Assembly: GCA_038087875.1 (NCBI GenBank) | Contig: JAXLNO010002938.1 | Coordinates: forward strand, 620,001 to 684,000 | Reading direction: 5' to 3' | DNA: 64,000 bases | Origin: Malacoraja senta | Lineage: Eukaryota | Part shown: positions 1 through 64,000 of the stretch, piece after piece | How positions within the stretch are numbered: position 1 is the stretch's first letter | How the letters are laid out: the number at the start of each line of letters is the position of its first letter | Translations under genes and position numbers: made by a program | Notes under the pieces: generated by a model | Told to the model about the DNA's origin: nothing | The model's input: the letters and a program-made list of their open reading frames with translations, nothing else | Databases searched by the model: none

Positions 1-722
1 TTCTCTCCCCCCCTCTCTCTCTCCTTCTCTCTCCCCCCTCTCTCACCCCCCCTGTCTCCCTCACCCCCCCTCTCCCTACCCTCCTCTCTCTACCCTCCTC
101 TCTCCACTCCTCTCTCTCTCTACTATCTCCCAGCCCTGCACTCTCTCTCTCCCCTCTCTCCTCCCTCCCCTTGTCGCTCCCCTCTCTCTGTCCCCCCTCA
201 CCCCCTCTACCCCGCTCTCTCCGTCTATCCCCACTGCTCCCTCTCTATGCCCCTCACTCTCAGCCTGCCTCTCTCTCCCCCTCTCTCTCCCCCTCTCTTT
301 CCCACTCTCCCCCCCCTCTCTATCTCATTCCTCTCTCTCCCCCTCTCTCTCTCTTATTCCACTCTCTCTCTCCCTCTCTCTCTCCTCCCCTCCCCCTCTC
401 TCACCACCCTCTCTCTCCCCCTGTCTCCCCTCCCCCTCCCCCTCCCTTTCTTTCGTCTCGCTCCCCTCTCTCCCCTCTCTCTCTTCCTTCTCTCCACCCC
501 CACTCCCCCTCTTTGCCCCTCTCTCCCCCTATCCCCCCCTCTCTCCCCTGTCCCTCGCTCACCCTCTTCCGCCACTCTCTCTCCTCCCTCTCTCTCTCTC
601 ACCCACTCCCTGACCCTCCCCTGTCTCTCTTCCCCCTCTCTCTCCCTCTCCCTCTCTTCTTCCTCTCTCTCCCTCACCCCTCTCTCTCCCCCCTCTCTCT
701 CCCCCACTATTTCTCCCTCTGT

Positions 723-960
723 CATAGATACATAGATACATAGAAAATAGGTGCAGGAGTAGGCCCTTCGGCCCTTCGAGCCTGCACCGTCATTCAATAT
801 GATCATGGCTGATCATCCTACTCAGTATCCCGTACCGGCCTTCTCTCCATACCCCCTGATCCCGTTAGCCACAAGGGCCACATCTAACTCCCTCTTAAAT
901 ATAGCCAATGAACTGGCCTCAACTACCCTCTGTGGCAGAGAGTTCCAGAGATGCACCACT
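723..960 (-). mobile_element. 5'-truncated CR1 LINE 3' end
   Basis: Minus strand reads VVHLWNSLPQRVVEASSLAIFKRELDVALVANGIRGYGEKAGTGY* followed by a 3' UTR and CTATGT-type tail, near-identical to the end of the CR1 at 48003-49797. Confidence 0.9.
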
Positions 961-1391
961 CTCGCTCCCCCCTCTCGCTCCCACTCTCGCCCCTCCCCTC
1001 TCTCCCCCTCTCGCTCCACCTCGCTCTCCACCTCTCTCTCCCCATCTCTCTCCCCCTCTCTACCGCTCTCTCCATCTCTCTCCGCCCACTCACCCCTCCC
1101 CCTCGCCTCTCTACCCATCTCTACCCCACTCACTCCATCTCTCTCCGCCCTCACACCACTCTCCCCCTCCCCCTCCCCCTCTCACCCGCTCTCCCCCTGC
1201 TCCCCTCCCTCCACTCTCTCCCCCTCTCTCTCTATCCCATCTCTCCCTCTTCCTCTCTCTCTCCTCTCTCTCTCTCCCCCTCTCTCTCTCTCGTTCCCCT
1301 CTCCCTCCATCCCTTCTCTCTACTCCCCCTCTCTTTCACCCTCTCTCTCTCCCTCGCTCACTACCCTGCCCTGTCCCCCCTCTATCCCCCT

Positions 1392-1536
1392 NNNNNNNNN
1401 NNNNNNNNNNNNNNNNNNNNNNNNNNNNNNNNNNNNNNNNNNNNNNNNNNNNNNNNNNNNNNNNNNNNNNNNNNNNNNNNNNNNNNNNNNNNNNNNNNNN
1501 NNNNNNNNNNNNNNNNNNNNNNNNNNNNNNNNNNNN
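1392..1536. other. Assembly gap (145 N)
   Basis: N run. Confidence 1.
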
Positions 1537-2670
1537 CCCCCTCTCCCCTCACCCGCTCTCCCCCTCGCCCCCTCTCCCCCACTCCCCCTCATCCCCTCTC
1601 CCCCTCTCCCACTTCTCTCTCGCCCTTCTTTCTCCCCCCTTATCTCAACCCCCTCTGCCCCCCCTGTCTCCCCCACTCCCCCCTCTCTCTTCTTCCCCCT
1701 GCTCTTACGCACCCTCTATTCCCCCCTCTCTCTCTCCCCACTCAGTCTCTCTCCCCTCTCCCCTCCTCTCTCTCCCCCACTCTCTCTCCCCGAATCTCTC
1801 GCCCTCTCTCTCTCCCTCACTCTTACCCTCTCTCTCCCCCTCTGTCCCCTCCCGTCTCACTCCCCCTCTCTCTCTCCCTCCTCTCTCTCTCCTCTCTCCC
1901 CTCTCTCTCTCCCCCGTTCTCTCCCCCATCTCTCTTCCCCCGTTTATCTCCCCCTCTCTCTCCCCCCTTCTCTCTCTCCCTCTCCCTCCTCCTCTCTCTC
2001 TCCTCCTCTCTCTCCCCTCATCTCTCCCCTCCTCTATCTCTCCTCCTGTACTCCCTCCCCTCTCTCTATTTTCCCACTCACTCCCCTTCCCGCTCTCTCC
2101 CTCTATCCTCCATCTTCCCACACTCTCTGAACCTCATTCTCTGCCTGCCTCTCTCTCCCCCCTCCCTCTCACACTCTGTCTCTCCCTCTCTCCCTCTCTC
2201 TCTCTCCCCCTCTCTCTCTCTCTCTCTCTCTCTCTCCCCGCTCCCTCTCCCTCGACACCTCTCTACCCCATCTACCCCCCTTCTTCCCCCCCTCTCCACC
2301 ACCGATTCCTCTCTCCCTCCCTCTTTCCCATCCTCCACTCACTCCCCCCTCTCGCCCCCATCCCCCTCTCTCCCCTCTCTCCTCCCCCTTTCACCCCCTG
2401 TCTCTCCCATCGCCCCCTCTCATTCCCCCTCTTCTCCCTCTGCCCCACTCTCCCTTCTCTCTCTCCACGTCTTTCTCTCTTTATCTTCCCCTACTCTACC
2501 TTTTTCCCCTCTTCTCCACCTCTCCCCCTCTCTCCCCCTTTCCCCCTCTCTCTCCGCCCTCTCACTCCAACCTCTCTCCCTTCACTTTCTTTCGACACTC
2601 TCTCCGCCCACCCTCTCTCCCCATCTATCTTCCCCCGCTCACTCTCCCCCCTCTCCACCCCCCTCCCTCG

Positions 2671-2701
<31 letters not shown>

Positions 2702-3568
2702 TCTATCTCCTTCTCTTCCTCTCTCTCCCTCTCTCTCTCTCTTCTCTCTTTCTCTCCCCTCTCTTCCCCCTCTCTCTCTTCCCCACTCTCTCTCCCCTAT
2801 TTTTCCGCTCTTTCTCCCCCTCCCTCCCACCGTTTCAATCTCTCTCCCCGCTCTCTCTCTCCCCCTATCTCTGACCCTCTCTCACCCCCTCTCTCCCCTC
2901 CCATTGCTCTCCCCTCTCTCTGCACCTCTCTCTCCCCCTCTCTCTCCCTCCTCTTGCTCTCTGTCCCTCTCTTTCTCCCCCCACACTCTGAATCTCTCCC
3001 CCACTATCTCCATATCTTTCTCTCTCTCTCTCCCCTCTCTCTATCCCCCTCTCTCTTTCTCCGCACTCACCCCCCTCTCTCTTCCCATCTCTCTCCCCTC
3101 TCTCTAGCCCCATATCCCCCTCTCTCCGTCTTTCTCTCTCCATCTCCCCTCTCTCTACCCCTCTCACCCCGTCTCTCTCTCTCCACTCACTCTCACCTCC
3201 CTCTCTCCCTCTCTTTCCCCCCATCTCTTCCCACCCCTCACCCCACCCCTCTACCCCCTCACCTCCCTTCTCTCTCTCCCGTCTCTCTCTCCCCCCTCTC
3301 TCTCGCCCCCCCTATCCCCCTCTCTCACCTCCCTCTCTCCCCGTCTCTCCCGCCCACTCGCTTTCCCCCACACTCTCTCCCGTCTCTCTCCCACTCCCCC
3401 TCCCTCTCCCTCCCCTCGCTCTCACCCTCCCCTCTCTTTCTCCCCTCTCACCCTCTCACTCTCTCTCCCTCCTCTCTCACCCTCCCTCTCACTTTGTCCC
3501 ACTCTCACCCTGTCCTCTCCACCCTCTTTCATCCTTCCTCCTCTCTCTCTCTCCCCCCATTCTCTCTC

Positions 3569-3768
3569 NNNNNNNNNNNNNNNNNNNNNNNNNNNNNNNN
3601 NNNNNNNNNNNNNNNNNNNNNNNNNNNNNNNNNNNNNNNNNNNNNNNNNNNNNNNNNNNNNNNNNNNNNNNNNNNNNNNNNNNNNNNNNNNNNNNNNNNN
3701 NNNNNNNNNNNNNNNNNNNNNNNNNNNNNNNNNNNNNNNNNNNNNNNNNNNNNNNNNNNNNNNNNNNN
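3569..3768. other. Assembly gap (exactly 200 N, probably an unsized join)
   Basis: N run of round length, at the position where copy A alpha1 would be expected by analogy with copy B. Confidence 0.95.
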
Positions 3769-5174
3769 CACACTCACTCACACACACACCACACAACCAC
3801 ACACACACCCACACCCACACACTCGCTCACACACACCCACGCACACACTCACTCACACACACCCACGCACACACTCACTCACACACACACCCACACACCC
3901 CACGCCCACACACACACAACCCACCCACCCCACCCCCACCCCACCCCACCCGCACCCTCCCCACCCCACCAATCCAGTGTTGTGTGGTGGGTGACTGTAA
4001 GGCACTGTTGCAGTAATCAATTTACTTGACTACAATCGACGTGATCAAGTCCCCCATGGCAGCTGATCCAGATACAAGAGATCCACGGTGATTTAATTCA
4101 GTTTGCTTTGGAGATACAGCATGGAAACAGGCCCTTCAGCCCACCGAGTTCATGCTGACCATCGATCACTCATTCACACTTGTTCCATGTTATCCCACTT
4201 TCAAATCCACTTTCCACACACCAGGGATATTTTACAAAGGCCAATTAACCTGCACAATGTCCCCCACTAGAGGGCATAGTTATAAGCTGAGATGTACAGG
4301 GAAAGGTTTATTTACACAGAGTAGTGGGGGCCTGGAACACATTGCCAGGGATGGTGGTGGGCAGATATTGTGTACTCTGGTCGTCTCCTGCCCTCCCACT
4401 GCCAGCCCAACTTCCACACCTCGCCAAGCCTCCTGCATGGCCGTGCCTCACCCATTAACGTGCCCGGACTGAGCTGTGCCCAGCACTGGGTCTCGGGGTT
4501 AGACTCGCAGTCACACAGTTCAACTCTTCTGTCATTGTGTGGCAGCTTTTGCCTCTTCATGTCTGCCCTTGTCCATCTACCCATCAACCCCCCACCATGT
4601 ATCCACCTATCACTCACCAGACCCTCCCCCACCTCTTCCAGCTTTCTTCCCCCCCCCCCCCACCACAATCTGTCTGCTGTCTGAAGAAGGGCCCGATCTG
4701 AAACATCACCTGTCCATTTTCTCCAGAGATGCTGCCTGACCTTTTGTAAACCAGCATCTACATGTCCTTATGTTTCCCACCCATGTACCTGTCCATGTGT
4801 CTTTTAAACAGTGTAATCAAACGTTAGACTCAACACTGGGAAAAGACTGTGAGCATCCACTTTATAGAGGCTTGAGCATATGGAGGTGTATAAAATCATG
4901 AGGGGATTATCCAGGCTCGGAGAGTCAAGAACCAGAGAGCACAGGTTTAAGGTGAGAGGGGCAAGGTTTAATAACAACTTGGGGGCAACTTTTTCACTCC
5001 AAGGGTGATGGGTGTTTGGACAAAGCTGCCAGAGGCCGGGTCAAACCTGTCCTCACCCTCTACACTTCTCCTTTCACCTCTCACATGCTCCAAGTTAAAG
5101 GTGTAGCCATGAGCACCTGCATGGGCCCCAGCTGTGCCTGCCTTTTTATTATTTACGTTAAGCAGTCCTAGAAA

Positions 5175-6420
5175 CATAGAAAACATAGAAAAATAGGTGC
5201 AACATTAGGCCATTCGGCCCTTCATGCCAGCAATGCCACTCAATATGATCATGGCAGGTCATCTAAAATGAATACCCCGTTCCCCGTACCCCTTGATTCC
5301 TTCATCCCTAAAAGCTAAATTTAACTTTCTCTTGAAAACATCCAGTGAATTTACCGCCATTGCCTTCTGGGGCAGAGAATTCCACAGATTCTCAACTCTC
5401 TTGGTGAAAACGCTTTTCCTCATCTCAGTCCTAAATGGCCTGCCCCTTATTCTTATACTGTGGCTAGACAAAAATGCTGGAGAAACTCAGCGGGCGAAGG
5501 AAATAGGCAACGTTTCGGGCCGAAACCCTTCTTGAGACTGATGTGAGGGGGGGGGGGGAAAGAAAGGAAGAGGTGGAGCCAGAGGGCGGAGGGACAGCTG
5601 AGAAGGGGAGGAGACAGTAAGGTCGACCTGAAATTAGAGAAGTCAATGTTCATACCGCTGGGGTGCAAACTGCCCAAGGGAAATATGAGGTGCTGCTCCT
5701 CCAATTTACTCCTCCCCCCTCCGAAAAAGTTCCTTCATAAACTGTGATCCCTGGTTCTGGACTCCCCCAACAGCGGGAACATTTTTCCTGAATCTATCCT
5801 GTCCAATCCTTCAAGAATTGTATATGTTTCTATAAGATTCCCTCTCATCCTTCTAAATTCCAGTGAATATAGGCCCAGTCGACCAATTCTTTTATCATAT
5901 GTCAGTCCCGCCATCCCGGGAATTAACCTGGTGAACCTACACTGCATTCCCTCAATAGCAAGAATGTCCTTCCTCAAATTAAGAGTCCAAAGATGCACAC
6001 AATACTCCAGGTGTGGTCTCACCAGGGCCCTGTACAACTGCAGTAGGGCCTCCTTGCTCCAAAACTCAAATCCTCTTGCAATGAAGGACAAATTCTTCAC
6101 TGCCTGCTGTACTTGCATGCTTACGTTCTGTGACTGATGTACAAGGACACCCAGGTCTCGTTGCACCTCCTCTTTTCCTAATCTGACAACATTCAGACAA
6201 TAATCTGATTTCCAGTTCTTGCCACCAAAGTGGATAACCTCACATTTATCCACATTATACTGCATCTGCCAAGCATCTGCCCACTCACCCAACCTATCCA
6301 AGTCACCCTGCAGCCTCATAGCATCCTCCTCGCAGCTCACACGGCCATCCAGCTTTGTGTCATCCGCAAACTTGGAGATGGTACATTTAATTTCCTCATC
6401 TAAATCATTAAGAAATATTA
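5175..6420 (-). mobile_element. CR1 LINE RT 3' fragment with a nested Penelope-type tail (~5465-5710)
   Basis: ORF 5735-6472 contains the KFADDTKL, QYNVDKC and RPHLEYC motifs. Its paralogue is at ~26105-27360. Confidence 0.9.
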
Positions 6421-6429
6421 TAAATAACA

Positions 6430-6790
6430 ATATTTTGTCCTTATTCCAAACGTACACTGGTACCTCCCACAACTCTTTCTCCGCTACATCAACGACTGCA
6501 TCGGGGCTACCACCTGCACCCGTGCAGAACTCATTGATTTAATTAACTTCATCACTAACCCACGCTGCCCTCACATTCACCTGGACTTTCTCTGATGCCG
6601 CTCTCCCCTCTCGTGATCTCTCTGTCTCCAAAACTGGGGACAGACTATTGACTGATGTCTACTACAAACCTATCGACTCACACAGTTATCTCCACTACAC
6701 CTCCTCCCACCCTGACTTTTGTAAATACACTATTCCCTGCTCCCAATGTCTCTGCCTCTGCCTCATCTGCTCCCAAGATGAGACTTTCCA
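6430..6790 (+). mobile_element. Degenerate Penelope-like RT fragment
   Basis: Bases CTCCGCTACATCAACGACTGCATCGGG read LRYINDCIG (a decayed YIDD motif), followed by YYKP-type sequence. Its paralogue is at ~27370-27950. Confidence 0.65.
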
Positions 6791-7354
6791 CTCCATCGAT
6801 AGGTGACGTTTTGGGTTGAGATCCTTCTTCAGACTTTCCAGAAATGCTGCCTGACCTGCCGAGTTCCTCCAGCACTTTATGTCCTCTTGTGTAATAACCT
6901 ACCAGCATCTACAGTTCTTTGTTTCTACTACTTAATATGCTGTAAGACCAACAGCACCGCCTCTTTTATAATGTGGATTCATTCCAAGACATGGCTGTTC
7001 ATTTCCTCTAATTCTTGGCTTCTATGACCTTCTGTACTGTAAATACAGTTGCAACCTCACCAATCTCCTGTGGATTCACACACAGACCATCATATTCATC
7101 CTGCACGGATTCTAATCTCTCAAAAATTACCCTTTTGCTATTTACATACTTGTAGAAACTCAGGATGCTCCTTTAACCTATCTGCCAAATCTCTCATCTC
7201 CCTTATTTAACCTCCTGATCTCCCTGTTTCAATGTACCAGGGGTTATTATGCTGTGCCCAGCCCGACACTGACCCTCACCCACTGACTGGTGAACCCTGT
7301 GCCCATCTGACCACTGACCCCATCATCCCCTGACCGGAACAAGGGTGCCCAGCC

Positions 7355-7515
7355 CGACACTGACCCTCACCCACACACTGACCCTCACCCACTGACACTG
7401 ACCCTCACCCAGACAGTGACCCTCACCCACACACTGACCCTAACCCACACACTGACCCTCACCCACACACTGACCCTCACCCACACACTGACCCTCACCC
7501 ACACACTGACCCTCA
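7355..7515. repeat. 18-bp minisatellite (ACTGACCCTCACCCACAC)n in class I intron 1, copy A
   Basis: About 9 tandem units directly visible. Confidence 0.95.
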
Positions 7516-7563
7516 GCCACTGTGGGGGACTGGGTTGCCAGCCCATCACTTCCCCTCACCCAC

Positions 7564-7630
7564 CTGCAGCCTGGGCTCCAGCCAGGAGGGCGGGCAGCAG
7601 CAGCAGCGGCAGCAGCAGCGGACACCACAT
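7564..7630 (-). CDS. MHC class I heavy chain exon 1 (signal peptide), gene A
   Basis: GCGACC-ATG context, encodes MWCPLLLPLLLLPALLAGAQAA+G, phase-1 donor CAG|GTGGGT. Paralogous to the gene B leader and preceded by an SXY promoter. Downstream exons are not visible. Confidence 0.85.
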
Positions 7631-7843
7631 GGTCGCCCCCGACTGTCCAGGTTGTGGTGAGTTTGCGAGTCCTGGGCGCATGCGCGGTTCACTCTGCTCC
7701 GCTCGCCCGCCCGCTTCACCCCCGCACCCCGCGCTGATTGGTCGGCGCCGTGTCCGCGGCCAATCACAGTCCTGCCCGCCCGTGAGTCACCGGTCTCCGG
7801 GCAGAACAGCCCCGAGAAGTTGGTGAAAAATAGCCCAGTCTGT

Positions 7844-7906
7844 CCAATCAGCGGCACAGCTGACGCCGCGTCACCGGTTGCCGGGTAGAGAAGAGCGCGG
7901 CAGGTT
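7844..7906 (-). promoter_or_regulatory. S-X1/X2-Y (enhanceosome) module, gene A
   Basis: Minus strand: AACCT (7902-7906), 16 nt, CCCGGCAACCGGTG (7872-7885) overlapping TGACGCG (7867-7873), 20 nt, CTGATTGG (7844-7851). Further CCAAT boxes, TGACTCA and GCGCATGCGC lie closer to the ATG. Confidence 0.85.
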
Positions 7907-7907
7907 A

Positions 7908-8839
7908 TCAAGTCAAGTCAAGAATCAAGAATCAAGTTTCCTTTATTGTCATTCAGACCTTTCGGTCTGAACGAAATTGTGATGCCTGCAGTCATACACA
8001 GAACCAATAATAACAAAACATACAATAAACACAAATTAAACATCCACCACAGTGAGTTCACCAAGCACACCCTCACTGTGATGGAGGCAAAGTCTTAGTC
8101 TCCGTCTCTTCCCTCCTTGTTCTCCCTCTGCGCTGAGGCGATCGATCCAGGCCGAAGATGCCGCCCTCCATTCCAGCGGACCTCCGTGGTGATGTCGCCG
8201 CCGCCGAAAGCCGGAACGCCGTCTCCGCTCCGAGACGGCCCGCCACAGCATGAGCCCCGGGTCCCGAAGTCTCCGCTCCGGGCCACCGCCCCAGCTCCAG
8301 GCCCCGTAGTCTCCGCTCCGGACCCCGCTGCACCAGCTCCAGGTCCCGCATTCTCCGCTCCGGACCCCGCTGTGTCAGCTCCAGGTCCGAAGTCTCCGCT
8401 CGGGCCACCGCCCCAGCTCCAGGCCCCGCAGTCTCCGCTCCGGACCCCGCTGTATCAGCTCCAGGTCCCGCAGTCTCCGCTCCGGACCCCGCTGTATCAG
8501 CTCCAGGTCCCGCAGTCTCCGCTCCGGACCCCGCTGTATCAGCTCCAGGTCCCGCAGTCTCCGCTCCGGACCCCGCTGTATCAGCTCCAGGTCCCGCAGT
8601 CTCCGCTCCGGACCCCGCTGTATCAGCTCCAGGTCCCGCAGTCTCCGCTCCGGACCCCGCTGTATCAGCTCCAGGTCCCGCAGTCTCCGCTCCGGACCCC
8701 GCTGCATCAGCTCCAGGCCCCGTAGTCTCCGCTCCGGACCCCGCTGTATCAGCTCCAGGTCCCGAAGTCTCCGCTCCGGACCCCGCTGCATCAGCCAGGC
8801 CGCCGCCGAAAGCCAGAACGCCGCACCAGCAAGTGTGTC
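7908..8839 (-). mobile_element. Non-autonomous retroelement with internal 42-bp VNTR and Rex1/L2-type 3' tail, inserted in promoter A
   Basis: 19-bp TSD AGAAGAGCGCGGCAGGTTA (7889-7907 and 8840-8858); absent from copy B; tail ATTTCGTT-stemloop-AATGACAATAAA-(CTTGATT/CTTGA)n. Confidence 0.85.
8293..8791. repeat. 42-bp GC-rich VNTR (CAGCTCCAGGTCCCGCAGTCTCCGCTCCGGACCCCGCTGTAT)n
   Basis: About 12 tandem units; these explain the QLQVPQSPLRTPLY and LIQRGPERRLRDLE repeat ORFs. Confidence 0.95.
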
Positions 8840-8864
8840 AGAAGAGCGCGGCAGGTTAGCTCAT

Positions 8865-8876
8865 GAAACCGAAAGT
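8865..8876. promoter_or_regulatory. ISRE/IRF element of gene A (displaced)
   Basis: GAAACCGAAAGT matches the IRF consensus GAAANNGAAA. It lies 958 nt from the first S box versus 7 nt in copy B. Confidence 0.75.
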
Positions 8877-9665
8877 GTGAAGCGGGAGAGAGAGGTGGGG
8901 CCCACCGACACAGACCCTGACACAGACCCTGACACAGACCCTGACACAGACCCTGACACAGACCCTGACACAGACCCTGACACACAGACCCTGACACACA
9001 GACCCTGACACAGACCCTGACACACAGACCCTGACACACAGACCCCGACACAGACCCTGCAACACAGACCCTGACACAGACCCTGACACAGACCCTGACA
9101 CACAGACCCTGACACACAGACCCTGACACAGACCCCGACACACAGACCCTGACACACAGACCCTGATACAGACCCTGACACAGACCCTGACACAGACCCT
9201 GACACACAGACCCTGACACACAGACCCTGGCACAGACCCCGACACACAGACCCTGACACACAGACCCTGATACAGACCCTGACACAGACCCTGACACAGA
9301 CCCTGACACAGACCCTGACACACAGACCCTGACACGCAGACCCTGACACAGACCCTGACACACATACCTTGACACAGACCCTGACACAGACCCTGACACA
9401 CAGACCCTGACACACAGACCCTGACACAGACCCTGACACACAGACCCTGACACACAGACCCCGACACAGACCCTGATACAGACCCTGACACAGACCCTGA
9501 CACAGACCCTGACACACAGACCCTGACACACAGACCCTGACACAGACCCCGACACACAGACCCTGACACACAGACCCTGATACAGACCCTGACACAGACC
9601 CTGACACAGACCCTGACACACAGACCCTGACACACAGACCCTGACACAGATCCTGACACACAGAG

Positions 9666-10437
9666 TTTTTAAAGAGTTAAAGAAGGAACTGCAGATGCTG
9701 GAAAATCGAAGGTACACAAAAATGCTGGAGAAACTCAGCGGGTGCAGCAGCATCTATGGAGCGAAGGAAATAGGTAACGTTTCGGGCCGAAACCCTTCTT
9801 CAGACTGATAGGGGGTGGGGAGAAGAAAGGAAAAAGGAAAAAGGCGGAGGAGGAGCCCGAGGGCTGGGGGGGGGGGGGGGGGGAAGGAGACAACCAGATG
9901 GCTGATGAAGGGGAGGGGACAGCAAGGGCTAGCAGAATTGGGAGAATTCAATGTTCAAGCCCCCAGGATGTAGACTGCCCAAGCGGAATATGAGGTGCAT
10001 TTCCTCCAATTTACGGTGTTGCTCGCTGTGGCCACGGAGGAGACCCAGGACAGAGAGGTCAGATACGGAATGGGAGGGGGAGTTGAAGTGCTGAGCTACC
10101 GGGAGTTCAGGTTGGTTATTGCGGACCGACCGGAGGTGTTCGGCGAAACGATCTCCAAGCCTCCGCTTGGTCTCACCGATGTAGATCAGCTGGCATCTAG
10201 AGCAGCGAATGCAATAGATGAGGTTGGAGGAGATGCAGGTGAACCTCTGTCGCACCTGGAACGACTGCTTCGGTCCTTGAATGGAGTTGAGGGGGGAGGT
10301 GAAGGGACAAGTGTTGCATCTCTTGCGGTTGCAAGGGAAAGTACCAGGGGAGGGGGTGGTATGGGAGGGAAGGGAAGAATTGACAAGGGAGTTACGGAGG
10401 GAGCGGTCTTTGCGGAAGGCAGACATGGGGGGGAGAT
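9666..10437 (-). mobile_element. 5'-truncated Penelope-like element: GIY-YIG endonuclease C-terminus plus terminal repeat
   Basis: Reading frame ending at 9929: ...CNRKRCNTC...NLIYCIRCSRCQLIYIGETKRRLGDRFAEHLRSVR...LNIEFSQFC*, followed by a tail with a hammerhead-like core. Absent from copy B. Confidence 0.9.
9776..9803 (-). ncRNA. Minimal type-I hammerhead-like core in a Penelope tail
   Basis: CTGAAGA-A-GGGT(TTCG)GCCC-GAAACGTT. Similar intact cores at 28615-28642(+) and 31217-31244(+); degenerate copies near 4681, 5515, 6805, 12196, 26440, 28500 and 41774. Stem I is weak (2 bp). Confidence 0.55.
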
Positions 10438-11113
10438 AGACCCTGATACAGACCCTGACACAGACCCTGACACAGACCCTGACACACAGACCCTGACACA
10501 GACCCTGACACAGACCCTGACACACAGACCCTGAGACAGACCCTGACACACAGACCCCGACACAGACCCTGACACACAGTCCCTGACACAGACCCTGACA
10601 CAGACCCTGACACACAGACCCTGACACAGACCCTGACACACAGACCCTGACACAGACCCTGACACACAGACCCAGACACACAGACCTTGACACACAGAAC
10701 CTGAGACACAGACCCTGACACAGACCCTGACACACAGACCCTGACACAGACCCTGACACAGACCCTGACACACAGACCCTGACACAGACCCTGGGGACAT
10801 GAACCCTGAGACACAGACCTTGAGACACAGACCCTGACACACAGATCCTGACACACAGACCCTGAGACACAGACCCTGAGACACAGACCCTGAGACACAG
10901 ATCCTGAGACACAGACCCTGAGACACAGACCCTGAGACACAGACCCAAGCAGAGGAAACAAACTGCAGAAGCACATTGACTGGTCGGGTGGCATCTGTGG
11001 AGGGAGAGGGATGGTTCATGTTCCGGGTCGCGGCCCTGCCTCGGGGGTTGAGGGGAGAGAGCCAGTACCACGAGGATAGACACAAAAAGCAGGTGTAACT
11101 CAGCGAGTCAGAC

Positions 11114-12190
11114 TTGATTATTGATTATACCTTTAATAATCCTTTGCAGGAAATTACAATGCCACGACAGCTTCAAGACAGACATAACACCACAAATAGC
11201 TTCCATACTTAACAAGTTAAAATACAAGTTAAAATACAAGTTAAAATACAATTAATTAAAAAAAAGTGCAGTTATTTATGCGCATTATATAACCTTGTCG
11301 CAGCTGGTAAACAGGACTTCCTATGTCTCTCCGTTTTGCACATTGGTGCAATCAGTCTCTGACTGAAGCTGCTGCTCTTGATCACCTTCAGGGCATGGAG
11401 TGGGTGAGTGGGGTTGGTCATTATAGAACCCAGTTTTTTGAGAGTTCTGGCCTCTGCTACCTGCTGGACCGTTCGTTGCTCAGCCCCGACCACTGAGCCG
11501 GCGTTCCTGATCAGTTTGTCCAGTCTGTTTTTGTCCGCTATGCGAGCGCCATCTCCCCAACAGGCCACCGCAAAAAACAGAGCACTGGCCCCCACTGAAT
11601 GGTAGACACTGCACAGTGGGGGTTGGCAGATGTTAAATGCCCTCAGCCTCCTTAAAAAATACAGTCGGCTTTGTCCCTTCCTGTACACCGCCTCCATATG
11701 ACACTTCCAGTCCAGCTCCCTGTCAAGCTGCACACCAAGGTACCTGTGGTTAGCGAGCACCTCCACCTCAGTGCCCTTAATGGTGATTGGTGTTGCTTGA
11801 GTCTTCCTCCTCCCCCTCCTGAAGTCCACAACTATCTCCTTGGTTTTTGTGGTGTTAAGATGGAGGTTATTGAGTGCACTCCACTCCACAAAGTTACTTA
11901 TTATGTCTCTGTACTCCTCCTCATTGCCCCCTTGAATGAGGCCGACAACAGCTGTGTCATCCGAAAACTTCTGCAAAAAGCAGCTGTTGGTGTTATATCG
12001 GAGATCCGCTGTGTAGATGGTAAACAGGAATGGAGCCAGCACAGTTCCTTGTGGAGCCCCTGTGCTGCTCAAGATGGTGCTTGAGACATTGTTGTTCTGT
12101 AGGCGCACGTACTGTGGTCTGAGGGAAAGGTAATCCAAACACCACAGTACCAGTGATGGAGCCACTTTCATCTTCTCCATCTTCTCCCCT
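11114..12190 (-). mobile_element. 5'-truncated Rex1/Babar-type LINE (RT C-terminal half)
   Basis: ORF 11272-12225 has GAPQGTVLAPFLF, KFSDD, KTKEIVVDFRR and RLYFLRRL. It is inserted between GTCAGAC and AGCATCTG, which are contiguous in copy B (31205-31219). Confidence 0.92.
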
Positions 12191-12941
12191 AGCATCTGAA
12201 GAAGCGTCTCGACCCGAAACGTCACCTATCCCTTCTCTCCAGAGATGCTGTCTGACCCGCTGAGTTACTGCAGCTTTTTGTGTCTATCTTCAGTTTAAAG
12301 CAGCATCTACAGTTCCTTCCTACACTGTATAACGCGGGGATGGGGTGAGGTCGGTGCCGGCAGGTGACAGGAGGAACCGGGTGAGGAGGGACCGTATTCC
12401 TGGCCCTGTGACACGGGGCTGTGACTTGTTCCCTGTGTCCGGATCTGTTCCCGGTCAGTATTCCCCACCCTGGGACACGTGCCAGTCCGTGCTGAGGGCG
12501 GAGCTTGTGGGAAGCGGCTGCCTGCGTCCAGGGAGAGGTTGGACTGTGGACTGTGAACGGTGACCGCGGATTCCCGGGATGTAACAGCATCGTGCTGACA
12601 CCAGCACTCTGCACCATGGTTTTAGAAACCTCAGAGTCATAGAGGCATGCAGCGTGAAAACAGGCCCTTTGGCCCAACTTGCCCACGCCGACCAACATGC
12701 CCCATCTACACTAATCTCACCTGCTGGAGTTTGGCCCATATCCCTCTAACTCTGTCCTGTATATGTACCTGTCTAAATGTTTCTTATAAGTCGTGATAGT
12801 ACCTGCCCCAACTACCTCCTCCAGCAGCTCGTTCCATACACCACTCTGTACAAGACCAGCCTTCTACACTCAGGACCCAGCCTATCCAGCCTCTGCCGAT
12901 AGCTCAACCCCTCCTGACCACGTAGCATCTTAGTAGACAAT

Positions 12942-13145
12942 TGTAAAGAAGTGTTATCGACACATCGTTACTTAACTTCATTTATTCATACTGCAGCATT
13001 ACAGTAGGCACTAGCTGTACGTGGTCTATCACTGGAACTAGAGAGCGATATGTGGGTGGGGAGGTTGTAATTATACTTGTGATATGGGGAGTGGTTAGTA
13101 GTGATGAGGTAACTATATTAAAGGCACATGCATATCTCAACTACA
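12942..13145 (-). repeat. Gypsy 3' LTR (204 bp)
   Basis: 3 mismatches versus 17477-17680; preceded on the minus strand by the polypurine tract CCAAGGGGAAGGA. Confidence 0.97.
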
Positions 13146-13214
13146 TCCTTCCCCTTGGAAACGAAAGGCAAACACAATAGTGACAGGGCGACCACGTCTC
13201 ATGCGCTAGAACAG

Positions 13215-16200
13215 TTAAGCAAAGTCATCATATCGGACAGGCGGCTTGACAACACGTCCCGACCGGGTTCGCATCTCGCCATCCTCCCTTCCGGCAGGAA
13301 GAAGTGGCACAGGTGAGGACCGACGAAGTGGAACGGGGGAACCGGGAGGGGACGGAGAAGACAAGGGCAGAAAGGCAGGAGGAGATGAGGGTTCAGCAGC
13401 GGGTAGCGCGCGGGTAGGCGAGTGAGGACTAGCCGGAGAAGGATGGGGCGGAAGGAGAGGAGAGGGTAGAGATCGTGGCATGCGAGCGGGCAGAGCATCG
13501 CCCGGGTGCTGAAACTGCAGCGGGGGAGCAAAAGGATCGGCGGGAGGCGATCGCGGCTCATTGACGAGCCGCATGTGTTGGCGGGACCGGCGGTAAATGG
13601 TTCCCGCATGGTCGACGAGGTAGGACCTGGGCGACCCAGCAGAGGCGACGACGGTAGCGTGCTTGGAGTGACCGGAGGGGGTCTGCATGCGGACGACCTG
13701 TCCGGGGAAGAGGCGCGGCAGTGGGTGGCAGGACCTGTCATAGGAACGCTTCTGAACATCGTGCCTAAAGGCAATGCGTTCCTGAACAGCAGCAGGCTTG
13801 AGGACAGAGGGGATGAGGGAGCGATGGGTCACCGGGATCGGTCGTCTGGTAGCGCGAGACATGAGCCGCTGAGCAGGGGAGCCCATGTTAGGGTCGCGTG
13901 AGATGTTGCGGAGGTTGAGGGGGGCCAGATAGAAGTCCGAGTTGGACAAGCGACATTGTTCCAGCAACTTCTTTGCACTGCGGACGGCGCGCTCGGCCAG
14001 ACCGTTGCTTTGCGGGTACTCAGGGCTACTGGTGAAGTGGCGGAAGTTCCATCTGGATGCGAAAGCTTTAAACTCGGAGCTCGTGAATTGGCTGCCATTG
14101 TCCGACTGCAGGCTGGCCGGGGTGCCAAAAGTGCACAAAATGATGGCCCAACTTGTCGACAACGGCCGAGGGGGTGAGGGAGTGCAGATGGTCGACCTCG
14201 AACCAGCTGGAGTAGGAGTCGACGACGACCAGGAAGTGTTTGCCCCGCCACTCGAAAATGTAAACGGCAACCGCCATCCAGGGCAGTTCGGGGGCAGGCT
14301 GCTGCAGGAGAGGCTGACGTTGCTGGTGGGGGGGCGAGACTGTTGCAGGTGGAACACGAGGAGACCCTCTCCCGGATGTATTGAGCCATACCAGGCCAGT
14401 AGAAATGGCTCTGGGCGTGAGACAGGGTGGCTTCGGCCCCAGGATGACCGCGGTGAGCGACCTGAAAATAGTGGTCGTGCAGCGCAGCAGGCACGACAAC
14501 CTTGTGACCTTTCACCACCACGCCGTCGTGTAGTACGATCTCATCGCGTACCAGGAAGTAGGGCACGGCGCCAGCCGGCAAAGCGGAACGGCGGTCGGGC
14601 CAGCCCTGCTGGATGATGGCAGAAAGCTGTTGCAGGGCAGGATCATTGGCAGTGTGTTCAACCAGGGACTTCATCTGCTGTGAAGGGACAATGTTTACAT
14701 GGAGCACCAACAGGTCAGACATTTCATAGGGGTGGCGATCTGTGGATGTTAGCGGGGCGCGGGACAACGTGTCAGCCACGAACATGTCCTTGCCCTTATG
14801 ATAAACCACGTCAAAAGTGAAGCGCTGGAGCTGCAGCATCATGCGCTGCAGGCGGGATGAGGCAACATGGATCGATTTGTTGAGAATGGTGACAAGCGGC
14901 TGGTGATCAGTTTCAATGGTGAAAGTGTTGCCCAGGATGTAGTCCTTGAATTTGGAGCAGGCAAACACCACGGCCAGTAGCTCCTTCTCGATCTGCGCGT
15001 AGTGTTGTTCGGCAGCGGTCAAGGTGCGGGACGCGAAGGAGACAGGCAGCTGCAGGCCGTCATGGAGCTGTAGGCAAGCGGCACCGAGCCCGAACCGAGA
15101 GGCGTCGCAGGTGAGGATAATGGGACGCTGCAGGTCAAAAAACGTGAGTGTGGGGGTACTGATTAGCTTGGATTTAAGGATGTCGAAGGCTTTCTGGTGT
15201 TGGGGGGACCAAGCCCAGGCCGTGTCCTTCTTTATCAACTCCCTCAGGGGTGCGCTGAGCTCGCTGAGGTCGGGGATGAACTTCCCCAGGTAGTTTACCA
15301 TGCCTAGGAAGCGTTGCAGGCTGGGCACATCAGTTGGAGAAGACATCCCGGAGATGGCAGCCGTTTTCTGCGGGTCGGGTTTCAGCCCCGAGGCAGTGAA
15401 TACATGCCCAACATATGTGACCTCCGGGACGCGGAATCGGCACTTCTTGGGGTTCAGTTTCAAGTTGATTTGCCGTGCCCGGTCTAGGACTTGGCGGAGG
15501 TTGAAGTCGTGTTCGGCGACATCCTTACCGTAGACCAGGATGTCGTCAACGATGATGGCGCACGGTAGACCCGTAAACAGCTGCTCCATTGTCCGTTGGA
15601 ACACCTCGCTTGCAGAGTTGATTCCGAATGGCATTCGGAGGAACCGAAATCTGCCGAAAGGGGTGCTAAAAGTTGTCAAGATGGAGGACTGCTCGTCAAG
15701 CGGTATCTGCCAGAAGGAGCTCTTGGCATCGAGGACAGAAAAGATTGCGGCCGGACCAACCTGTGCAGCGACGTCCTCTACTGTTCTCATAGGATAGTGC
15801 GGGCGTTTAATGGCCAGGTTGAGGTCTTTGGGGTTGATGCAAATGCGTATTTCGCTTTTGTCCTTTTTCGCGGCAACAACCATGGTGGAGACCCACCTGG
15901 TGGGATCGCTGACCGCCTTTAGGATGCCCATTTTTACCATGCTGTGCAGCGTCGATTCTACTTTGTCCTTCATGGCGAAGGAGACACGGTGTGGCGCACG
16001 GACCACGGGCTCGACCTTGCGGTCGACTACAATCTTGTAGTTGCAGGGCAGCTTGCCCAGCTCGTCATCAAAGCAGTCAGGATATTCAGTCAACGGGTCC
16101 ACGAGGGCCCGCACCTGGTGGATGTCACGGTGGAAGGAGACCAGGCCCAAGTCCTGGCATGCTTCGGTGCCCAACAGGGTAATATATTTGCGATCGAGGA

Positions 16201-16660
16201 GATAGAAAGTGAGGGGCCGAGAGGTCTCCAGTGTTTTGCAGCGCAGAGTTGCCTTTCCCACAGGAATAAGAACTCCTCCCCCGTAAGCATGCAAAGTTGA
16301 GCTATCAGAAAAAACCTTCTCATTAGTCCTTATCTTTTTGAAGAGGCTTGTTGACATAACATTCGCAACAGCTCCGGTATCAATCTTAGCAGTGAAGGTC
16401 GAGTTGTTCACAGTTACTCGAACTGAAGGGTCTGTTATCACAGCAGGTGCATCCAACACAGAAAATAGGCTGGTCTCCCCCTGAGAGGAGCCAGATTCAG
16501 ACACAGACTGTTCGTCAAAATAGCACTGGGAGCTGAGCTCGCTAGCAGCTTGTACCAAGTTGTTTAAAATACACCTTGGAGCAGCAAAAGGCTTCCCACG
16601 GGAACGGCATGCCGCAGTAAAGTGATTGAGTTTCTTGCAGTTGTTGCAAGTTTTACCCAA
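13215..16660 (-). pseudogene. Gypsy gag-pol C-terminal part/pol (zinc knuckle, protease, RT, RNase H, integrase), frameshifted in integrase
   Basis: ORF 13829-16660 has CNNCKKLNHFTAAC, KIDTGA, IIVDDIL, CDAS, TDHQPL and HRGH...CSTC. Integrase core continues in other frames (VVVDSYS, SDNGSQF, PQSNGLAE) and ends TRSGRVVKPPVRYDDFA* at 13215. Confidence 0.93.
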
Positions 16661-16879
16661 AGCAGGGCATACATTGTATTGATGAGTGGCAAAGTTACAA
16701 TTGGGGCACCTTTGCCGGGCACGTCCCCCGGGTGCAGTGCCGGACCCCGGGGCGCGTCCCCCTGGAGCAGTGCCGGACCCCGGGGGTCGTGGCGGGGTCG
16801 TGTTCAGACGACGGCTGGTAGCGCTGGCAAAGTTAATGTCGTGATCAGCTGGTTACACCGCCGAGGTGACAGCTTCGGC

Positions 16880-17380
16880 TAAACGACAGGAGTGCATTGC
16901 CTCGTTAAAAGTCAGATCGGCCCTGCGCAAACGTTCAGCCCTTAGCTTTTCGTCGCGGAGACCGTAAACCAGAAGGTCCCTGGTCAGCTCCTCGGGGGTC
17001 AGCGTGTCCAGGCGGCACCGCCTGGCCAGTGTCGCAGCGCAGCGACATAGTTCTCTGCGGATTCGCCGGGGTTCTGCCGCCGCCCGAACAGTTTAAAACG
17101 TTCTAAAATGCAGTTTGATGGAATGTCGCAAATCGCGGTAAACTTAGCCAACAAACATACCGGGTCCCGAGCAGATTCACCCACAGCGTAGACGAAGAAG
17201 TCTGATCGAGCCAGGGCATCTGGACCAGCCAAGTTGAGAAGCAGAGATGCTTTAAGTTCTGGGGTGGCGGCAGGATGAGCAATAGTGACACAGTGGTCAC
17301 GTCTGAAAACATCCCATCGATGGGCCAATGTCAGAATCGAAAACGAGCATATCGGGCTTTCGGCAAGAAGTGGCCATCAC
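16880..17380 (-). pseudogene. Gypsy gag N-terminus (frameshifted)
   Basis: LKASLLLNLAGPDAL...ERFKLFGRRQNPGESAENYVAALR, near-identical to the gag starting at 63580. Confidence 0.85.
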
Positions 17381-17476
17381 GAGGAAATAAGAGGGTGGGG
17401 AGAACAGAAAAACTGGGACAAAAGTGAACTAAATCACCGATAAACAGGAGGCGCAAGGGTAAGGGGGCTGACACCA

Positions 17477-17680
17477 TGTAAAGAAGTGTTATCGACACAT
17501 CGTTACTTAACTTCATTTATTCATACTGCAGCATTACAGAAGGCACTAGCTGTACGTGGTCTATCACTGGAACTAGAGAGCGATATGTGGGTGGGGAGGT
17601 TGTAATTATACTTGTGATATGGGGAGTGGTTAGTAGTGATGAGGTAACTATATTAAAGGCACATGCATATATCATCTACA
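17477..17680 (-). repeat. Gypsy 5' LTR (204 bp)
   Basis: Matches 12942-13145; followed on the minus strand by the PBS. Confidence 0.97.
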
Positions 17681-17873
17681 ACAATGTTGCACCTTTACCA
17701 GTTTAATGACAGGGCAACAGGAACTGCACCAATGTCGTGTCACTAGTCGATAGGGTGGTGGTAAAGAATGTACTTTGTAGATTGGCCTTCATCAGTCAGC
17801 GTATTGAGTTTGGAAACTGGGAGATTACGTTGCAGTTGTGCAAGATGTTGGTGAGGCCACACTTGGAGTATTG

Positions 17874-20800
17874 TTTTTTTTTTTTTTTTTTTTATTTTTT
17901 TTTTTTTAGAAGTACGGTAGATTACAGTAATGTACAACACGTATATATTAATACATTTTTTGTACCGCTTCATTTTTTTTAAACTTTAAGAAAGAAAAAG
18001 AAAGAAGTAAGAAAAGTGAAGAAAGTGCGCAAAGGTTGTGAAGTGCAAAAGAGTGTTGGGAAAAGAAAGCCCCTTAGAGAAGAGGTTAGAGAAGGAAGTA
18101 AAGTTAGAAAATAGACCCTAGAAAAAAAAAGAGAAAGAAAGAAGGAACAATCGCTCTATTATAACTCTTATACTATACTTCATAGAGAAGGAACTACCAA
18201 CCAAGTCTGTTTTTATTTTACCTCCCATTACCAGGTCCAGATACCTTTTATTTATTTATTTGTTTTTCTAAATTACTATTGCACCTCATGCTTGTAATAG
18301 GTCCAAAAACGTAGACCACGTCTTTTGAAATTGATCTACTTTACCTACTAGGAGGAATCTCATCTCTTCCAGATGTAATGTTTCCAACATATTTGATGTC
18401 CACATTTTTATTGTTGGTGTGGGCGCATTTTTCCAGAATTTAAGTATAAGCTTTTTCCCATTATTAGCCCATAATTGAGTAAATTCTTCTGATACACGTT
18501 TAATTCAGGAATACCTTCCGATATTCCAAAAATAATCCATTCTGGTTTTGGTACCAGTTTTATTTTGATTAATTTTAGAAAAATATCAAATATTTCAAAC
18601 CAGAATTTTGGATTTTTGTACAAAAAACAAAAGAATGTGCTATGGTAGCTTCTTGACATATACATTTATCACAGATTGATGAGACGTTAGGAAAGATTTT
18701 ATTTAGTTTGGTTTTTGAATAATATAATCTATGTAATGTTTTAAATTGGATAAGCGTATGTCGTACGTTGATCGAGCATTTATGCACCTGTAATAAATGA
18801 TTATCCCAACTTTCTTTTGAAATTTTTATACCTAGATCTTGTTCCCAATCTCTTCTAATTCCATCTGTTGTGGGTATTTCTATATTTAAGATGATATTAT
18901 ATAAGTATGATATTAAATTAACTGATTCCGCCTTTGTCTTCATTGCTTCATCTAGTAAGTCGGAAGGCATATTATAATAATCTTTTGTGTGTGTTTTCAA
19001 ATAGTCACAGATTTGTATATATTTAAAATATTGATTATTTTTCAAATTATATTTCAGTTGTAGTTGTTGGAATGATAGTAATTTTTCTAATTCATACAGA
19101 TCTTCGAGCGTTTTTAATTCCCATTCTTTCCCATTGTATAAATGCTTTATCTATGATTGAAGGTTTAAACGATGGGTTATTGACTATTGGTATTAAGAGA
19201 GATAGGTTTCTTAATTTTAGATTCTGTTTTATTTGCTTCCATGTTCTAATAGTGCTATATATAATTGGATTTTTATTATAATTTTTATTATTCAAATTTA
19301 TTGGAGAGAGAATAATCGCTCCTATATTATTCGGGGAGCAATCCCCTTTTTCCATATAATCCAGTCCACCTGCTGGCAGAATTGTCCAGCAGGTGAATCA
19401 TATTTTTAATATTTACTGCCCAGTTATAATACATAAAGTTAGGGAGCGCTAGACCCCCCAAATCTTTTCGTTTGTTAAGGTGTGTTCTTTGTATTCTGTG
19501 GGATTTGTAATCCCATATAAAATTTGTAATGTCTGAGTCCAGTTTTTTGAAAAACTTTTTTGGGAGATATATAGGTATTGATTGAAATAGGTAAAGGATT
19601 TTGTGGTAAGAAAATCATTTTTATAGCATTTATCCTACCTATTAAGGACATCGGAAGTGTTTTCCAAAATTTAATCAGATTATTTAATTTCTTAAGTAGG
19701 GGATTATAATTAGCTTTAAACATATCATGGTAATTTCTAGTAATCTCAATTCCTAAATATTTGAATTTTTCCATAGCTATTTTAAAAGGGAATTTCCTGA
19801 GATGTGTTGAGTCTTTTGGTTTAATCGACATAATTTCACTTTGTTCCAATTTATTCTATATCCTGAAAAGGATCCAAAGTCCTCAATTAAGTTTAATATA
19901 TTTGGTATACTAATTTGTGGTTTTTGTGATGTACAGTAGTACATCATCAGCATATAGGGATAGTTTGTTGTTGAATATTTTGTGTATAACCGTGAATATT
20001 CGAGTGTGTTCTTATTTTTTCAGCAAGGGTTCAATTACCAAAGCAAATAACAGCGGTGATAGTGAACATCCTTGTCTGTTGCCCCTAGATAATTCGAATT
20101 TTGAAGATAATATATTATTAGTTAGTATTCTAGCCGTAGGTTTGTTATATAGTAGTTTTATCCATGCAATAAAGTTTTCTCCCAATTGAATTTTTGCAAT
20201 ACTTTGATCATATAGTCCCATTCTACTTGATCAAACGCTTTTTCTGCGTCCAGTGAGATGATAGCTAACTCTTCGTCATAAGATTTATATGAATGCATTA
20301 TGTTAAGCAAACGTCTCAAATTATTAAATGAGTGTCTCTTAGGTATAAATCCTGTTTGATCCTCATGTATTAGTCTACTAACATACTTGCTTAATCTATT
20401 GGCTAATGTTTTTGCTATTATTTTCTGATCCGTATTTAACAAAGCAATAGCTCTATATGATCCTGGGTCTTCTATATTTTTATCTTTTTTAAGTATTAAT
20501 ATGATCGTTGATTCCGCTAGTGTTTCAGGTAGGTTTTGCTCTTTATAAGCATATGTATACATTTTTGGTAATCGTGGAGTAACTATATCATAAAAAGATT
20601 TATAAAATTCATTACTGAATCCGTCTTGGTCCTGGTGTTTTTCCTTTTTATTTAAGTGTTTTTATTGTGTCTTCTATCTCCTTAGAAGTAATTTGTGCTC
20701 CCAGTTCCTCTTGTTCCCTGCGTTCTAATTGTGGTAGATTACAATTATCTAAAAATTCTGAGATTTTATTATTGTCTATTGACGTTTTAGATGTGTATAG

Positions 20801-23299
20801 ATTCTGGTAAAATTGAGCAAATCTTTTATTAATATCCTTGGGTAGTGTTAATACTTCCCCTCTATCTGATTTAATCTTTAATATTGCATTCTCTTTTTCC
20901 CGTTTTTTAAGTTGTCGTGCTAGAAGTTTGTGGGGTTTGTCCCCGAATTCGAAGTGTTCTTGTTTTGTGATTTGAAATAATGTTATAACTTTCTCTGACA
21001 GTAATTTATTTAACTGAAATTTCAGTAGTAGTATTTTATTATGTTTATCCATAGTTGGGTCTTTAGCATTATCTATATCTAACTGTTTATTTGATCTTCT
21101 AAGTGTCTTTGTTCATTCTTATTCTTTTTATTTTGATAGGCTTGAAATGAAATAATGACTCCTCTTATAGAATGCTTTGAAGGATTCCCATAATAGCGTG
21201 GGGGGATATCTCTGGTGTATCATTTAACTCAAAAAATAGATCCATCTGTTTTTTTAGATAGATACTCCCTTGAGGTTCTTTTAAAATTTGTGAGTTAAAC
21301 CTCCAGAACGGTTTATTCATAGACATTCCTTCTAGTTTTAGAACAAAAGTTAACGGAGAATGATCTGAGATCGCATTAATATGATATTTAGGATTCAGAG
21401 ATTGCGAAATTAATTTTGTATCCACTAGAAAATAGTCTATCCGTGAATATGTTTTGTGCACCATTGAATAAAAACGAGTAATCCCTTCCCGTCGGGTTTG
21501 CAATCCTCCATACATCTGTTATATTTGTGTTTTCCATATATGTGTGTAAGAGTTCACTGGTTTTAGATTTCGTCTGACCTTTTTGTTTTTGCATCGATTT
21601 ATCTAAATAAGGATCTAAAACACAATTAAAATCTCCTCCGATTATAACATTTTGATAATTAGATTCTGCAATTATATTCAGAATTTTATTAAAAAATTGA
21701 GGGTTATCAAAGTTGGCGCATATATATTTACCAGCGTAATTGGCATGTTATTGATCTCCCCTGCTACTATAAGATATCTCCCTTCCTTATCTAAAATAGT
21801 GTTCTTTGATTTAAATGGAATTCCTTTACGAATAATAATTGCAGTACCTCTAGATTTGGAGGTAAATGAAGAGTGAAATGTTTGGCCTATCCAGTTCGCC
21901 CTCAGTCTTGTCTGATCTTGCTGTTTAAGATGTGTTTCCTGTAGAAACGCTATGTCCGTGTGTATGATTTCAACTGAGCTAGTATCTTGCCCCTTTTAAT
22001 AGGTTCATTAATCCCCCTTATATTCCAACTACATAATGTGATTCCTCCTATTTTCTTTTGATTGTCGTCATGCATTTTTACCAATTTTAATGACCTTAAT
22101 TATTGTGGTGCATTCATACCTCCGGACTCTGGTTATTTTGGGAGTATTTCTATTATAGACTTCCTTGGTAGTTCTCCTGCGCGATTGTCCTTGAAGAAAA
22201 AAACACACAGATGTGACATATTGTGATTTAAAAAAAATATATATAAATCAAATAAATTTACGGTGTCTAAAATTTCAACACCGTAGTGAGTGGCCCACTC
22301 GTCTGTGGGGTACGACATCCATAACGCTTCCGGCGTAGTTGGTATAAAGTTAGCCCCGCTGTATTTATTACCCAAAATCTATGGGGTCATTACCGTTTCC
22401 AATTCAGTTCTATTTCACCCAGTTACAATTTATATATATGTCAAATGTATTCGATTCCATATCCTACTCACTCTTTATCTCTTAACTATTTTAAAATGAA
22501 TTTAGTATTGTTAAAGTGAGCGGTTTACTGAGTGGATTAACCGGAGTCAGGTTCCTGGAATTGTGCCAGGTGCCTGATCTCCTCTCCTCTCCACGAGCTG
22601 CGAACATAGGTGATAACTGCTGTCTGCGTTATAACGCAGGCACCACAGTTTTATCAGTTTCAAATATTATTTCTATATTAGTATTGTTAATTATTAATTA
22701 TGATTAATTCTCAGCATTTTGTAAAACTATATAAGCCGTATATATTTTTCATATCAACCTCGAGTGTATATTATCTCTTAACTATTTTAAATTGATTTTA
22801 ATATTGTTAAAAATGAGCTGTTCGCTGGAAGGGTTAACGGGAGTCTGGCTCCTGGAGTTATGCCAGGTACCCGGTCTCCCCCTCCCTCCACTCTCGAGCT
22901 GCATAGCACTTGCTGTTATCTGCTAAACAGAGCAGACTGCACATTTTTTATCTATTTCAATTGCTATTTCTATATTAGTATTGTTAATTGTTAATTATTA
23001 TTAGTTCTCAGTTTTTTCAGTTTTTTATAAACAATATAAGCCATGTGATGTTTTTCACTCTCAGCCCAGCAGTTCGTCCCGTTATCAGGTTTTCCTCGTT
23101 TGAGCACGTATTGTCCTTGAATTACATAGCACAATGTTCCAGCGAAGATAATAATGTCTAGCCACGTCTCACTAAGAATCTGTTGCTTGAAGTCAAATAA
23201 AAAATAAAAAATCAGTGTTCAGTTAATTCACTTTCCTTGTGATATTCTTGTTGGAAGAATAAGCAAGTTCGTTTGTTCATGTCGTCTTGGTTTTCAGTA
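17874..23299 (-). mobile_element. L1-clade LINE, 5'-truncated (~5.4 kb), with poly(A) tail
   Basis: Poly(T) on plus at 17874-17907; TSD TTGGAGTATTG (17863-17873 and 23300-23310); empty site in copy B at ~33593-33605. Confidence 0.93.
18286..22075 (-). pseudogene. L1 ORF2 (APE endonuclease + RT), multiply frameshifted
   Basis: SWNIRGI, FLQETHL, GGDFN, YSRIDYF and SDHSP endonuclease motifs; [33 protein letters not shown] and LYADD RT motifs; cysteine-rich C-terminus; stop at 18286. Confidence 0.92.
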
Positions 23300-23976
23300 T
23301 TGGAGTATTGTGTTCTGTTTTGTTCACCCTGCTGTAGGAACAATGTTATTAAGCTGGAATGAGTGCATTGAAGATTTACGAGGATGTTGCCAGGACTCGA
23401 GTGCCTAGTTTAATTTAGTTAGTTATTGTGACATGTACCCAGGTACAGTGAAAAGCTTTTGTTGCGTGCTATCCAGTCAGCAGAAAGACAATACATGATT
23501 ACAATCGAGCCATTTACAGTGTAATACGTGATGAGGGAACATTGAGATGGAATCATGTATCGTATAGTAACGTGCAAGGTAAAGCCAGCAAAGTCCAATC
23601 AAGGATAGTCCTTGGGTCAACAAGGAGGTAGATAGTAGTTCAGCACTGCTCTCTGGTTGTGGAAGGATGATTCAGTTGCCTGAACTACAGGGAGAGGTTG
23701 GGCAGGCTAGGATTTTGGTCCTTGGAGTGCAGGAGGCTGAGGGGTGATCTAATGGAGGTGTATAACATTATGAGAGGGGAAATGCACAGTCATTTACTCA
23801 GGGTAGGGGAATCAAAAAGCAGAGAACACAGGTTTAAGGTGAGAGAGGGCAAGATTTTAATAGAAAGCTGAGTAGCAGCTTCTTTACACAGAGGGTATGG
23901 AACGAGCTGCCAGAGTATGTGTTTGAGACAGGTACTATAGCCGCACTAGAGACACTTGGACAGATACATGGATTAG

Positions 23977-24176
23977 NNNNNNNNNNNNNNNNNNNNNNNN
24001 NNNNNNNNNNNNNNNNNNNNNNNNNNNNNNNNNNNNNNNNNNNNNNNNNNNNNNNNNNNNNNNNNNNNNNNNNNNNNNNNNNNNNNNNNNNNNNNNNNNN
24101 NNNNNNNNNNNNNNNNNNNNNNNNNNNNNNNNNNNNNNNNNNNNNNNNNNNNNNNNNNNNNNNNNNNNNNNNNNNN
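23977..24176. other. Assembly gap (exactly 200 N, probably an unsized join)
   Basis: Lies between alpha2 of gene B and the start of copy A; the only place gene B alpha3/TM/cytoplasmic exons could be hidden. Confidence 0.95.
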
Positions 24177-24480
24177 AGGTAGAGAGAGGGGGGTAGAGAG
24201 AGGGGAAGAGAGAGGGAGAGATGGGGGAGAGAGAGAGGAGGGAGAGAGATGGGGAGAGAGGGGGGATGGAGGGGAGGAGAGTGGGGTGAGGGAGAGGGGG
24301 GGATGCGAGAGAGAGGAGGGGAGAGAGGGGAGGAGAGGAGGGAGGGGGGGGGAGATGGTAGTGGTTGGAGGTTGGGGACGGAAGGGGGGGGCAGAGGGGC
24401 GAGAGAGGGGGAGGGAGGAGGAGAGGTAGGATGGAGGGGGGAGGAAGATGGAGGCGGAGAGAGGGGGAGGGGGCATCATC
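24177..24480. repeat. GA-rich low-complexity tract (class I intron 3)
   Basis: Purine-rich on plus, directly after the alpha2 donor on the minus strand. Confidence 0.9.
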
Positions 24481-24494
24481 ACTGATCCACTCAC

Positions 24495-24767
24495 CGGGGG
24501 TGAGTTGACACTGTCCGGCCTGGACATGTTTCCGCAGCCATTCGATGCACTCATCCTCCAGGTAGGCTTTGGCCCGATGGACCAGGCCCATGTTCCGGTC
24601 CCACTTGTGTTTGGTGAACAACCCCCAGGTGACGGGCGTCACCCACACCATGTGCTCCTTGTCGAAGCTGATGAAGTCCTCTCCGTCCCAGCCGAACTGC
24701 ATGAACCCGGCGGTGGAGCCGTCCGAGCGCAGCTCACAGCCGTACATCCGCTGGAGAGTGTGGATCC
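24495..24767 (-). CDS. MHC class I heavy chain exon 3 (alpha2 domain), gene B; cartilaginous-fish UAA-like
   Basis: TTGCAG| acceptor, 273 bp, G|GTGAGT donor, phase 1-1. Encodes GIHTLQRMYGCELRSDGSTAGFMQFGWDGEDFISFDKEHMVWVTPVTWGLFTKHKWDRNMGLVHRAKAYLEDECIEWLRKHVQAGQCQLTP, with C101/C164, T143, K146, W147 and Y159 equivalents. The UAA resemblance is from recall, not a search. Confidence 0.97.
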
Positions 24768-24869
24768 CTGCAACACACGGCCCTTAGTGGAGGCGCTGAT
24801 GCACCCCCACCCCCCCCCCCCACACACACACACACACACACACAAAACGTGGTACATCCCCGCTCTCAC

Positions 24870-25130
24870 CTCCGCTCTGGTTGGTTCGCTGCTGCAGGGT
24901 CTGGATGTTGCCCTTGAACTGCTGCTCGTTGTTCCGCTCGATCTCTGTCTGCCGCTCCCAGTAGTCAGCGCCCTGACTCTCCGCCATCCACCGCTGCCGC
25001 GGCTCAGCCCTCTGAGTCACGCTGTCGTAGTGAACAATCTGCTCCTCGTCCACGAATCCGACCGCCGTGAACTCAGGGACCCCCGAGCCCGCGGTCACCC
25101 CCGTGTAGAAATAACGCAGCGAGTGGGAGC
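24870..25130 (-). CDS. MHC class I heavy chain exon 2 (alpha1 domain), gene B
   Basis: TTCCAG| acceptor, 261 bp, G|GTGAGA donor. Encodes GSHSLRYFYTGVTAGSGVPEFTAVGFVDEEQIVHYDSVTQRAEPRQRWMAESQGADYWERQTEIERNNEQQFKGNIQTLQQRTNQSG, with Y7, Y59, R84 and the N86 NQS glycosylation site. A 102-bp intron separates it from alpha2. Confidence 0.97.
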
Positions 25131-25160
25131 CTGGAACCGGGAGCGGATTCAGAGACAGCG

Positions 25161-25612
25161 NNNNNNNNNNNNNNNNNNNNNNNNNNNNNNNNNNNNNNNN
25201 NNNNNNNNNNNNNNNNNNNNNNNNNNNNNNNNNNNNNNNNNNNNNNNNNNNNNNNNNNNNNNNNNNNNNNNNNNNNNNNNNNNNNNNNNNNNNNNNNNNN
25301 NNNNNNNNNNNNNNNNNNNNNNNNNNNNNNNNNNNNNNNNNNNNNNNNNNNNNNNNNNNNNNNNNNNNNNNNNNNNNNNNNNNNNNNNNNNNNNNNNNNN
25401 NNNNNNNNNNNNNNNNNNNNNNNNNNNNNNNNNNNNNNNNNNNNNNNNNNNNNNNNNNNNNNNNNNNNNNNNNNNNNNNNNNNNNNNNNNNNNNNNNNNN
25501 NNNNNNNNNNNNNNNNNNNNNNNNNNNNNNNNNNNNNNNNNNNNNNNNNNNNNNNNNNNNNNNNNNNNNNNNNNNNNNNNNNNNNNNNNNNNNNNNNNNN
25601 NNNNNNNNNNNN
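25161..25612. other. Assembly gap (452 N) in class I intron 1
   Basis: N run. Confidence 1.
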
Positions 25613-28071
25613 CACACTCACAGCCACACCCACACACCCACGCACACACACAGGCTTCCACACACACACCCCACACGCACAAACCACACGCACACACCCC
25701 ACACACACACATACATACCCCACACACACACATACATACCCCACCCACACACACCCAACCCACATCCTCCCCACCAAACCCTGTTATGTCTGTGGGTGAT
25801 TGTAAGACAAGTGATCAAGTCCCCCATGGCAGCTGATCCAGATGATTAAGGTGCAAGAGATCCACGGTGATTTAATTGAGTTTGTTTTGGAGATACAGCA
25901 TGGAAACAGGCCCTTCAGCCCACCGAGTTCATGCTGACCATCGATCACCCATTCACACTTGTTCCATGTTATCCCAATTTCAAATCCACTTCCCACACAC
26001 CTTGATATTTTACAAAGGCCAATTGACCTGCAAAATGTCCCACACTAAAGGGCATAGTTATAAGCCGAGATGTACAGGGGAAGGTTTATTTACACAGATG
26101 CAACAGTAGTCCATTCGGCCCTTCATGCCAGCAACGCCATTCAATATGATCATGGCTTATCATCTAAAATCAATACCCCGTTCCTGCTTTTTCCCCATAT
26201 CCCTTGATTCCTTCATCCCTAAAAGCTAAATCTAACTCTCTCTTGAATACATCCAGTGAATTGACCTCGACTGCCTTCTGTGGCAGAGAATTCCACAGAT
26301 TCACAACTCTCTTGGTGAAAACGTTTTTCCTCATCTCAGTCCTAAATGGGCTACACCTTATTCTTAAACTGTGGCTTGCCAAAATGCTGGAGAAACTCAG
26401 CGGGTGCAGCAGCATCTATGGAGCGAAGGAAATAGGCACCGTTTCGGGCCAAAACCCTTCTTCAGACTGATGTGAGGTTGGGGGGGGGGGGGGGGAGAGA
26501 AGCAAGGAAGAGGTGGCGCCAGGGGGCTGAGGCAGAGCTGAGAAGGGGAGGAGACAGTAAGGACTACCTGAAATTAGAGAAGTCAATGTTCATACCGCTT
26601 GGGTGCAAACTGTCCAAGCGAAATATGAGGTGCTGCTCCTCCAATTTACTCCTCCTCCCTCCGAAAAAGTTCATTCTTAAAATGTGGCCCCTGGTTCTGG
26701 ACTCCCCAACAGCGGGAACATTTTTCCTGAATCTATCCGGTCCAATCCTTTAAGAATTGTATATATTTCTATGATATCCTCTCATCCTTCTAAATTCCAG
26801 TGAATGTAGGCCCAGTCGACCAATTCTCTCATCATATGTCAGTCCCGCCATCCCAGGAATTAACCTGGTGAACCTACACTGCACTCCCTCAATAGCAAGA
26901 ATGTCCTTCCACAAATTAAGGGACCAAAGTTGCACACAATACTCCAGGTGTGGTTTCACCGGGGCCCTGTACAACTGCAGTAGGGCCTCCTTGATCCAAA
27001 ACTCAAATCCTCTTGCAATGAATGCCAAATTCTTCACTTATTGCTGTACCTGCATGCTTACATTCTGTGAATGATGTACAAGGACACCCAGGTCTCGTTG
27101 CACCTCCTCTTTTCCTAATCTGACAACAATCAGACAATAATCTGATTTCCAGTTCTTGCCACCAAAGTAGATGACCTCACATTTATCCACATTATACTGC
27201 ATCTGCCAAGCATCTGCCCACTCACCCAACCTATCCAAGTCATCCTGCAGCCTTATAGCATCCTCCTCACAGCTCACACTGCCACCCAGCTTTGTGTCAT
27301 CCGCAAACTTGGAGATGTTACATTTAATTCCCTCATCTAAATCGTTAAGTAATATTGTAAATAACAATATTTTGTCCTTGTTCCAAACGTACTCTGGCAC
27401 CTCCAACAACTCTTTCTTCACTACATCAACGACTGCATCGGGCTACCTCCTGCACCCGTGCAGAACTCATTGATTTAATTATCTTCATCACTAACCCACC
27501 CTGCCCTCACATTCACCTGGACTTTCTCTGATGCTGCTCTCCCCTCTCGTGATCTCTCTGTCTCCAACACTGGGGACAGACTATTGACTGATGTCTGGTA
27601 CAAACCTACCGACTCACACAGTTATCTCCACTACCCCTCCTCCCACCCTGACTTTTGCAAATACACTATTCCCTGCTTCCAAAGTCTCTGCCTCTGCCTC
27701 ATCTGCTCCCAAGATGAGACTTTCCATTCTAGGACATCCGAGATGTAAACGTGTTTGCCCCCGGCTGCCATAGGTGGATCCCTCATCCACATCTCCTCTG
27801 TGTCCTGTAGTTCTGCTCTCTGCATTCCACACAGACCACTCCCTCTGCAACTCCTTGCTTCACTCACCCACTCCCACCCAAACCACCCACTCCCCAGGTA
27901 CTTCCCCCTGCAACCGCCCTGTTGGGCCATCACTTGTCTTTGCAGCTCTTCTTAAATAAAGACACAACGATCACCACCTCCAGTCTCTGGTGGCTCACTC
28001 GTATCTAAAGATAATGCAAATAATTCTTCCAGATCCCCTGCAATTCCTGCCCTAGCTTCCCACAATTTCGT

Positions 28072-28358
28072 TTATTGTTTTAGAGATACGCGCGGAAATA
28101 TGCCGTTCAGCCCACCGAGTCCGCACCGACCAGCGATCCCCGCTCACTCACACGATCCTACACACTAGGGACAATTATATTTACACCAAGCCAATTAACC
28201 TACAAACCTATTCTACTATAGAGTGTGAGAGGAAACAGAAGATCTTGGAGAAAACTCACACGGTCTTAGGGAGAACGTATGAACTCCGTACAGACAGCAC
28301 CCGTAGTCAGGATCGAACCCGGGTCTCTGTTTGGCAGTAGCTCTACCGCTGCGCCACC
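28072..28358 (-). mobile_element. tRNA-derived SINE (HE1/V-SINE-like)
   Basis: Minus strand: A-box GTGGCGCAGCGG, B-box GGGTTCGATCC, then a CTCCCTAAGACC-type body and short tail. Truncated relatives at ~4105-4255 and ~25878-26030. Present only in copy B. Confidence 0.8.
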
Positions 28359-29159
28359 CAGTGTACAAGGATATATGTGAAACGGCCTTTAGGTATTTAT
28401 CTACCTTAATATGCCATAAAAAAATTTAAAAAAATAGAACGCAAAGTGCTTGAGTAACTCAGCAGATCAGGCAGCATCACCGGTGAATACGGATCGGTGA
28501 CGTTTTGGGTTGAGATCATTCTTCAGACTCTCCAGAAATGCTGCCTGACCTGCCAAGTTACTCCAGCACTTTATGTCCTCTTGTGTAATAACCAACCAGC
28601 ATCTACATTTCTTTCTGAAGAAGGGTTTCGGCCCGAAACGTTGCCTGTTTCCTTCGCTCCATAGATGCTGCTGCACCCGCTGAGTTTCTCCAGCATTTTT
28701 GTGTACCTTCTACATTTCTTTGTTTCTACTACTTAATATGCCATAAGACCAGCAGCACGGCCTCTTTTATAATGTGGATTCATTCCAAGCCATGGCTGTT
28801 CATTTCCTGTAATTCTTGGCTTCTATGACCTTCTGTACCGTAAATACAGTTGCAACCTCACCAATCTCCTGTGGATTCACACATAGACCAACATATTCGT
28901 CCTGCATAGATTCTAATCTCTCCATAATTACAATGTTGCTCTTTACGTAATTGTAGAAACTCTCAGGATACTCCTTTAATTTATCTGCCCAATCGATCAT
29001 CTCCCTTATTTACCCTCCTGATCTCCCTGGTTCAATGTACCAGGGTTATTATGCTGTGCCCAGCCCGACACTGACCCTCACCCACTGATTGGTGAACCCT
29101 GTGCCCATCTGCCCACTGACCCCCCTCATCCCCTGACCGGAACAAGGGGCCCAGCCCGA

Positions 29160-29990
29160 CAGTGACCCTCACCCACACACTGACCCTCACCCACTGATAC
29201 TGACCCTCACCCACACACTGACCCTCACCCACTGACACTGACCCTCACCCACACTGACCCTCACCCACACACTGACCCTCACCCACACACTGACCCTCAC
29301 CCACTGCACTGACCCACTGACACTGACCCTCACCCAATGACACTGACCCTCACCCACACACTGACCCTCACCCACACACTGACCCTCACCCACTGACACT
29401 GACCCTCACCCACACACTGACCCTCACCCACACACTGACCCTCACCCACACACTGACCCTCACCCACACACTGACCGTCACCCACTGACACTGACCCCCC
29501 CACCCACAGACATTGACCCTCACACACTGAGACTGATCCTGACCCACTGACACTGACCCTCACACATTGACACTGACCCTCACCCTCTGACCGTCACCCT
29601 CACCCACACACTGACCCTCACCCACACACTGACCCCACCCACTGACACTCACCCACACACTGACCCTCACCCACACACTGACCCCCACCCACTGACACTC
29701 ACCCACACACTGACACCCACCCACTCACTGACCCCCACCCACTGACCCTCACCCACACACTGACCCTCACCCACACACCGACCCTCACCCACACACTGAC
29801 CCTCACCCAATGACACTGACCCTCACACACTGATCCTCACCCACACACTGACCCTCGCACACTGACACTGACCCTCACCCACACACTGACCCTCACCCAC
29901 ACACTGACCCTCACCCACACACTGACCCTCACCCACTGACACTGACCCTCACACACACTGACCCTCCCCCACACACTGACCCTCGCCCAC
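29160..29990. repeat. 18-bp minisatellite (ACTGACCCTCACCCACAC)n in class I intron 1, copy B
   Basis: About 830 bp of tandem units with variants; much longer than in copy A. Confidence 0.95.
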
Positions 29991-30033
29991 TGTCGGGGAC
30001 TGTGTTGCCAGTCCATCACTGCCCCTCACCCAC

Positions 30034-30097
30034 CTGCAGCCTGGGCTCCAGCCAGGAGGGCGGGCAGCAGCACCAACAGCAACGGCGGGCACCGCAT
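30034..30097 (-). CDS. MHC class I heavy chain exon 1 (signal peptide), gene B
   Basis: Encodes MRCPPLLLVLLPALLAGAQAA+G with a CAG|GTGGGT donor; joins alpha1 in frame (G+GC = Gly of GSHSLRY). Confidence 0.92.
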
Positions 30098-30311
30098 GGT
30101 CGCCCCCGACTGTGCAGGTTGTGGTGAGTTTGTCTCCTGGGCGCATGCGCGATTCACTCTGCTCCGCTCGCCGCCCGCCCGCTTCATCCCCGCACCCCGC
30201 GCTGATTGATCGGCGCCGTGACCACGGCCAATCACAGTCCTGCCCGCCCGTGAGTCACCGATCTCCGGGCAGAAGAGCCCCGAGAAGTTGGTGAAAAATA
30301 GCCCAGTCTGT

Positions 30312-30393
30312 CCAATCAGCAGCACAGCTGGCGCCGCGTCACCGGTTGCCGGGTAGAGTAGAGCGCAGCAGGTTGGCTCATGAAACCGAAAGT
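30312..30393 (-). promoter_or_regulatory. ISRE-S-X1/X2-Y promoter module, gene B
   Basis: ISRE GAAACCGAAAGT (30382-30393); S AACCT (30370-30374); 16 nt; X CCCGGCAACCGGTG (30340-30353); X2 TGACGCG (30335-30341); 20 nt; Y CTGATTGG (30312-30319). Confidence 0.88.
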
Positions 30394-30420
30394 GTGAAGC
30401 GGGAGAGAGTGGTGGGGTCC

Positions 30421-31045
30421 ACCGACACAGACCCAGGGACACAGACCCTGACACAGAACCTGACACACAGACCCTGACACAGACTCTGACACACAGACCC
30501 TGACACACAGACCCTGACACACAGACCCTGACACAGACCCTGACACACAGACCCTGACACACAGACCCTGACACACAGACCCTGACACACACCCTGACAT
30601 ACAGACCCTGACACACAGACCCTGACACACACCCTGACACACAGACCCTGACACACACCCTGACACACAGACCCTGACACACACCCTGACACACAGACCC
30701 TGACACATACCCTGACACACAGACCCTGACACACACCCTGACACACAGACCCTGACACACACCCTGACACACAGACCCTGACAATCAGACCCTGACACAG
30801 ACCGTGACCCCGACACACAGACCCTGACACAGACCGTGACCCCGACACACAGACCCTGACACACAGACCCCGACACACAGACCCTGACACAGACCGTGAC
30901 CCCGACACACAGACCGTGACACACAGACCGTGACACAGAACCTGACCCTGACACACAAACCCTGACACACACACCCTGACACAGACCGTGACACACACAC
31001 CCTGAGACACAGACCCTGACACACACACCCTGAGACACAGACCTA
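30421..31045. repeat. 12/14-bp satellite upstream of promoter B
   Basis: GACACACAGACCCT / GACACACACCCT units; uninterrupted orthologue of the 8905-10950 arrays. Confidence 0.95.
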
Positions 31046-31678
31046 AGCTGAGGAAACAAACTGCTGAAGCACATTGACTGGTCGGGTGGCATCTGTGGAG
31101 CGAGAGGGATGGTTCATGTTCCGGGTCGCGGCCCTGCCTCGGGGATTGAGGGGAGAAAGCCAGTACAACGAGGATAGACACAAAAAGCTGGAGTAACTCA
31201 GCGGGTCAGACAGCATCTGAAGAAGGGTCTCGACCCGAAACGTCACCTATTCCTTCTACCCAGAAATGCTGTCTGACCCGCTGAGTTACTGCAGCTTTTT
31301 GTATCTATCTTCAGTTTAAAGCAGCATCTGCAGTTCATTCCTACGCTGTATAACGCGGGGATGGGGTGAGGTCGGTGCCGGCAGGTGACAGGAGGAACCG
31401 GGTGAGGAAGGACCGTATTCCTGGCCCTGTGACACGGGGCTGTGACTTGTTCCCTGTGTCCGGATCTGTCCCCGGTCTGTATTCCCCACCCTGGGGCACG
31501 GAGCTGTGATGTTCTCAGCTTCCTCGGCCGTGGCCGTGAGGGTTCGGGCGGAGAGCCGGCCCGGGAGGTTCACGATGGAGTGAACTGATCCGTGTCAGTC
31601 CGTGCTGAGGGCGGAGCTTGTGGGAAGCGGCTGCCGGCGGCCAGGGAGAGGTTGGACTGTGGACTGTGGTGGGTGACA

Positions 31679-31688
31679 GGGGATTCCC
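31679..31688. promoter_or_regulatory. NF-kB-like site (enhancer A kB1-like) upstream of gene B
   Basis: GGGGATTCCC in unique DNA conserved between the copies; copy A reads GCGGATTCCC (12566-12575). Confidence 0.5.
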
Positions 31689-34157
31689 GGGATGTAACAG
31701 CATCGTGCTGACACCAGCACTCTGCACCATGGTTTTAAAAACCTCAGAGTCATAGAGTCATTCAGCGTGAAAACAGGCCTTTTGACCCAACTTGCCCACG
31801 CCGTCCAAGATGCCCCATCTACACTAATCTCACCTGCTGGAGTTTGGCCCATATACCTCTAACTCTGTCCTGTACATGTACCTGTCTAAATGTTTCTTAT
31901 GTCGTGATAGTACCTGCCCCAACTACCTCCTCCAGCAGCTCGTTCCAAACACCACTCTGTACAAAACCAGGCTCCTACACTCAGGATCCAGCCTATCCAG
32001 ACTCTCCCGATAGCTCAAACCCTCCTGACCACGTAGTATCTTAGTAGACATTGTTGCACCTTTACCGGTTTAATGACAGGGCAACAGGTACTGCACCGAG
32101 TTCAACAAATACGGCCTTGCCAAGCAGCTGTGGTTGAATGGCGGAGTAGACTTGATGGGCCGAATGGTCTAATTCCGCTCCTATCACTTATGTACATGGC
32201 TTCCCAACTCCTGTACTCAATACTTTGACTGATGAAGGCAAGCGTGTCACACGTCTCCTTCACCGCCCTGTCAACCTGTGTCGCCACCTTCATGGAACTA
32301 TGTCCCTTCCCCCCCAGGTCTCTCAGTCCCACAACATTCCCCACAGCTCCAGCACTTATGGCGTAAGTCCTGTCCCTCCACCTTGCAACACCTTGTGTTT
32401 ATTGTTATTAAACTCCACCTGCCATTTCTTGGCCCCATTGTCCGAGGTGATCAATATCCCATTGTAGATCACCTTCACTGTCCATCTGTGGAGAGAGAAA
32501 CACAGTCAACGTTTCAGGATTGAGGCCCATCGACAGAAATCACAGGAATGAAGCTGGGTGCCGTGAACCAAACCTCTCACAGGTATTCCAACTGTCCCCT
32601 CCTTCCCCACGCCTCTATCCATGTGCTCCCTTTCCCCATTACCACCTCTCCCCATCCTCTCCCCTCACGATCACTACCAATCCCCTCCAATCCCCTCCTC
32701 CCACTCCACACCCCTTCCTACCATCCTAATCTCTTCCTCCCCTTCTCTATACACTCCCTTTCCCTAGCCCCCCCTCACAAACCCCTCACAGACCCCTCCC
32801 CACACCTGCCCACCCTCCTAATCTTCCCTTCCCCCCATTCTCTATATCCTCCTCCCATTCCCCTCCTTCCATTCCATCTCCCATCCTCCCCTCCCCTACC
32901 CTCTCATCACCTCTTCCCCACCCATGCCCGGCACTTGCCCAGCTCTCTCCTTGCCTGTTCCAGCTCTCACCCCCACCGATCCTCATGTCAACCTCCCCCT
33001 CCCTCTCACCGTCATTGTCCCACCCCTCCACCACACCCCACGCCCCATTCCCTGGGCTGTGGGGAACAACATTAATACATCGTGAACATAGAATGCCCTC
33101 GGTGACGCAGCTTCCACAGTGCTCTGGAGGTGAGGATTACAAACATTCTCCACTCCCTCTCAGTGTGGACATTTCTCCCTTTGATGGGCGACTGGCCCCT
33201 GGCCACAGACCCCTCAGCCGGGGGGACACAGTCTGTCCATCCCCGTGGGCTTTGTCTAACAGTCAGTCACCTCCCTCTCATGCTCACAAACTCTGGAGAC
33301 TCCGCTCCCAGTCGACTCCGTCGCAGATCGTCGGCACATCCCCCATCCCTGGGACCGGCCCATCAATCTGTCATAGGTACATCCTGTCCCAGGTATGAAG
33401 ACTAAACCTGACAGCCCGTGACCTCTACACTTTAACCCCACAGCCCCGTGACCTGCGTCTTCAATGTGGTGTCACTGCTCGATAGGGTGGTGAAGAAGGT
33501 TCTTGGTGGATTGGCCTTCATCAGTCAGTGTATTGAGTTTGGAAACTTGGACATTACGTTGCAGTTGTGCAAGATGTTGGTGAGGCCACACTTGGAGTAT
33601 TGAGCTCTGTTTTGGTCACCCTGCTACAGGAACAATGTTATTAAGGTGGAATGATTGCATTGAAGATTTACGAGGATGTTGCCAGGACTCGAGTGCCTAG
33701 TTTAGTTTAGTTAAGTTTATTGTACATGATTACATGATACAATACATGATCAAATGCGGGCAAATGGTCTATTTCCATGCTGACTATGTAATGTGAAAAA
33801 ACAGCAGCCTATAAGAACTCTGCGGTTCGAGCAGCATCTGTGGATATGAAAGGCGTAGAAAAGGGTATGTGGCGGTTTCAGACTGAGACTCTGCATCAGG
33901 GTCTGTGAATGCAGGGTCTCCACCTGAAACAACAACATGCACTGTTTCCACCACGGATCCCCTTTCCAGATTCCAGCGCCTGCAGCGTCTTATGCCCTCA
34001 CCGACACCGAGCCTTGTCCAACGCCTCCACCCCCCTCCCCCGCCACCTCCAGCTCTGATCTGCAGCAGGGAGCCGGGGGTGGGTTGGCTCGTGGACATTA
34101 ATCTCCCCCGCTCTCCAGTTACGATGCCTCGCCACTGAAGCGTTTCCAGCTCTCTCT

Positions 34158-34230
34158 GTTTCAGTTTCCAGCTGCGGCTTCGCTTGGGACGGAGTGACTC
34201 AGATCCACTCCCTGCCACGGGGAGTTTCCC
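34158..34230. promoter_or_regulatory. Candidate inducible enhancer: ISRE + AP-1 + kB cluster
   Basis: GTTTCAGTTTC (34158-34168), TGACTCA (34195-34201) and GGGGAGTTTCCC (34219-34230) within 73 bp of non-repeat, CpG-containing DNA. Confidence 0.4.
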
Positions 34231-34505
34231 AGTACAGGGGCTGGCTGGTGGCATCACGCATAGAGACACGATCTTGACAGGGCCGTGGACAGGCGCAGCA
34301 GTCTGAGAGGTTTGTCAGGGTGAGTGAGTGAGAGGGAGAGAGAGAGAGGGCAGTGGGACAGTGAGAGGTGGACAGAGACATAGCCAACGGGACAAAACCG
34401 CAGTCACAGCGCCTGTGAGAAAGGGAGGGCCAGACAGATAGAGAAAGATGGGAAGTGAGAGATAGAAACAGAACCATAAGATTAGTTGACAAGAAAAGGC
34501 AGAGA

Positions 34506-34714
34506 NNNNNNNNNNNNNNNNNNNNNNNNNNNNNNNNNNNNNNNNNNNNNNNNNNNNNNNNNNNNNNNNNNNNNNNNNNNNNNNNNNNNNNNNNNNNNNN
34601 NNNNNNNNNNNNNNNNNNNNNNNNNNNNNNNNNNNNNNNNNNNNNNNNNNNNNNNNNNNNNNNNNNNNNNNNNNNNNNNNNNNNNNNNNNNNNNNNNNNN
34701 NNNNNNNNNNNNNN
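34506..34714. other. Assembly gap (209 N)
   Basis: N run next to a GA-rich tract. Confidence 1.
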
Positions 34715-34734
34715 ACGATACAATAGACAATGTA

Positions 34735-37700
34735 AATAGACAATAGACAATATGTGCAGGAATAGGTCATTCGGCCCTTCGAGCCATTCAATGTGATCAT
34801 GGCTGATCATCCCCAATCAGTACCCCGTTCCTGCCTTCTCCCCATATCCCCTGACTCTGCTATCTTTAAGATCCCTATCTAGCTCTCTCTTGAAAGTATA
34901 CAGAGAACCGGCCTCTACCGCCATCTGGCAGAGAATTCCACAGACTCACAACTCTCTGTGAGAGAAAGTGTTTCCTCGTCTCCGTTCTTAATGGCTTACC
35001 ACTTATTCTTAAACTGTGGCCCCTGGTTCTGGACTTCCCCAACAACGAACATGTTTCCTGCCCCAAGCGTGACCAAACCCTTAACAAACTTATATGTTTC
35101 AAGAAGATTCCCTCTCATCCTTCTAAACCCCAGAGCGTACAAGCCCAGCCCCTCCATTCTCTCAGCATATGACAGTCCCGGGAGAACATTGGAATATTAT
35201 CACCAATATAGAACATTGGAAAATTATCACCAATGCATCCAAGATTTCTAGAGCCACTTCCTTAAGCACATAGGGATGCAGACCATCAGGCCCTGGGGAT
35301 TTATCAGCCTTCAGTCCCATCAGTCTACCCAACACCATTTCCTGCCTAATATGGATTTCCTTCAGTCCCTATGACCCCAGATCCTCCGGCCACTACAATA
35401 TCAGGAATATTGTTTGTGTCCTCCTTAGTGAAGACGATTCCAAGTACCGGTTCAACTCAGCTGCCATTGCCTTGTTCCCCATAATAAATTCACCTTTTTC
35501 GGTCTTCAAGGGTCCAACTTTGGTCTTAACTAAATTTCCCCCCATCACATGCCTAAAGACGCCTTTACTATCCTCCTTTATATTCTTGGCTAGCTTATCT
35601 TCGTACCTCATCTTTTCTACCCGTATTGTCATTTTCGTTCAATTCTGTAGCTCTTTAACATTACCCAATCCACTTTTTTCCCGCTCATCTTTGCTACGTT
35701 GTACTCCTTCGTTTTTATTTTTATACTTTCCCTGACGTCCCTTGTCAGCCACGATCGCGCCTTACTCCCCTTGGAATCTTTCTTCCTCTTTGGAATGAAC
35801 TGCTCCTGCATCTTCTGTAAAATTCCCAGAAATACCTGCCATTGTTGTTCCACTGTCATCGCTGCTAGGGTATATTTCCAGTCAAATTTGGTCAGCTCCT
35901 CCCTCATGACTCAATAGTCCCCTTTGTTCAACAGTAATGCTGACACCTCCGATTTACCCTTCTCCCTCTCAAATTGTAGACTAAAACTTATCATATTATG
36001 GTCACTACCTCCTAATGGCTCCTTAACCCCAAGTTCCCTTGATCAAATCCGGTTCATTACACAACACCAAATCCACAATTGCCTTCTCCCTGGTAGGCTC
36101 CAATACAAGCTGCTCCATGAATCCATCACCAAGGCACTACACAAACTCCATTTGTTGGGGTCCAGTACTAACCTGATTTTCCCAGTCTACCTGCATATTG
36201 AAATCTCGCATAACAACCGTAGCATGACCTTTGCGACATACCAATTTGATATCTTGATTCAAATTACACCCTATACCCAGGTTACTATTTGGGGGCATGT
36301 GGATAACTCCCATTACGGTCTTCTTACCCTTACAATGTCTCAGTTCTATCCATACTGGATCTACGTCTCCTAATTTTATGCCACCCCTCGCAAGGGACTG
36401 AATTTAATTCCTCATAAACGGAGCTACCCCACTTCCTATGCCCACCTGTCAGTCTTTTCGATAGGGCGTATACCCATGAATATTCAGTTCCCAGCCCTGG
36501 TCCTCTTGCAGCCATGTCTCTGTAATTCACACAACATCATACTTGCCAATTTCTAACTGAGCCTCAAGCTCATCCACTTAATTTCTTATACTCCGCGCAT
36601 TCATTTACAACACTCTGACTTCGGTATTCGCCTCCCCTCCCACACGATTGGCCCTGACATTAATCACTTAACCCTTCTTGAAATGTCGTTCCCTTTAATT
36701 CTGGAGTCCTTTGTCACTTTTCCTGAACTCACTTCCCCTTTACCTCCATCTTTATACTCCCAATTTGTTAATCCACCCACCCCCTATTTAGTTTTAACCC
36801 ACACGTGTTGTACTAGCAAACCTGCCTGCCAGAACGTTGGTCCCCCTCCAGTTAAGGCGCAACTCGTCCCTTTTGTACAGGTCACCGCTTCCACAGAAGA
36901 GATCCCAGTGGTCTATTAAGATAAATCCTTGCTCCCTGCACCAGCCCCCCAGCCACACGTTCAGATTCCCGATCCCCCTGTTCCTGCCCTCACTAGCACG
37001 AGGCACTGGAAGCAATCCAGAGAGAAACAGCCAAGAAGTCCTCCTTTTCAGTCTTCTTGCTAGCTCTCTGCAATCACGTTGCAGAACCTTCTTCCTCTTC
37101 TTCCTGATCTCGCTTGTGCCCACGTGCCAAGGGGTCACAGTTTAAGGATAAGAGGGAAGTATTTTAGGACCGAGATGATAAAATCATTTTTGACACAGAG
37201 AATGGTGAATCTTTGGAATTCTCTGCCACAGAAGGTAGTTGAGGCCAGTTCATTGGCTATATTTAAGAGGGAGTTAGATGTGGCCCTTGTGGCTAAGGGG
37301 ATCAGGGGGTATGGAGAGAAGGGAGGGATGGGATACTGAGTTGGATGATCAGCCATGATCATATCGAATGGCGGTGCAGGCTCGAAGGGCCGAATGGCCT
37401 ACTCCTGCACCTATGTTCTATGTTTCTATGTTTCTATGTACACAACAACTGCCGGTTGTTCAACTTCCCTCTCGAGGATGTTTTGAATTCGGTTTGTGAT
37501 ATATTTCACCCTGGCACCGGGGAAGCAACAGACCACCCTCGAGTCTCACCTGCCGCCACAGAATCTCCTGTCCGCATCTCGGACAATGGAGTCGCCCACC
37601 ATATAGCTCTGCCCGACGTCGGCCTCGCCAGTCGAGCCTCATCGCTAGGCATGGAACGACCGATCAGTCCGCCACTCGGTCTGGAAGCGTCGTCTGCCTC

Positions 37701-38330
37701 GACAACTCCGAAAAGGGTGTACCTGTTTCCATTGGGCACAGCCACTATGGTCTCCTGCACTCCAGTGTTACTCCCCATTCTCCCTTTCGGTCTTCATGTA
37801 TCCTTGGCGTGACAACCTCACTGTATGTCCTGTCCAGGAAACTCTCGGTGTCCCGGATGGCCCCGAGGTCATCCAGCTGCTTCTCCAGTTCACTAACACG
37901 TTCGTTCAAGAGCTGCACCAGGACACAATTTCTGCAGGTGTAATTTCCAGAAGCAGCAGCAGTATCCCTGTTTTGCAAAATCCTGCAGGAAACAACTGCT
38001 CAAACATGCCTGCCATTTCTTCACAAGACAAAAGTCTCAATTTCCAACAAGTGTAGCCTCCTTGCCTCAGCCTCCTCCCGAAGACTCTTGAGCCAAAGAC
38101 TCACACTTTTCTCACAAGGCACTCCCCTCGACTGGCCGCTCCCCTAGAGCAACCTTGCTTACGTTGGCTGATTCATTGCCTAATTTGCCAATTTCCCAAT
38201 TTGCAAATACGATTCCTCAGCCATTCCTTCACCTGCTGCCGCACCTGCTCCGACCTCTTGAAAGTATTTTTAGCTGGTCCCGTCTGGTCCTTAAACATCT
38301 GCCGCAACCGCTGTCAGCCAATCCCCGCTC
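34735..38330 (-). mobile_element. Degenerate near-full-length CR1 LINE with internal RT deletion
   Basis: ORF1 zinc-finger/coiled segment (CRNCVLVQLLNERVSELEKQLDDL) and SGNH-esterase segment (LSGLLPVPRAS...DHWDLF...LNWRGTNVLAGRF), decayed endonuclease, and a 3' end with UTR at ~34735. Confidence 0.85.
37128..37440 (+). mobile_element. CR1 3' end nested in opposite orientation inside the CR1 ORF1
   Basis: GHSLRIRG...NLWNSLPQ...RGYGEKG* with a (TGTTTCTA)n tail, interrupting the VVVHVGT esterase motif. Confidence 0.85.
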
Positions 38331-38614
38331 CCTTCACCTGCTGCCACTCCTGTTCCGTCCTCCTTAAAAAGTATGTGCTGTCACTGGTCCCGTCTGGTTT
38401 TTAAGACACTTGCAACCGAGAGGAACACAGTGTACAAACCCCTAAGAGCTTACCTCCTAGGAAATCCCCGCTTTCTTTCAGCTGCTGTTGTTCCTGCTCC
38501 GGCCACTTGAAGGAATGGCCTGGACTAGGTCCATGATTGTCTTGAATTTCATGCAATTGAGCCGTTCCCAAATCAGGTAATGATGCATCCCATTAAATTT
38601 TTTTCAACGGCTTA

Positions 38615-39050
38615 TCAAATCACCGCTTGCACAGGTACTTCCCCTGCAAAAGCAGGAGATGCAACACCTGTCCCTGTACATCCCCTCACCCCCCCCCTTT
38701 CGACTCCGTCCAAGGACCCGTCAGTCTTTGCAGGTGAAGCATAGGTTCACCTGTACCTCCTCCTACCTCATCATCTGTAGCCGCTATTCGAGGTGTGTAC
38801 TCCCATATATCAGACTCGGCGAATGTTCCGCCGAAAAAATCCTGATCTCCTGGTTGCTCAACACTTCAACTCCGCTCCCATTCCAAAACTGGTCTTTCTG
38901 TTCTCCTCCAATGTCAGTATGAGGCACAGCGCATATACGTTTGGACTGCTTACACCCCAGCAGTATGAACATTGAGTTCTCTAACTTCAAGTAACCATTG
39001 TCTTCACTCGCATACCATCCCTCCTCCTTCCCAGTTCTTCAACTATCCTT
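38615..39050 (+). mobile_element. Degenerate Penelope-like GIY-YIG fragment
   Basis: SLQVKHRFTCTSS and VAQHFNS motifs, homologous to 9929-10437. Confidence 0.7.
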
Positions 39051-39059
39051 ACAGTAGTA

Positions 39060-41620
39060 GTGGAGTTGCGGATGGCATCAAACAGGAAATTAAAAATGCG
39101 TGCAACAAAGGTAAAACAGTTATAATGGGTGACTTCAATCTACATATAGATCGGGTGAATCAAATTGGCAGGGGTGCTGAGGAAGAGGATTTCTTGGAAT
39201 GTATGCGGGATAGTTTTCTAAATCAACATGTAGAGGAACCAACGAGAGAGCAGGCTATTCTAGACTGGGTATTGAGTAATGAGGAAGGGTTAGTTCGCAG
39301 TTTTGTTGTGCGTGGCTTGGGCAAGAGTGACCATAATATGGTTGAGTTCTTCATTAGGATGGAGAGTGACATAATTAATTCAGAAACAAGGTTTCTGAAC
39401 TTAAAGAAAGGTAACTTTGCGGGTATGAGGCGTGAATCGGCCAAGATAGACTGGCAATTGATTCTTAAAGGGTTGACGGTGGATGCGCAATGGAAGGCAT
39501 TTAAAGACTGCATGGATGAACTGCAACAATTGTTCATCCCAGTTTGGCAAAAGAATAAATCAGGGAAGATAGTGCATCCGTGGATAACAAGGGAAATCAG
39601 GGATAGTATCAAAACAAAAGATGAAGCATACAAATTTGCCATAAAAAGCAGCCTACCAGAGGACTGGGAGAAATTCAGATTCCAGCAGAGGAGGACACAG
39701 GGCTTAATTAGGAAAGGGAAAATAGATTATGAAAGAAAATTGGCAGGGAACAAAAAAACTGCCTGCAAAAGTTTTTATAGATATGTGAAGAAAAAAAGAT
39801 TAGTTAAAACATATGTAGGTCCCTTGCAGTCAGAAACATGTGAATTGATCATGGGGAACAAGGACATGCCAGACCAATTGAATAACTACTTTGGTTCTGT
39901 CTTCACTGAGGAAGACATGAATAATCTGCCGGAAATAGCAGGGGACCGGGGGTCAAATGAGCTGGAGGAACTGAGTGAAATCCAGGTTAGCCGGGAAGTG
40001 GTGTTAGGTAAATTGAATAGATTAAATGCCGATAAATCCCCAGGGTCAGATAGGCTGCATCCCAGAGTACTTAAGTAATTAGCCCAGAAATAGTGGATGC
40101 ATTAGTGATAATTTTCAAAACTCTTTAGATTCTGGAGTAGTTCCTGAGTATTGGAGGGTAGCTAATGTAACCCCACTTTTAAAAAAAAGGGAGGGATAGA
40201 GAAAATGGGGAATTACAGACCAGTTAGTCTAACATCGGTAGTGGGAAACTGCTAGAGTCAGTTATTAAAGATGGGATAGCGGCTCATTTGGAACGTGGTG
40301 AAATCATTGGACAAAGTCAGCATGGATTTACAAAAGGTAAATCATGTCTGCCGAATCTTATAGAATTTTTCGAGGATGTAACTAGTAGAGTGGATAAGGG
40401 AGAACCAGTGGATGTGTAATATCTGGACTTTCAGAAGGCTTTCGACAAGGTCCCACATAAGAGATTAGTATACAAACTTAAAGCACACGGGCTTGGGGGT
40501 TCAGTATTGATGTGGATAGAGAACTGGCTGGCAGATAGGAAGCAAAGAGTAGGAGTAAACGGGTCCTTTTCAGAATGGCAGGCAGTGACTAGTGGGGGTA
40601 CCGCAAGGCTCAGTGCTGGGACCCCAGCTATTTACAATATATATTAATGATTTGGACGAGGATATTGAATGCAGCATCTCCAAGATTGCGAATGACACGA
40701 AGCTGTGGGGGCAGTGTTAGCTGCGAGGAGGATGCTAGGAGGCTGCAATGTGACTTGGATAGGCTGGGTGAGTGGGCAAATGCATGGCAGATGCAGTATA
40801 ATGTGGATACATGTGAGGTTATGCACTTTGGTGGCAAAAAACAGGAAAGTAGACTGTTATCTGAATGGTTGCCGATTAGGAAAAGGGGAGATGCAACGAG
40901 ACCTGGGTGTCATGGTACACCAGTCATTGAAAGTATGCATGCAGGTGCAGCAGGCAGTGAAGAAAGCGAATGGTATGTTAGCATTCATAGCAAAAGGATT
41001 TGAGTATAAAAGCAGGGAGGTTCTACTGCAGTTGTACAGGGTCTTGGTGAGACCACGCCTGGAGTATTGCGTAGAGCTTTGGTCACCAAATCTGAGGAAA
41101 GACATTCTTGCCATAGAGGGAGTACAGAGAAGGTTCACCAGACTGATTCCTGGGGTGGCAGGACTTTCATATGAAGAAAGACTGGATAGACTCGGCTTGT
41201 ACTCGCTAGAATTTAGAAGATTGAGGGGGGATCTTATAGAAACTTACCAAGATTTTAAGGGGTTGGTCAGGCTAGATGCAGGAAGATTGTTCCCGATGTT
41301 GGGGAAGTCCAGAACAAGGGGTCACAGTTTAAGGATAAGGGGGGAATCTTTTAGGACCGAGATGAGAAGAATATTTTTCACACAGAGAGTGGTGAATCTC
41401 TGGAATTCTCTGCCACAGAAGGCAGTTGAGGCCAATTAATTGGCTATATTTAAGAGGGAGTTAGATGTGGCCCTTGTGGCTAAAGGGATCAGGGGGTATG
41501 GAGAGAAGGCAGGTACAGGATACTGAGTTGGATGATCAGCCATGATCATATTGAATGGCGGTGCAGGCTCGAAGGGCCGAATGGCCTACTCCTGCAGCTA
41601 TTTGCTATGTTTCTATGTTA
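39060..41620 (+). mobile_element. CR1 LINE, 5'-truncated (endonuclease C-terminus + RT + 3' UTR), with stops and frameshifts
   Basis: IMGDFN, LDWVLSN, SDHNMV, DKSPGSD, QHGF, DFQKAFDKVPH and NLWNSLPQ motifs; CTATGTTT tail at ~41610. Confidence 0.93.
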
Positions 41621-41649
41621 CTGTCTCCGACTATATTTTACTTCTAGTT

Positions 41650-41860
41650 GCTTTGTTGTTAACCTCTCCCAGCTAAAAATGGACTATTCTTAATTTTCCT
41701 TGATCTCAATTTCCTTTGTCCTAGTTACATCTTACACTTCCTCATCCATTTACCTCCCCCCCCCGGCATCAGTCTGAGGAAGGGTCTCTACCCGAAACGC
41801 ACCCATTCCTTCTCTCCAGAGATGCAACCTGCCCTGCTGAGTTACTCCCGCTTTGTGTCT
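41650..41860 (+). mobile_element. Penelope-type terminal repeat remnant
   Basis: CAGTCTGAGGAAGGGTCTCTACCCGAAAC...GCTGAGTTACTCC, same family as the other tails. Confidence 0.6.
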
Positions 41861-43869
41861 ATCTTCATAGAAAATAAGTTCTCTCCTATCAATATTGATT
41901 GTGGGCTGACGGTCAGAAAGTCGAGGGTCCAGTAGCAGATGTTAGTGCTGACTCCAAGTTCCAAAGGCTTGTAGATGAGCATGGGTGGGCATTATACTAG
42001 CAGCATAGCTGTATTCTATGAATATGTCTGACGTCGGTGTCTCAAGTTCAGAATCCAATTGGGAACAAAACTGTTTGCACTTGGTAGAGCAGGTAAACAT
42101 TTTCTTGCAGCAATTTTTAGGCAACTGTGTCACTTATGTTATATATCGTCTAATGTAGGTATAGGGCTGAATGTTGAGCCAGTGACATGCTATTAGCCGT
42201 GGACCTGTTGCACCGGTGGGCGAAGTGCAGTATATCAAGGTTGTCTTCTACTGTGGAATTTTATGCTTCCATTCGAATCTCTGTCAGGACCAGTCTTTCA
42301 TGAGTAAGCCAGTTGTGCACAGAGTTTTAAATTACATTTCTAATACCAGCCTCAATTGCATCATCTGGCAGCTCGTTACATCTGCCGAAGACCGGCGAAG
42401 AGAAAACAATGTGTCTCCGATTGCTGCTTAATCTTCCCCTTTCTCCCGAAACCTATGACCTCTGGTTCTCGAATGCCCGCGCCAGCCACATGAACGTCCA
42501 TGATTTGATATAGAATACAATTGGATCTGCATGTATCCACCACTCTGCTCTCTCAATTGCATAAAATATGCTGCCAGAAAATGATTACAAGCTGCACCGA
42601 GTGCAAAATGTGTTGTGTTCCTTCCTGGACACTGGGATTGATTGTAGATAATGGTCAAAACACCGAGCGGTGTCTGAGCATTGAAGGACCTCTCATCCCA
42701 CTACGACGCTGCTGCAGCTGCAGACACTAATCTAAAAAAGACGCGGATAAACTCAGTCGCACATGTGAATGGTGGATCGACAGTGGTGGATTTAAGAGAC
42801 TTTGAGATAGGCACATGGAAATGGAGGGAAAGAAGTGTTATAGATTATATGGAGGCCGATCAGAGTAGGTCATGACATTATAGTCTGCATATTTTACGTG
42901 GGCCAAAGGACATGTTCAAGTGCTGTATCGTTCTATGTTGTACTCTCCATTAAGCGCCCTTATTATCTGTGCATTATTCCCAGAACAGGTACATTTGTGA
43001 TTGAATCAACGGGTTATGCCAGCCATCGATCGCATTTATTAGCTTATTCACAACTGCACCATGCATTAAAATAATTGCTGCTTTAAAACTTGACAAGAAC
43101 GTCTGAAACCTGAAGGAGTTTGTCTGAAACCAGATGCAGCTAGAGATTGTCTGATTTGGCTATTAAGTCCAAGCAGTCGAGATAATCGTGCAGCAGAGCG
43201 GGAGAACAGCAGAACTTGCAATCCTTTTTCAAGCTATGCCTGAAATGTGGCAATGTGAAGACTGGTGAACATTTCACCAGAAAAATCGCCTGCATAATCG
43301 ACAGTCAGCAACTGGGCAAGTGGATACATTTCTGTGAGGCGCTACGACTATGGTCGGCTCAGTGGGAAACGCAGCCAATTGAAGGAAATCGATGAGATAA
43401 ATTTTGGATCCTGCATTGTTCTTACATTAATTTCCTTAAAATGTGTCGGCTGTGTTTATTTTCATCTCATTTCCTTGTTGATAAGTTTCGACTAATTTCG
43501 CCAGGAATCTTTGATTTAAACGGTGCGCTCTGTTGCATTGCGAGATGCAGTGCCCCGTATCTGTGTGCAAGCAGCTACCTGTCTGCGGGCTGGATTCCAA
43601 CACTCGCATTCCACAGGGTAGGGAGCGGTCTCGCTGCTGAAAGTACGTCCAACCGGTTCACTGTCACTCAACTGTGAAGAAAGCCGGTTGAAATTTATAT
43701 TTAACCCTATCCTTAAAGAAGTAAAGTAAGTTCGATACAACATCCTAGTTAAAAGATCCGCGGGCGTCCTGTCAGATTTACCGTTAACTGATGACAGGAC
43801 CCTGTCGCCCACGTGTCATTACACGTCATCCTCTCGGCGTGAAAGACGTTTTTAGCACGGATGCAATTT

Positions 43870-44127
43870 TTTAATTAAAAAAAAAAAAAATTTTATTTAT
43901 TAGAAGTACATTACCTTACAACCACATACATTAGTACTCGTCACTTATGTCTTCTTACAATTAATGTACTCCATTTATTTTTTACACTAGAAAAAGAAAA
44001 GATTGAAAGAAAGAAGAAAGTGAAGGAAAAAGTGAGAGTGTAGAAAATGTGACAACACGAAAGGACGAAGACCCTATATGAGCAAAATTAAAAACAAAAG
44101 AAAAAGAGTTAAGAAATAGACCCTAGT
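43870..44127 (-). mobile_element. Short 5'-truncated L1 3'-UTR insertion
   Basis: 12-bp TSD CGGATGCAATTT (43858-43869 and 44128-44139); shares TAGAAGTAC and AAATAGACCCTAG with the L1 3' UTR at 17908-18121. Confidence 0.65.
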
Positions 44128-45773
44128 CGGATGCAATTTAAGGACCAAGGAAACGCCTTTTCGACAAAGCAATGGCATCGATTCACCGTACTCATTTGTA
44201 ATTATCCCCATTATCCTCAATTTAACTGTAGTCTTTGATGCCTTGGAGATTTATGATTGCCAGGATAGTTAAATTTTGGGGGAGACATATCCTTAATCAA
44301 TGCATGCAATTTGTTCGTCCGGAAAAAAAATTTCCACGTCAGTTATGTAAAGTCATGTGCAAAAGTGGGTTGGGCTATGGGTATAATGGTAACGTGTTTG
44401 AAGAGGTATCACAGGCACATGGGATCAGACTAAAACACAGAAATATATTATGTGAATTATCTATACATTACATACAATATATAAAAGAAAGTGATCAATA
44501 CACAATTAAATCATAGTCAACAAGTCATAGACCCTTCGGTCCAACTTGACCATGCCGACCGCGATGTCCCATTCACAGTAATCTCCCCTGCCGGCACTCG
44601 GACCACATCGGTCTAAACATTTCCAATCTAATTACTTGCCCATATGTATTTTAAATGTTGTTATGGTATCTTTTTCAACGATCTCCTCTTGCAAATATTT
44701 CGATATATCCATATATCTGTGTGAAAAAGTTGCCCTCGGGTTCCTATTAAAACATTCCCCTCTCACTTTAAAACGTTGTCTTCTGGTTCTTCATTCCCTA
44801 CACTGGGAAAAAGACTGTTTCTATCCACCTGGTGATTTTCTACACCTCTATAAGTTCAACCTTCAGCCCCTTACACTCCAAGGATTGAAATCCAAAGTAG
44901 TACAAGGTTAGGGCCGTCGTCTTCCATTGGCGACGTAGGATTTGAATAGTGCGAAAACATGACATCTGTGAGATAGTAATCGTTACTGAATCTGATGTTG
45001 AACGATATCCGGTTACTACACCTCTTCACCGATGATGGCAGTGAGAAGAGGGCATAGACTGGATTGTGTGGTTCCTTGGTGATAGACGCAGCATTCTGCA
45101 GACAGTGTAAGTTTCGTTGATGAATCGGAAGGCTCATGGGTCGAGCTGAGACCACTCAGCAGAGCCTCCTGCGCTTCGGTGTGTAAGAATCACCGTAAAA
45201 TGCCAGAATGCAACCAATCAGGATATTGTCTGCTGGATTTCAGGAGAAATGTATTCGAGTACTGTATTCGGAAACAGAGTTTTGCGAATACTTATTATGT
45301 TTGCCCACAGCCTCCGCTACATGGAAACTATACTTTGTCTATACAGTTTATCCTCAGAGGGAAATGTTCCAAATCCGGGCAACATCCGTGTGAAACTCCA
45401 CGGCATTCTCTGTAAACTGATCACATTATTTCCGTAGTGTGGCGAAAGAATTGTATACTTCAATGTCGGCCAGCAAGTTTTTTACAATGTAACCTTGTTT
45501 GGTTCTAGGCATAGGCTCATGACAGCTTTTCTATCATTTCATATTCATTGAAAAACCAATATATATTTGATTCTTCGTTATCGCTCGGGGCCTATTATGA
45601 ATTGTGCTGTAGATTATACCCGACTCCCCCCTACACGCTGAGACATCGTCTTGGTTCCAAACACATTGCAACAGGAGAATGGTTACATTGTGGGACAGAG
45701 AAAGCTGCATTGGAACAGTGCCAGTGACTGCTTTGTCCAGGCCTGTCTCAATATTATTTGAGTTGCGAAGAAC

Positions 45774-47174
45774 ATTGCCTCAAGACATCAACCATCGTGC
45801 CAGTGCCCAAACAGTCAGCCACAGGGAGCCTCAACGATTTCCGCCCAGTGGCACTCACCCCTGTCATTGCTAAGTGCTTTGAGCGGCTGATCTTGGCTCA
45901 CCTCAAAGCCAGCCTCCCCCCCACACTGGACCCCCATCAGTTTGCCTACCGGGCCAACAGGTCTACAGAGGACGCCATATCGGCGGCCCTACACTCTGCC
46001 CTGACCCACCTGGACAACAACAACTCCTACATCAGGTTGCTGTTCATTGATTTCAGCTCCGCTTTTAATACTGTCATCCCCGCCAGCTTGATCACCAAAC
46101 TCAGCGGGCTTGGCATCTCCACCTCCCTCTGCAACTGGACACTGGATTTCCTCACCAACAGACCACAGTCTGTTAGGGTCAACAACCTCACCTCCTCCAC
46201 TATAACACTGAACACCGGCGTGCCACAGGGCTGTGTGCTCAGCCCTCTCCTCTACTCCCTCTTCACCCACGACTGCATCCCTAAGTACGGATCCAACGCC
46301 ATCATTAAGTTTGCTGACGACACCACGGTGGTAGGACTGATCAGTGACAACGATGAGTCAGCCTACAGAGAGGAGGTCCAGCACCTGACAACCTGGTGTG
46401 CCAACAATAACCTCGTCCTCAACTCCAAGAAGACGAAGGAAATTATTGTCGACTTCAGGAAGGTCAGTGGGGGCAGACATACCCCCATCCATATAAACGG
46501 GACTGAGGTGGAGCGCGTCTCCAGCTACAAATTCCTCGGGGTTCACATCTCGGAGGATTTGTCCTGGTCCCTCAACACCTCCAAGCTGATCAAAAAGGCA
46601 CAGCAGCGCCTTTACTTCCTGAGGAGGCTCAAGAAAGCCCACCTGTCCCCCCGGATCCTGACCAACTTCTACCGGTGTACCATCGAGAGTATCCTGACCA
46701 CCTGCTTCACGGTATGGTACAGCAGCTGCACTGTTGCGGACAGGAAGGCACTACAACGGGTGGTGAAGACCGCGCAGCACATCATCGGTGCCCCGTTCCC
46801 TGCCATGGATGCCCTCCACCGAAAACGGTGTCTGAAACGGGCTGGGAAGATCATTAAAGACCCCTCCCACCCCAACCATGGACTGTTTGCCCTCCTCCCA
46901 TCAGGGAGGCGGTACAGGAGCCTCAGGTCTCGTACCAGTAGGATGAGGAACAGCTTCTACAATCATACCGTCGCATTGCTGAACTCGGAGTCCCGCCGAT
47001 AGATTCCTCCGGTCCCTCCGTCCCCATTGTTTATTATTCTGTATTTTTTTTATTATTCTGTATCCTCTTTTTAAAAAAAATTCTATATTGCTATACTACG
47101 GACTGACGCAATACTGCATTTCGTTGTACCCATAACCAGTATTTGTACAATGACATTAAAGTTGAATTGAATTG
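45774..47174 (+). mobile_element. Young 5'-truncated Rex1/Babar-type LINE with uninterrupted RT
   Basis: Open frame to 47002 with [36 protein letters not shown] and RLYFLRRL; 3' tail AATGACATTAAA-(GTTGAATT)n. Confidence 0.95.
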
Positions 47175-48002
47175 AAAAAAAAAAAAAAAAAAAATAAAAT
47201 AAAAAAAAAACATTCTTATTTGCTTCAGGTTTTCTGCAGCAACTCCCTTGTCACAGACGTTTACAGTTGCACAGTAAATAAAATCACGTTCGAGACATCG
47301 ACAAGACGGTTTACCGACAATACGGTTTACCGAGAGAGAAAATAACATAACCGCTTTCGAGGTTTGCTGTTGTTTTATTGTTATTTTTTGTTTGCTCCAC
47401 TGTTTGCTTCAATATTTCGGTATTTTTCGCGGTTGTGTTTGGAAGTTTTACATCAATTGGCCCACATAGCCCTTGAAGTGAGCGAAACGCTTTGCAGAAT
47501 GAGATGTGTTTTGAGTAAAAGCTCAGGGTTTTTAAATGATTAACCGTATCTCTCCGTGGTTTCTGATTTAACTGTTGTTCCCAACATTTTCCGTCCAATA
47601 TTTCAGTTTTATGAAATGAGACAGAATATAGATCGAAGTGTTTACAGCCCCCTGTGTCTGTGCCGATCATTATTCCAAGGTAATCTAATCTCCTATGCCT
47701 ACACGTTATCCATACTCATCCAAATCCTGTATATCCAAGTGGCCTGATAAAAGCCTCTAAACTTAACTGCCATATCTGCTTCCATATCGAGCACGGGAGC
47801 ACATTCCAAGTACACATCACTCTCTTTGTAACATAAACTTGTCACGCACATCCCTTTAAACGTTTCTCCTTTCGTCGTCCATTCCTGATGTAATTTTGCA
47901 TTTCCACCCTCGGAAAGATAGCCTGCACGTCTGCTTATCACTATATCAACATATACATATTCATCGCAACAGAGAAATCAAATTAAGTTGGTCTACGTAG
48001 AT

Positions 48003-49797
48003 ACATAGAAAATAGGTGCATGAGTAGGGCATTCGGCCCTTCGAGCCTGCACCGCCATTCAATATGATCATGGCTGATCATCCAACTCAGTATCCCGTAC
48101 CTGCCTTCTCTCCATACCCCCTGATCCCTTTAGCCACATGGGCCACATCTAACTCCCTCTTAAATATAGCCAATGAACTGGCCTCAACTACCCTCTGTGG
48201 CAGAGAGTTCCAGAGATTCACCACACTCTGTGTGAAAAAGTTTTTCCTCATCTCGGTCTTAAAGGATTTCCCCCTTATCCTTAAGCTGTGACCCCTTGTC
48301 CTGGACTTCCCCAACATCGGGAACAATCTTCCTGCATCTAGCCTGTCCAACCCCATAAGAATTTTGTACGTTTCTATAAGATCCCCTCTCAATCTCCTAA
48401 ATTCCAGCGAGTATAAGCCAAGTCTATCCAGTCTTTCTTCATATGAAAGTCCTGACATCCCAGGAATCAGTCTGGTGAACCTTCTCTGCACTCCCTCTAT
48501 GGCTATAATGTCCTTCCTCAGATTTGGAGACCAAAACTGTACGCAATATTCCAGGTGTGGTCTCACCAAGACCCTGTACAACTGCAGTAGAACCTCCCTG
48601 CTCCTATACTCAAATCCTCTTGCTATGAAGGCCAACATACCATTCGCTTTCCTCACTGCCTGCTGCACCTGCATGCCTAATTTCAATGACTGGTGTACCA
48701 TGACACCCAGGTCTCGCTGCACCTCCCCATTTCCTAATCGGCCACCATTTAGATAATAGTCTGCCTTCCCGTTTTTGCCACCAAAGTGGATAACCTCACA
48801 TTTATCCACATTATACTGCATCTGCCAAACATTTGCCCACTCACCCAGCCTATCCAAGTCACCTTGCAGTCTCCTAGCATCCTCCTCACAGCTAACACTG
48901 CCCCCCAGCTTAGTGTCATCCGCAAACTTGGAGATGTTGCTTTCAATTCCCTCGTCCAGATCATTAATATAAATTGTAAATAGCTGGGGTCCCAGCACAG
49001 AGCCTTGCGGTACCCCACTAGTCACTGCCTGCCATTGTGAAAAGGACCCGTTTACTCCTACTCTTTGCTTCCTGTTTGCCAGCCAGTTCTCTATCCACAT
49101 CAATACTGAACCCCCAATACCGTGTGATTTAAGTTTGTATCCTAATCTCTTATGTGGTACCTTGTCGAAAGCCTTCTGAAAGTCCAGATACAACACATCC
49201 ACTGGTTCTCCCCTATCCACTCTACTAGTTACATCCTCGAAAAATTCTATAAGATTCGTCAGACACGATTTACCTTTCGTAAATCCATGCTGACTTTGTC
49301 CAATGATTTCACCCCTTTCCAAATGTGCTGCTATCCCATCTTTAATAACTGACTCTAGCAGTTTCCCCACTACCGATGTTAGACTAACTGGTCTGTAATT
49401 CCCCGTTTTCTCTCTCCCTCCCTTCTTAAAAAGTGGGGTTACGTTTGCTACCCTCCAATCCTCAGGAACTACTCCAGAATCTAAAGAATTTTGAAAAATT
49501 ATCACTAATGCATCCACTATTTCTGGAGCTACTTCCTTAAGTACTCTGGGATGCAGCCTATCTGGCCCTGGTGATTTATCGGCCTTTAATCCATTCAATT
49601 TACCCAACACCACTTCCCGACTAACCTGGATTTCACTCATTTCCTCCATCTCCTTTGACCCGCGGCCCCCTGCTATTTCCGGCAGATTATTTATGTCTTC
49701 CTTAATGAAGACGGAACCAAAGTAGTTATTCAATTGGTCCGCCATATCCTTGTTCCCCATGATCAATTCACCTGTTTCTGACTGCAAGGGACCTACC
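48003..49797 (-). mobile_element. Young 5'-truncated CR1 LINE with uninterrupted RT (566-aa ORF 48087-49787)
   Basis: [34 protein letters not shown] and KFADD motifs; canonical 3' UTR. Confidence 0.96.
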
Positions 49798-51399
49798 TCT
49801 CATGATACAAAATGATGCCCACTAATCTAGTTAATATTCTTATCTGCAACCTCCTCATAACCTCTACAACATTACCGTAAAGGGAGACCACGGCAAATAC
49901 TCCAAATGAGGCCTAACCTATAAGGCTACATCATGAGATCCTGACACCTATACTTAATGCTTCGACTAATGTCAGCAAGCGTGCCATATTCCGCTGGGGT
50001 GTCTTACAAACCAACGGTATGACATTTAAATTCTCCAACTATAGATAAACACCACAAAACATACCTCTCACTTTCTCCCCTTTAATCAATTGATTTTCCT
50101 TGAGTCCCAGTTTCAGCAATGCTTATACCTTCTTTACCAAACGATCTATTCGTGATTTTACACTTGAAAAATGGCAATTGTTGCATCCATTGTGAGATTC
50201 ACGGACTTTCACAATAATGAAATTCAGCCAAATGATGCAGGAGAATTAAACTCAGAATTATGCACGTCATAATTTAACGGGGACGCCCGAAGCATCCAGA
50301 CGTAAACAGAGAAATAATAAAAAAAGACGATGCAATATATCCAATGGGTTATATTTTGGTTGATAGACAAGGTCTGTAAAACGCTGCTGTTTGAGCGTGA
50401 GCGTGTCTCTCTGGGATGCCGGTATACCATATTGATGCAGTCAATTCAGTACATTATAATTTAATGTTTAGTTTATGCATTCATAGTCATACAGCACAGA
50501 AACAGGCACTTCACCCCAACTAGCTCAAGGCGGCCAAGCTGTCCCATCCAATCTCGTCCAATTTGACCCCATTAGGTCAATATCATTCTAAACCTATTCT
50601 AGCTATATTCCTGTGCAAGTGTCTTTTACGGATGTTTTACGTTGGTCCTTCAACCACCTCCTCTGTCAGTTCATGCCACATACGGACTGTCCTCAAGATA
50701 TCTCCAATGATTGTAACAAGTTTCCCAGTCTTGATGACTTTCTCCAAATTAAAATCAGAGGGAAATGCTCATTGAAATCCCAGCTAATGTCCTGCGGCTC
50801 ATCACATAAAAGTCCGCGTTGGTATCTAAGGAACCCTATTTTCTGTTTCTAATTATCCGTTTTGCCCAAACATCCAAAACATATTTTGGAATCTACTTAG
50901 CCTTATCCACCAGAGATAACTCTTACCCCTTTGTGGTCCTCCAGCTTTCCTTAAATATGCTGCGTAATCCCCTGAACTGCCCGGGGATACACTTGATCCA
51001 AACTGCGTATGCTAACAGATTAATTATTTCAGAAATCTAAAACCCGCATATATCCATTCAGTTATGAGAATATAGAGATACTGTGTGCGCTGCGAATTAT
51101 TGAAGCAGCCATGGTTCTCTTAGTGCTTCCCAGTATATACTGCTGAGGCCGTGAATAAACCGACTTATTTTTGAAACTCATCCCACGTAACGTCCAGGTT
51201 CAAGGTATAGTTCAAAAACTCAATACCTTCGACAATTGTCTGTGTACTTTTTATTCAAACAATGATTTCACTCTCAAACAAGGAACACTGCGAGAGCCCA
51301 GAGCAAACATTCTCAGGTACTCTGTGAAAGCAACGTTCTCTGCCATAAGTCGCAACAATTCTTCTGACATCACCCCACGGGATACTGCAAAACTGGTCC

Positions 51400-52085
51400 A
51401 GAAATGTGACCAGTGGCAGGCCTCAGGGTTCGGTGCTGGGCCCGTTACTGTTTGTCATTTACATAAATGATTAGGATGAGAACATACAGGGAAAGATTAG
51501 CAAGTTTACTGATGATAGAAAAGTGGGTCGTTTTGCAGATAACGAAGATGTTTGTGAAACATTGCAGGTGGGCTGAGGAATGTTGTGGGCACCATGTTAT
51601 AGGAAAGATATTGTCAAGCTTGAAAGGGTTTAGCGGGGATTTACGAGGATTTTGCCAGTACTAGAGAATGTGAGCTATAGAAGCTGAGTAGGCTCGGTCA
51701 CTATTCCTTGGAGAAGGATGAGCGGTGAGCTTATAGAGTTGCACAAAATCCTGAGAGGAATAAATCGGGTAAATGCACAGTCTCTTGCCCAGAGTAGGGG
51801 AATCTAGTTTCAAGGTGATGGGAAAACGATTTATTAAGAATCTAAGGGATAACCTTTTCACACAAAGGGTGGGGGTGTATGGAACAAGCTGCCAGATGAG
51901 GTGGTTGTGGCTGGAACTATCCCACTGTTAAAGAAACAGGTAGACAGGTACATATATAGGAGAGGTTTGGAGGGATATGGACTGACTGCAGGCAGGTGAT
52001 ACTAGTGTAGCTAGGACATGTTGGCTCGTGTGGGCAAGTTGGGCTGAAGGGCCTGTTCCACACTGTATCACTCGATGACACTATG
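51400..52085 (+). mobile_element. Old CR1 RT/3' remnant
   Basis: Decayed [17 protein letters not shown] and KF(T)DD motifs, plus an LPTRVVGVWNKLP-type 3' end. Confidence 0.7.
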
Positions 52086-53574
52086 ACTGAAATTTTACGC
52101 CTAAGCAGCACTACGCATTCCTACTAACCGGAGTAATGCATGAACATGTCCTATCACAATCAGCAAGTTATTGCTGATTTGTTCTTGGCCCTTCACAATG
52201 CGACAGAATTAACTCAGTCCAATGTTACTAAGAGTGCTGCGCCTGCGTGTGTTCATCTAAGCAACTTGAAATTCCTTCTCTTTTTACTACCAGTGACATG
52301 CAAGATATTTTTCTTTTTAGCAGTTTGCGCTGATTTACTGATGTTGTTCCTCTGTTTACAATCCCCATTTAACACCTCTGCTCGCATTTCTAAACCTGTC
52401 GGTATGTTAATTGTAGGGACTTAACTCTCATCTTAAGCCTGTGCCCTTTAGTTTTGGAATCTTCTCCATTGTTGAAAATAACTGCGAGCGTTAACTTTAT
52501 CTGCACTCCACATAGTGGTCCACTGCAATGTGGTGAGATCGCAATGAACGGCATACAATTTTAAAAGTAGGTTCAGCCGAGTTAAATAATTCATCTGATT
52601 ACGTTTGAAGGACTGCTGAATGTAAAATATAAATTCAGGCCAATAGGCAATGAATTAACAGGGAATCTGTGTTTTGCAACTGTTTCCACAAAAATATCGA
52701 ATTGACCGTTTTATTCGTCAAAACATTTTCCGCGGGAGAAGAGACGAATATCCAGGAATTATCTGGTGGAAACTTGCTGTAGGAGTTGTGGAATATTTTA
52801 ACATCCTGGTCTAATCAGGAGCCCTCACAAGCATTTCAATACCAAAAGCTGTTTTATTTGGTAAATTATGTTCAACAAATTGTAGAGGAAGACTGCCGAC
52901 GTTAAATAGAAAACAAAATCTACGAACGGAACTATGAAATTAAATGTGTTTCTTCGTTGTTAACCCCACTTCTAATTAAGTGTTTTCAGCAAGGTTTATA
53001 ACCGTGCTTGTTTAGAGTTGAAATGTGTGTAAGTTGCCAAACCGGTTTGATTTGATTTCAGCAGAGAGGCCGCTGCTCGGCAGGAGCAGTTGGGGAATGT
53101 TTCAGTTGAACCCACCGTTCACACAGAAAGCCGAGCATTCCAGAAGAAAGAGCAGATCAGGTTCGTAGCTTGTTAGTGGCTAAAGATATACACGGAGTTT
53201 CACTGATAGTCTGTAAATATATAGCAAAGTTCAACGGCCACACGGAAATGCAGACAGAAACGACTTACATCTACGAGGTAAGGTTAATGCCCATATTTTG
53301 TATTTGGCCACCTCCTCCCCTTGCCTGATCTTTTCCATGCCGCGAACCTGCCGTTCTGTGAGATTTAATGCAATCGGCAATGTAGTAATCTCCCTTGACA
53401 CCGAGCCGCGGACACTCCCCAGTCCAGGTCTTCCTCGCCTGACAGCGGGACATTCTGTATATCCTCAAAGATAAAAAAAAAATGGGCTTCTGAGGTTGTG
53501 GATTTAACCTATTTATTACCTGAATAAAGTCTATTTTTAAATTTAAAACAAATGTGATACCATTGCCTACGTGC

Positions 53575-53870
53575 AGGCCCGATGGGTGAATGCCTGCCTA
53601 GCCAGCTTGGACCAGGAGAAGGTCTTCGACAGGATATCGCACACGCACACGTACATGAGAGGCGTGCCCTCCAAAATGGGCTTTGGGGAGGGAATCAGGA
53701 ATTGGATTCAACTGCTCTACACCGATATCTGTAGTGCAGTCCAAATCAATGGGTGGTAATCAGACAGCTGCCCCGTCAAGTCTGGAGTCAGGAAGGGTTG
53801 CCCTCCTCTGTCTTGTTTGTCCGTTGTATTGAACCTTTTGCCGAGTCCATCAGAAAGGAAGTGACAGGGA
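53575..53870 (+). mobile_element. Tx1/L1-type RT remnant
   Basis: LASLDQEKVFDRISH...GFGEGIRNWIQLLY...SGVRKGCP. Confidence 0.7.
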
Positions 53871-56800
53871 AATGTCGCAGACTGGCCCGCTGCATACTTC
53901 AGGAGTAGGTGCTGCGGGATGCGCTGAAGCTCGGTGCAACCAACGCCAAAGCTCTGTGGGGGAGGACCACGGTATAGGGTCTTTCTGCTGCTGGACGTGA
54001 GGAGCAGCTTGTGATCGAGATGCCCCTCAAAATAGGGGAAGGCATTCCATGCCAATGGACCACATGATTGGCAAGTGTGGAGGATAAACTTGTGAAAATT
54101 GTGCAATGTGTGTATACAGCATTGAATGTTTAGCCTCCGAGAATGTCGGACGATTTTTTTTTGCACGGTTACTGTATTGTATATATTTATTACTTGAATA
54201 TAATCTATTTTGTAATTTTAAAAACATTCTCTGCTCAAAGTGGAATCTAAAATTCCAAATGACTATTTTAGCGACTTTCCATTTCTCGATCGTACTTAAC
54301 AATTTAAATTACAGTTTGATAATGTTGCCTTATGTCGAGTATTGCTCTTGGTCCATGTAAAAATTAAAAGGTACGATAATAGAATACGTTTGACAGTGCT
54401 GGATGACGCATTCAGGATAATCAGTAGTTAGCATTGACAGTAGTTAGTTGATCGGCCTGTAAAGCGAATTCGGTGGAGGTATGGAACAGCTGCTGTTAAT
54501 GACATAATTATGCTTAAACAACGTAAAATGCATTTGCTGCCTTCTGCAAATCGACATTCGGATCTCGTGCGGAAATCACCTTGCACAAAAGCAAAGGCAT
54601 CGACATAAGTCTCGTCATCTTAGGTGATCCTCGGGTGGAAGCGTCTTCCAGTAAATGCTGAACAAGCACATTAGTCAGTGGCATGAAACCACCATCTTTT
54701 AGCGCAACTGGAAATGCATGTCGTTGTTTGTAAATTTGTATCGCAGATACTGTCATTCTGTGCAGGAGAAAAAGGGGTGTTACATATAATCTTGAACCAA
54801 CTTCCTTGAGAGACATGTTACACTGAATTGTGAAATCCATTCCTTTTATTTTCAACAGAAAGACTGGTTCTTGTTCTGAGAACTGCGGACATTGATATTC
54901 ACTCTGTCGGAAGCCAGTTGCTATCGCTCTGACACTGAGTCTCACACGACAGCAACCAGACCAATTTGTGACAAAATATTGTTGGCTTGCAAGGAAGAAA
55001 CAAGGAATCGGCATCAAAATGACCTAAATTCTTGCGCATTTAAGGTAAGAATTTCATGACCTGGTTGATCCGCAATCGTTTCGATTGTTTTTGTCTGAAC
55101 AATGCAAAGATATTTGCAATTTTGCAGTCCTCAGGCATCACATAAATCTTTCCATTTGTAGAATTGTTCGGGCAGGAACACTACAGCATCCTTTACTCAA
55201 CAAACCAGGCTGTATCTATTCGACAACTAATGAATGCATTTTAATTACATAATTTCCCTCAACTGTCGCCTCTCAATTGATTTCTCGATCAACATCATCA
55301 CGATTACATGCCGCATTGGAAAGACTGATCCACTATTTCCTTGTATGGTGTACTCTCATGTAATGGTTCATTAATGACGCCAGACAAGCATACCAATCCA
55401 TCGAGAAAATATCAATATGTGTTTCCTCTTTATTAAAGTTGAAGACAGACATATCTCGAAGTCCTTTCCTGGCAGTAACCTGGCATAAATGACAAGGCAT
55501 TTCGACTAATATGAGAGCATGTATTGCTGTTAGTCGGCATGTCCGGGCCAGAGGCTCCACTGTCACCACTGTGGAATACTGTAGAAAGAAACCTATCTGG
55601 CTCCCTAAAGTTAACAAGCACTATCGTGCCTACGCCTATCTATGCAGGAGATTTGTGTTGCTGGACAGCTGCGCGGAAAGCCAAATGCAAAGTTAGCGTT
55701 TATTTCGAGGAGAATTGAATATAAAGCAAAGCTTTAATATTGAGACTTTATAACGCACTGGATAGGCCATATTTGGAGCATTATGAGCAGGTTTTGCCCC
55801 ATATCTGAGGAAGCATGTGCTGGCGTTGTAGAGGATACATGAGTTTTATGGCAATGATCCAGGTAATGATTAGGTTAATATAGAATGAGCGTTTGACGTT
55901 AGTCGTCAAAGGAACTATTATGAGAAGCACATTAATAGCTAATTTATGAATATCTTCAATTGTGTTAATATGCTGCTTCCTATCAGTTTCCTTCATTGCA
56001 AAATTAGTTTGCCGAATAACATCAAATTAGAGCTTCCATGAGTTTGCAATTTCCCCATATTCCTCGCGCTTCAGAAAGTGAACGCAAAGCAAGCCATGTG
56101 TTCGGTGCGAGCGGACCTGAAGAGCGTATTTATGCCTAAATTGATTCTATATCGAAAATCTATTAATAAAACAAGAAATAATACCAAAATAAATGCTTGA
56201 AATTTGCAATCAGAAAATACCCCTAACCAGGACGACACTGTAAGGAAAATGTTGCTTGGATTGCTTCAAAGAGGAGATGGGCGAGTAAATGGATAAATCT
56301 AAGAAGAGCTATAATCGGTGGAATGTTCACTTGGTGACCAACGTAAGGAATATATCCATTGATGGCAATGAGGCAGTTAGTACTGGAGGATGCAGATAAG
56401 CAGCCGGTGCGATTTGATACCATTTAACGCAAAGATGCAAATCAGTAACTGGATTTCGTCACTCGACCCTTCAAATATCCTCAGCAGTTTAATATCAATC
56501 AATCATTCCTGCCCTTCCAGTAACATGTCACCCTTCTTGTACGTCGTGGAAAGAAAAGTCAGAATGGGAAGTGGAAGGGAGATTGAATTGCTCTCAAAGA
56601 GGAACACCAGCAGACACTTTCCGACAGAGAGCAAGTGTTCGCCGAAATCTTACTTGGTCTTGCTGATGTACTGGGTGCGCCTAAAGCAATAGACAAGTTT
56701 GGAAAAGGCACGAGAAAGTCTTTGTCTCATCTGTGAGGATTGATGCCGTTTCTAAATTGAGTTTGAGATTGTTGCCGTCACTAAAACATCGTCTCTGGCA

Positions 56801-57659
56801 CTGAGGCAGCAATTCAACGGCCACGACAGATGCCGGCCCATTAGTGGGGAAATTCTTCGTCAAGTGTAGGAAAGTGTTAGATCAGCAGCACTGAATGCGT
56901 TTATGTTCGAGGATCTAAATGGCCCTTGGAACCTTTATATACAGAATGGAATTTAAAAATGTCTGAACGCACATTGTATAGTTAAGGCATTGGGATAATG
57001 CTTTAGAAGTTCTTGCATTGAGCAAAGATTTGTGTTTGATCGGGAAATATATATTTTTTAAACGACTGTGATTAGGAGATGTGCATGGACATGTACATGA
57101 ATTATGGACTGATACAAGCTGGTACATTAGGCAATTAGGAATATGGGGTCTCTCGGGATTTGTTGTAAGAAAAGACGAATGCAACGTAAAAAGGTCTACT
57201 GTGTATTCTGTAAGTCCCGGTGATAACGTACATGCATATTTTAGTATTGCATATTTTAATGTTGCTTCTTTTAATATGCATTTTACACCGACTTAGGCTC
57301 ACTTGTGATTGAGTGCAAAAATGGTTTCCTAGCGAACGAAAAGTCAAAGGAAAAATCAGAAGCGTATGCAAATTTGAGATACAACATCAGTCGTGTTGCA
57401 AGGAACAGTACAAGCTAGGTTGTATAAGTGTATTAAGGAAGAATTCACATTGCATGTGTAGCACTTCAACTCAATCGCAACAAAAAAACAAGGGGATATT
57501 AGGGAGGATAGGGAATTATCCAGTTTGGAAAGATTGATTAGAAAGAGGACTAACTCATGAATTTAGATGGATGGGTTATGGTCTGTGCAAATTTGACAAT
57601 TCTTCAGTGGCTTGCCAGGGTAGATGTAGGATTGAGAGCTGTTGTGTCAAGAACACGTG

Positions 57660-58970
57660 CTCAGAATATAGGTGAATACAGAAGTGCTGGATCAGTCAAT
57701 TCCCAAGAGGAGGGAATATTCTAAGGGGAGTAAGTGGCAAACGTGGCTGACAAGGGAAATCAAGTACAGTATAAAAATAAAAGAGAAGACCTATCACACA
57801 GCAAAGATGAGCGGGAAGACAGACGATTGGGTAACTATTAAAGAGCAACAGAAGATAACTACAAAAGGCAATACGGGGAGAAAAGATGAGGTAGTGGATG
57901 TAGTGTACCTGGATTGTCAGAACGCCTTGGATGAGGTCCTACGTAGGAGATTAGTGGGCCAAATTAGAGCGCATGGTATTGGGGGTAGGGTACTGACATG
58001 GATACAATATATATTAGTGATTTAGATGAAGGGATTAAAAGAAACATTAGCAAATTTGCAGATGACACAAAGCTGGGTGGCAGTGTGAACTGTTAGAAGG
58101 ATGCTATGTGGATGCAGGGTGACTTGGACTGGTTGGGTGAGTGGGCAGATGCATGACAGATGCAGTATAATGTGGATGAATGTGATGTTATCCATTTTGG
58201 TGGCAAGAACAGGCTGGCAGATTATTATCTGAATGGTGTCAAGTTAGGAAAAGGGGAAGTACAACGAGATCTGGGTGTCCTTGTTCAGTCACTGAAAGTA
58301 AGCATGCAGGTGTAGCAAGAAGTGAAGAAAGCTAATGGAATGTAGGCCTTCATAACAAGAAGAGTTGAGCATAGGAGCAAAGAGGTCGTTCGGCAGTTGT
58401 ATAGGGCTCCAGTGAGACCACACCTGGAGTATTGTGTGCAGTATTGGTCTTCAAATTTGAGGAAGGACATTACTGTTGTTGAGGGAGTGCAGTGTAGGTT
58501 CACGAGGTTAATTCCCGGCATGGCGTGACTCACGTATGTTGATAGATTGGAGCGGCTGAGCTTGTATACGCTGGCATTTGGACGGATTAGAAGGAATCTT
58601 ATTGAATCATATTAGAGTATTAAGGGATTGGACACGCTAGAGGCAGGAAACATGTTCCAGATGTTGGGGGAGTCCAAAACCATTGGCCACAGTTTAAGAA
58701 TAAGTGGTAGGCTATTTAGAACGGAGATGAGGAATTTTATTTTCACCCAGAGAGTTGTGAATTTGTGGAATTTTCTGACTCAGAAGGCAGTGGAGATGAA
58801 TTCTCTGGATGCTTTCAAGAGAGAGTTAGATAGAACTCTTAAAGATAGCGGAATCAAGGAATATGGGGAGAAGGCAGGAACGCGGTACTGAGTGTGGATG
58901 ATCAAAGTGAATGGCGGTGCTGGCCTGAAGGGCATAATAGCCTACTCCTGCACCAATTGTCTATTGTCTT
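57660..58970 (+). mobile_element. Degenerate CR1 with internal deletions
   Basis: DVVYLDCQNA, KFADDTKLGG, RPHLEYC and NLWNFLTQ remnants plus 3' UTR. Confidence 0.85.
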
Positions 58971-59289
58971 AAAGGCAGTAGCTTCCCGATCACTTACTTT
59001 AACATTTCTGAGCAAGCTATTTCTCGCTTCATCCGTATTGCCCAACATTCTAACCATCTAGTCCTTGCCTCGAGCACTATACGGATGGTATATTTTCCCC
59101 ACTATTAGCCCCATCAAATCACGTTCTGCCGCCGTACACCACGATCAAATCCTTCTCTCTGCATGGATTATAGCTCCACTTATCTAACCAAGCCTGACGT
59201 TTAAACCCATTGCCCTTGGAACCACTTGACGGATTTGTTTCATACCCTTTCTGGGGCCTTCACAACTGGCAGGAATTTGGTGACGGAGC

Positions 59290-60208
59290 TTTCATCGAGA
59301 CACAATGGTCGCTGCGGGCGCTGCAAGCCGGCGTCCTGTCAGCAGCGTGTCCGTTTTTTTCTGCTCTTTTTTTTTTTTTGGTATGTTTTAAAGTCTGTTT
59401 TTAATGTTTCTTTGTGTGTCTTGTGTGGGGTGTGGTGTGGGGAGGTGAGGGTGAAACCGCTTCTGTCGCCTCCTCCACGGAGAGGCGACTTTTTCCAGGT
59501 CGCCTCCCCCGTGGCCTAACATCAAGGATCGGTGCGGCCTTTCCCGGAGACGCGCCCGGGGCTTCAGCGGCGGGCGCAGCGTTGACTCTCGGCGTGGAGC
59601 GGGCGAGCGCTCACTGGGGCTCGCCGGAGGGGAGCGCTCCGTTTCGCTGGCCCGCGGCAGCTTGAAGCCGCGGTCTGCAGAGCTCCAGCTGGCGCGGCAT
59701 CCGCAGCCTGGGATCCTTCGTGGGGGACCCGGGAGAAGAAGGCCACCACTGGGGTCCGCGGCCAACTTCTACCGCGTGCCCGGCGTGGACTTACCATCAC
59801 CCCTGGAGGGGAGCTTCTACCGCCGGCCCTGCGGTCTGCTGTGCTTCTGGCTGCGGCGCGGCGGGAACTTTAAATCACAGACCGCCGGCCTGCGGCCTAC
59901 ACCAACCTGAAGCCGCGGTCTCCGGTGGGGGAGGCACCGTTTTTCAGAACTTACCTGGACTTTCACCCATCTGGATGCCCGCAGCGACGGCTGCGGAGGG
60001 TTGAGGTCCCGACCACGGGGGGAAATGGAGGAGGACTGGCCCAATTTTGTGCCTTCCACCACAGTGATGAATGCTGTGGTGGATGTTTGTGTTAATTTTT
60101 TATTGTGTATTGTGTGTTCTTTATCATTATATCGCTGCTGGCAAATTAATTTCACTTACACTTTATGTGCAATGTGACGAATAAATCCGTACTGTATTGT
60201 ATTGTATA
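59290..60208 (+). mobile_element. GC-rich non-autonomous retroelement with L2-type tail
   Basis: CpG-rich body, conserved hairpin at 60055-60083 shared with the 7908-8839 element, tail ATTTCACT...ATGTGACGAATAAA-(TGTAT)n. The 5' boundary is uncertain and no TSD was found. Confidence 0.55.
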
Positions 60209-60632
60209 ACTGCAGATACCAGAATATTCAGCAACACACAAAGTGCTGGAGTAATTCACCGTGTCAGGCAGCATACGTGGAAAGATCGCATAGGCAACGT
60301 TCCGGGTAAGATACTGGACGCTGAACGAAGTGGAAGAGAAAGGTGATAAAGAGGTGGAGTGAGGGGCGGGGCAAGGTGCGACAAATAGATACTGGTGAGA
60401 GGGATTACTTTGGTAATTGAGCGGACAAGGCTAGAGATGAAATGCAGGCAAATGGAAATGAAATATGTGGCGAAGAGGAGTGAATATAAATCGAGGGAAG
60501 TATATGGTTCTGGCTTCAAATCAAAAAGAGAAACGGGAGGTGGGGAAGTGGGCAGATATATTGGAAGAAAGGGTTGCACGCGCAGTGGGTAATACCGAAA
60601 AGGGTGAGGGAGAATTGTACCAAAACTTTCAT

Positions 60633-61523
60633 GTGTGAGCAATGTATTGATCTAATCAGCACTGTATAAACATGAAGTACATGAAATCCCTGCTTTCCGT
60701 TATCTCTCCTTACTATTTCCCGTAAAATGTATCACATCACATTCCTGAACGCTAAAATTCATCTCGCACCATTCTTCCCATCCTTTAGATCGTTTTTAGG
60801 TCTCTTGCGGCTTGTCACTACATCAGTACTTCTTGGCCGCTCTGGAGGTAGTTAACGTTGAAGTGGGCGTGATCAAGCATTAATTTTGCTCTTCACTCTT
60901 CTCTTGCACAACAACGGAGTCTCTCATATAGTACTAAATTCTACACTCGTTGACCTCATCATCCAAATGATGATGCAATCTCAGCATGTGCACAATATGT
61001 GCGAAAGTCTGTGTAACCACAGATTAATCACCTTGTTGGGGGTTTACTACAGACCCCCAAATATTCAACGGGCAGCAGAAGAGCAAATGTGCCGGAAGAT
61101 TGCAGACAGCTGCAGGTCAAAAAGTTTGTTATAGTAGGGGATTTCAACGTTCCCAACATAGACTGGGTAAAATCATATCGTGAAGGATGTTGATGGGGTG
61201 CAATTCCTCATAAATGTTCATGTGAATTTTCTTAAACAGTATGTGGAGGCCCTCACACGTGAGAGGGCAAAATTAATGCTTGATCACGCCCACTTCAACG
61301 TTCACTACCTCCAGAGCGGCCAAGAAGTACTGATGTAGTGACAAGCCGCAAGAGACCTAAAAACGATCTAAATGATGGGAAGAATGGTGCGAGATGAATT
61401 TTAGCGTTCAGGAATGTGATGTGATACATTTTACGGGAAATAGTAAGGAGAGATAACGGAAAGCAGGGATTTCATGTACTTCATGTTTATACAGTGCTGA
61501 TTAGATCAATACATTGCTCACAC
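60633..61523. repeat. 257-bp near-perfect inverted repeat (60633-60889 / 61267-61523)
   Basis: Reverse-complement match with 2 mismatches found by eye. The second arm is flanked by a 19-bp direct duplication CTCACACGTGAGAGGGCAA (61252-61270 and 61517-61535). Confidence 0.93.
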
Positions 61524-63277
61524 GTGAGAGGGCAACGCTGGATCTAGTATTGGGAATTTGGGAAGGACAAGTTAATGAAGTGTGTGTGTGTGGAGGAGCC
61601 TTTTGGGACAAGTGATCACAGTTCGATTAGGTTTAAGATAGTTATGGATCGGAGACGGAGAGGGTCCACGTGTTAAAATGCTCAACTGGAGTAAGGTCAA
61701 CTTTGAGGATATGAGAGAAGGTCTCGCTCAAGTTGACTGGAGCAGGTTATTTGAGGGGAAAGGTACATCGGCTAAGTGGGATATTTTTAGAAGAGTGCTT
61801 AAGAGAGTTCAGGATGTGTACGTCCCCGTTAGCGTGAAAGGCAAAGCAGGCAAACATAATGCAGCGTGGGTCAAAAGGAAGGAAGCTTGACGTTAGTCAA
61901 AAACAAGAAGGATGCACGTGACAGGTATAGGCAGCTGGGACAAGTGCATTCCTGGAGCCGTTTCTGGAACTAAGGAGCAAACAAAAAAGGTGATCAGAAG
62001 GGCAAAAGGGGGCCAGTGGGTAGCATAAAAGACAATGCCAAAAGATGTTATAAGTACATTAGGGGGGGGGGTGGTAACGAGAGGGAGAGTGGGACCATTC
62101 AGGGATAACAGCGGTCACCCCTGTGTGGAGACACAGGAGATGGAAAAGGTCCTCAATTAGTGTTTCTCTTCTGTATTTACCGAGGGGAAAAACAGTAGGA
62201 CGAAGGAAATTATAGCAGTCACTGGAAGTGTCATGAGAGCAGTCAGGGTCACAATCGAACATGTACTGAAGGTACGGTCGTGTTTTAAGGTAGACAAATC
62301 TCCGGGGCCTGATCGGATATACCCGAGAACATTGCGGGAAACTAGAGAGGAAATTGCGGGAGCCCTGGTTGAAATGTATACGTCGTCTTTAAATATAGGA
62401 GAGCTGCCAGAGGATTGGAGGATGGCAAATGTTGTGCCTCTTTTCAAGAAGGGCTGCAGGGGAAATGCTGGGAACTATAGGGTGGTGAGCTTAACATCTG
62501 TCGTTGGTAAGTTACTGAAGAGTATTCTGAGGGATAGGATATACAGGGATTTGGATGGGAAAGGGCTGATTTGGGACAGTCAGCGTGGTTTTGTACGTGG
62601 TAGGTCGTGTCTCACAAATCTGATTGATATTTTTAAAGACGTGAGCAAAAACGTTGATGAAGGCAGAGCTGTGGACTTTAGTAAGGCGTTCAACAAGGTT
62701 CCACAAGGTTCCACAAGGTAAACCTAAGGTTCCACTAACTCTGGAAGGTTAGATCTCATGGGGTCCAAGAAGACATAGTTGAATGTATAGCAAATTGGTT
62801 CCGTGGAAGGAAGCAGAGGGTGGTGGTGGGAGGTTGCTTCTCTGATTGGAGGTCTGTGACAAGTGGCGTGCCACACGGTTCGGTGCTGGGCCCTTTACTG
62901 TTTATCATCTACATCAATGATTTGAATGCGAACATACAGGGCAAGATGAGCAAGTTTGCTGATGATACAAAAGTTAGTGGTTTTGCAGATAGTGAAGATG
63001 TTTGTGAACGATTGCAGCACAATCTGAATCGATTCATCAGGTGTGCGGATGAATGGTTGATGGAATTTAATACAGAGACGTGTGAGGTGTTGCATTTTGA
63101 TACATCGTACAAGGGCAATAACTACACAGTAAATAATAGGCCTCTGGGTTGCGTTGCATAACAGAGGGGTCTAGGAGTACAGGTAGCATGGTTCCTTGCA
63201 GGTCGAGTCGCAAAGAGATAATGTGGTCAAAAAGGCTTTTGGCACTTTGATCTTCAACAGTCAGAGTATGTAGTATA
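61000..63277 (+). mobile_element. Degenerate CR1-family LINE (endonuclease + RT), interrupted by the inverted duplication and by a Gypsy LTR
   Basis: VYYRPP, VGDFNVP, LDLVLG, SDHSSIRF, DKSPGPD, NYRVVSLTS, GVPHGSVLGP and KFADD motifs. Confidence 0.88.
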
Positions 63278-63481
63278 TGTAGATGAGATATGCATGTGCC
63301 TTTAACATAGTGACCTCATACCTACTAACCACTCCCCATATCACAAGTATATCTACAACCTCCCCACCCACAGATCGCTCTCTAGTTCCTGTGACAGACC
63401 ACGTACAGCTAGTGCTATGTGTAATGCTCCAGTATGAATAAAGATAGTAAAGTAACGACGCCTCGTTATGGATCCTTTACA
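63278..63481 (+). repeat. 5' LTR (204 bp) of a second Gypsy element of the same family
   Basis: TGTAGATG...TTTACA, same length as and clearly homologous to the 12942/17477 LTRs; followed by PBS TGGTGTCA. Confidence 0.93.
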
Positions 63482-63579
63482 TGGTGTCAAATAACTTACC
63501 TTGCGCCTCCTGTTTATCGGTTTATCATTTAATTTTGTCCCAGTTTTTTTTGTTTCCTCCGCCCTCCTGTTTCTTTGTC

Positions 63580-64000
63580 ATGGCCTCTTCTGCCCGTAAG
63601 CCCGATGTGCTCGTTTTTTATTTAGACATCGCCCTTCGATGGGACACATTCAAACGTGACTTTGAACACTATTTCACGATTGCTCATCCTGACGCCACCC
63701 CCGCTCTCAAAGCCTCCCTGCTTCTCAACTTGGCTGGTCCCGATGCACTGACTCGCTCCGACTTCTTCGTCTACGCTGCGGGGGAATCAGCTCGGGACCC
63801 GGTATGTCTGTTGGCTAAGTTTGACGCTATTTGTGACATTCCGACTAATTGCATCTTAGAACGTTTTAAACTGTTCGCGCAGCGTCAGCTCCCTGGGGAA
63901 TCTGCTGAGAACTATGTCATTGCGCTGCGGCACCTCGGTAGGCGCTGCCGCCTCCGAACGTGGAGCCCCGATGAGATTATCAGGGACCTACTGGTTTACG
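63580..64000 (+). CDS. Gypsy gag N-terminus (open to the window end)
   Basis: Encodes MASSARKPDVLVFYLDIALRWDTFKRDFEHYFTIAHPDATPALKASLLLNLAGPDAL...ERFKLFAQRQLPGESAENYVIALRHLGRRC; no stop before 64000. Confidence 0.9.
   Translation, partial: MASSARKPDVLVFYLDIALRWDTFKRDFEHYFTIAHPDATPALKASLLLNLAGPDALTRSDFFVYAAGESARDPVCLLAKFDAICDIPTNCILERFKLFAQRQLPGESAENYVIALRHLGRRCRLRTWSPDEIIRDLLVY

Follow-up and report, generated by a model that had tools for sequence, protein, structure and literature searches.

Class I units and gaps in the window

The window (the whole stretch of DNA that was analysed, 64 kb) contains two copies of an MHC class I 5' unit, both on the minus strand and each consisting of an upstream flank, an ISRE-X1-X2-Y promoter, a leader exon, and intron 1 (Table 1). 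Copy A extends from 4041 to 23435 and copy B from 25811 to 33728. A third version, C, is the complete class I gene of Amblyraja radiata at locus L003 (protein P0266). The sole alpha1 and alpha2 exons of the window are situated on an island of 984 bases (24177-25160, minus strand) between A and B. The initial annotation had joined these two copies via one gap of exactly 200 N; a run of exactly this length is present (23977-24176), as is a second one (3569-3768), but what lies between A and B is the 200-N run, the island, and a further run of 452 N (N452).

Table 1. Positions of the features in the window
Position	Strand	Feature	Details
1-3568	+	Low-complexity CT-rich tract	89% C+T on the + strand; of the kind found in class I intron 3
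1392-1536		Run of 145 N	Interrupts the CT-rich tract
3569-3768	.	Run of exactly 200 N	alpha1/alpha2 of unit A expected here by analogy with B and C
3769-7563	-	Unit A intron 1	Contig edge in (CA)n microsatellite 3769-4001; 18-mer array, 9 copies (7357-7520)
7564-7630	-	Unit A leader exon	MWCPLLLPLLLLPALLAGAQAA; phase-1 GT donor; intact
7631-7907	-	Unit A proximal promoter	X1; X2 7873-7866; Y box 7851-7844; more CCAAT/ATTGG boxes; 5'UTR
7908-8839	.	A-specific 932-base insertion	Between ISRE and X1; includes 42-mer array
8864-8876	-	Unit A ISRE	ACTTTCGGTTTCA; ~950 bases from X1-X2-Y
8907-10946	.	12/14-mer array upstream of promoter A	Interrupted by 773-base insertion
9665-10437		A-specific 773-base insertion	GIY-YIG, Penelope-like fragment
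11114-12190	-	A-specific LINE fragment	RVT_1; absent from B and C
12945-17680	-	A-specific Ty3/gypsy LTR retrotransposon	Target-site duplication ACAAT; 1007-codon pol frame open
17874-23299	-	A-specific LINE	Poly(T) start; 11-base target-site duplication TTGGAGTATTG; not in B or L. erinacea
23436-23976	.	Far-upstream end of contig A	Orthologous to L. erinacea upstream sequence (L002 2927-3469, 89.5%); not in B
23977-24176	.	Run of exactly 200 N	Intron 3 of gene B on one side, upstream flank of A on the other
24177-24494	-	Gene B intron 3 start	CT-rich tract, sense strand
24495-24767	-	alpha2 exon	Both ends phase 1; T143/K146/W147/Y159; His at Tyr171 position
24768-24869	-	Gene B intron 2	
24870-25130	-	alpha1 exon (GSHSLRYFYTG...)	Both ends phase 1; Y7, Y59, R84
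25161-25612	.	N452	Within intron 1 of gene B
25613-30033	-	Unit B intron 1	Edge (CA)n microsatellite 25613-25806; 18-mer array, 46 copies (29159-29990)
28614-28708		B-specific 95-base insertion	In intron 1
30034-30097	-	Unit B leader exon	MRCPPLLLVLLPALLAGAQAA; phase-1 GT donor; in-frame splice to alpha1
30098-30393	-	Unit B promoter, unbroken	ISRE 30393-30381; X1; X2 30341-30334; Y 30319-30312
30424-33728	-	Unit B upstream	14-mer array 30424-31043, then colinear with A, C, L. erinacea
33729-34505	.	B-specific flank	kappaB-like, AP-1-like, ISRE-like motifs

No reading frame crosses the 200-N run at 23977-24176 or N452. The latter is bordered by intron 1 sequence on both flanks. In three comparator loci, a (CA)n microsatellite is likewise followed by alpha1 on the same strand, at distances of about 90 bases, 0.7 kb, and 5.9 kb, such that synteny with three other loci supports order and strand on the two sides of N452. 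At the 200-N run, the CT-rich start of intron 3 abuts the far-upstream flank of A, a junction that was found in no comparator locus; continuity across this gap is therefore unsupported, and its length of 200 is regarded as that of a placeholder. Copy A constitutes an orphan contig of 20 kb with a 200-N run at each end, the remaining gaps being odd-sized, and the contigs of A and B share the (CA)n microsatellite as their stopping point. The missing exons would be accounted for by breaks in the assembly, located at the (CA)n repeat within intron 1 and at the CT-rich tract within intron 3. The CT-rich tract at the left end of the window is antisense to the class I genes found here.

Gene B, its promoter, and its relatives

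B forms the 5' end of the gene to which the alpha1 and alpha2 exons of the 984-base island belong, and leader, alpha1, and alpha2 splice in phase, resulting in 199 open codons. Since this open frame ends in phase 1, an alpha3 exon is needed; a tblastn search of the 64-kb window with seven class I proteins (six from skates and one from a shark) retrieved no alpha3, TM, or cytoplasmic exon, and the missing 3' exons of gene B may be situated in the gaps or on a different scaffold. The window yielded no recognisable TAP or PSMB exon, nor did zinc-finger genes turn up as flanking genes in the 30 kb upstream of B.

The initial reading as a UAA-like class I 5' region is supported by the Pfam and structure matches, the leader motif, and the promoter boxes. 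Matches to Pfam PF00129 (MHC_I) are found in gene B only (alpha1: 1.2e-26, profile positions 2-88; alpha2: 1.7e-24, positions 93-177), and the best solved structure is that of nurse shark Gici-UAA (PDB 6LUP; 4e-29 for alpha1 and 3e-32 for alpha2). The motif PALLAGAQAAG is common to skate leaders. Concerning the peptide-terminus residues Y7, Y59, Y/R84, T143, K146, W147, Y159, and Y171, which were read off the translation of gene B and its alignment to 6LUP, seven of the eight are present; position 171 is occupied by His in gene B and in Rhinoraja P0250, and by Tyr in gene C. Gene B shares with the elasmobranch UAA lineage the leader-alpha1-alpha2 plan with all junctions in phase 1, the ISRE, X1, X2, and Y boxes of the promoter, and the CT-rich tract in intron 3, whereas it differs in the presence of only the 5' half and in the His instead of Tyr at 171. 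Its alpha1 and alpha2 are 76-79% identical to skate genes (A. radiata XP_032903661, Leucoraja erinacea P0176, Rostroraja eglanteria M4R434). An annotated protein closer than 79% was not found, which indicates that B and the annotated A. radiata gene are distinct alleles or distinct loci.

Upstream of the leader exon, both A and B possess ordered ISRE, X1 (RFX-like), X2 (CRE-like TGACGC), and Y (CTGATTGG) boxes, which in A are split by the 932-base insertion. The boxes align among A (with the insertion removed), B, C, and L. erinacea, and in Rhinoraja only the part from the Y box onward is conserved. Judged by its boxes, this arrangement corresponds to the ISRE plus S-X1-X2-Y class I promoter module. 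For the B-specific flank farther upstream, no counterpart was found in A, C, L. erinacea, or Rhinoraja.

Divergence among the three versions

The colinearity of A and B that had been annotated initially is borne out by a single BLAST chain, made up of the blocks A4041-4320/B25811-26098, A5195-6790/B26096-27726, A6798-6920/B28492-28614, A6908-7522/B28709-29325, A7357-7906/B29827-30374, A8840-9664 and A10438-11113/B30357-31211, A12191-12479/B31212-31500, A12478-12944/B31591-32054, A17681-17873/B32048-32097 plus B33462-33602, and A23300-23435/B33592-33728. The identity, initially put at about 90-95%, is 93.9% across 4010 unique alignment columns (4.0 kb) if substitutions alone are counted, and the individual BLAST blocks range from 87 to 95.5%; the K2P distance is 0.064 overall and 0.047-0.079 per block, and the divergence is uniform across the whole unit. 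While the two copies themselves are real, the homology does not fill the annotated 3769-33750, but stops at A23435/B33728, short of the contig ends, and the upstream flanks differ beyond. Likewise, instead of at least seven presence/absence events of transposable elements, there are 13 insertion/deletion events, only six of which are insertions, with five belonging to A, three of these bearing target-site duplications, and one (95 bases) belonging to B; the remaining events are four or five deletions and two changes in tandem-array length. Polarity was taken from the orthologous loci of L. erinacea and Rhinoraja longicauda and from A. radiata C: B has lost the segment A4321-5194, and A has lost 31501-31590 and 32098-33461 of the upstream part of unit B. 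A and B represent two versions, each evolving independently, of a single 5' unit from a skate MHC class I gene of the UAA type.

In copy A, both the leader and the promoter core are intact, with a retroelement standing between this core and the ISRE; there are no exons beyond the leader. Its 932-base insertion is flanked by a target-site duplication of 19 bases (7889-7907 and 8840-8858) and is missing from B, C, and L. erinacea; no such duplication was seen around the LINE fragment at 11114-12190, and the 204-base LTRs of the Ty3/gypsy element exhibit three differences (98.5% identical). With five private transposon insertions and its private deletions, A is a real separate sequence. That its substitutions are intermediate between B and C would also be expected of a chimeric or mis-polished consensus of B-type and C-type reads; this origin can practically be dismissed, as it is contradicted by the five private insertions (three with clean target-site duplications), by an LTR pair that itself has diverged by 1.5%, by the private deletions, and by 27 private substitutions, and the transition/transversion ratio of A is in line with ordinary pairs of repeats within the window.

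Locus L003 shows 88-95% identity with A as well as with B. C is 5.5-10% apart from A and B, which are 4-8% apart from each other (distances: A-B, 0.042-0.076; A-C, 0.055-0.079; B-C, 0.070-0.099). Gene C very probably starts 3.4 kb to the left of the window, an adjacency deduced from a round mask coordinate and from orientation: the first 6614 bases of L003 are blanked, with the round number 30372801 as the record position where the blanking begins, and gene C runs in the same direction as the genes of the window. However, composition breaks at the presumed boundary (GA-rich vs CT-rich), and this discontinuity counts against the adjacency.

None of the three topologies of A, B, and C was rejected by the AU test, and the site patterns are A-only 27, B-only 55, C-only 56, AB 15, AC 10, and BC 1. 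A and C share an 800-base deletion with identical breakpoints, which is not found in B, whereas A and B share six derived promoter/leader sites and A and C none. On these sequences, A and B cannot be shown to be each other's closest relatives; A rather appears to be a mosaic that resembles B at the promoter and C in intron 1, and the three versions form a three-way split that yields no single tree. Three versions in one diploid imply at least two real loci, provided that the window and L003 represent one individual, and the region probably constitutes a class I cluster of at least two real loci with past exchange between copies. The initial choice between paralogues and alleles is indeed one that sequence alone cannot settle, but with a third version in existence it is also too narrow. 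Furthermore, homology to the upstream flank of L. erinacea is lost at a different point in each version, A keeping the longest match (to L002 2927) and B stopping at L002 3469, and no simple model explains these differing ends.

Placement of copy A

With about even odds (probability roughly 0.5), A is an uncollapsed alternative haplotype of either B or C (both about equally likely), and scaffolding would have put this contig between its neighbours B and C. The haplotype part of this reading is drawn from the assembly layout: a 20-kb contig is situated between two gaps of exactly 200 N among otherwise odd-sized gaps, A and B stop at the same microsatellite, and the window contains one alpha1/alpha2 pair and no 3' exons. 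In addition, RefSeq holds one full-length A. radiata protein of the lineage and an orphan alpha3-TM-cyt part on an unplaced scaffold, where an ABC transporter gene adjoins this class I 3' half. Retained diverged haplotypes are known to become gap-separated tandem copies via scaffolding (Rhie et al. 2021; PMC8081667), and A. radiata was dropped by Verissimo et al. 2023, its tap, c4, and MHC genes being on unplaced scaffolds (PMC10751288). Equally to the heterotype false duplications of Rhie et al., a diverged version lies beside its counterpart in a highly polymorphic region, with placeholder gaps and a small contig ending in repeats; unlike in these, there are three versions instead of two, of which an artefact of this kind, diagnosed by half read depth, would cover one at most. 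A and B lie side by side and are colinear; beyond the end of homology, however, their flanks differ, and a third version exists.

The haplotype reading is weakened by the uniform divergence, the near-equidistant versions, and the intermediate middle copy, as expected of a converting tandem array. Accordingly, B, A, and C might tentatively be regarded as three class I units in a genuine tandem array, with the missing exons in the 200-N placeholders or with A as a truncated 5' duplicate, and with gene conversion or unequal crossing-over having made the middle copy intermediate. The three units share one orientation at plausible spacing, form a near-trichotomy with A in the centre, and a second 3' half, an orphan, is present in L. 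erinacea too (P0264); elasmobranchs are reported to possess additional MHC-Ia-like genes, in varying number, near MHC-Ia (PMC10751288). However, much sequence would have to be concealed in each 200-N gap, since the end of alpha2 and the gene end are separated by 5.3 kb in C and by 16 kb in L. erinacea; nothing like the 3' flank of C is found between the units; and the CT-rich tract that separates A from C is wrongly oriented for intron 3 of A. A simple duplication also predicts that the most upstream copy matches the ancestral upstream flank best, whereas B does so less than the middle copy A; with the longest flank match in A and no 3'-flank homologue between the copies, the signature of a tandem segmental duplication is not present. 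A as an intact third gene is less likely than A as a misplaced haplotype.

It seems unlikely that A and B are simply two haplotypes of one locus, an old pair of allelic lineages, with C as the only other locus. The shared start of the contigs at one microsatellite, the six derived sites common to A and B, and the marginally smallest A-B distance point in this direction, and old MHC haplotype lineages reportedly exist in the nurse shark (Ohta et al. 2002, as listed in PMC10751288). On the other side stand the deletion common to A and C, topology tests that do not favour A+B, and the differing upstream flanks, and the allelic lineages would have to be almost as old as the B-C duplication. If A and B were alleles, the split promoter of A would be a cis-regulatory polymorphism.

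The 5' half of gene B, gene C, and the reality of sequence A are trustworthy and certain joins are not; A and B should not be counted as two genes or two alleles without read-level evidence, and the transposon junctions (Table 1) provide ready markers for telling alleles from genes. How many classical-type class I genes skates and rays possess, and how old the allelic lineages of these genes are, are live questions, and the thorny skate has been left out of published comparative work because of its poorly assembled MHC. The shark and ray MHC-Ia-like clusters of Verissimo et al. 2023 resemble the present one in that several lineage members lie close together in numbers varying by species; A. 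radiata having been excluded, the present cluster is not described there (PMC10751288).

Finally, the old haplotypes could differ structurally, one with genes B and C and the other with a single hybrid A from an ancient unequal crossover, a constellation that appears rather improbable. In that event, a retroelement would have shifted the interferon-response element of A away from the X-Y module by about 950 bases, and a cartilaginous fish would offer a natural polymorphism, both in copy number and in cis-regulation, of a classical-type class I gene.

Two versions of a class I 5' unit

Self-BLAST of the window gives a single colinear chain between the two copies, A4041-A23435 against B25811-B33728, with 93.9% identity over 4010 aligned columns when the tandem arrays are left out (117 transitions, 129 transversions, and 26 small gaps; K2P 0.064), and the K2P per block varies only between 0.047 and 0.079 across the eleven A-B blocks. 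The duplication, described in the initial annotation as two diverged, colinear copies of the class I 5' region, is real and well beyond chance. Both copies carry a promoter and a leader exon on the minus strand and are thus two versions of one unit of upstream flank, promoter, leader exon, and intron 1; the strand in that first description needs correcting, as exons and promoters are all on the minus strand. Past A23435 and B33728 the sequences are unrelated, and what lies beyond (A23436-23976, B33729-34505) was found neither elsewhere in the window nor in the other loci, except for A's end in Leucoraja erinacea.

Between A and B the ratio of transitions to transversions is low (0.9), but an equal ratio is obtained for ordinary repeat pairs elsewhere in the window; a value near 1 is thus a property of this genome and no sign of error. 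That A is a consensus artefact is highly improbable.

Features of the class I region in window coordinates
Feature	Position	Strand	Description
N run	1392-1536		145 N
N run	3569-3768		exactly 200 N; left bracket of contig A
Contig A	3769-23976
Loss, B	4321-5194 (A)		missing from B
Leader exon A	7630-7564	minus	MWCPLLLPLLLLPALLAGAQAA; phase-1 GT donor
Insertion, A	7908-8839		derived; 19-base target-site duplication; between ISRE and X1
Insertion, A	9665-10437		derived; Penelope-like
Insertion, A	11114-12190		derived; LINE fragment
Insertion, A	12945-17680		derived; Ty3/gypsy; target-site duplication ACAAT; LTRs 98.5% identical
Insertion, A	17874-23299		derived; LINE; poly(T) start; 11-base target-site duplication
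Loss, B	23436-23976 (A)		end segment of A, missing from B
N run	23977-24176		exactly 200 N; start of intron 3 of gene B against far-upstream flank of A
Island	24177-25160		984 bases
alpha2 exon	24767-24495	minus	island; Pfam MHC_I 2e-24
alpha1 exon	25130-24870	minus	island; Pfam MHC_I 1e-26
N run	25161-25612		452 N; between island and contig B
Contig B	25613-34505
Deletion, A	27727-28491 (B)		missing from A; common to gene C, identical breakpoints
Insertion, B	28614-28708		derived
Leader exon B	30097-30034	minus	MRCPPLLLVLLPALLAGAQAA; phase-1 GT donor
Deletion, A	31501-31590 (B)		missing from A
Deletion, A	32098-33461 (B)		missing from A
N run	34506-34714		209 N
Promoter, A and B		minus	order ISRE (ACTTTCGGTTTCA), X1, X2 (TGACGCGG), Y (CTGATTGG), then leader exon
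18-mer array			9 copies in A, 46 in B
12/14-mer array			length differs between A and B

Thirteen length differences separate A and B. At least seven of them had initially been counted as presence or absence of transposable elements, which holds for the five insertions in A, whereas the others are deletions or losses, one insertion in B, and differing array lengths. With insertions and losses on both sides, the two lineages have long evolved apart; one element inserted after the split, and its two LTRs differ by only about a quarter of the A-B distance. The Ty3/gypsy element has an open pol frame of 1007 codons, which together with its 98.5% identical LTRs points to a family that was possibly active recently. 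A second copy, 82% identical, is situated at 63278-64000, where it is cut by the window end.

The window contains no class I coding exons other than alpha1 and alpha2 of the island; among solved structures, nurse-shark class I 6LUP is nearest to them. Spliced to leader B they give 199 open codons ending in phase 1, such that an alpha3 exon is required; motif searches and tblastn, the latter with six skate class I proteins and one from a shark, found no alpha3, TM, or cytoplasmic exons in the 64 kb. Of the eight peptide-terminus residues gene B has seven, the exception being position 171, where alpha2 has His (WLRKHV) in place of Tyr, as also in Rhinoraja P0250; gene C of Amblyraja radiata and L. 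erinacea have Tyr. Tyr171 is among the residues holding the peptide N-terminus.

Comparator loci and a third version

Protein cluster representatives were searched for skate class I relatives, a profile search was then added, and the loci of the proteins found were taken; these proteins are 76-79% identical to gene B in alpha1 and alpha2. The loci of Rhinoraja longicauda (L001), L. erinacea (L002), and A. radiata (L003, chromosome record CM021395.1, with the complete gene C, protein P0266) are each colinear with the units of the window. A fourth locus (L004), the unplaced A. radiata scaffold JAAGWR010000062.1, contains an ABC transporter gene, a run of 500 N, and an orphan alpha3-TM-cyt class I gene (P0265), possibly the 3' half that is lacking from a gene with its 5' half in the window. 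This orphan is located 10 kb downstream of the transporter gene, with the N run in between, and shares 82-94% identity with gene C in the 3' flank.

The identity of gene C to A and to B alike is 88-95%, which places it nearer to them than L. erinacea or Rhinoraja. In curated blocks, distances are 0.042-0.076 for A-B, 0.055-0.079 for A-C, 0.070-0.099 for B-C, and 0.083-0.132 from any of the three to L. erinacea; these derive from block alignments, as a whole-intron MAFFT alignment gave distances inflated by misaligned islands. On 1311 columns, an ML tree does not separate the branching orders of A, B, and C, and an AU test rejects none of the three topologies. The site patterns comprise 27 A-only, 55 B-only, 56 C-only, 15 AB, 10 AC, and 1 BC sites. 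As AB-type sites are found mostly in promoter and leader, and AC-type sites together with the shared deletion in intron 1, A would appear to be a mosaic or central sequence, which would in turn indicate past exchange between the lineages. If L003 adjoins the window, gene C would start about 3.4 kb to the left of it, in the orientation of the window's genes; base composition changes abruptly at that boundary. If gene C came from the same animal, a diploid individual with A, B, and C would have at most two alleles and at least one real duplication.

In a tandem-junction test, the sequence upstream of gene C (L003 6615-7480) had no match to class I 3' flank. Some 3 kb upstream of gene C, at 6700-6900 of this locus, a leader-like run of CCGCTGCTGCTG without ATG comes after GGGGATTCCC, GGTTTCACCTTC, CCAAT, and TGAGTCA, an arrangement that resembles the decayed promoter and leader of a class I gene.

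Gaps, joins, and the status of A

A and B had been taken as joined through one gap of exactly 200 N; such a gap exists, but the connection consists of this gap, the island, and a run of 452 N. No reading frame passes through either of these two N runs. The 452-N run has the intron 1 (CA)n microsatellite on one side and, on the other, the alpha1 acceptor at a distance of 30 bases. Microsatellite and alpha1 have the same order on one strand in gene C, Rhinoraja, and L. erinacea, with a spacing of about 90 bases, 0.7 kb, and 5.9 kb, respectively, and this common landmark order supports a join of contig B to the island. Nothing supports continuity across the N run at 23977-24176: the L. erinacea counterpart of A's far-upstream flank is situated 7 kb upstream of the promoter, not downstream of alpha2. 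If B is a whole gene, this run must hide at least 5-16 kb.

By analogy, alpha1 of A would be expected beyond the N run at 3569-3768, where instead 3.5 kb of CT-rich sequence are found on the wrong strand. Such low-complexity tracts are typical of class I intron 3 and lie on the sense strand in gene C, in L. erinacea, and in B (24177-24494), where the tract follows alpha2 and runs into the N run. The tract at 1-3568 runs the other way, with 89% C+T on the plus strand, for which a real inversion or a foldback in the assembly may account; a plain continuation of B's intron 3 was ruled out on account of this strand. If L003 adjoins the window, the window begins on the contig of gene C, and its start could not merely be turned round.

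With a probability of roughly one half, A is a haplotig, i.e., an uncollapsed alternative haplotype kept as a separate contig, with B or C about equally likely as its partner. A is a small orphan contig, the only one with placeholder gaps of exactly 200 N on both sides; both contigs, A and B, stop at one and the same microsatellite; 3' exons are missing from the window, which has a single alpha1/alpha2 pair; and the A. radiata annotation contains one full-length protein of this lineage besides the orphan 3' half on the unplaced scaffold. Retained diverged haplotypes scaffolded into tandem copies with a gap in between are a documented error (PMC8081667), and the MHC of A. radiata is known to be spread across unplaced scaffolds (PMC10751288).

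That A is instead a real third unit of an array is a somewhat less probable alternative, to which the common orientation of the A, B, and C units, the even A-B divergence along the unit, and the near equidistance of the three point; with gene C on A's far side, the intermediate sequence would also be the physically middle copy, and for sharks and rays the number of MHC-Ia-like genes next to MHC-Ia is reported to vary (PMC10751288). A simple tandem model, however, is at odds with the longer part of the ancestral upstream flank that survives in the middle copy A than in B, the copy furthest upstream, and no 3' flank sequence is found between the copies. The initial question of alleles or paralogues is rightly one that sequence alone does not decide, but it is wider than posed, gene C being a third version. 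Overall, this is an ordinary case of multiple class I copies or haplotypes in a poorly assembled region, and of modest interest.

Other parts of the window

The B-specific flank at 33729-34505, 3.8 kb upstream of promoter B, contains an ISRE-like core (34159-34169), TGACTCA (34195-34201), and a kappaB-like GGGGAGTTTCCC (34219-34230), and no counterpart of this flank occurs in A, gene C, L. erinacea, or Rhinoraja; the motif cluster may mark a distal enhancer or another promoter, or have arisen by chance. A GC-rich island at 59400-60000 has open frames without a Pfam match, and none of ten non-repeat open frames scanned between 44 and 61 kb matched Pfam. An inverted LINE pair (39815-41618 and 47995-49796) is 92.6% identical over 1.8 kb and belongs to a family also found in class I introns of L. 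erinacea and A. radiata, with 91-95% identity.

What the first reader, a model, noticed from the sequence alone, without database searches (positions are those of the whole stretch)
7889..8876. Retroelement insertion splits promoter A, moving the ISRE about 950 bp away from the SXY module
Seen: in copy B the ISRE is 7 nt from the S box. In copy A a 932-bp element flanked by a 19-bp TSD (which duplicates the S box) sits between them, leaving S-X-Y spacing intact but the ISRE remote behind a GC-rich VNTR. Established: ISRE/IRF1 drives interferon induction of class I, and SXY drives NLRC5/RFX-dependent expression. Inference: gene or allele A may retain constitutive expression but have altered interferon inducibility, or be subject to TE methylation spreading.
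Basis: partly seen in the sequence, partly recalled or inferred. Interest (0 to 1): 0.75.

Follow-up and report, generated by a model that had tools for sequence, protein, structure and literature searches.

The report
Retroposon splits skate MHC-I promoter
One of two tandem copies of a skate MHC class I promoter has a young 932-bp jumping element between its interferon-response site and its S-X-Y switch. The insertion is real, but it is an ordinary kind of event, and it is not known whether it changes expression or whether this copy is a whole gene.

Summary
On the minus strand, copy A (ATG 7630-7628) carries a 932-bp insert (7908-8839) flanked by a perfect 19-bp target-site duplication (7889-7907 = 8840-8858). 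Paralog B (ATG 30097-30095, about 92% identical) and a Leucoraja erinacea class I gene (L002, about 87%) have the same site uninterrupted. The ISRE core (8865-8876) is therefore moved 951 bp from an intact S-X1-X2-Y block (7844-7907).

The insert lies in sense orientation. It has a 29-nt microsatellite tail, an 11-bp hairpin with a GAAA loop, a 42-bp x13 GC-rich VNTR, no tRNA head and no Pfam domain. Thousands of contigs from two skate species match it, many at 99% or more, so it belongs to a very abundant, recently active, LINE-dependent composite family. This scan noted "SVA-like" composites elsewhere in this genome (s1-207034, s1-187714).

The functional reading is untested and weakened:
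- The window holds only copy A's leader exon; a gap and low-complexity DNA follow.
- No RNA run holds that exon.
- The insertion-bearing haplotype was not recovered in two same-species runs.
- A and B are tandem paralogs, not alleles.

Verdict: a new member of a known kind (a transposable element inserted in an MHC promoter), of modest interest.

The parts
7564..7630 (-). Copy A leader exon, coding part. ATG at 7630-7628; splice donor CAG|gtgggt after 7564; 22 codons + 1 nt.
   Evidence: The leader MWCPLLLPLLLLPALLAGAQAAG resembles skate class I leaders (P0186, P0203).
7633..7843 (-). Copy A proximal promoter and 5' UTR. Contains an NRF1-like GCGCATGCGC (7676-7685), CCAAT boxes, and TGACTCA (7783-7789).
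   Evidence: Conserved in B and in L. erinacea L002.
7844..7851 (-). Y box (CTGATTGG in gene orientation).
   Evidence: Conserved in B, L002 and L003.
7867..7885 (-). X1 (CCCGGCAACCGG, 7874-7885) directly followed by X2 (TGACGCG, 7867-7873).
   Evidence: Conserved in B, L002 and L003.
7889..7907 (-). Proximal copy of the 19-bp target-site duplication. It occupies the position of the S box.
7908..8839 (-). The 932-bp composite non-autonomous retroposon, in the same orientation as the gene.
7908..7936 (-). 3' microsatellite tail of the element ((ATTCTTG)2(ACTTG)2-like).
   Evidence: Other copies carry other tail repeats (loose ends at 7938; the L003 copy).
7950..7973 (-). 3' hairpin of the element: 11-bp stem, GAAA loop, 13 nt before the tail repeats.
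   Evidence: One compensated pair change in the L. erinacea copy.
8253..8795 (-). 42-bp x 13.1 GC-rich VNTR (GC 71%, CpG observed/expected 0.86).
8840..8858 (-). Distal copy of the target-site duplication, still next to the ISRE.
8865..8876 (-). ISRE core (ACTTTCGGTTTC in gene orientation), now 951 bp further from X1 than in copy B.
   Evidence: Conserved as ACTTTCGATTTC in L002.
30312..30393 (-). Copy B uninterrupted ISRE-S-X1-X2-Y module, showing the ancestral empty site.

Best explanation
After the tandem duplication that produced class I promoter copies A and B, a member of a very abundant, recently active retroposon family inserted in sense orientation into copy A. The family is LINE-dependent and has no ORF. 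Each element has a GC-rich 42-bp VNTR, an AT-rich 3' module with two hairpins, and a microsatellite tail. The insertion point is 6 bp downstream of the ISRE, at the 5' edge of the S-box region, and it produced a 19-bp target-site duplication.

Shown: the insertion; the ancestral contiguous ISRE-S-X1-X2-Y state; and the integrity of S-X-Y, the CCAAT boxes, the leader ORF and the splice donor in A.

Inferred: the ISRE and everything upstream are uncoupled by 951 bp, and about 740 bp of CpG-rich repeat (77 CpGs) now abut the S box. If copy A is a working gene, the RFX/NLRC5-type basal drive should persist while IRF-driven induction is weakened or made dependent on the chromatin state of the insert. 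I put that functional consequence at about one in three. It is equally likely that A is a decaying or incomplete paralog and the insertion has no effect.
For: - Perfect 19-bp duplication and an empty site in B. The empty site is also seen in L. erinacea L002 and in a contig from a second species (X3 joint 7907 to 8862).
- Retroposon hallmarks: a tail, a hairpin with a compensated change in an L. erinacea copy, no tRNA or Rfam hit, and no Pfam domain in its 254-aa open frame.
- Copy number: 3579, 2343 and 5367 contigs from three runs of two species were laid on this 1.37 kb. Summed contig depth on 7944-8173 is roughly 100 to 10,000 times that of the flanks. 1352, 875 and 1012 of these contigs are 99% or more alike.
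- ISRE, X1, X2 and Y are conserved between two skate genera.
- A's leader ORF and donor are intact.
- In mouse, S-X spacing of 16 bp and X-Y spacing of 20-22 bp, and the S box itself, are decisive for NLRC5 (PMC4374748).
Against: - There are no expression, methylation or binding data.
- Copy A has no alpha1, alpha2 or alpha3 exon in the window.
- No RNA run holds its exon 1.
- The insertion-bearing haplotype was not recovered in two same-species runs, so an individual-specific or even assembly-specific state is not excluded.
- IRF sites can act over about 1 kb in other genes (general knowledge).
- The partner LINE was not identified; no LINE in the window shares the 3' module.
Confidence: 0.85

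Rival explanations
1. The insertion is real but has no effect because copy A is a gene fragment or pseudogene (promoter plus leader exon only). It would be one of several decaying class I duplicates whose promoters collect transposable elements.
For: - tblastn with skate and shark class I proteins finds only B's alpha1 (25131-24868) and alpha2 (24768-24499). Nothing is found for A, and there is no alpha3/TM exon anywhere in the window.
- After the part of intron 1 that is homologous to B, A has a gap and 3.5 kb of low-complexity DNA where B has alpha1.
- No RNA run holds A's exon 1.
- An L. erinacea paralog annotated 'LOW QUALITY' (L003) has also lost S and the ISRE to transposable-element sequence that abuts X1.
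Against: - A's leader ORF, donor site and whole proximal promoter are intact and stay about 92% like B's.
- Intron 1 of the L. erinacea gene is 14 kb, so A's alpha1 exon may simply lie beyond the window's left edge or in the gap.
- A-type exon 1 is present with no differences in contigs from other runs.
Confidence: 0.4
2. The insertion is functionally neutral because the ISRE still works from 951 bp away, or because the CpG-rich insert stays unmethylated. Both copies would then be induced alike.
For: - The insert's GC-rich part has CpG observed/expected 0.93, like the promoter itself at 1.0. That fits a young or unmethylated state.
- Enhancer-type IRF sites act at a distance in many genes (general knowledge).
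Against: - In mammals the ISRE sits directly next to SXY. From memory (Gobin et al. 1997, not re-read here), the ISRE route needs the neighbouring site alpha/X2.
- The tight ISRE-S adjacency is kept in B, in L002 and in a contig of a second species.
Confidence: 0.25
3. The split promoter is an assembly artefact: a repeat copy was wrongly placed in a collapsed or duplicated MHC region.
For: - The window has five N gaps, and both class I copies are incomplete.
- No contig listed from the two same-species runs shows A-type letters at 7853/7863.
Against: - A misjoin would not create a perfect 19-bp duplication of exactly the empty-site sequence around a complete 3' end with tail.
- The contig tables are truncated and drop repeats, so a missing contig proves nothing.
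Confidence: 0.05

Closest known systems
Polymorphic SVA and Alu insertions in the human MHC class I region (PMC7848197; SVA as expression QTL, PMC11431313)
   Same: A LINE-mobilised, VNTR-bearing composite retroposon with a target-site duplication has inserted beside class I genes and may modulate expression.
   Different: The skate element shares no sequence parts with SVA: no CCCTCT repeat, Alu-like part, SINE-R or poly(A). It ends in a hairpin plus microsatellite, the stringent LINE type. It sits inside the core regulatory module, between the ISRE and S.
HLA-G promoter (PMC3987962 abstract)
   Same: A class I paralog whose promoter departs from the classical layout and lacks regulatory response elements found in classical class I promoters.
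   Different: From memory, HLA-G has a mutated or absent ISRE and enhancer A. Here the ISRE is intact but displaced by an insertion.
Chicken BF1 (minor) versus BF2 (major) class I genes (from memory, not checked here)
   Same: Tandem class I paralogs, one with a damaged upstream promoter and lower expression.
   Different: In the chicken the differences in expression are measured. Nothing is measured in the skate.
Leucoraja erinacea class I paralog P0208
   Same: X1-X2-Y are kept, but homology to the classical promoter ends about 1-24 nt upstream of X1, where retroposon tails abut. There is no ISRE within 10 kb.
   Different: In L003, S and the ISRE are gone or out of reach, and no target-site duplication is recognisable. 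In the window the event is clean and recent.

Membership tests
LINE-dependent non-autonomous retroposon | Target-site duplication and an empty site in a paralog or ortholog | tested here: met
   The 19/19 duplication, with a single copy in B and in L002.
LINE-dependent non-autonomous retroposon | 3' end with a stem-loop and short tandem-repeat tail | tested here: met
   Tail at 7908-7936 and an 11-bp stem at 7950-7973. The stem keeps pairing through a change on both sides in the L003 copy.
LINE-dependent non-autonomous retroposon | Many dispersed copies | tested here: met
   Thousands of contigs in two species, about a third of them 99% or more alike in the same-species runs. One copy in L003.
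LINE-dependent non-autonomous retroposon | No protein-coding capacity | tested here: met
   The only long open frame is the VNTR read-through, with no Pfam hit.
LINE-dependent non-autonomous retroposon | 3' module shared with an autonomous partner LINE | tested here: inconclusive
   No LINE in the window shares it. The whole genome could not be searched.
Canonical SINE | Pol III head derived from tRNA, 5S or 7SL | tested here: not met
   ARAGORN and Rfam find nothing in 7500-9000. This copy may be 5'-truncated.
Hominid SVA | CCCTCT repeat, Alu-like part, VNTR, SINE-R and poly(A) | tested here: not met
   Only a VNTR is shared in kind. The tail is a microsatellite, not poly(A). The two are analogous, not related.
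MHC class I ISRE-SXY promoter module | ISRE consensus GAAANNGAAA(C/G)T upstream of SXY | tested here: met
   8865-8876 and 30382-30393; 3 matches against 0.33 expected. Conserved in L002.
MHC class I ISRE-SXY promoter module | X1 (RFX half-site GCAAC) abutting X2 (TGACGCG), with an inverted CCAAT Y box about 20 bp downstream | tested here: met
   There are 18 nt between GACGCG and ATTGG. Conserved in B, L002 and L003.
MHC class I ISRE-SXY promoter module | S box about 16 bp upstream of X with the class-I-type sequence (PMC4374748) | tested here: inconclusive
   A conserved ACCTGC core lies 14-16 nt upstream of X1 in A, B and L002. No S-box matrix was available to score it.
MHC class I ISRE-SXY promoter module | Occupancy by IRF1, RFX, CREB, NF-Y and NLRC5 | not testable with these tools
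   Needs ChIP or a reporter assay.

The most novel reading that the evidence does not exclude
The insertion is a natural regulatory variant that separates interferon induction from constitutive SXY-driven expression in one of two tandem classical-type class I genes of a skate. That would be a transposable-element-made 'major/minor' class I pair in a cartilaginous fish. With the L. erinacea L003 case, it would point to the ISRE/S/X1 edge as a recurrent landing or decay point for class I paralogs.
Probability: 0.12. Interest if true: 0.55.

Novelty: new member of a known kind. Interest (0 to 1): 0.3.

Why it matters
If copy A is a working gene, the pair A/B is a ready-made natural experiment. 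It could show whether ISRE-SXY adjacency, kept from skates to mammals, is needed for interferon induction of class I. It could also show how transposable elements push class I duplicates towards different expression or towards decay. As it stands, it is a well-documented, recent insertion of an abundant skate retroposon. It is useful as a marker and as a clean full-structure copy of that family.

Tried and rejected
- Other copies of the insert in the window: none found.
- tRNA or Rfam head: none.
- RNA evidence for A's exon 1: only 2-word matches in unrelated organisms, probably the CAG/CTG run.
- Empty allele of A: the X1/X2 contig that joins 7891 to 8843 is the merged continuation of B-like contigs. 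It overlaps by k-1 the contigs that end at 7895 and carry B-like 7853A/7863G. It is therefore not evidence for an empty A allele, and polymorphism stays open.
- Deeper promoter comparison:
  - The Chiloscyllium locus L001 (P0020) and the Heptranchias locus L004 (P0195) show no recognisable ISRE/SXY just upstream of the annotated start. They may be non-orthologous or have an unannotated 5' exon, so they are uninformative.
  - P0028, P0001 and P0169 are not on record. P0021 was returned without DNA.
- NF-kB (enhancer A) reading of the palindrome GGTGGGGCCCACC (8894-8906): it does not fit GGGRNWYYCC and is poorly conserved in L002, so I dropped it.
- Half-ISRE (GGAAACT) in the retroposon tail region: a single half-site in the opposite orientation, so I did not pursue it.
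- CR1-type tail (ATTCTRTG-like): a resemblance recalled from memory. The paper I opened (PMC13343379) says nothing on tails, so this is left as a lead.

Full report
**What is there.** The class I sequences read on the minus strand. Copy A has its ATG at 7630-7628 and an intact 22-codon leader that ends at a CAG|gtgggt donor after 7564. Going upstream in gene orientation come:
- an NRF1-like palindrome, CCAAT boxes and a TGACTCA site;
- the Y box (7844-7851), X2 TGACGCG (7867-7873) and X1 CCCGGCAACCGG (7874-7885);
- the 19-mer 7889-7907;
- 932 bp of foreign sequence (7908-8839);
- the same 19-mer again (8840-8858);
- 6 nt further on, the ISRE core (8865-8876).

**The empty site.** Copy B (ATG 30097-30095) is 91.9% identical to A over 7357-7906 and 91.6% over 8840-9000. 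The two alignments overlap on one copy of the 19-mer, so B is the unoccupied site. A full-length class I gene of Leucoraja erinacea (P0187, locus L002) has the same promoter at about 87% identity, again uninterrupted. It has ACTTTCGATTTC (ISRE), a conserved ACCTGC core in the S position, X1, X2 and Y in the same register, and the same GACACAGACCCT minisatellite upstream. A contig from a second species (run X3) also joins 7907 to 8862. The contiguous ISRE-S-X-Y layout is ancestral, and the insertion came after the A/B duplication.

**What the insert is.** Read on the gene strand, it has these parts, 5' to 3':
- a GC-rich 5' part, with a 24-nt direct repeat at 8799-8822 and 8197-8220 bracketing a 42-bp x 13.1 VNTR (8253-8795);
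- an AT-rich 3' module of about 190 nt with two hairpins (8048-8080 and 7950-7973; the latter has an 11-bp stem and a GAAA loop);
- a 29-nt microsatellite tail (7908-7936).

It has no tRNA or Rfam match, and its only long open frame has no Pfam domain.

Contigs from four public runs were laid on 7530-8900. In total 3579, 2343 and 5367 contigs from three runs of two species were laid, together with 60 contigs from a run guessed to be RNA. On the insert, summed depth is roughly 100 to 10,000 times that of the flanks. In the three larger runs, 1352, 875 and 1012 contigs are 99% or more alike. Other copies carry different tail repeats. A 5'-truncated copy in L. erinacea (L003:7868-8062) keeps both hairpins, one with a compensated pair change.

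This is a very abundant, recently active, LINE-dependent composite retroposon. It is analogous to SVA in design but unrelated to it, and it is not a canonical SINE. First-stage notes elsewhere in this genome describe [quoted passage not shown]. I did not check whether that is the same family.

**Context that limits the functional claim.** tblastn with skate and shark class I proteins finds only B's alpha1 (25131-24868) and alpha2 (24768-24499). No alpha3 or TM exon is found anywhere in the window, and nothing beyond the leader is found for A. A's intron 1 is homologous to B's down to 4041. After that come a GT microsatellite, an N gap (3569-3768) and 3.5 kb of low-complexity DNA, where B has alpha1 right after its own gap. 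Because the L. erinacea gene has 14-kb introns 1 and 3, missing exons are not proof of a fragment. Even so, A's integrity is unknown.

No RNA run holds A's exon 1. In the two same-species runs, A-type exon 1 and proximal promoter are present (no differences over 7626-7748). From 7853 on, however, every listed contig carries B-like letters, and these contigs continue into an uninterrupted junction. So the insertion-bearing haplotype was not recovered there. The contig tables are truncated and repeat-filtered, so this neither proves polymorphism nor refutes the assembly.

**Mechanism.** Shown: sense-oriented retroposition with a 19-bp duplication; S-X-Y, the CCAAT boxes and the core promoter untouched; the ISRE and all upstream DNA moved 951 bp; and 77 CpGs (GC 70%, observed/expected 0.93) added next to S.

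Inferred from mammalian work:
- S-X-Y spacing and the S box decide NLRC5 recruitment (PMC4374748), so basal drive should survive.
- IRF-driven induction normally works from an ISRE directly next to SXY (PMC7281430). Its dependence on the neighbouring site alpha is recalled from memory.
- Induction may therefore be weakened, or depend on the chromatin state of the insert.

I give this about one chance in three. 'No effect because A is a decaying copy' has about the same odds.

**Comparison and novelty.** Transposable-element insertions that reshape class I regulation are known: SVA and Alu in the human MHC, the HLA-G promoter, and chicken BF1 (the last recalled from memory). This case is a clean new example in a cartilaginous fish, inside the core module. 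A second skate paralog (L003) has lost S and the ISRE to transposable elements that abut X1, which suggests this is a common fate of class I duplicates. Interest is modest unless expression data show a split between basal and induced expression.

Noticed in passing
L003:9700-9830 (Leucoraja erinacea, GCA_028641065.1 JAMYXN010000534.1): A second skate class I paralog (P0208, annotated LOW QUALITY) keeps X1-X2-Y. Its homology to the classical promoter stops just upstream of X1, where LINE and retroposon tails abut. No ISRE lies within 10 kb upstream.
   Followed up: partly
window 24499-25131 (-): Copy B has leader, alpha1 and alpha2 exons but no alpha3, TM or cytoplasmic exon anywhere in the window. 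Its alpha2 has His where the conserved groove Tyr171 stands (WLRKHV), as does a partial Rhinoraja longicauda protein (P0276).
   Followed up: partly
window 8907-9660, 10438-10946, 30424-31043; L002:8834-9660: A 12-14-bp GACACAGACCCT minisatellite lies directly upstream of the ISRE in both copies and in the L. erinacea gene. It is a conserved feature of these promoters, with unknown meaning.
   Followed up: no
window 7357-7520 vs 29159-29990: An 18-bp minisatellite starts about 45 nt into intron 1. It has 9 copies in A and 46 in B.
   Followed up: no
window 12947-17703 (-): An LTR retrotransposon lies between B's alpha2 exon and A's upstream region. It has a 1007-aa open pol frame (RT, RNase H, integrase zinc domain) and near-identical LTR-like ends at 12947-13177 and 17482-17703.
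   Followed up: partly
window 7853, 7863: The assembly's letters (G, A) are seen in none of the contigs from two same-species runs or one other-species run. All of those contigs carry A and G, as in copy B.
   Followed up: partly
window 18000-22400 (-): An AT-rich (about 30% GC) LINE with long open frames sits in what would be B's intron 3. I did not classify it.
   Followed up: no
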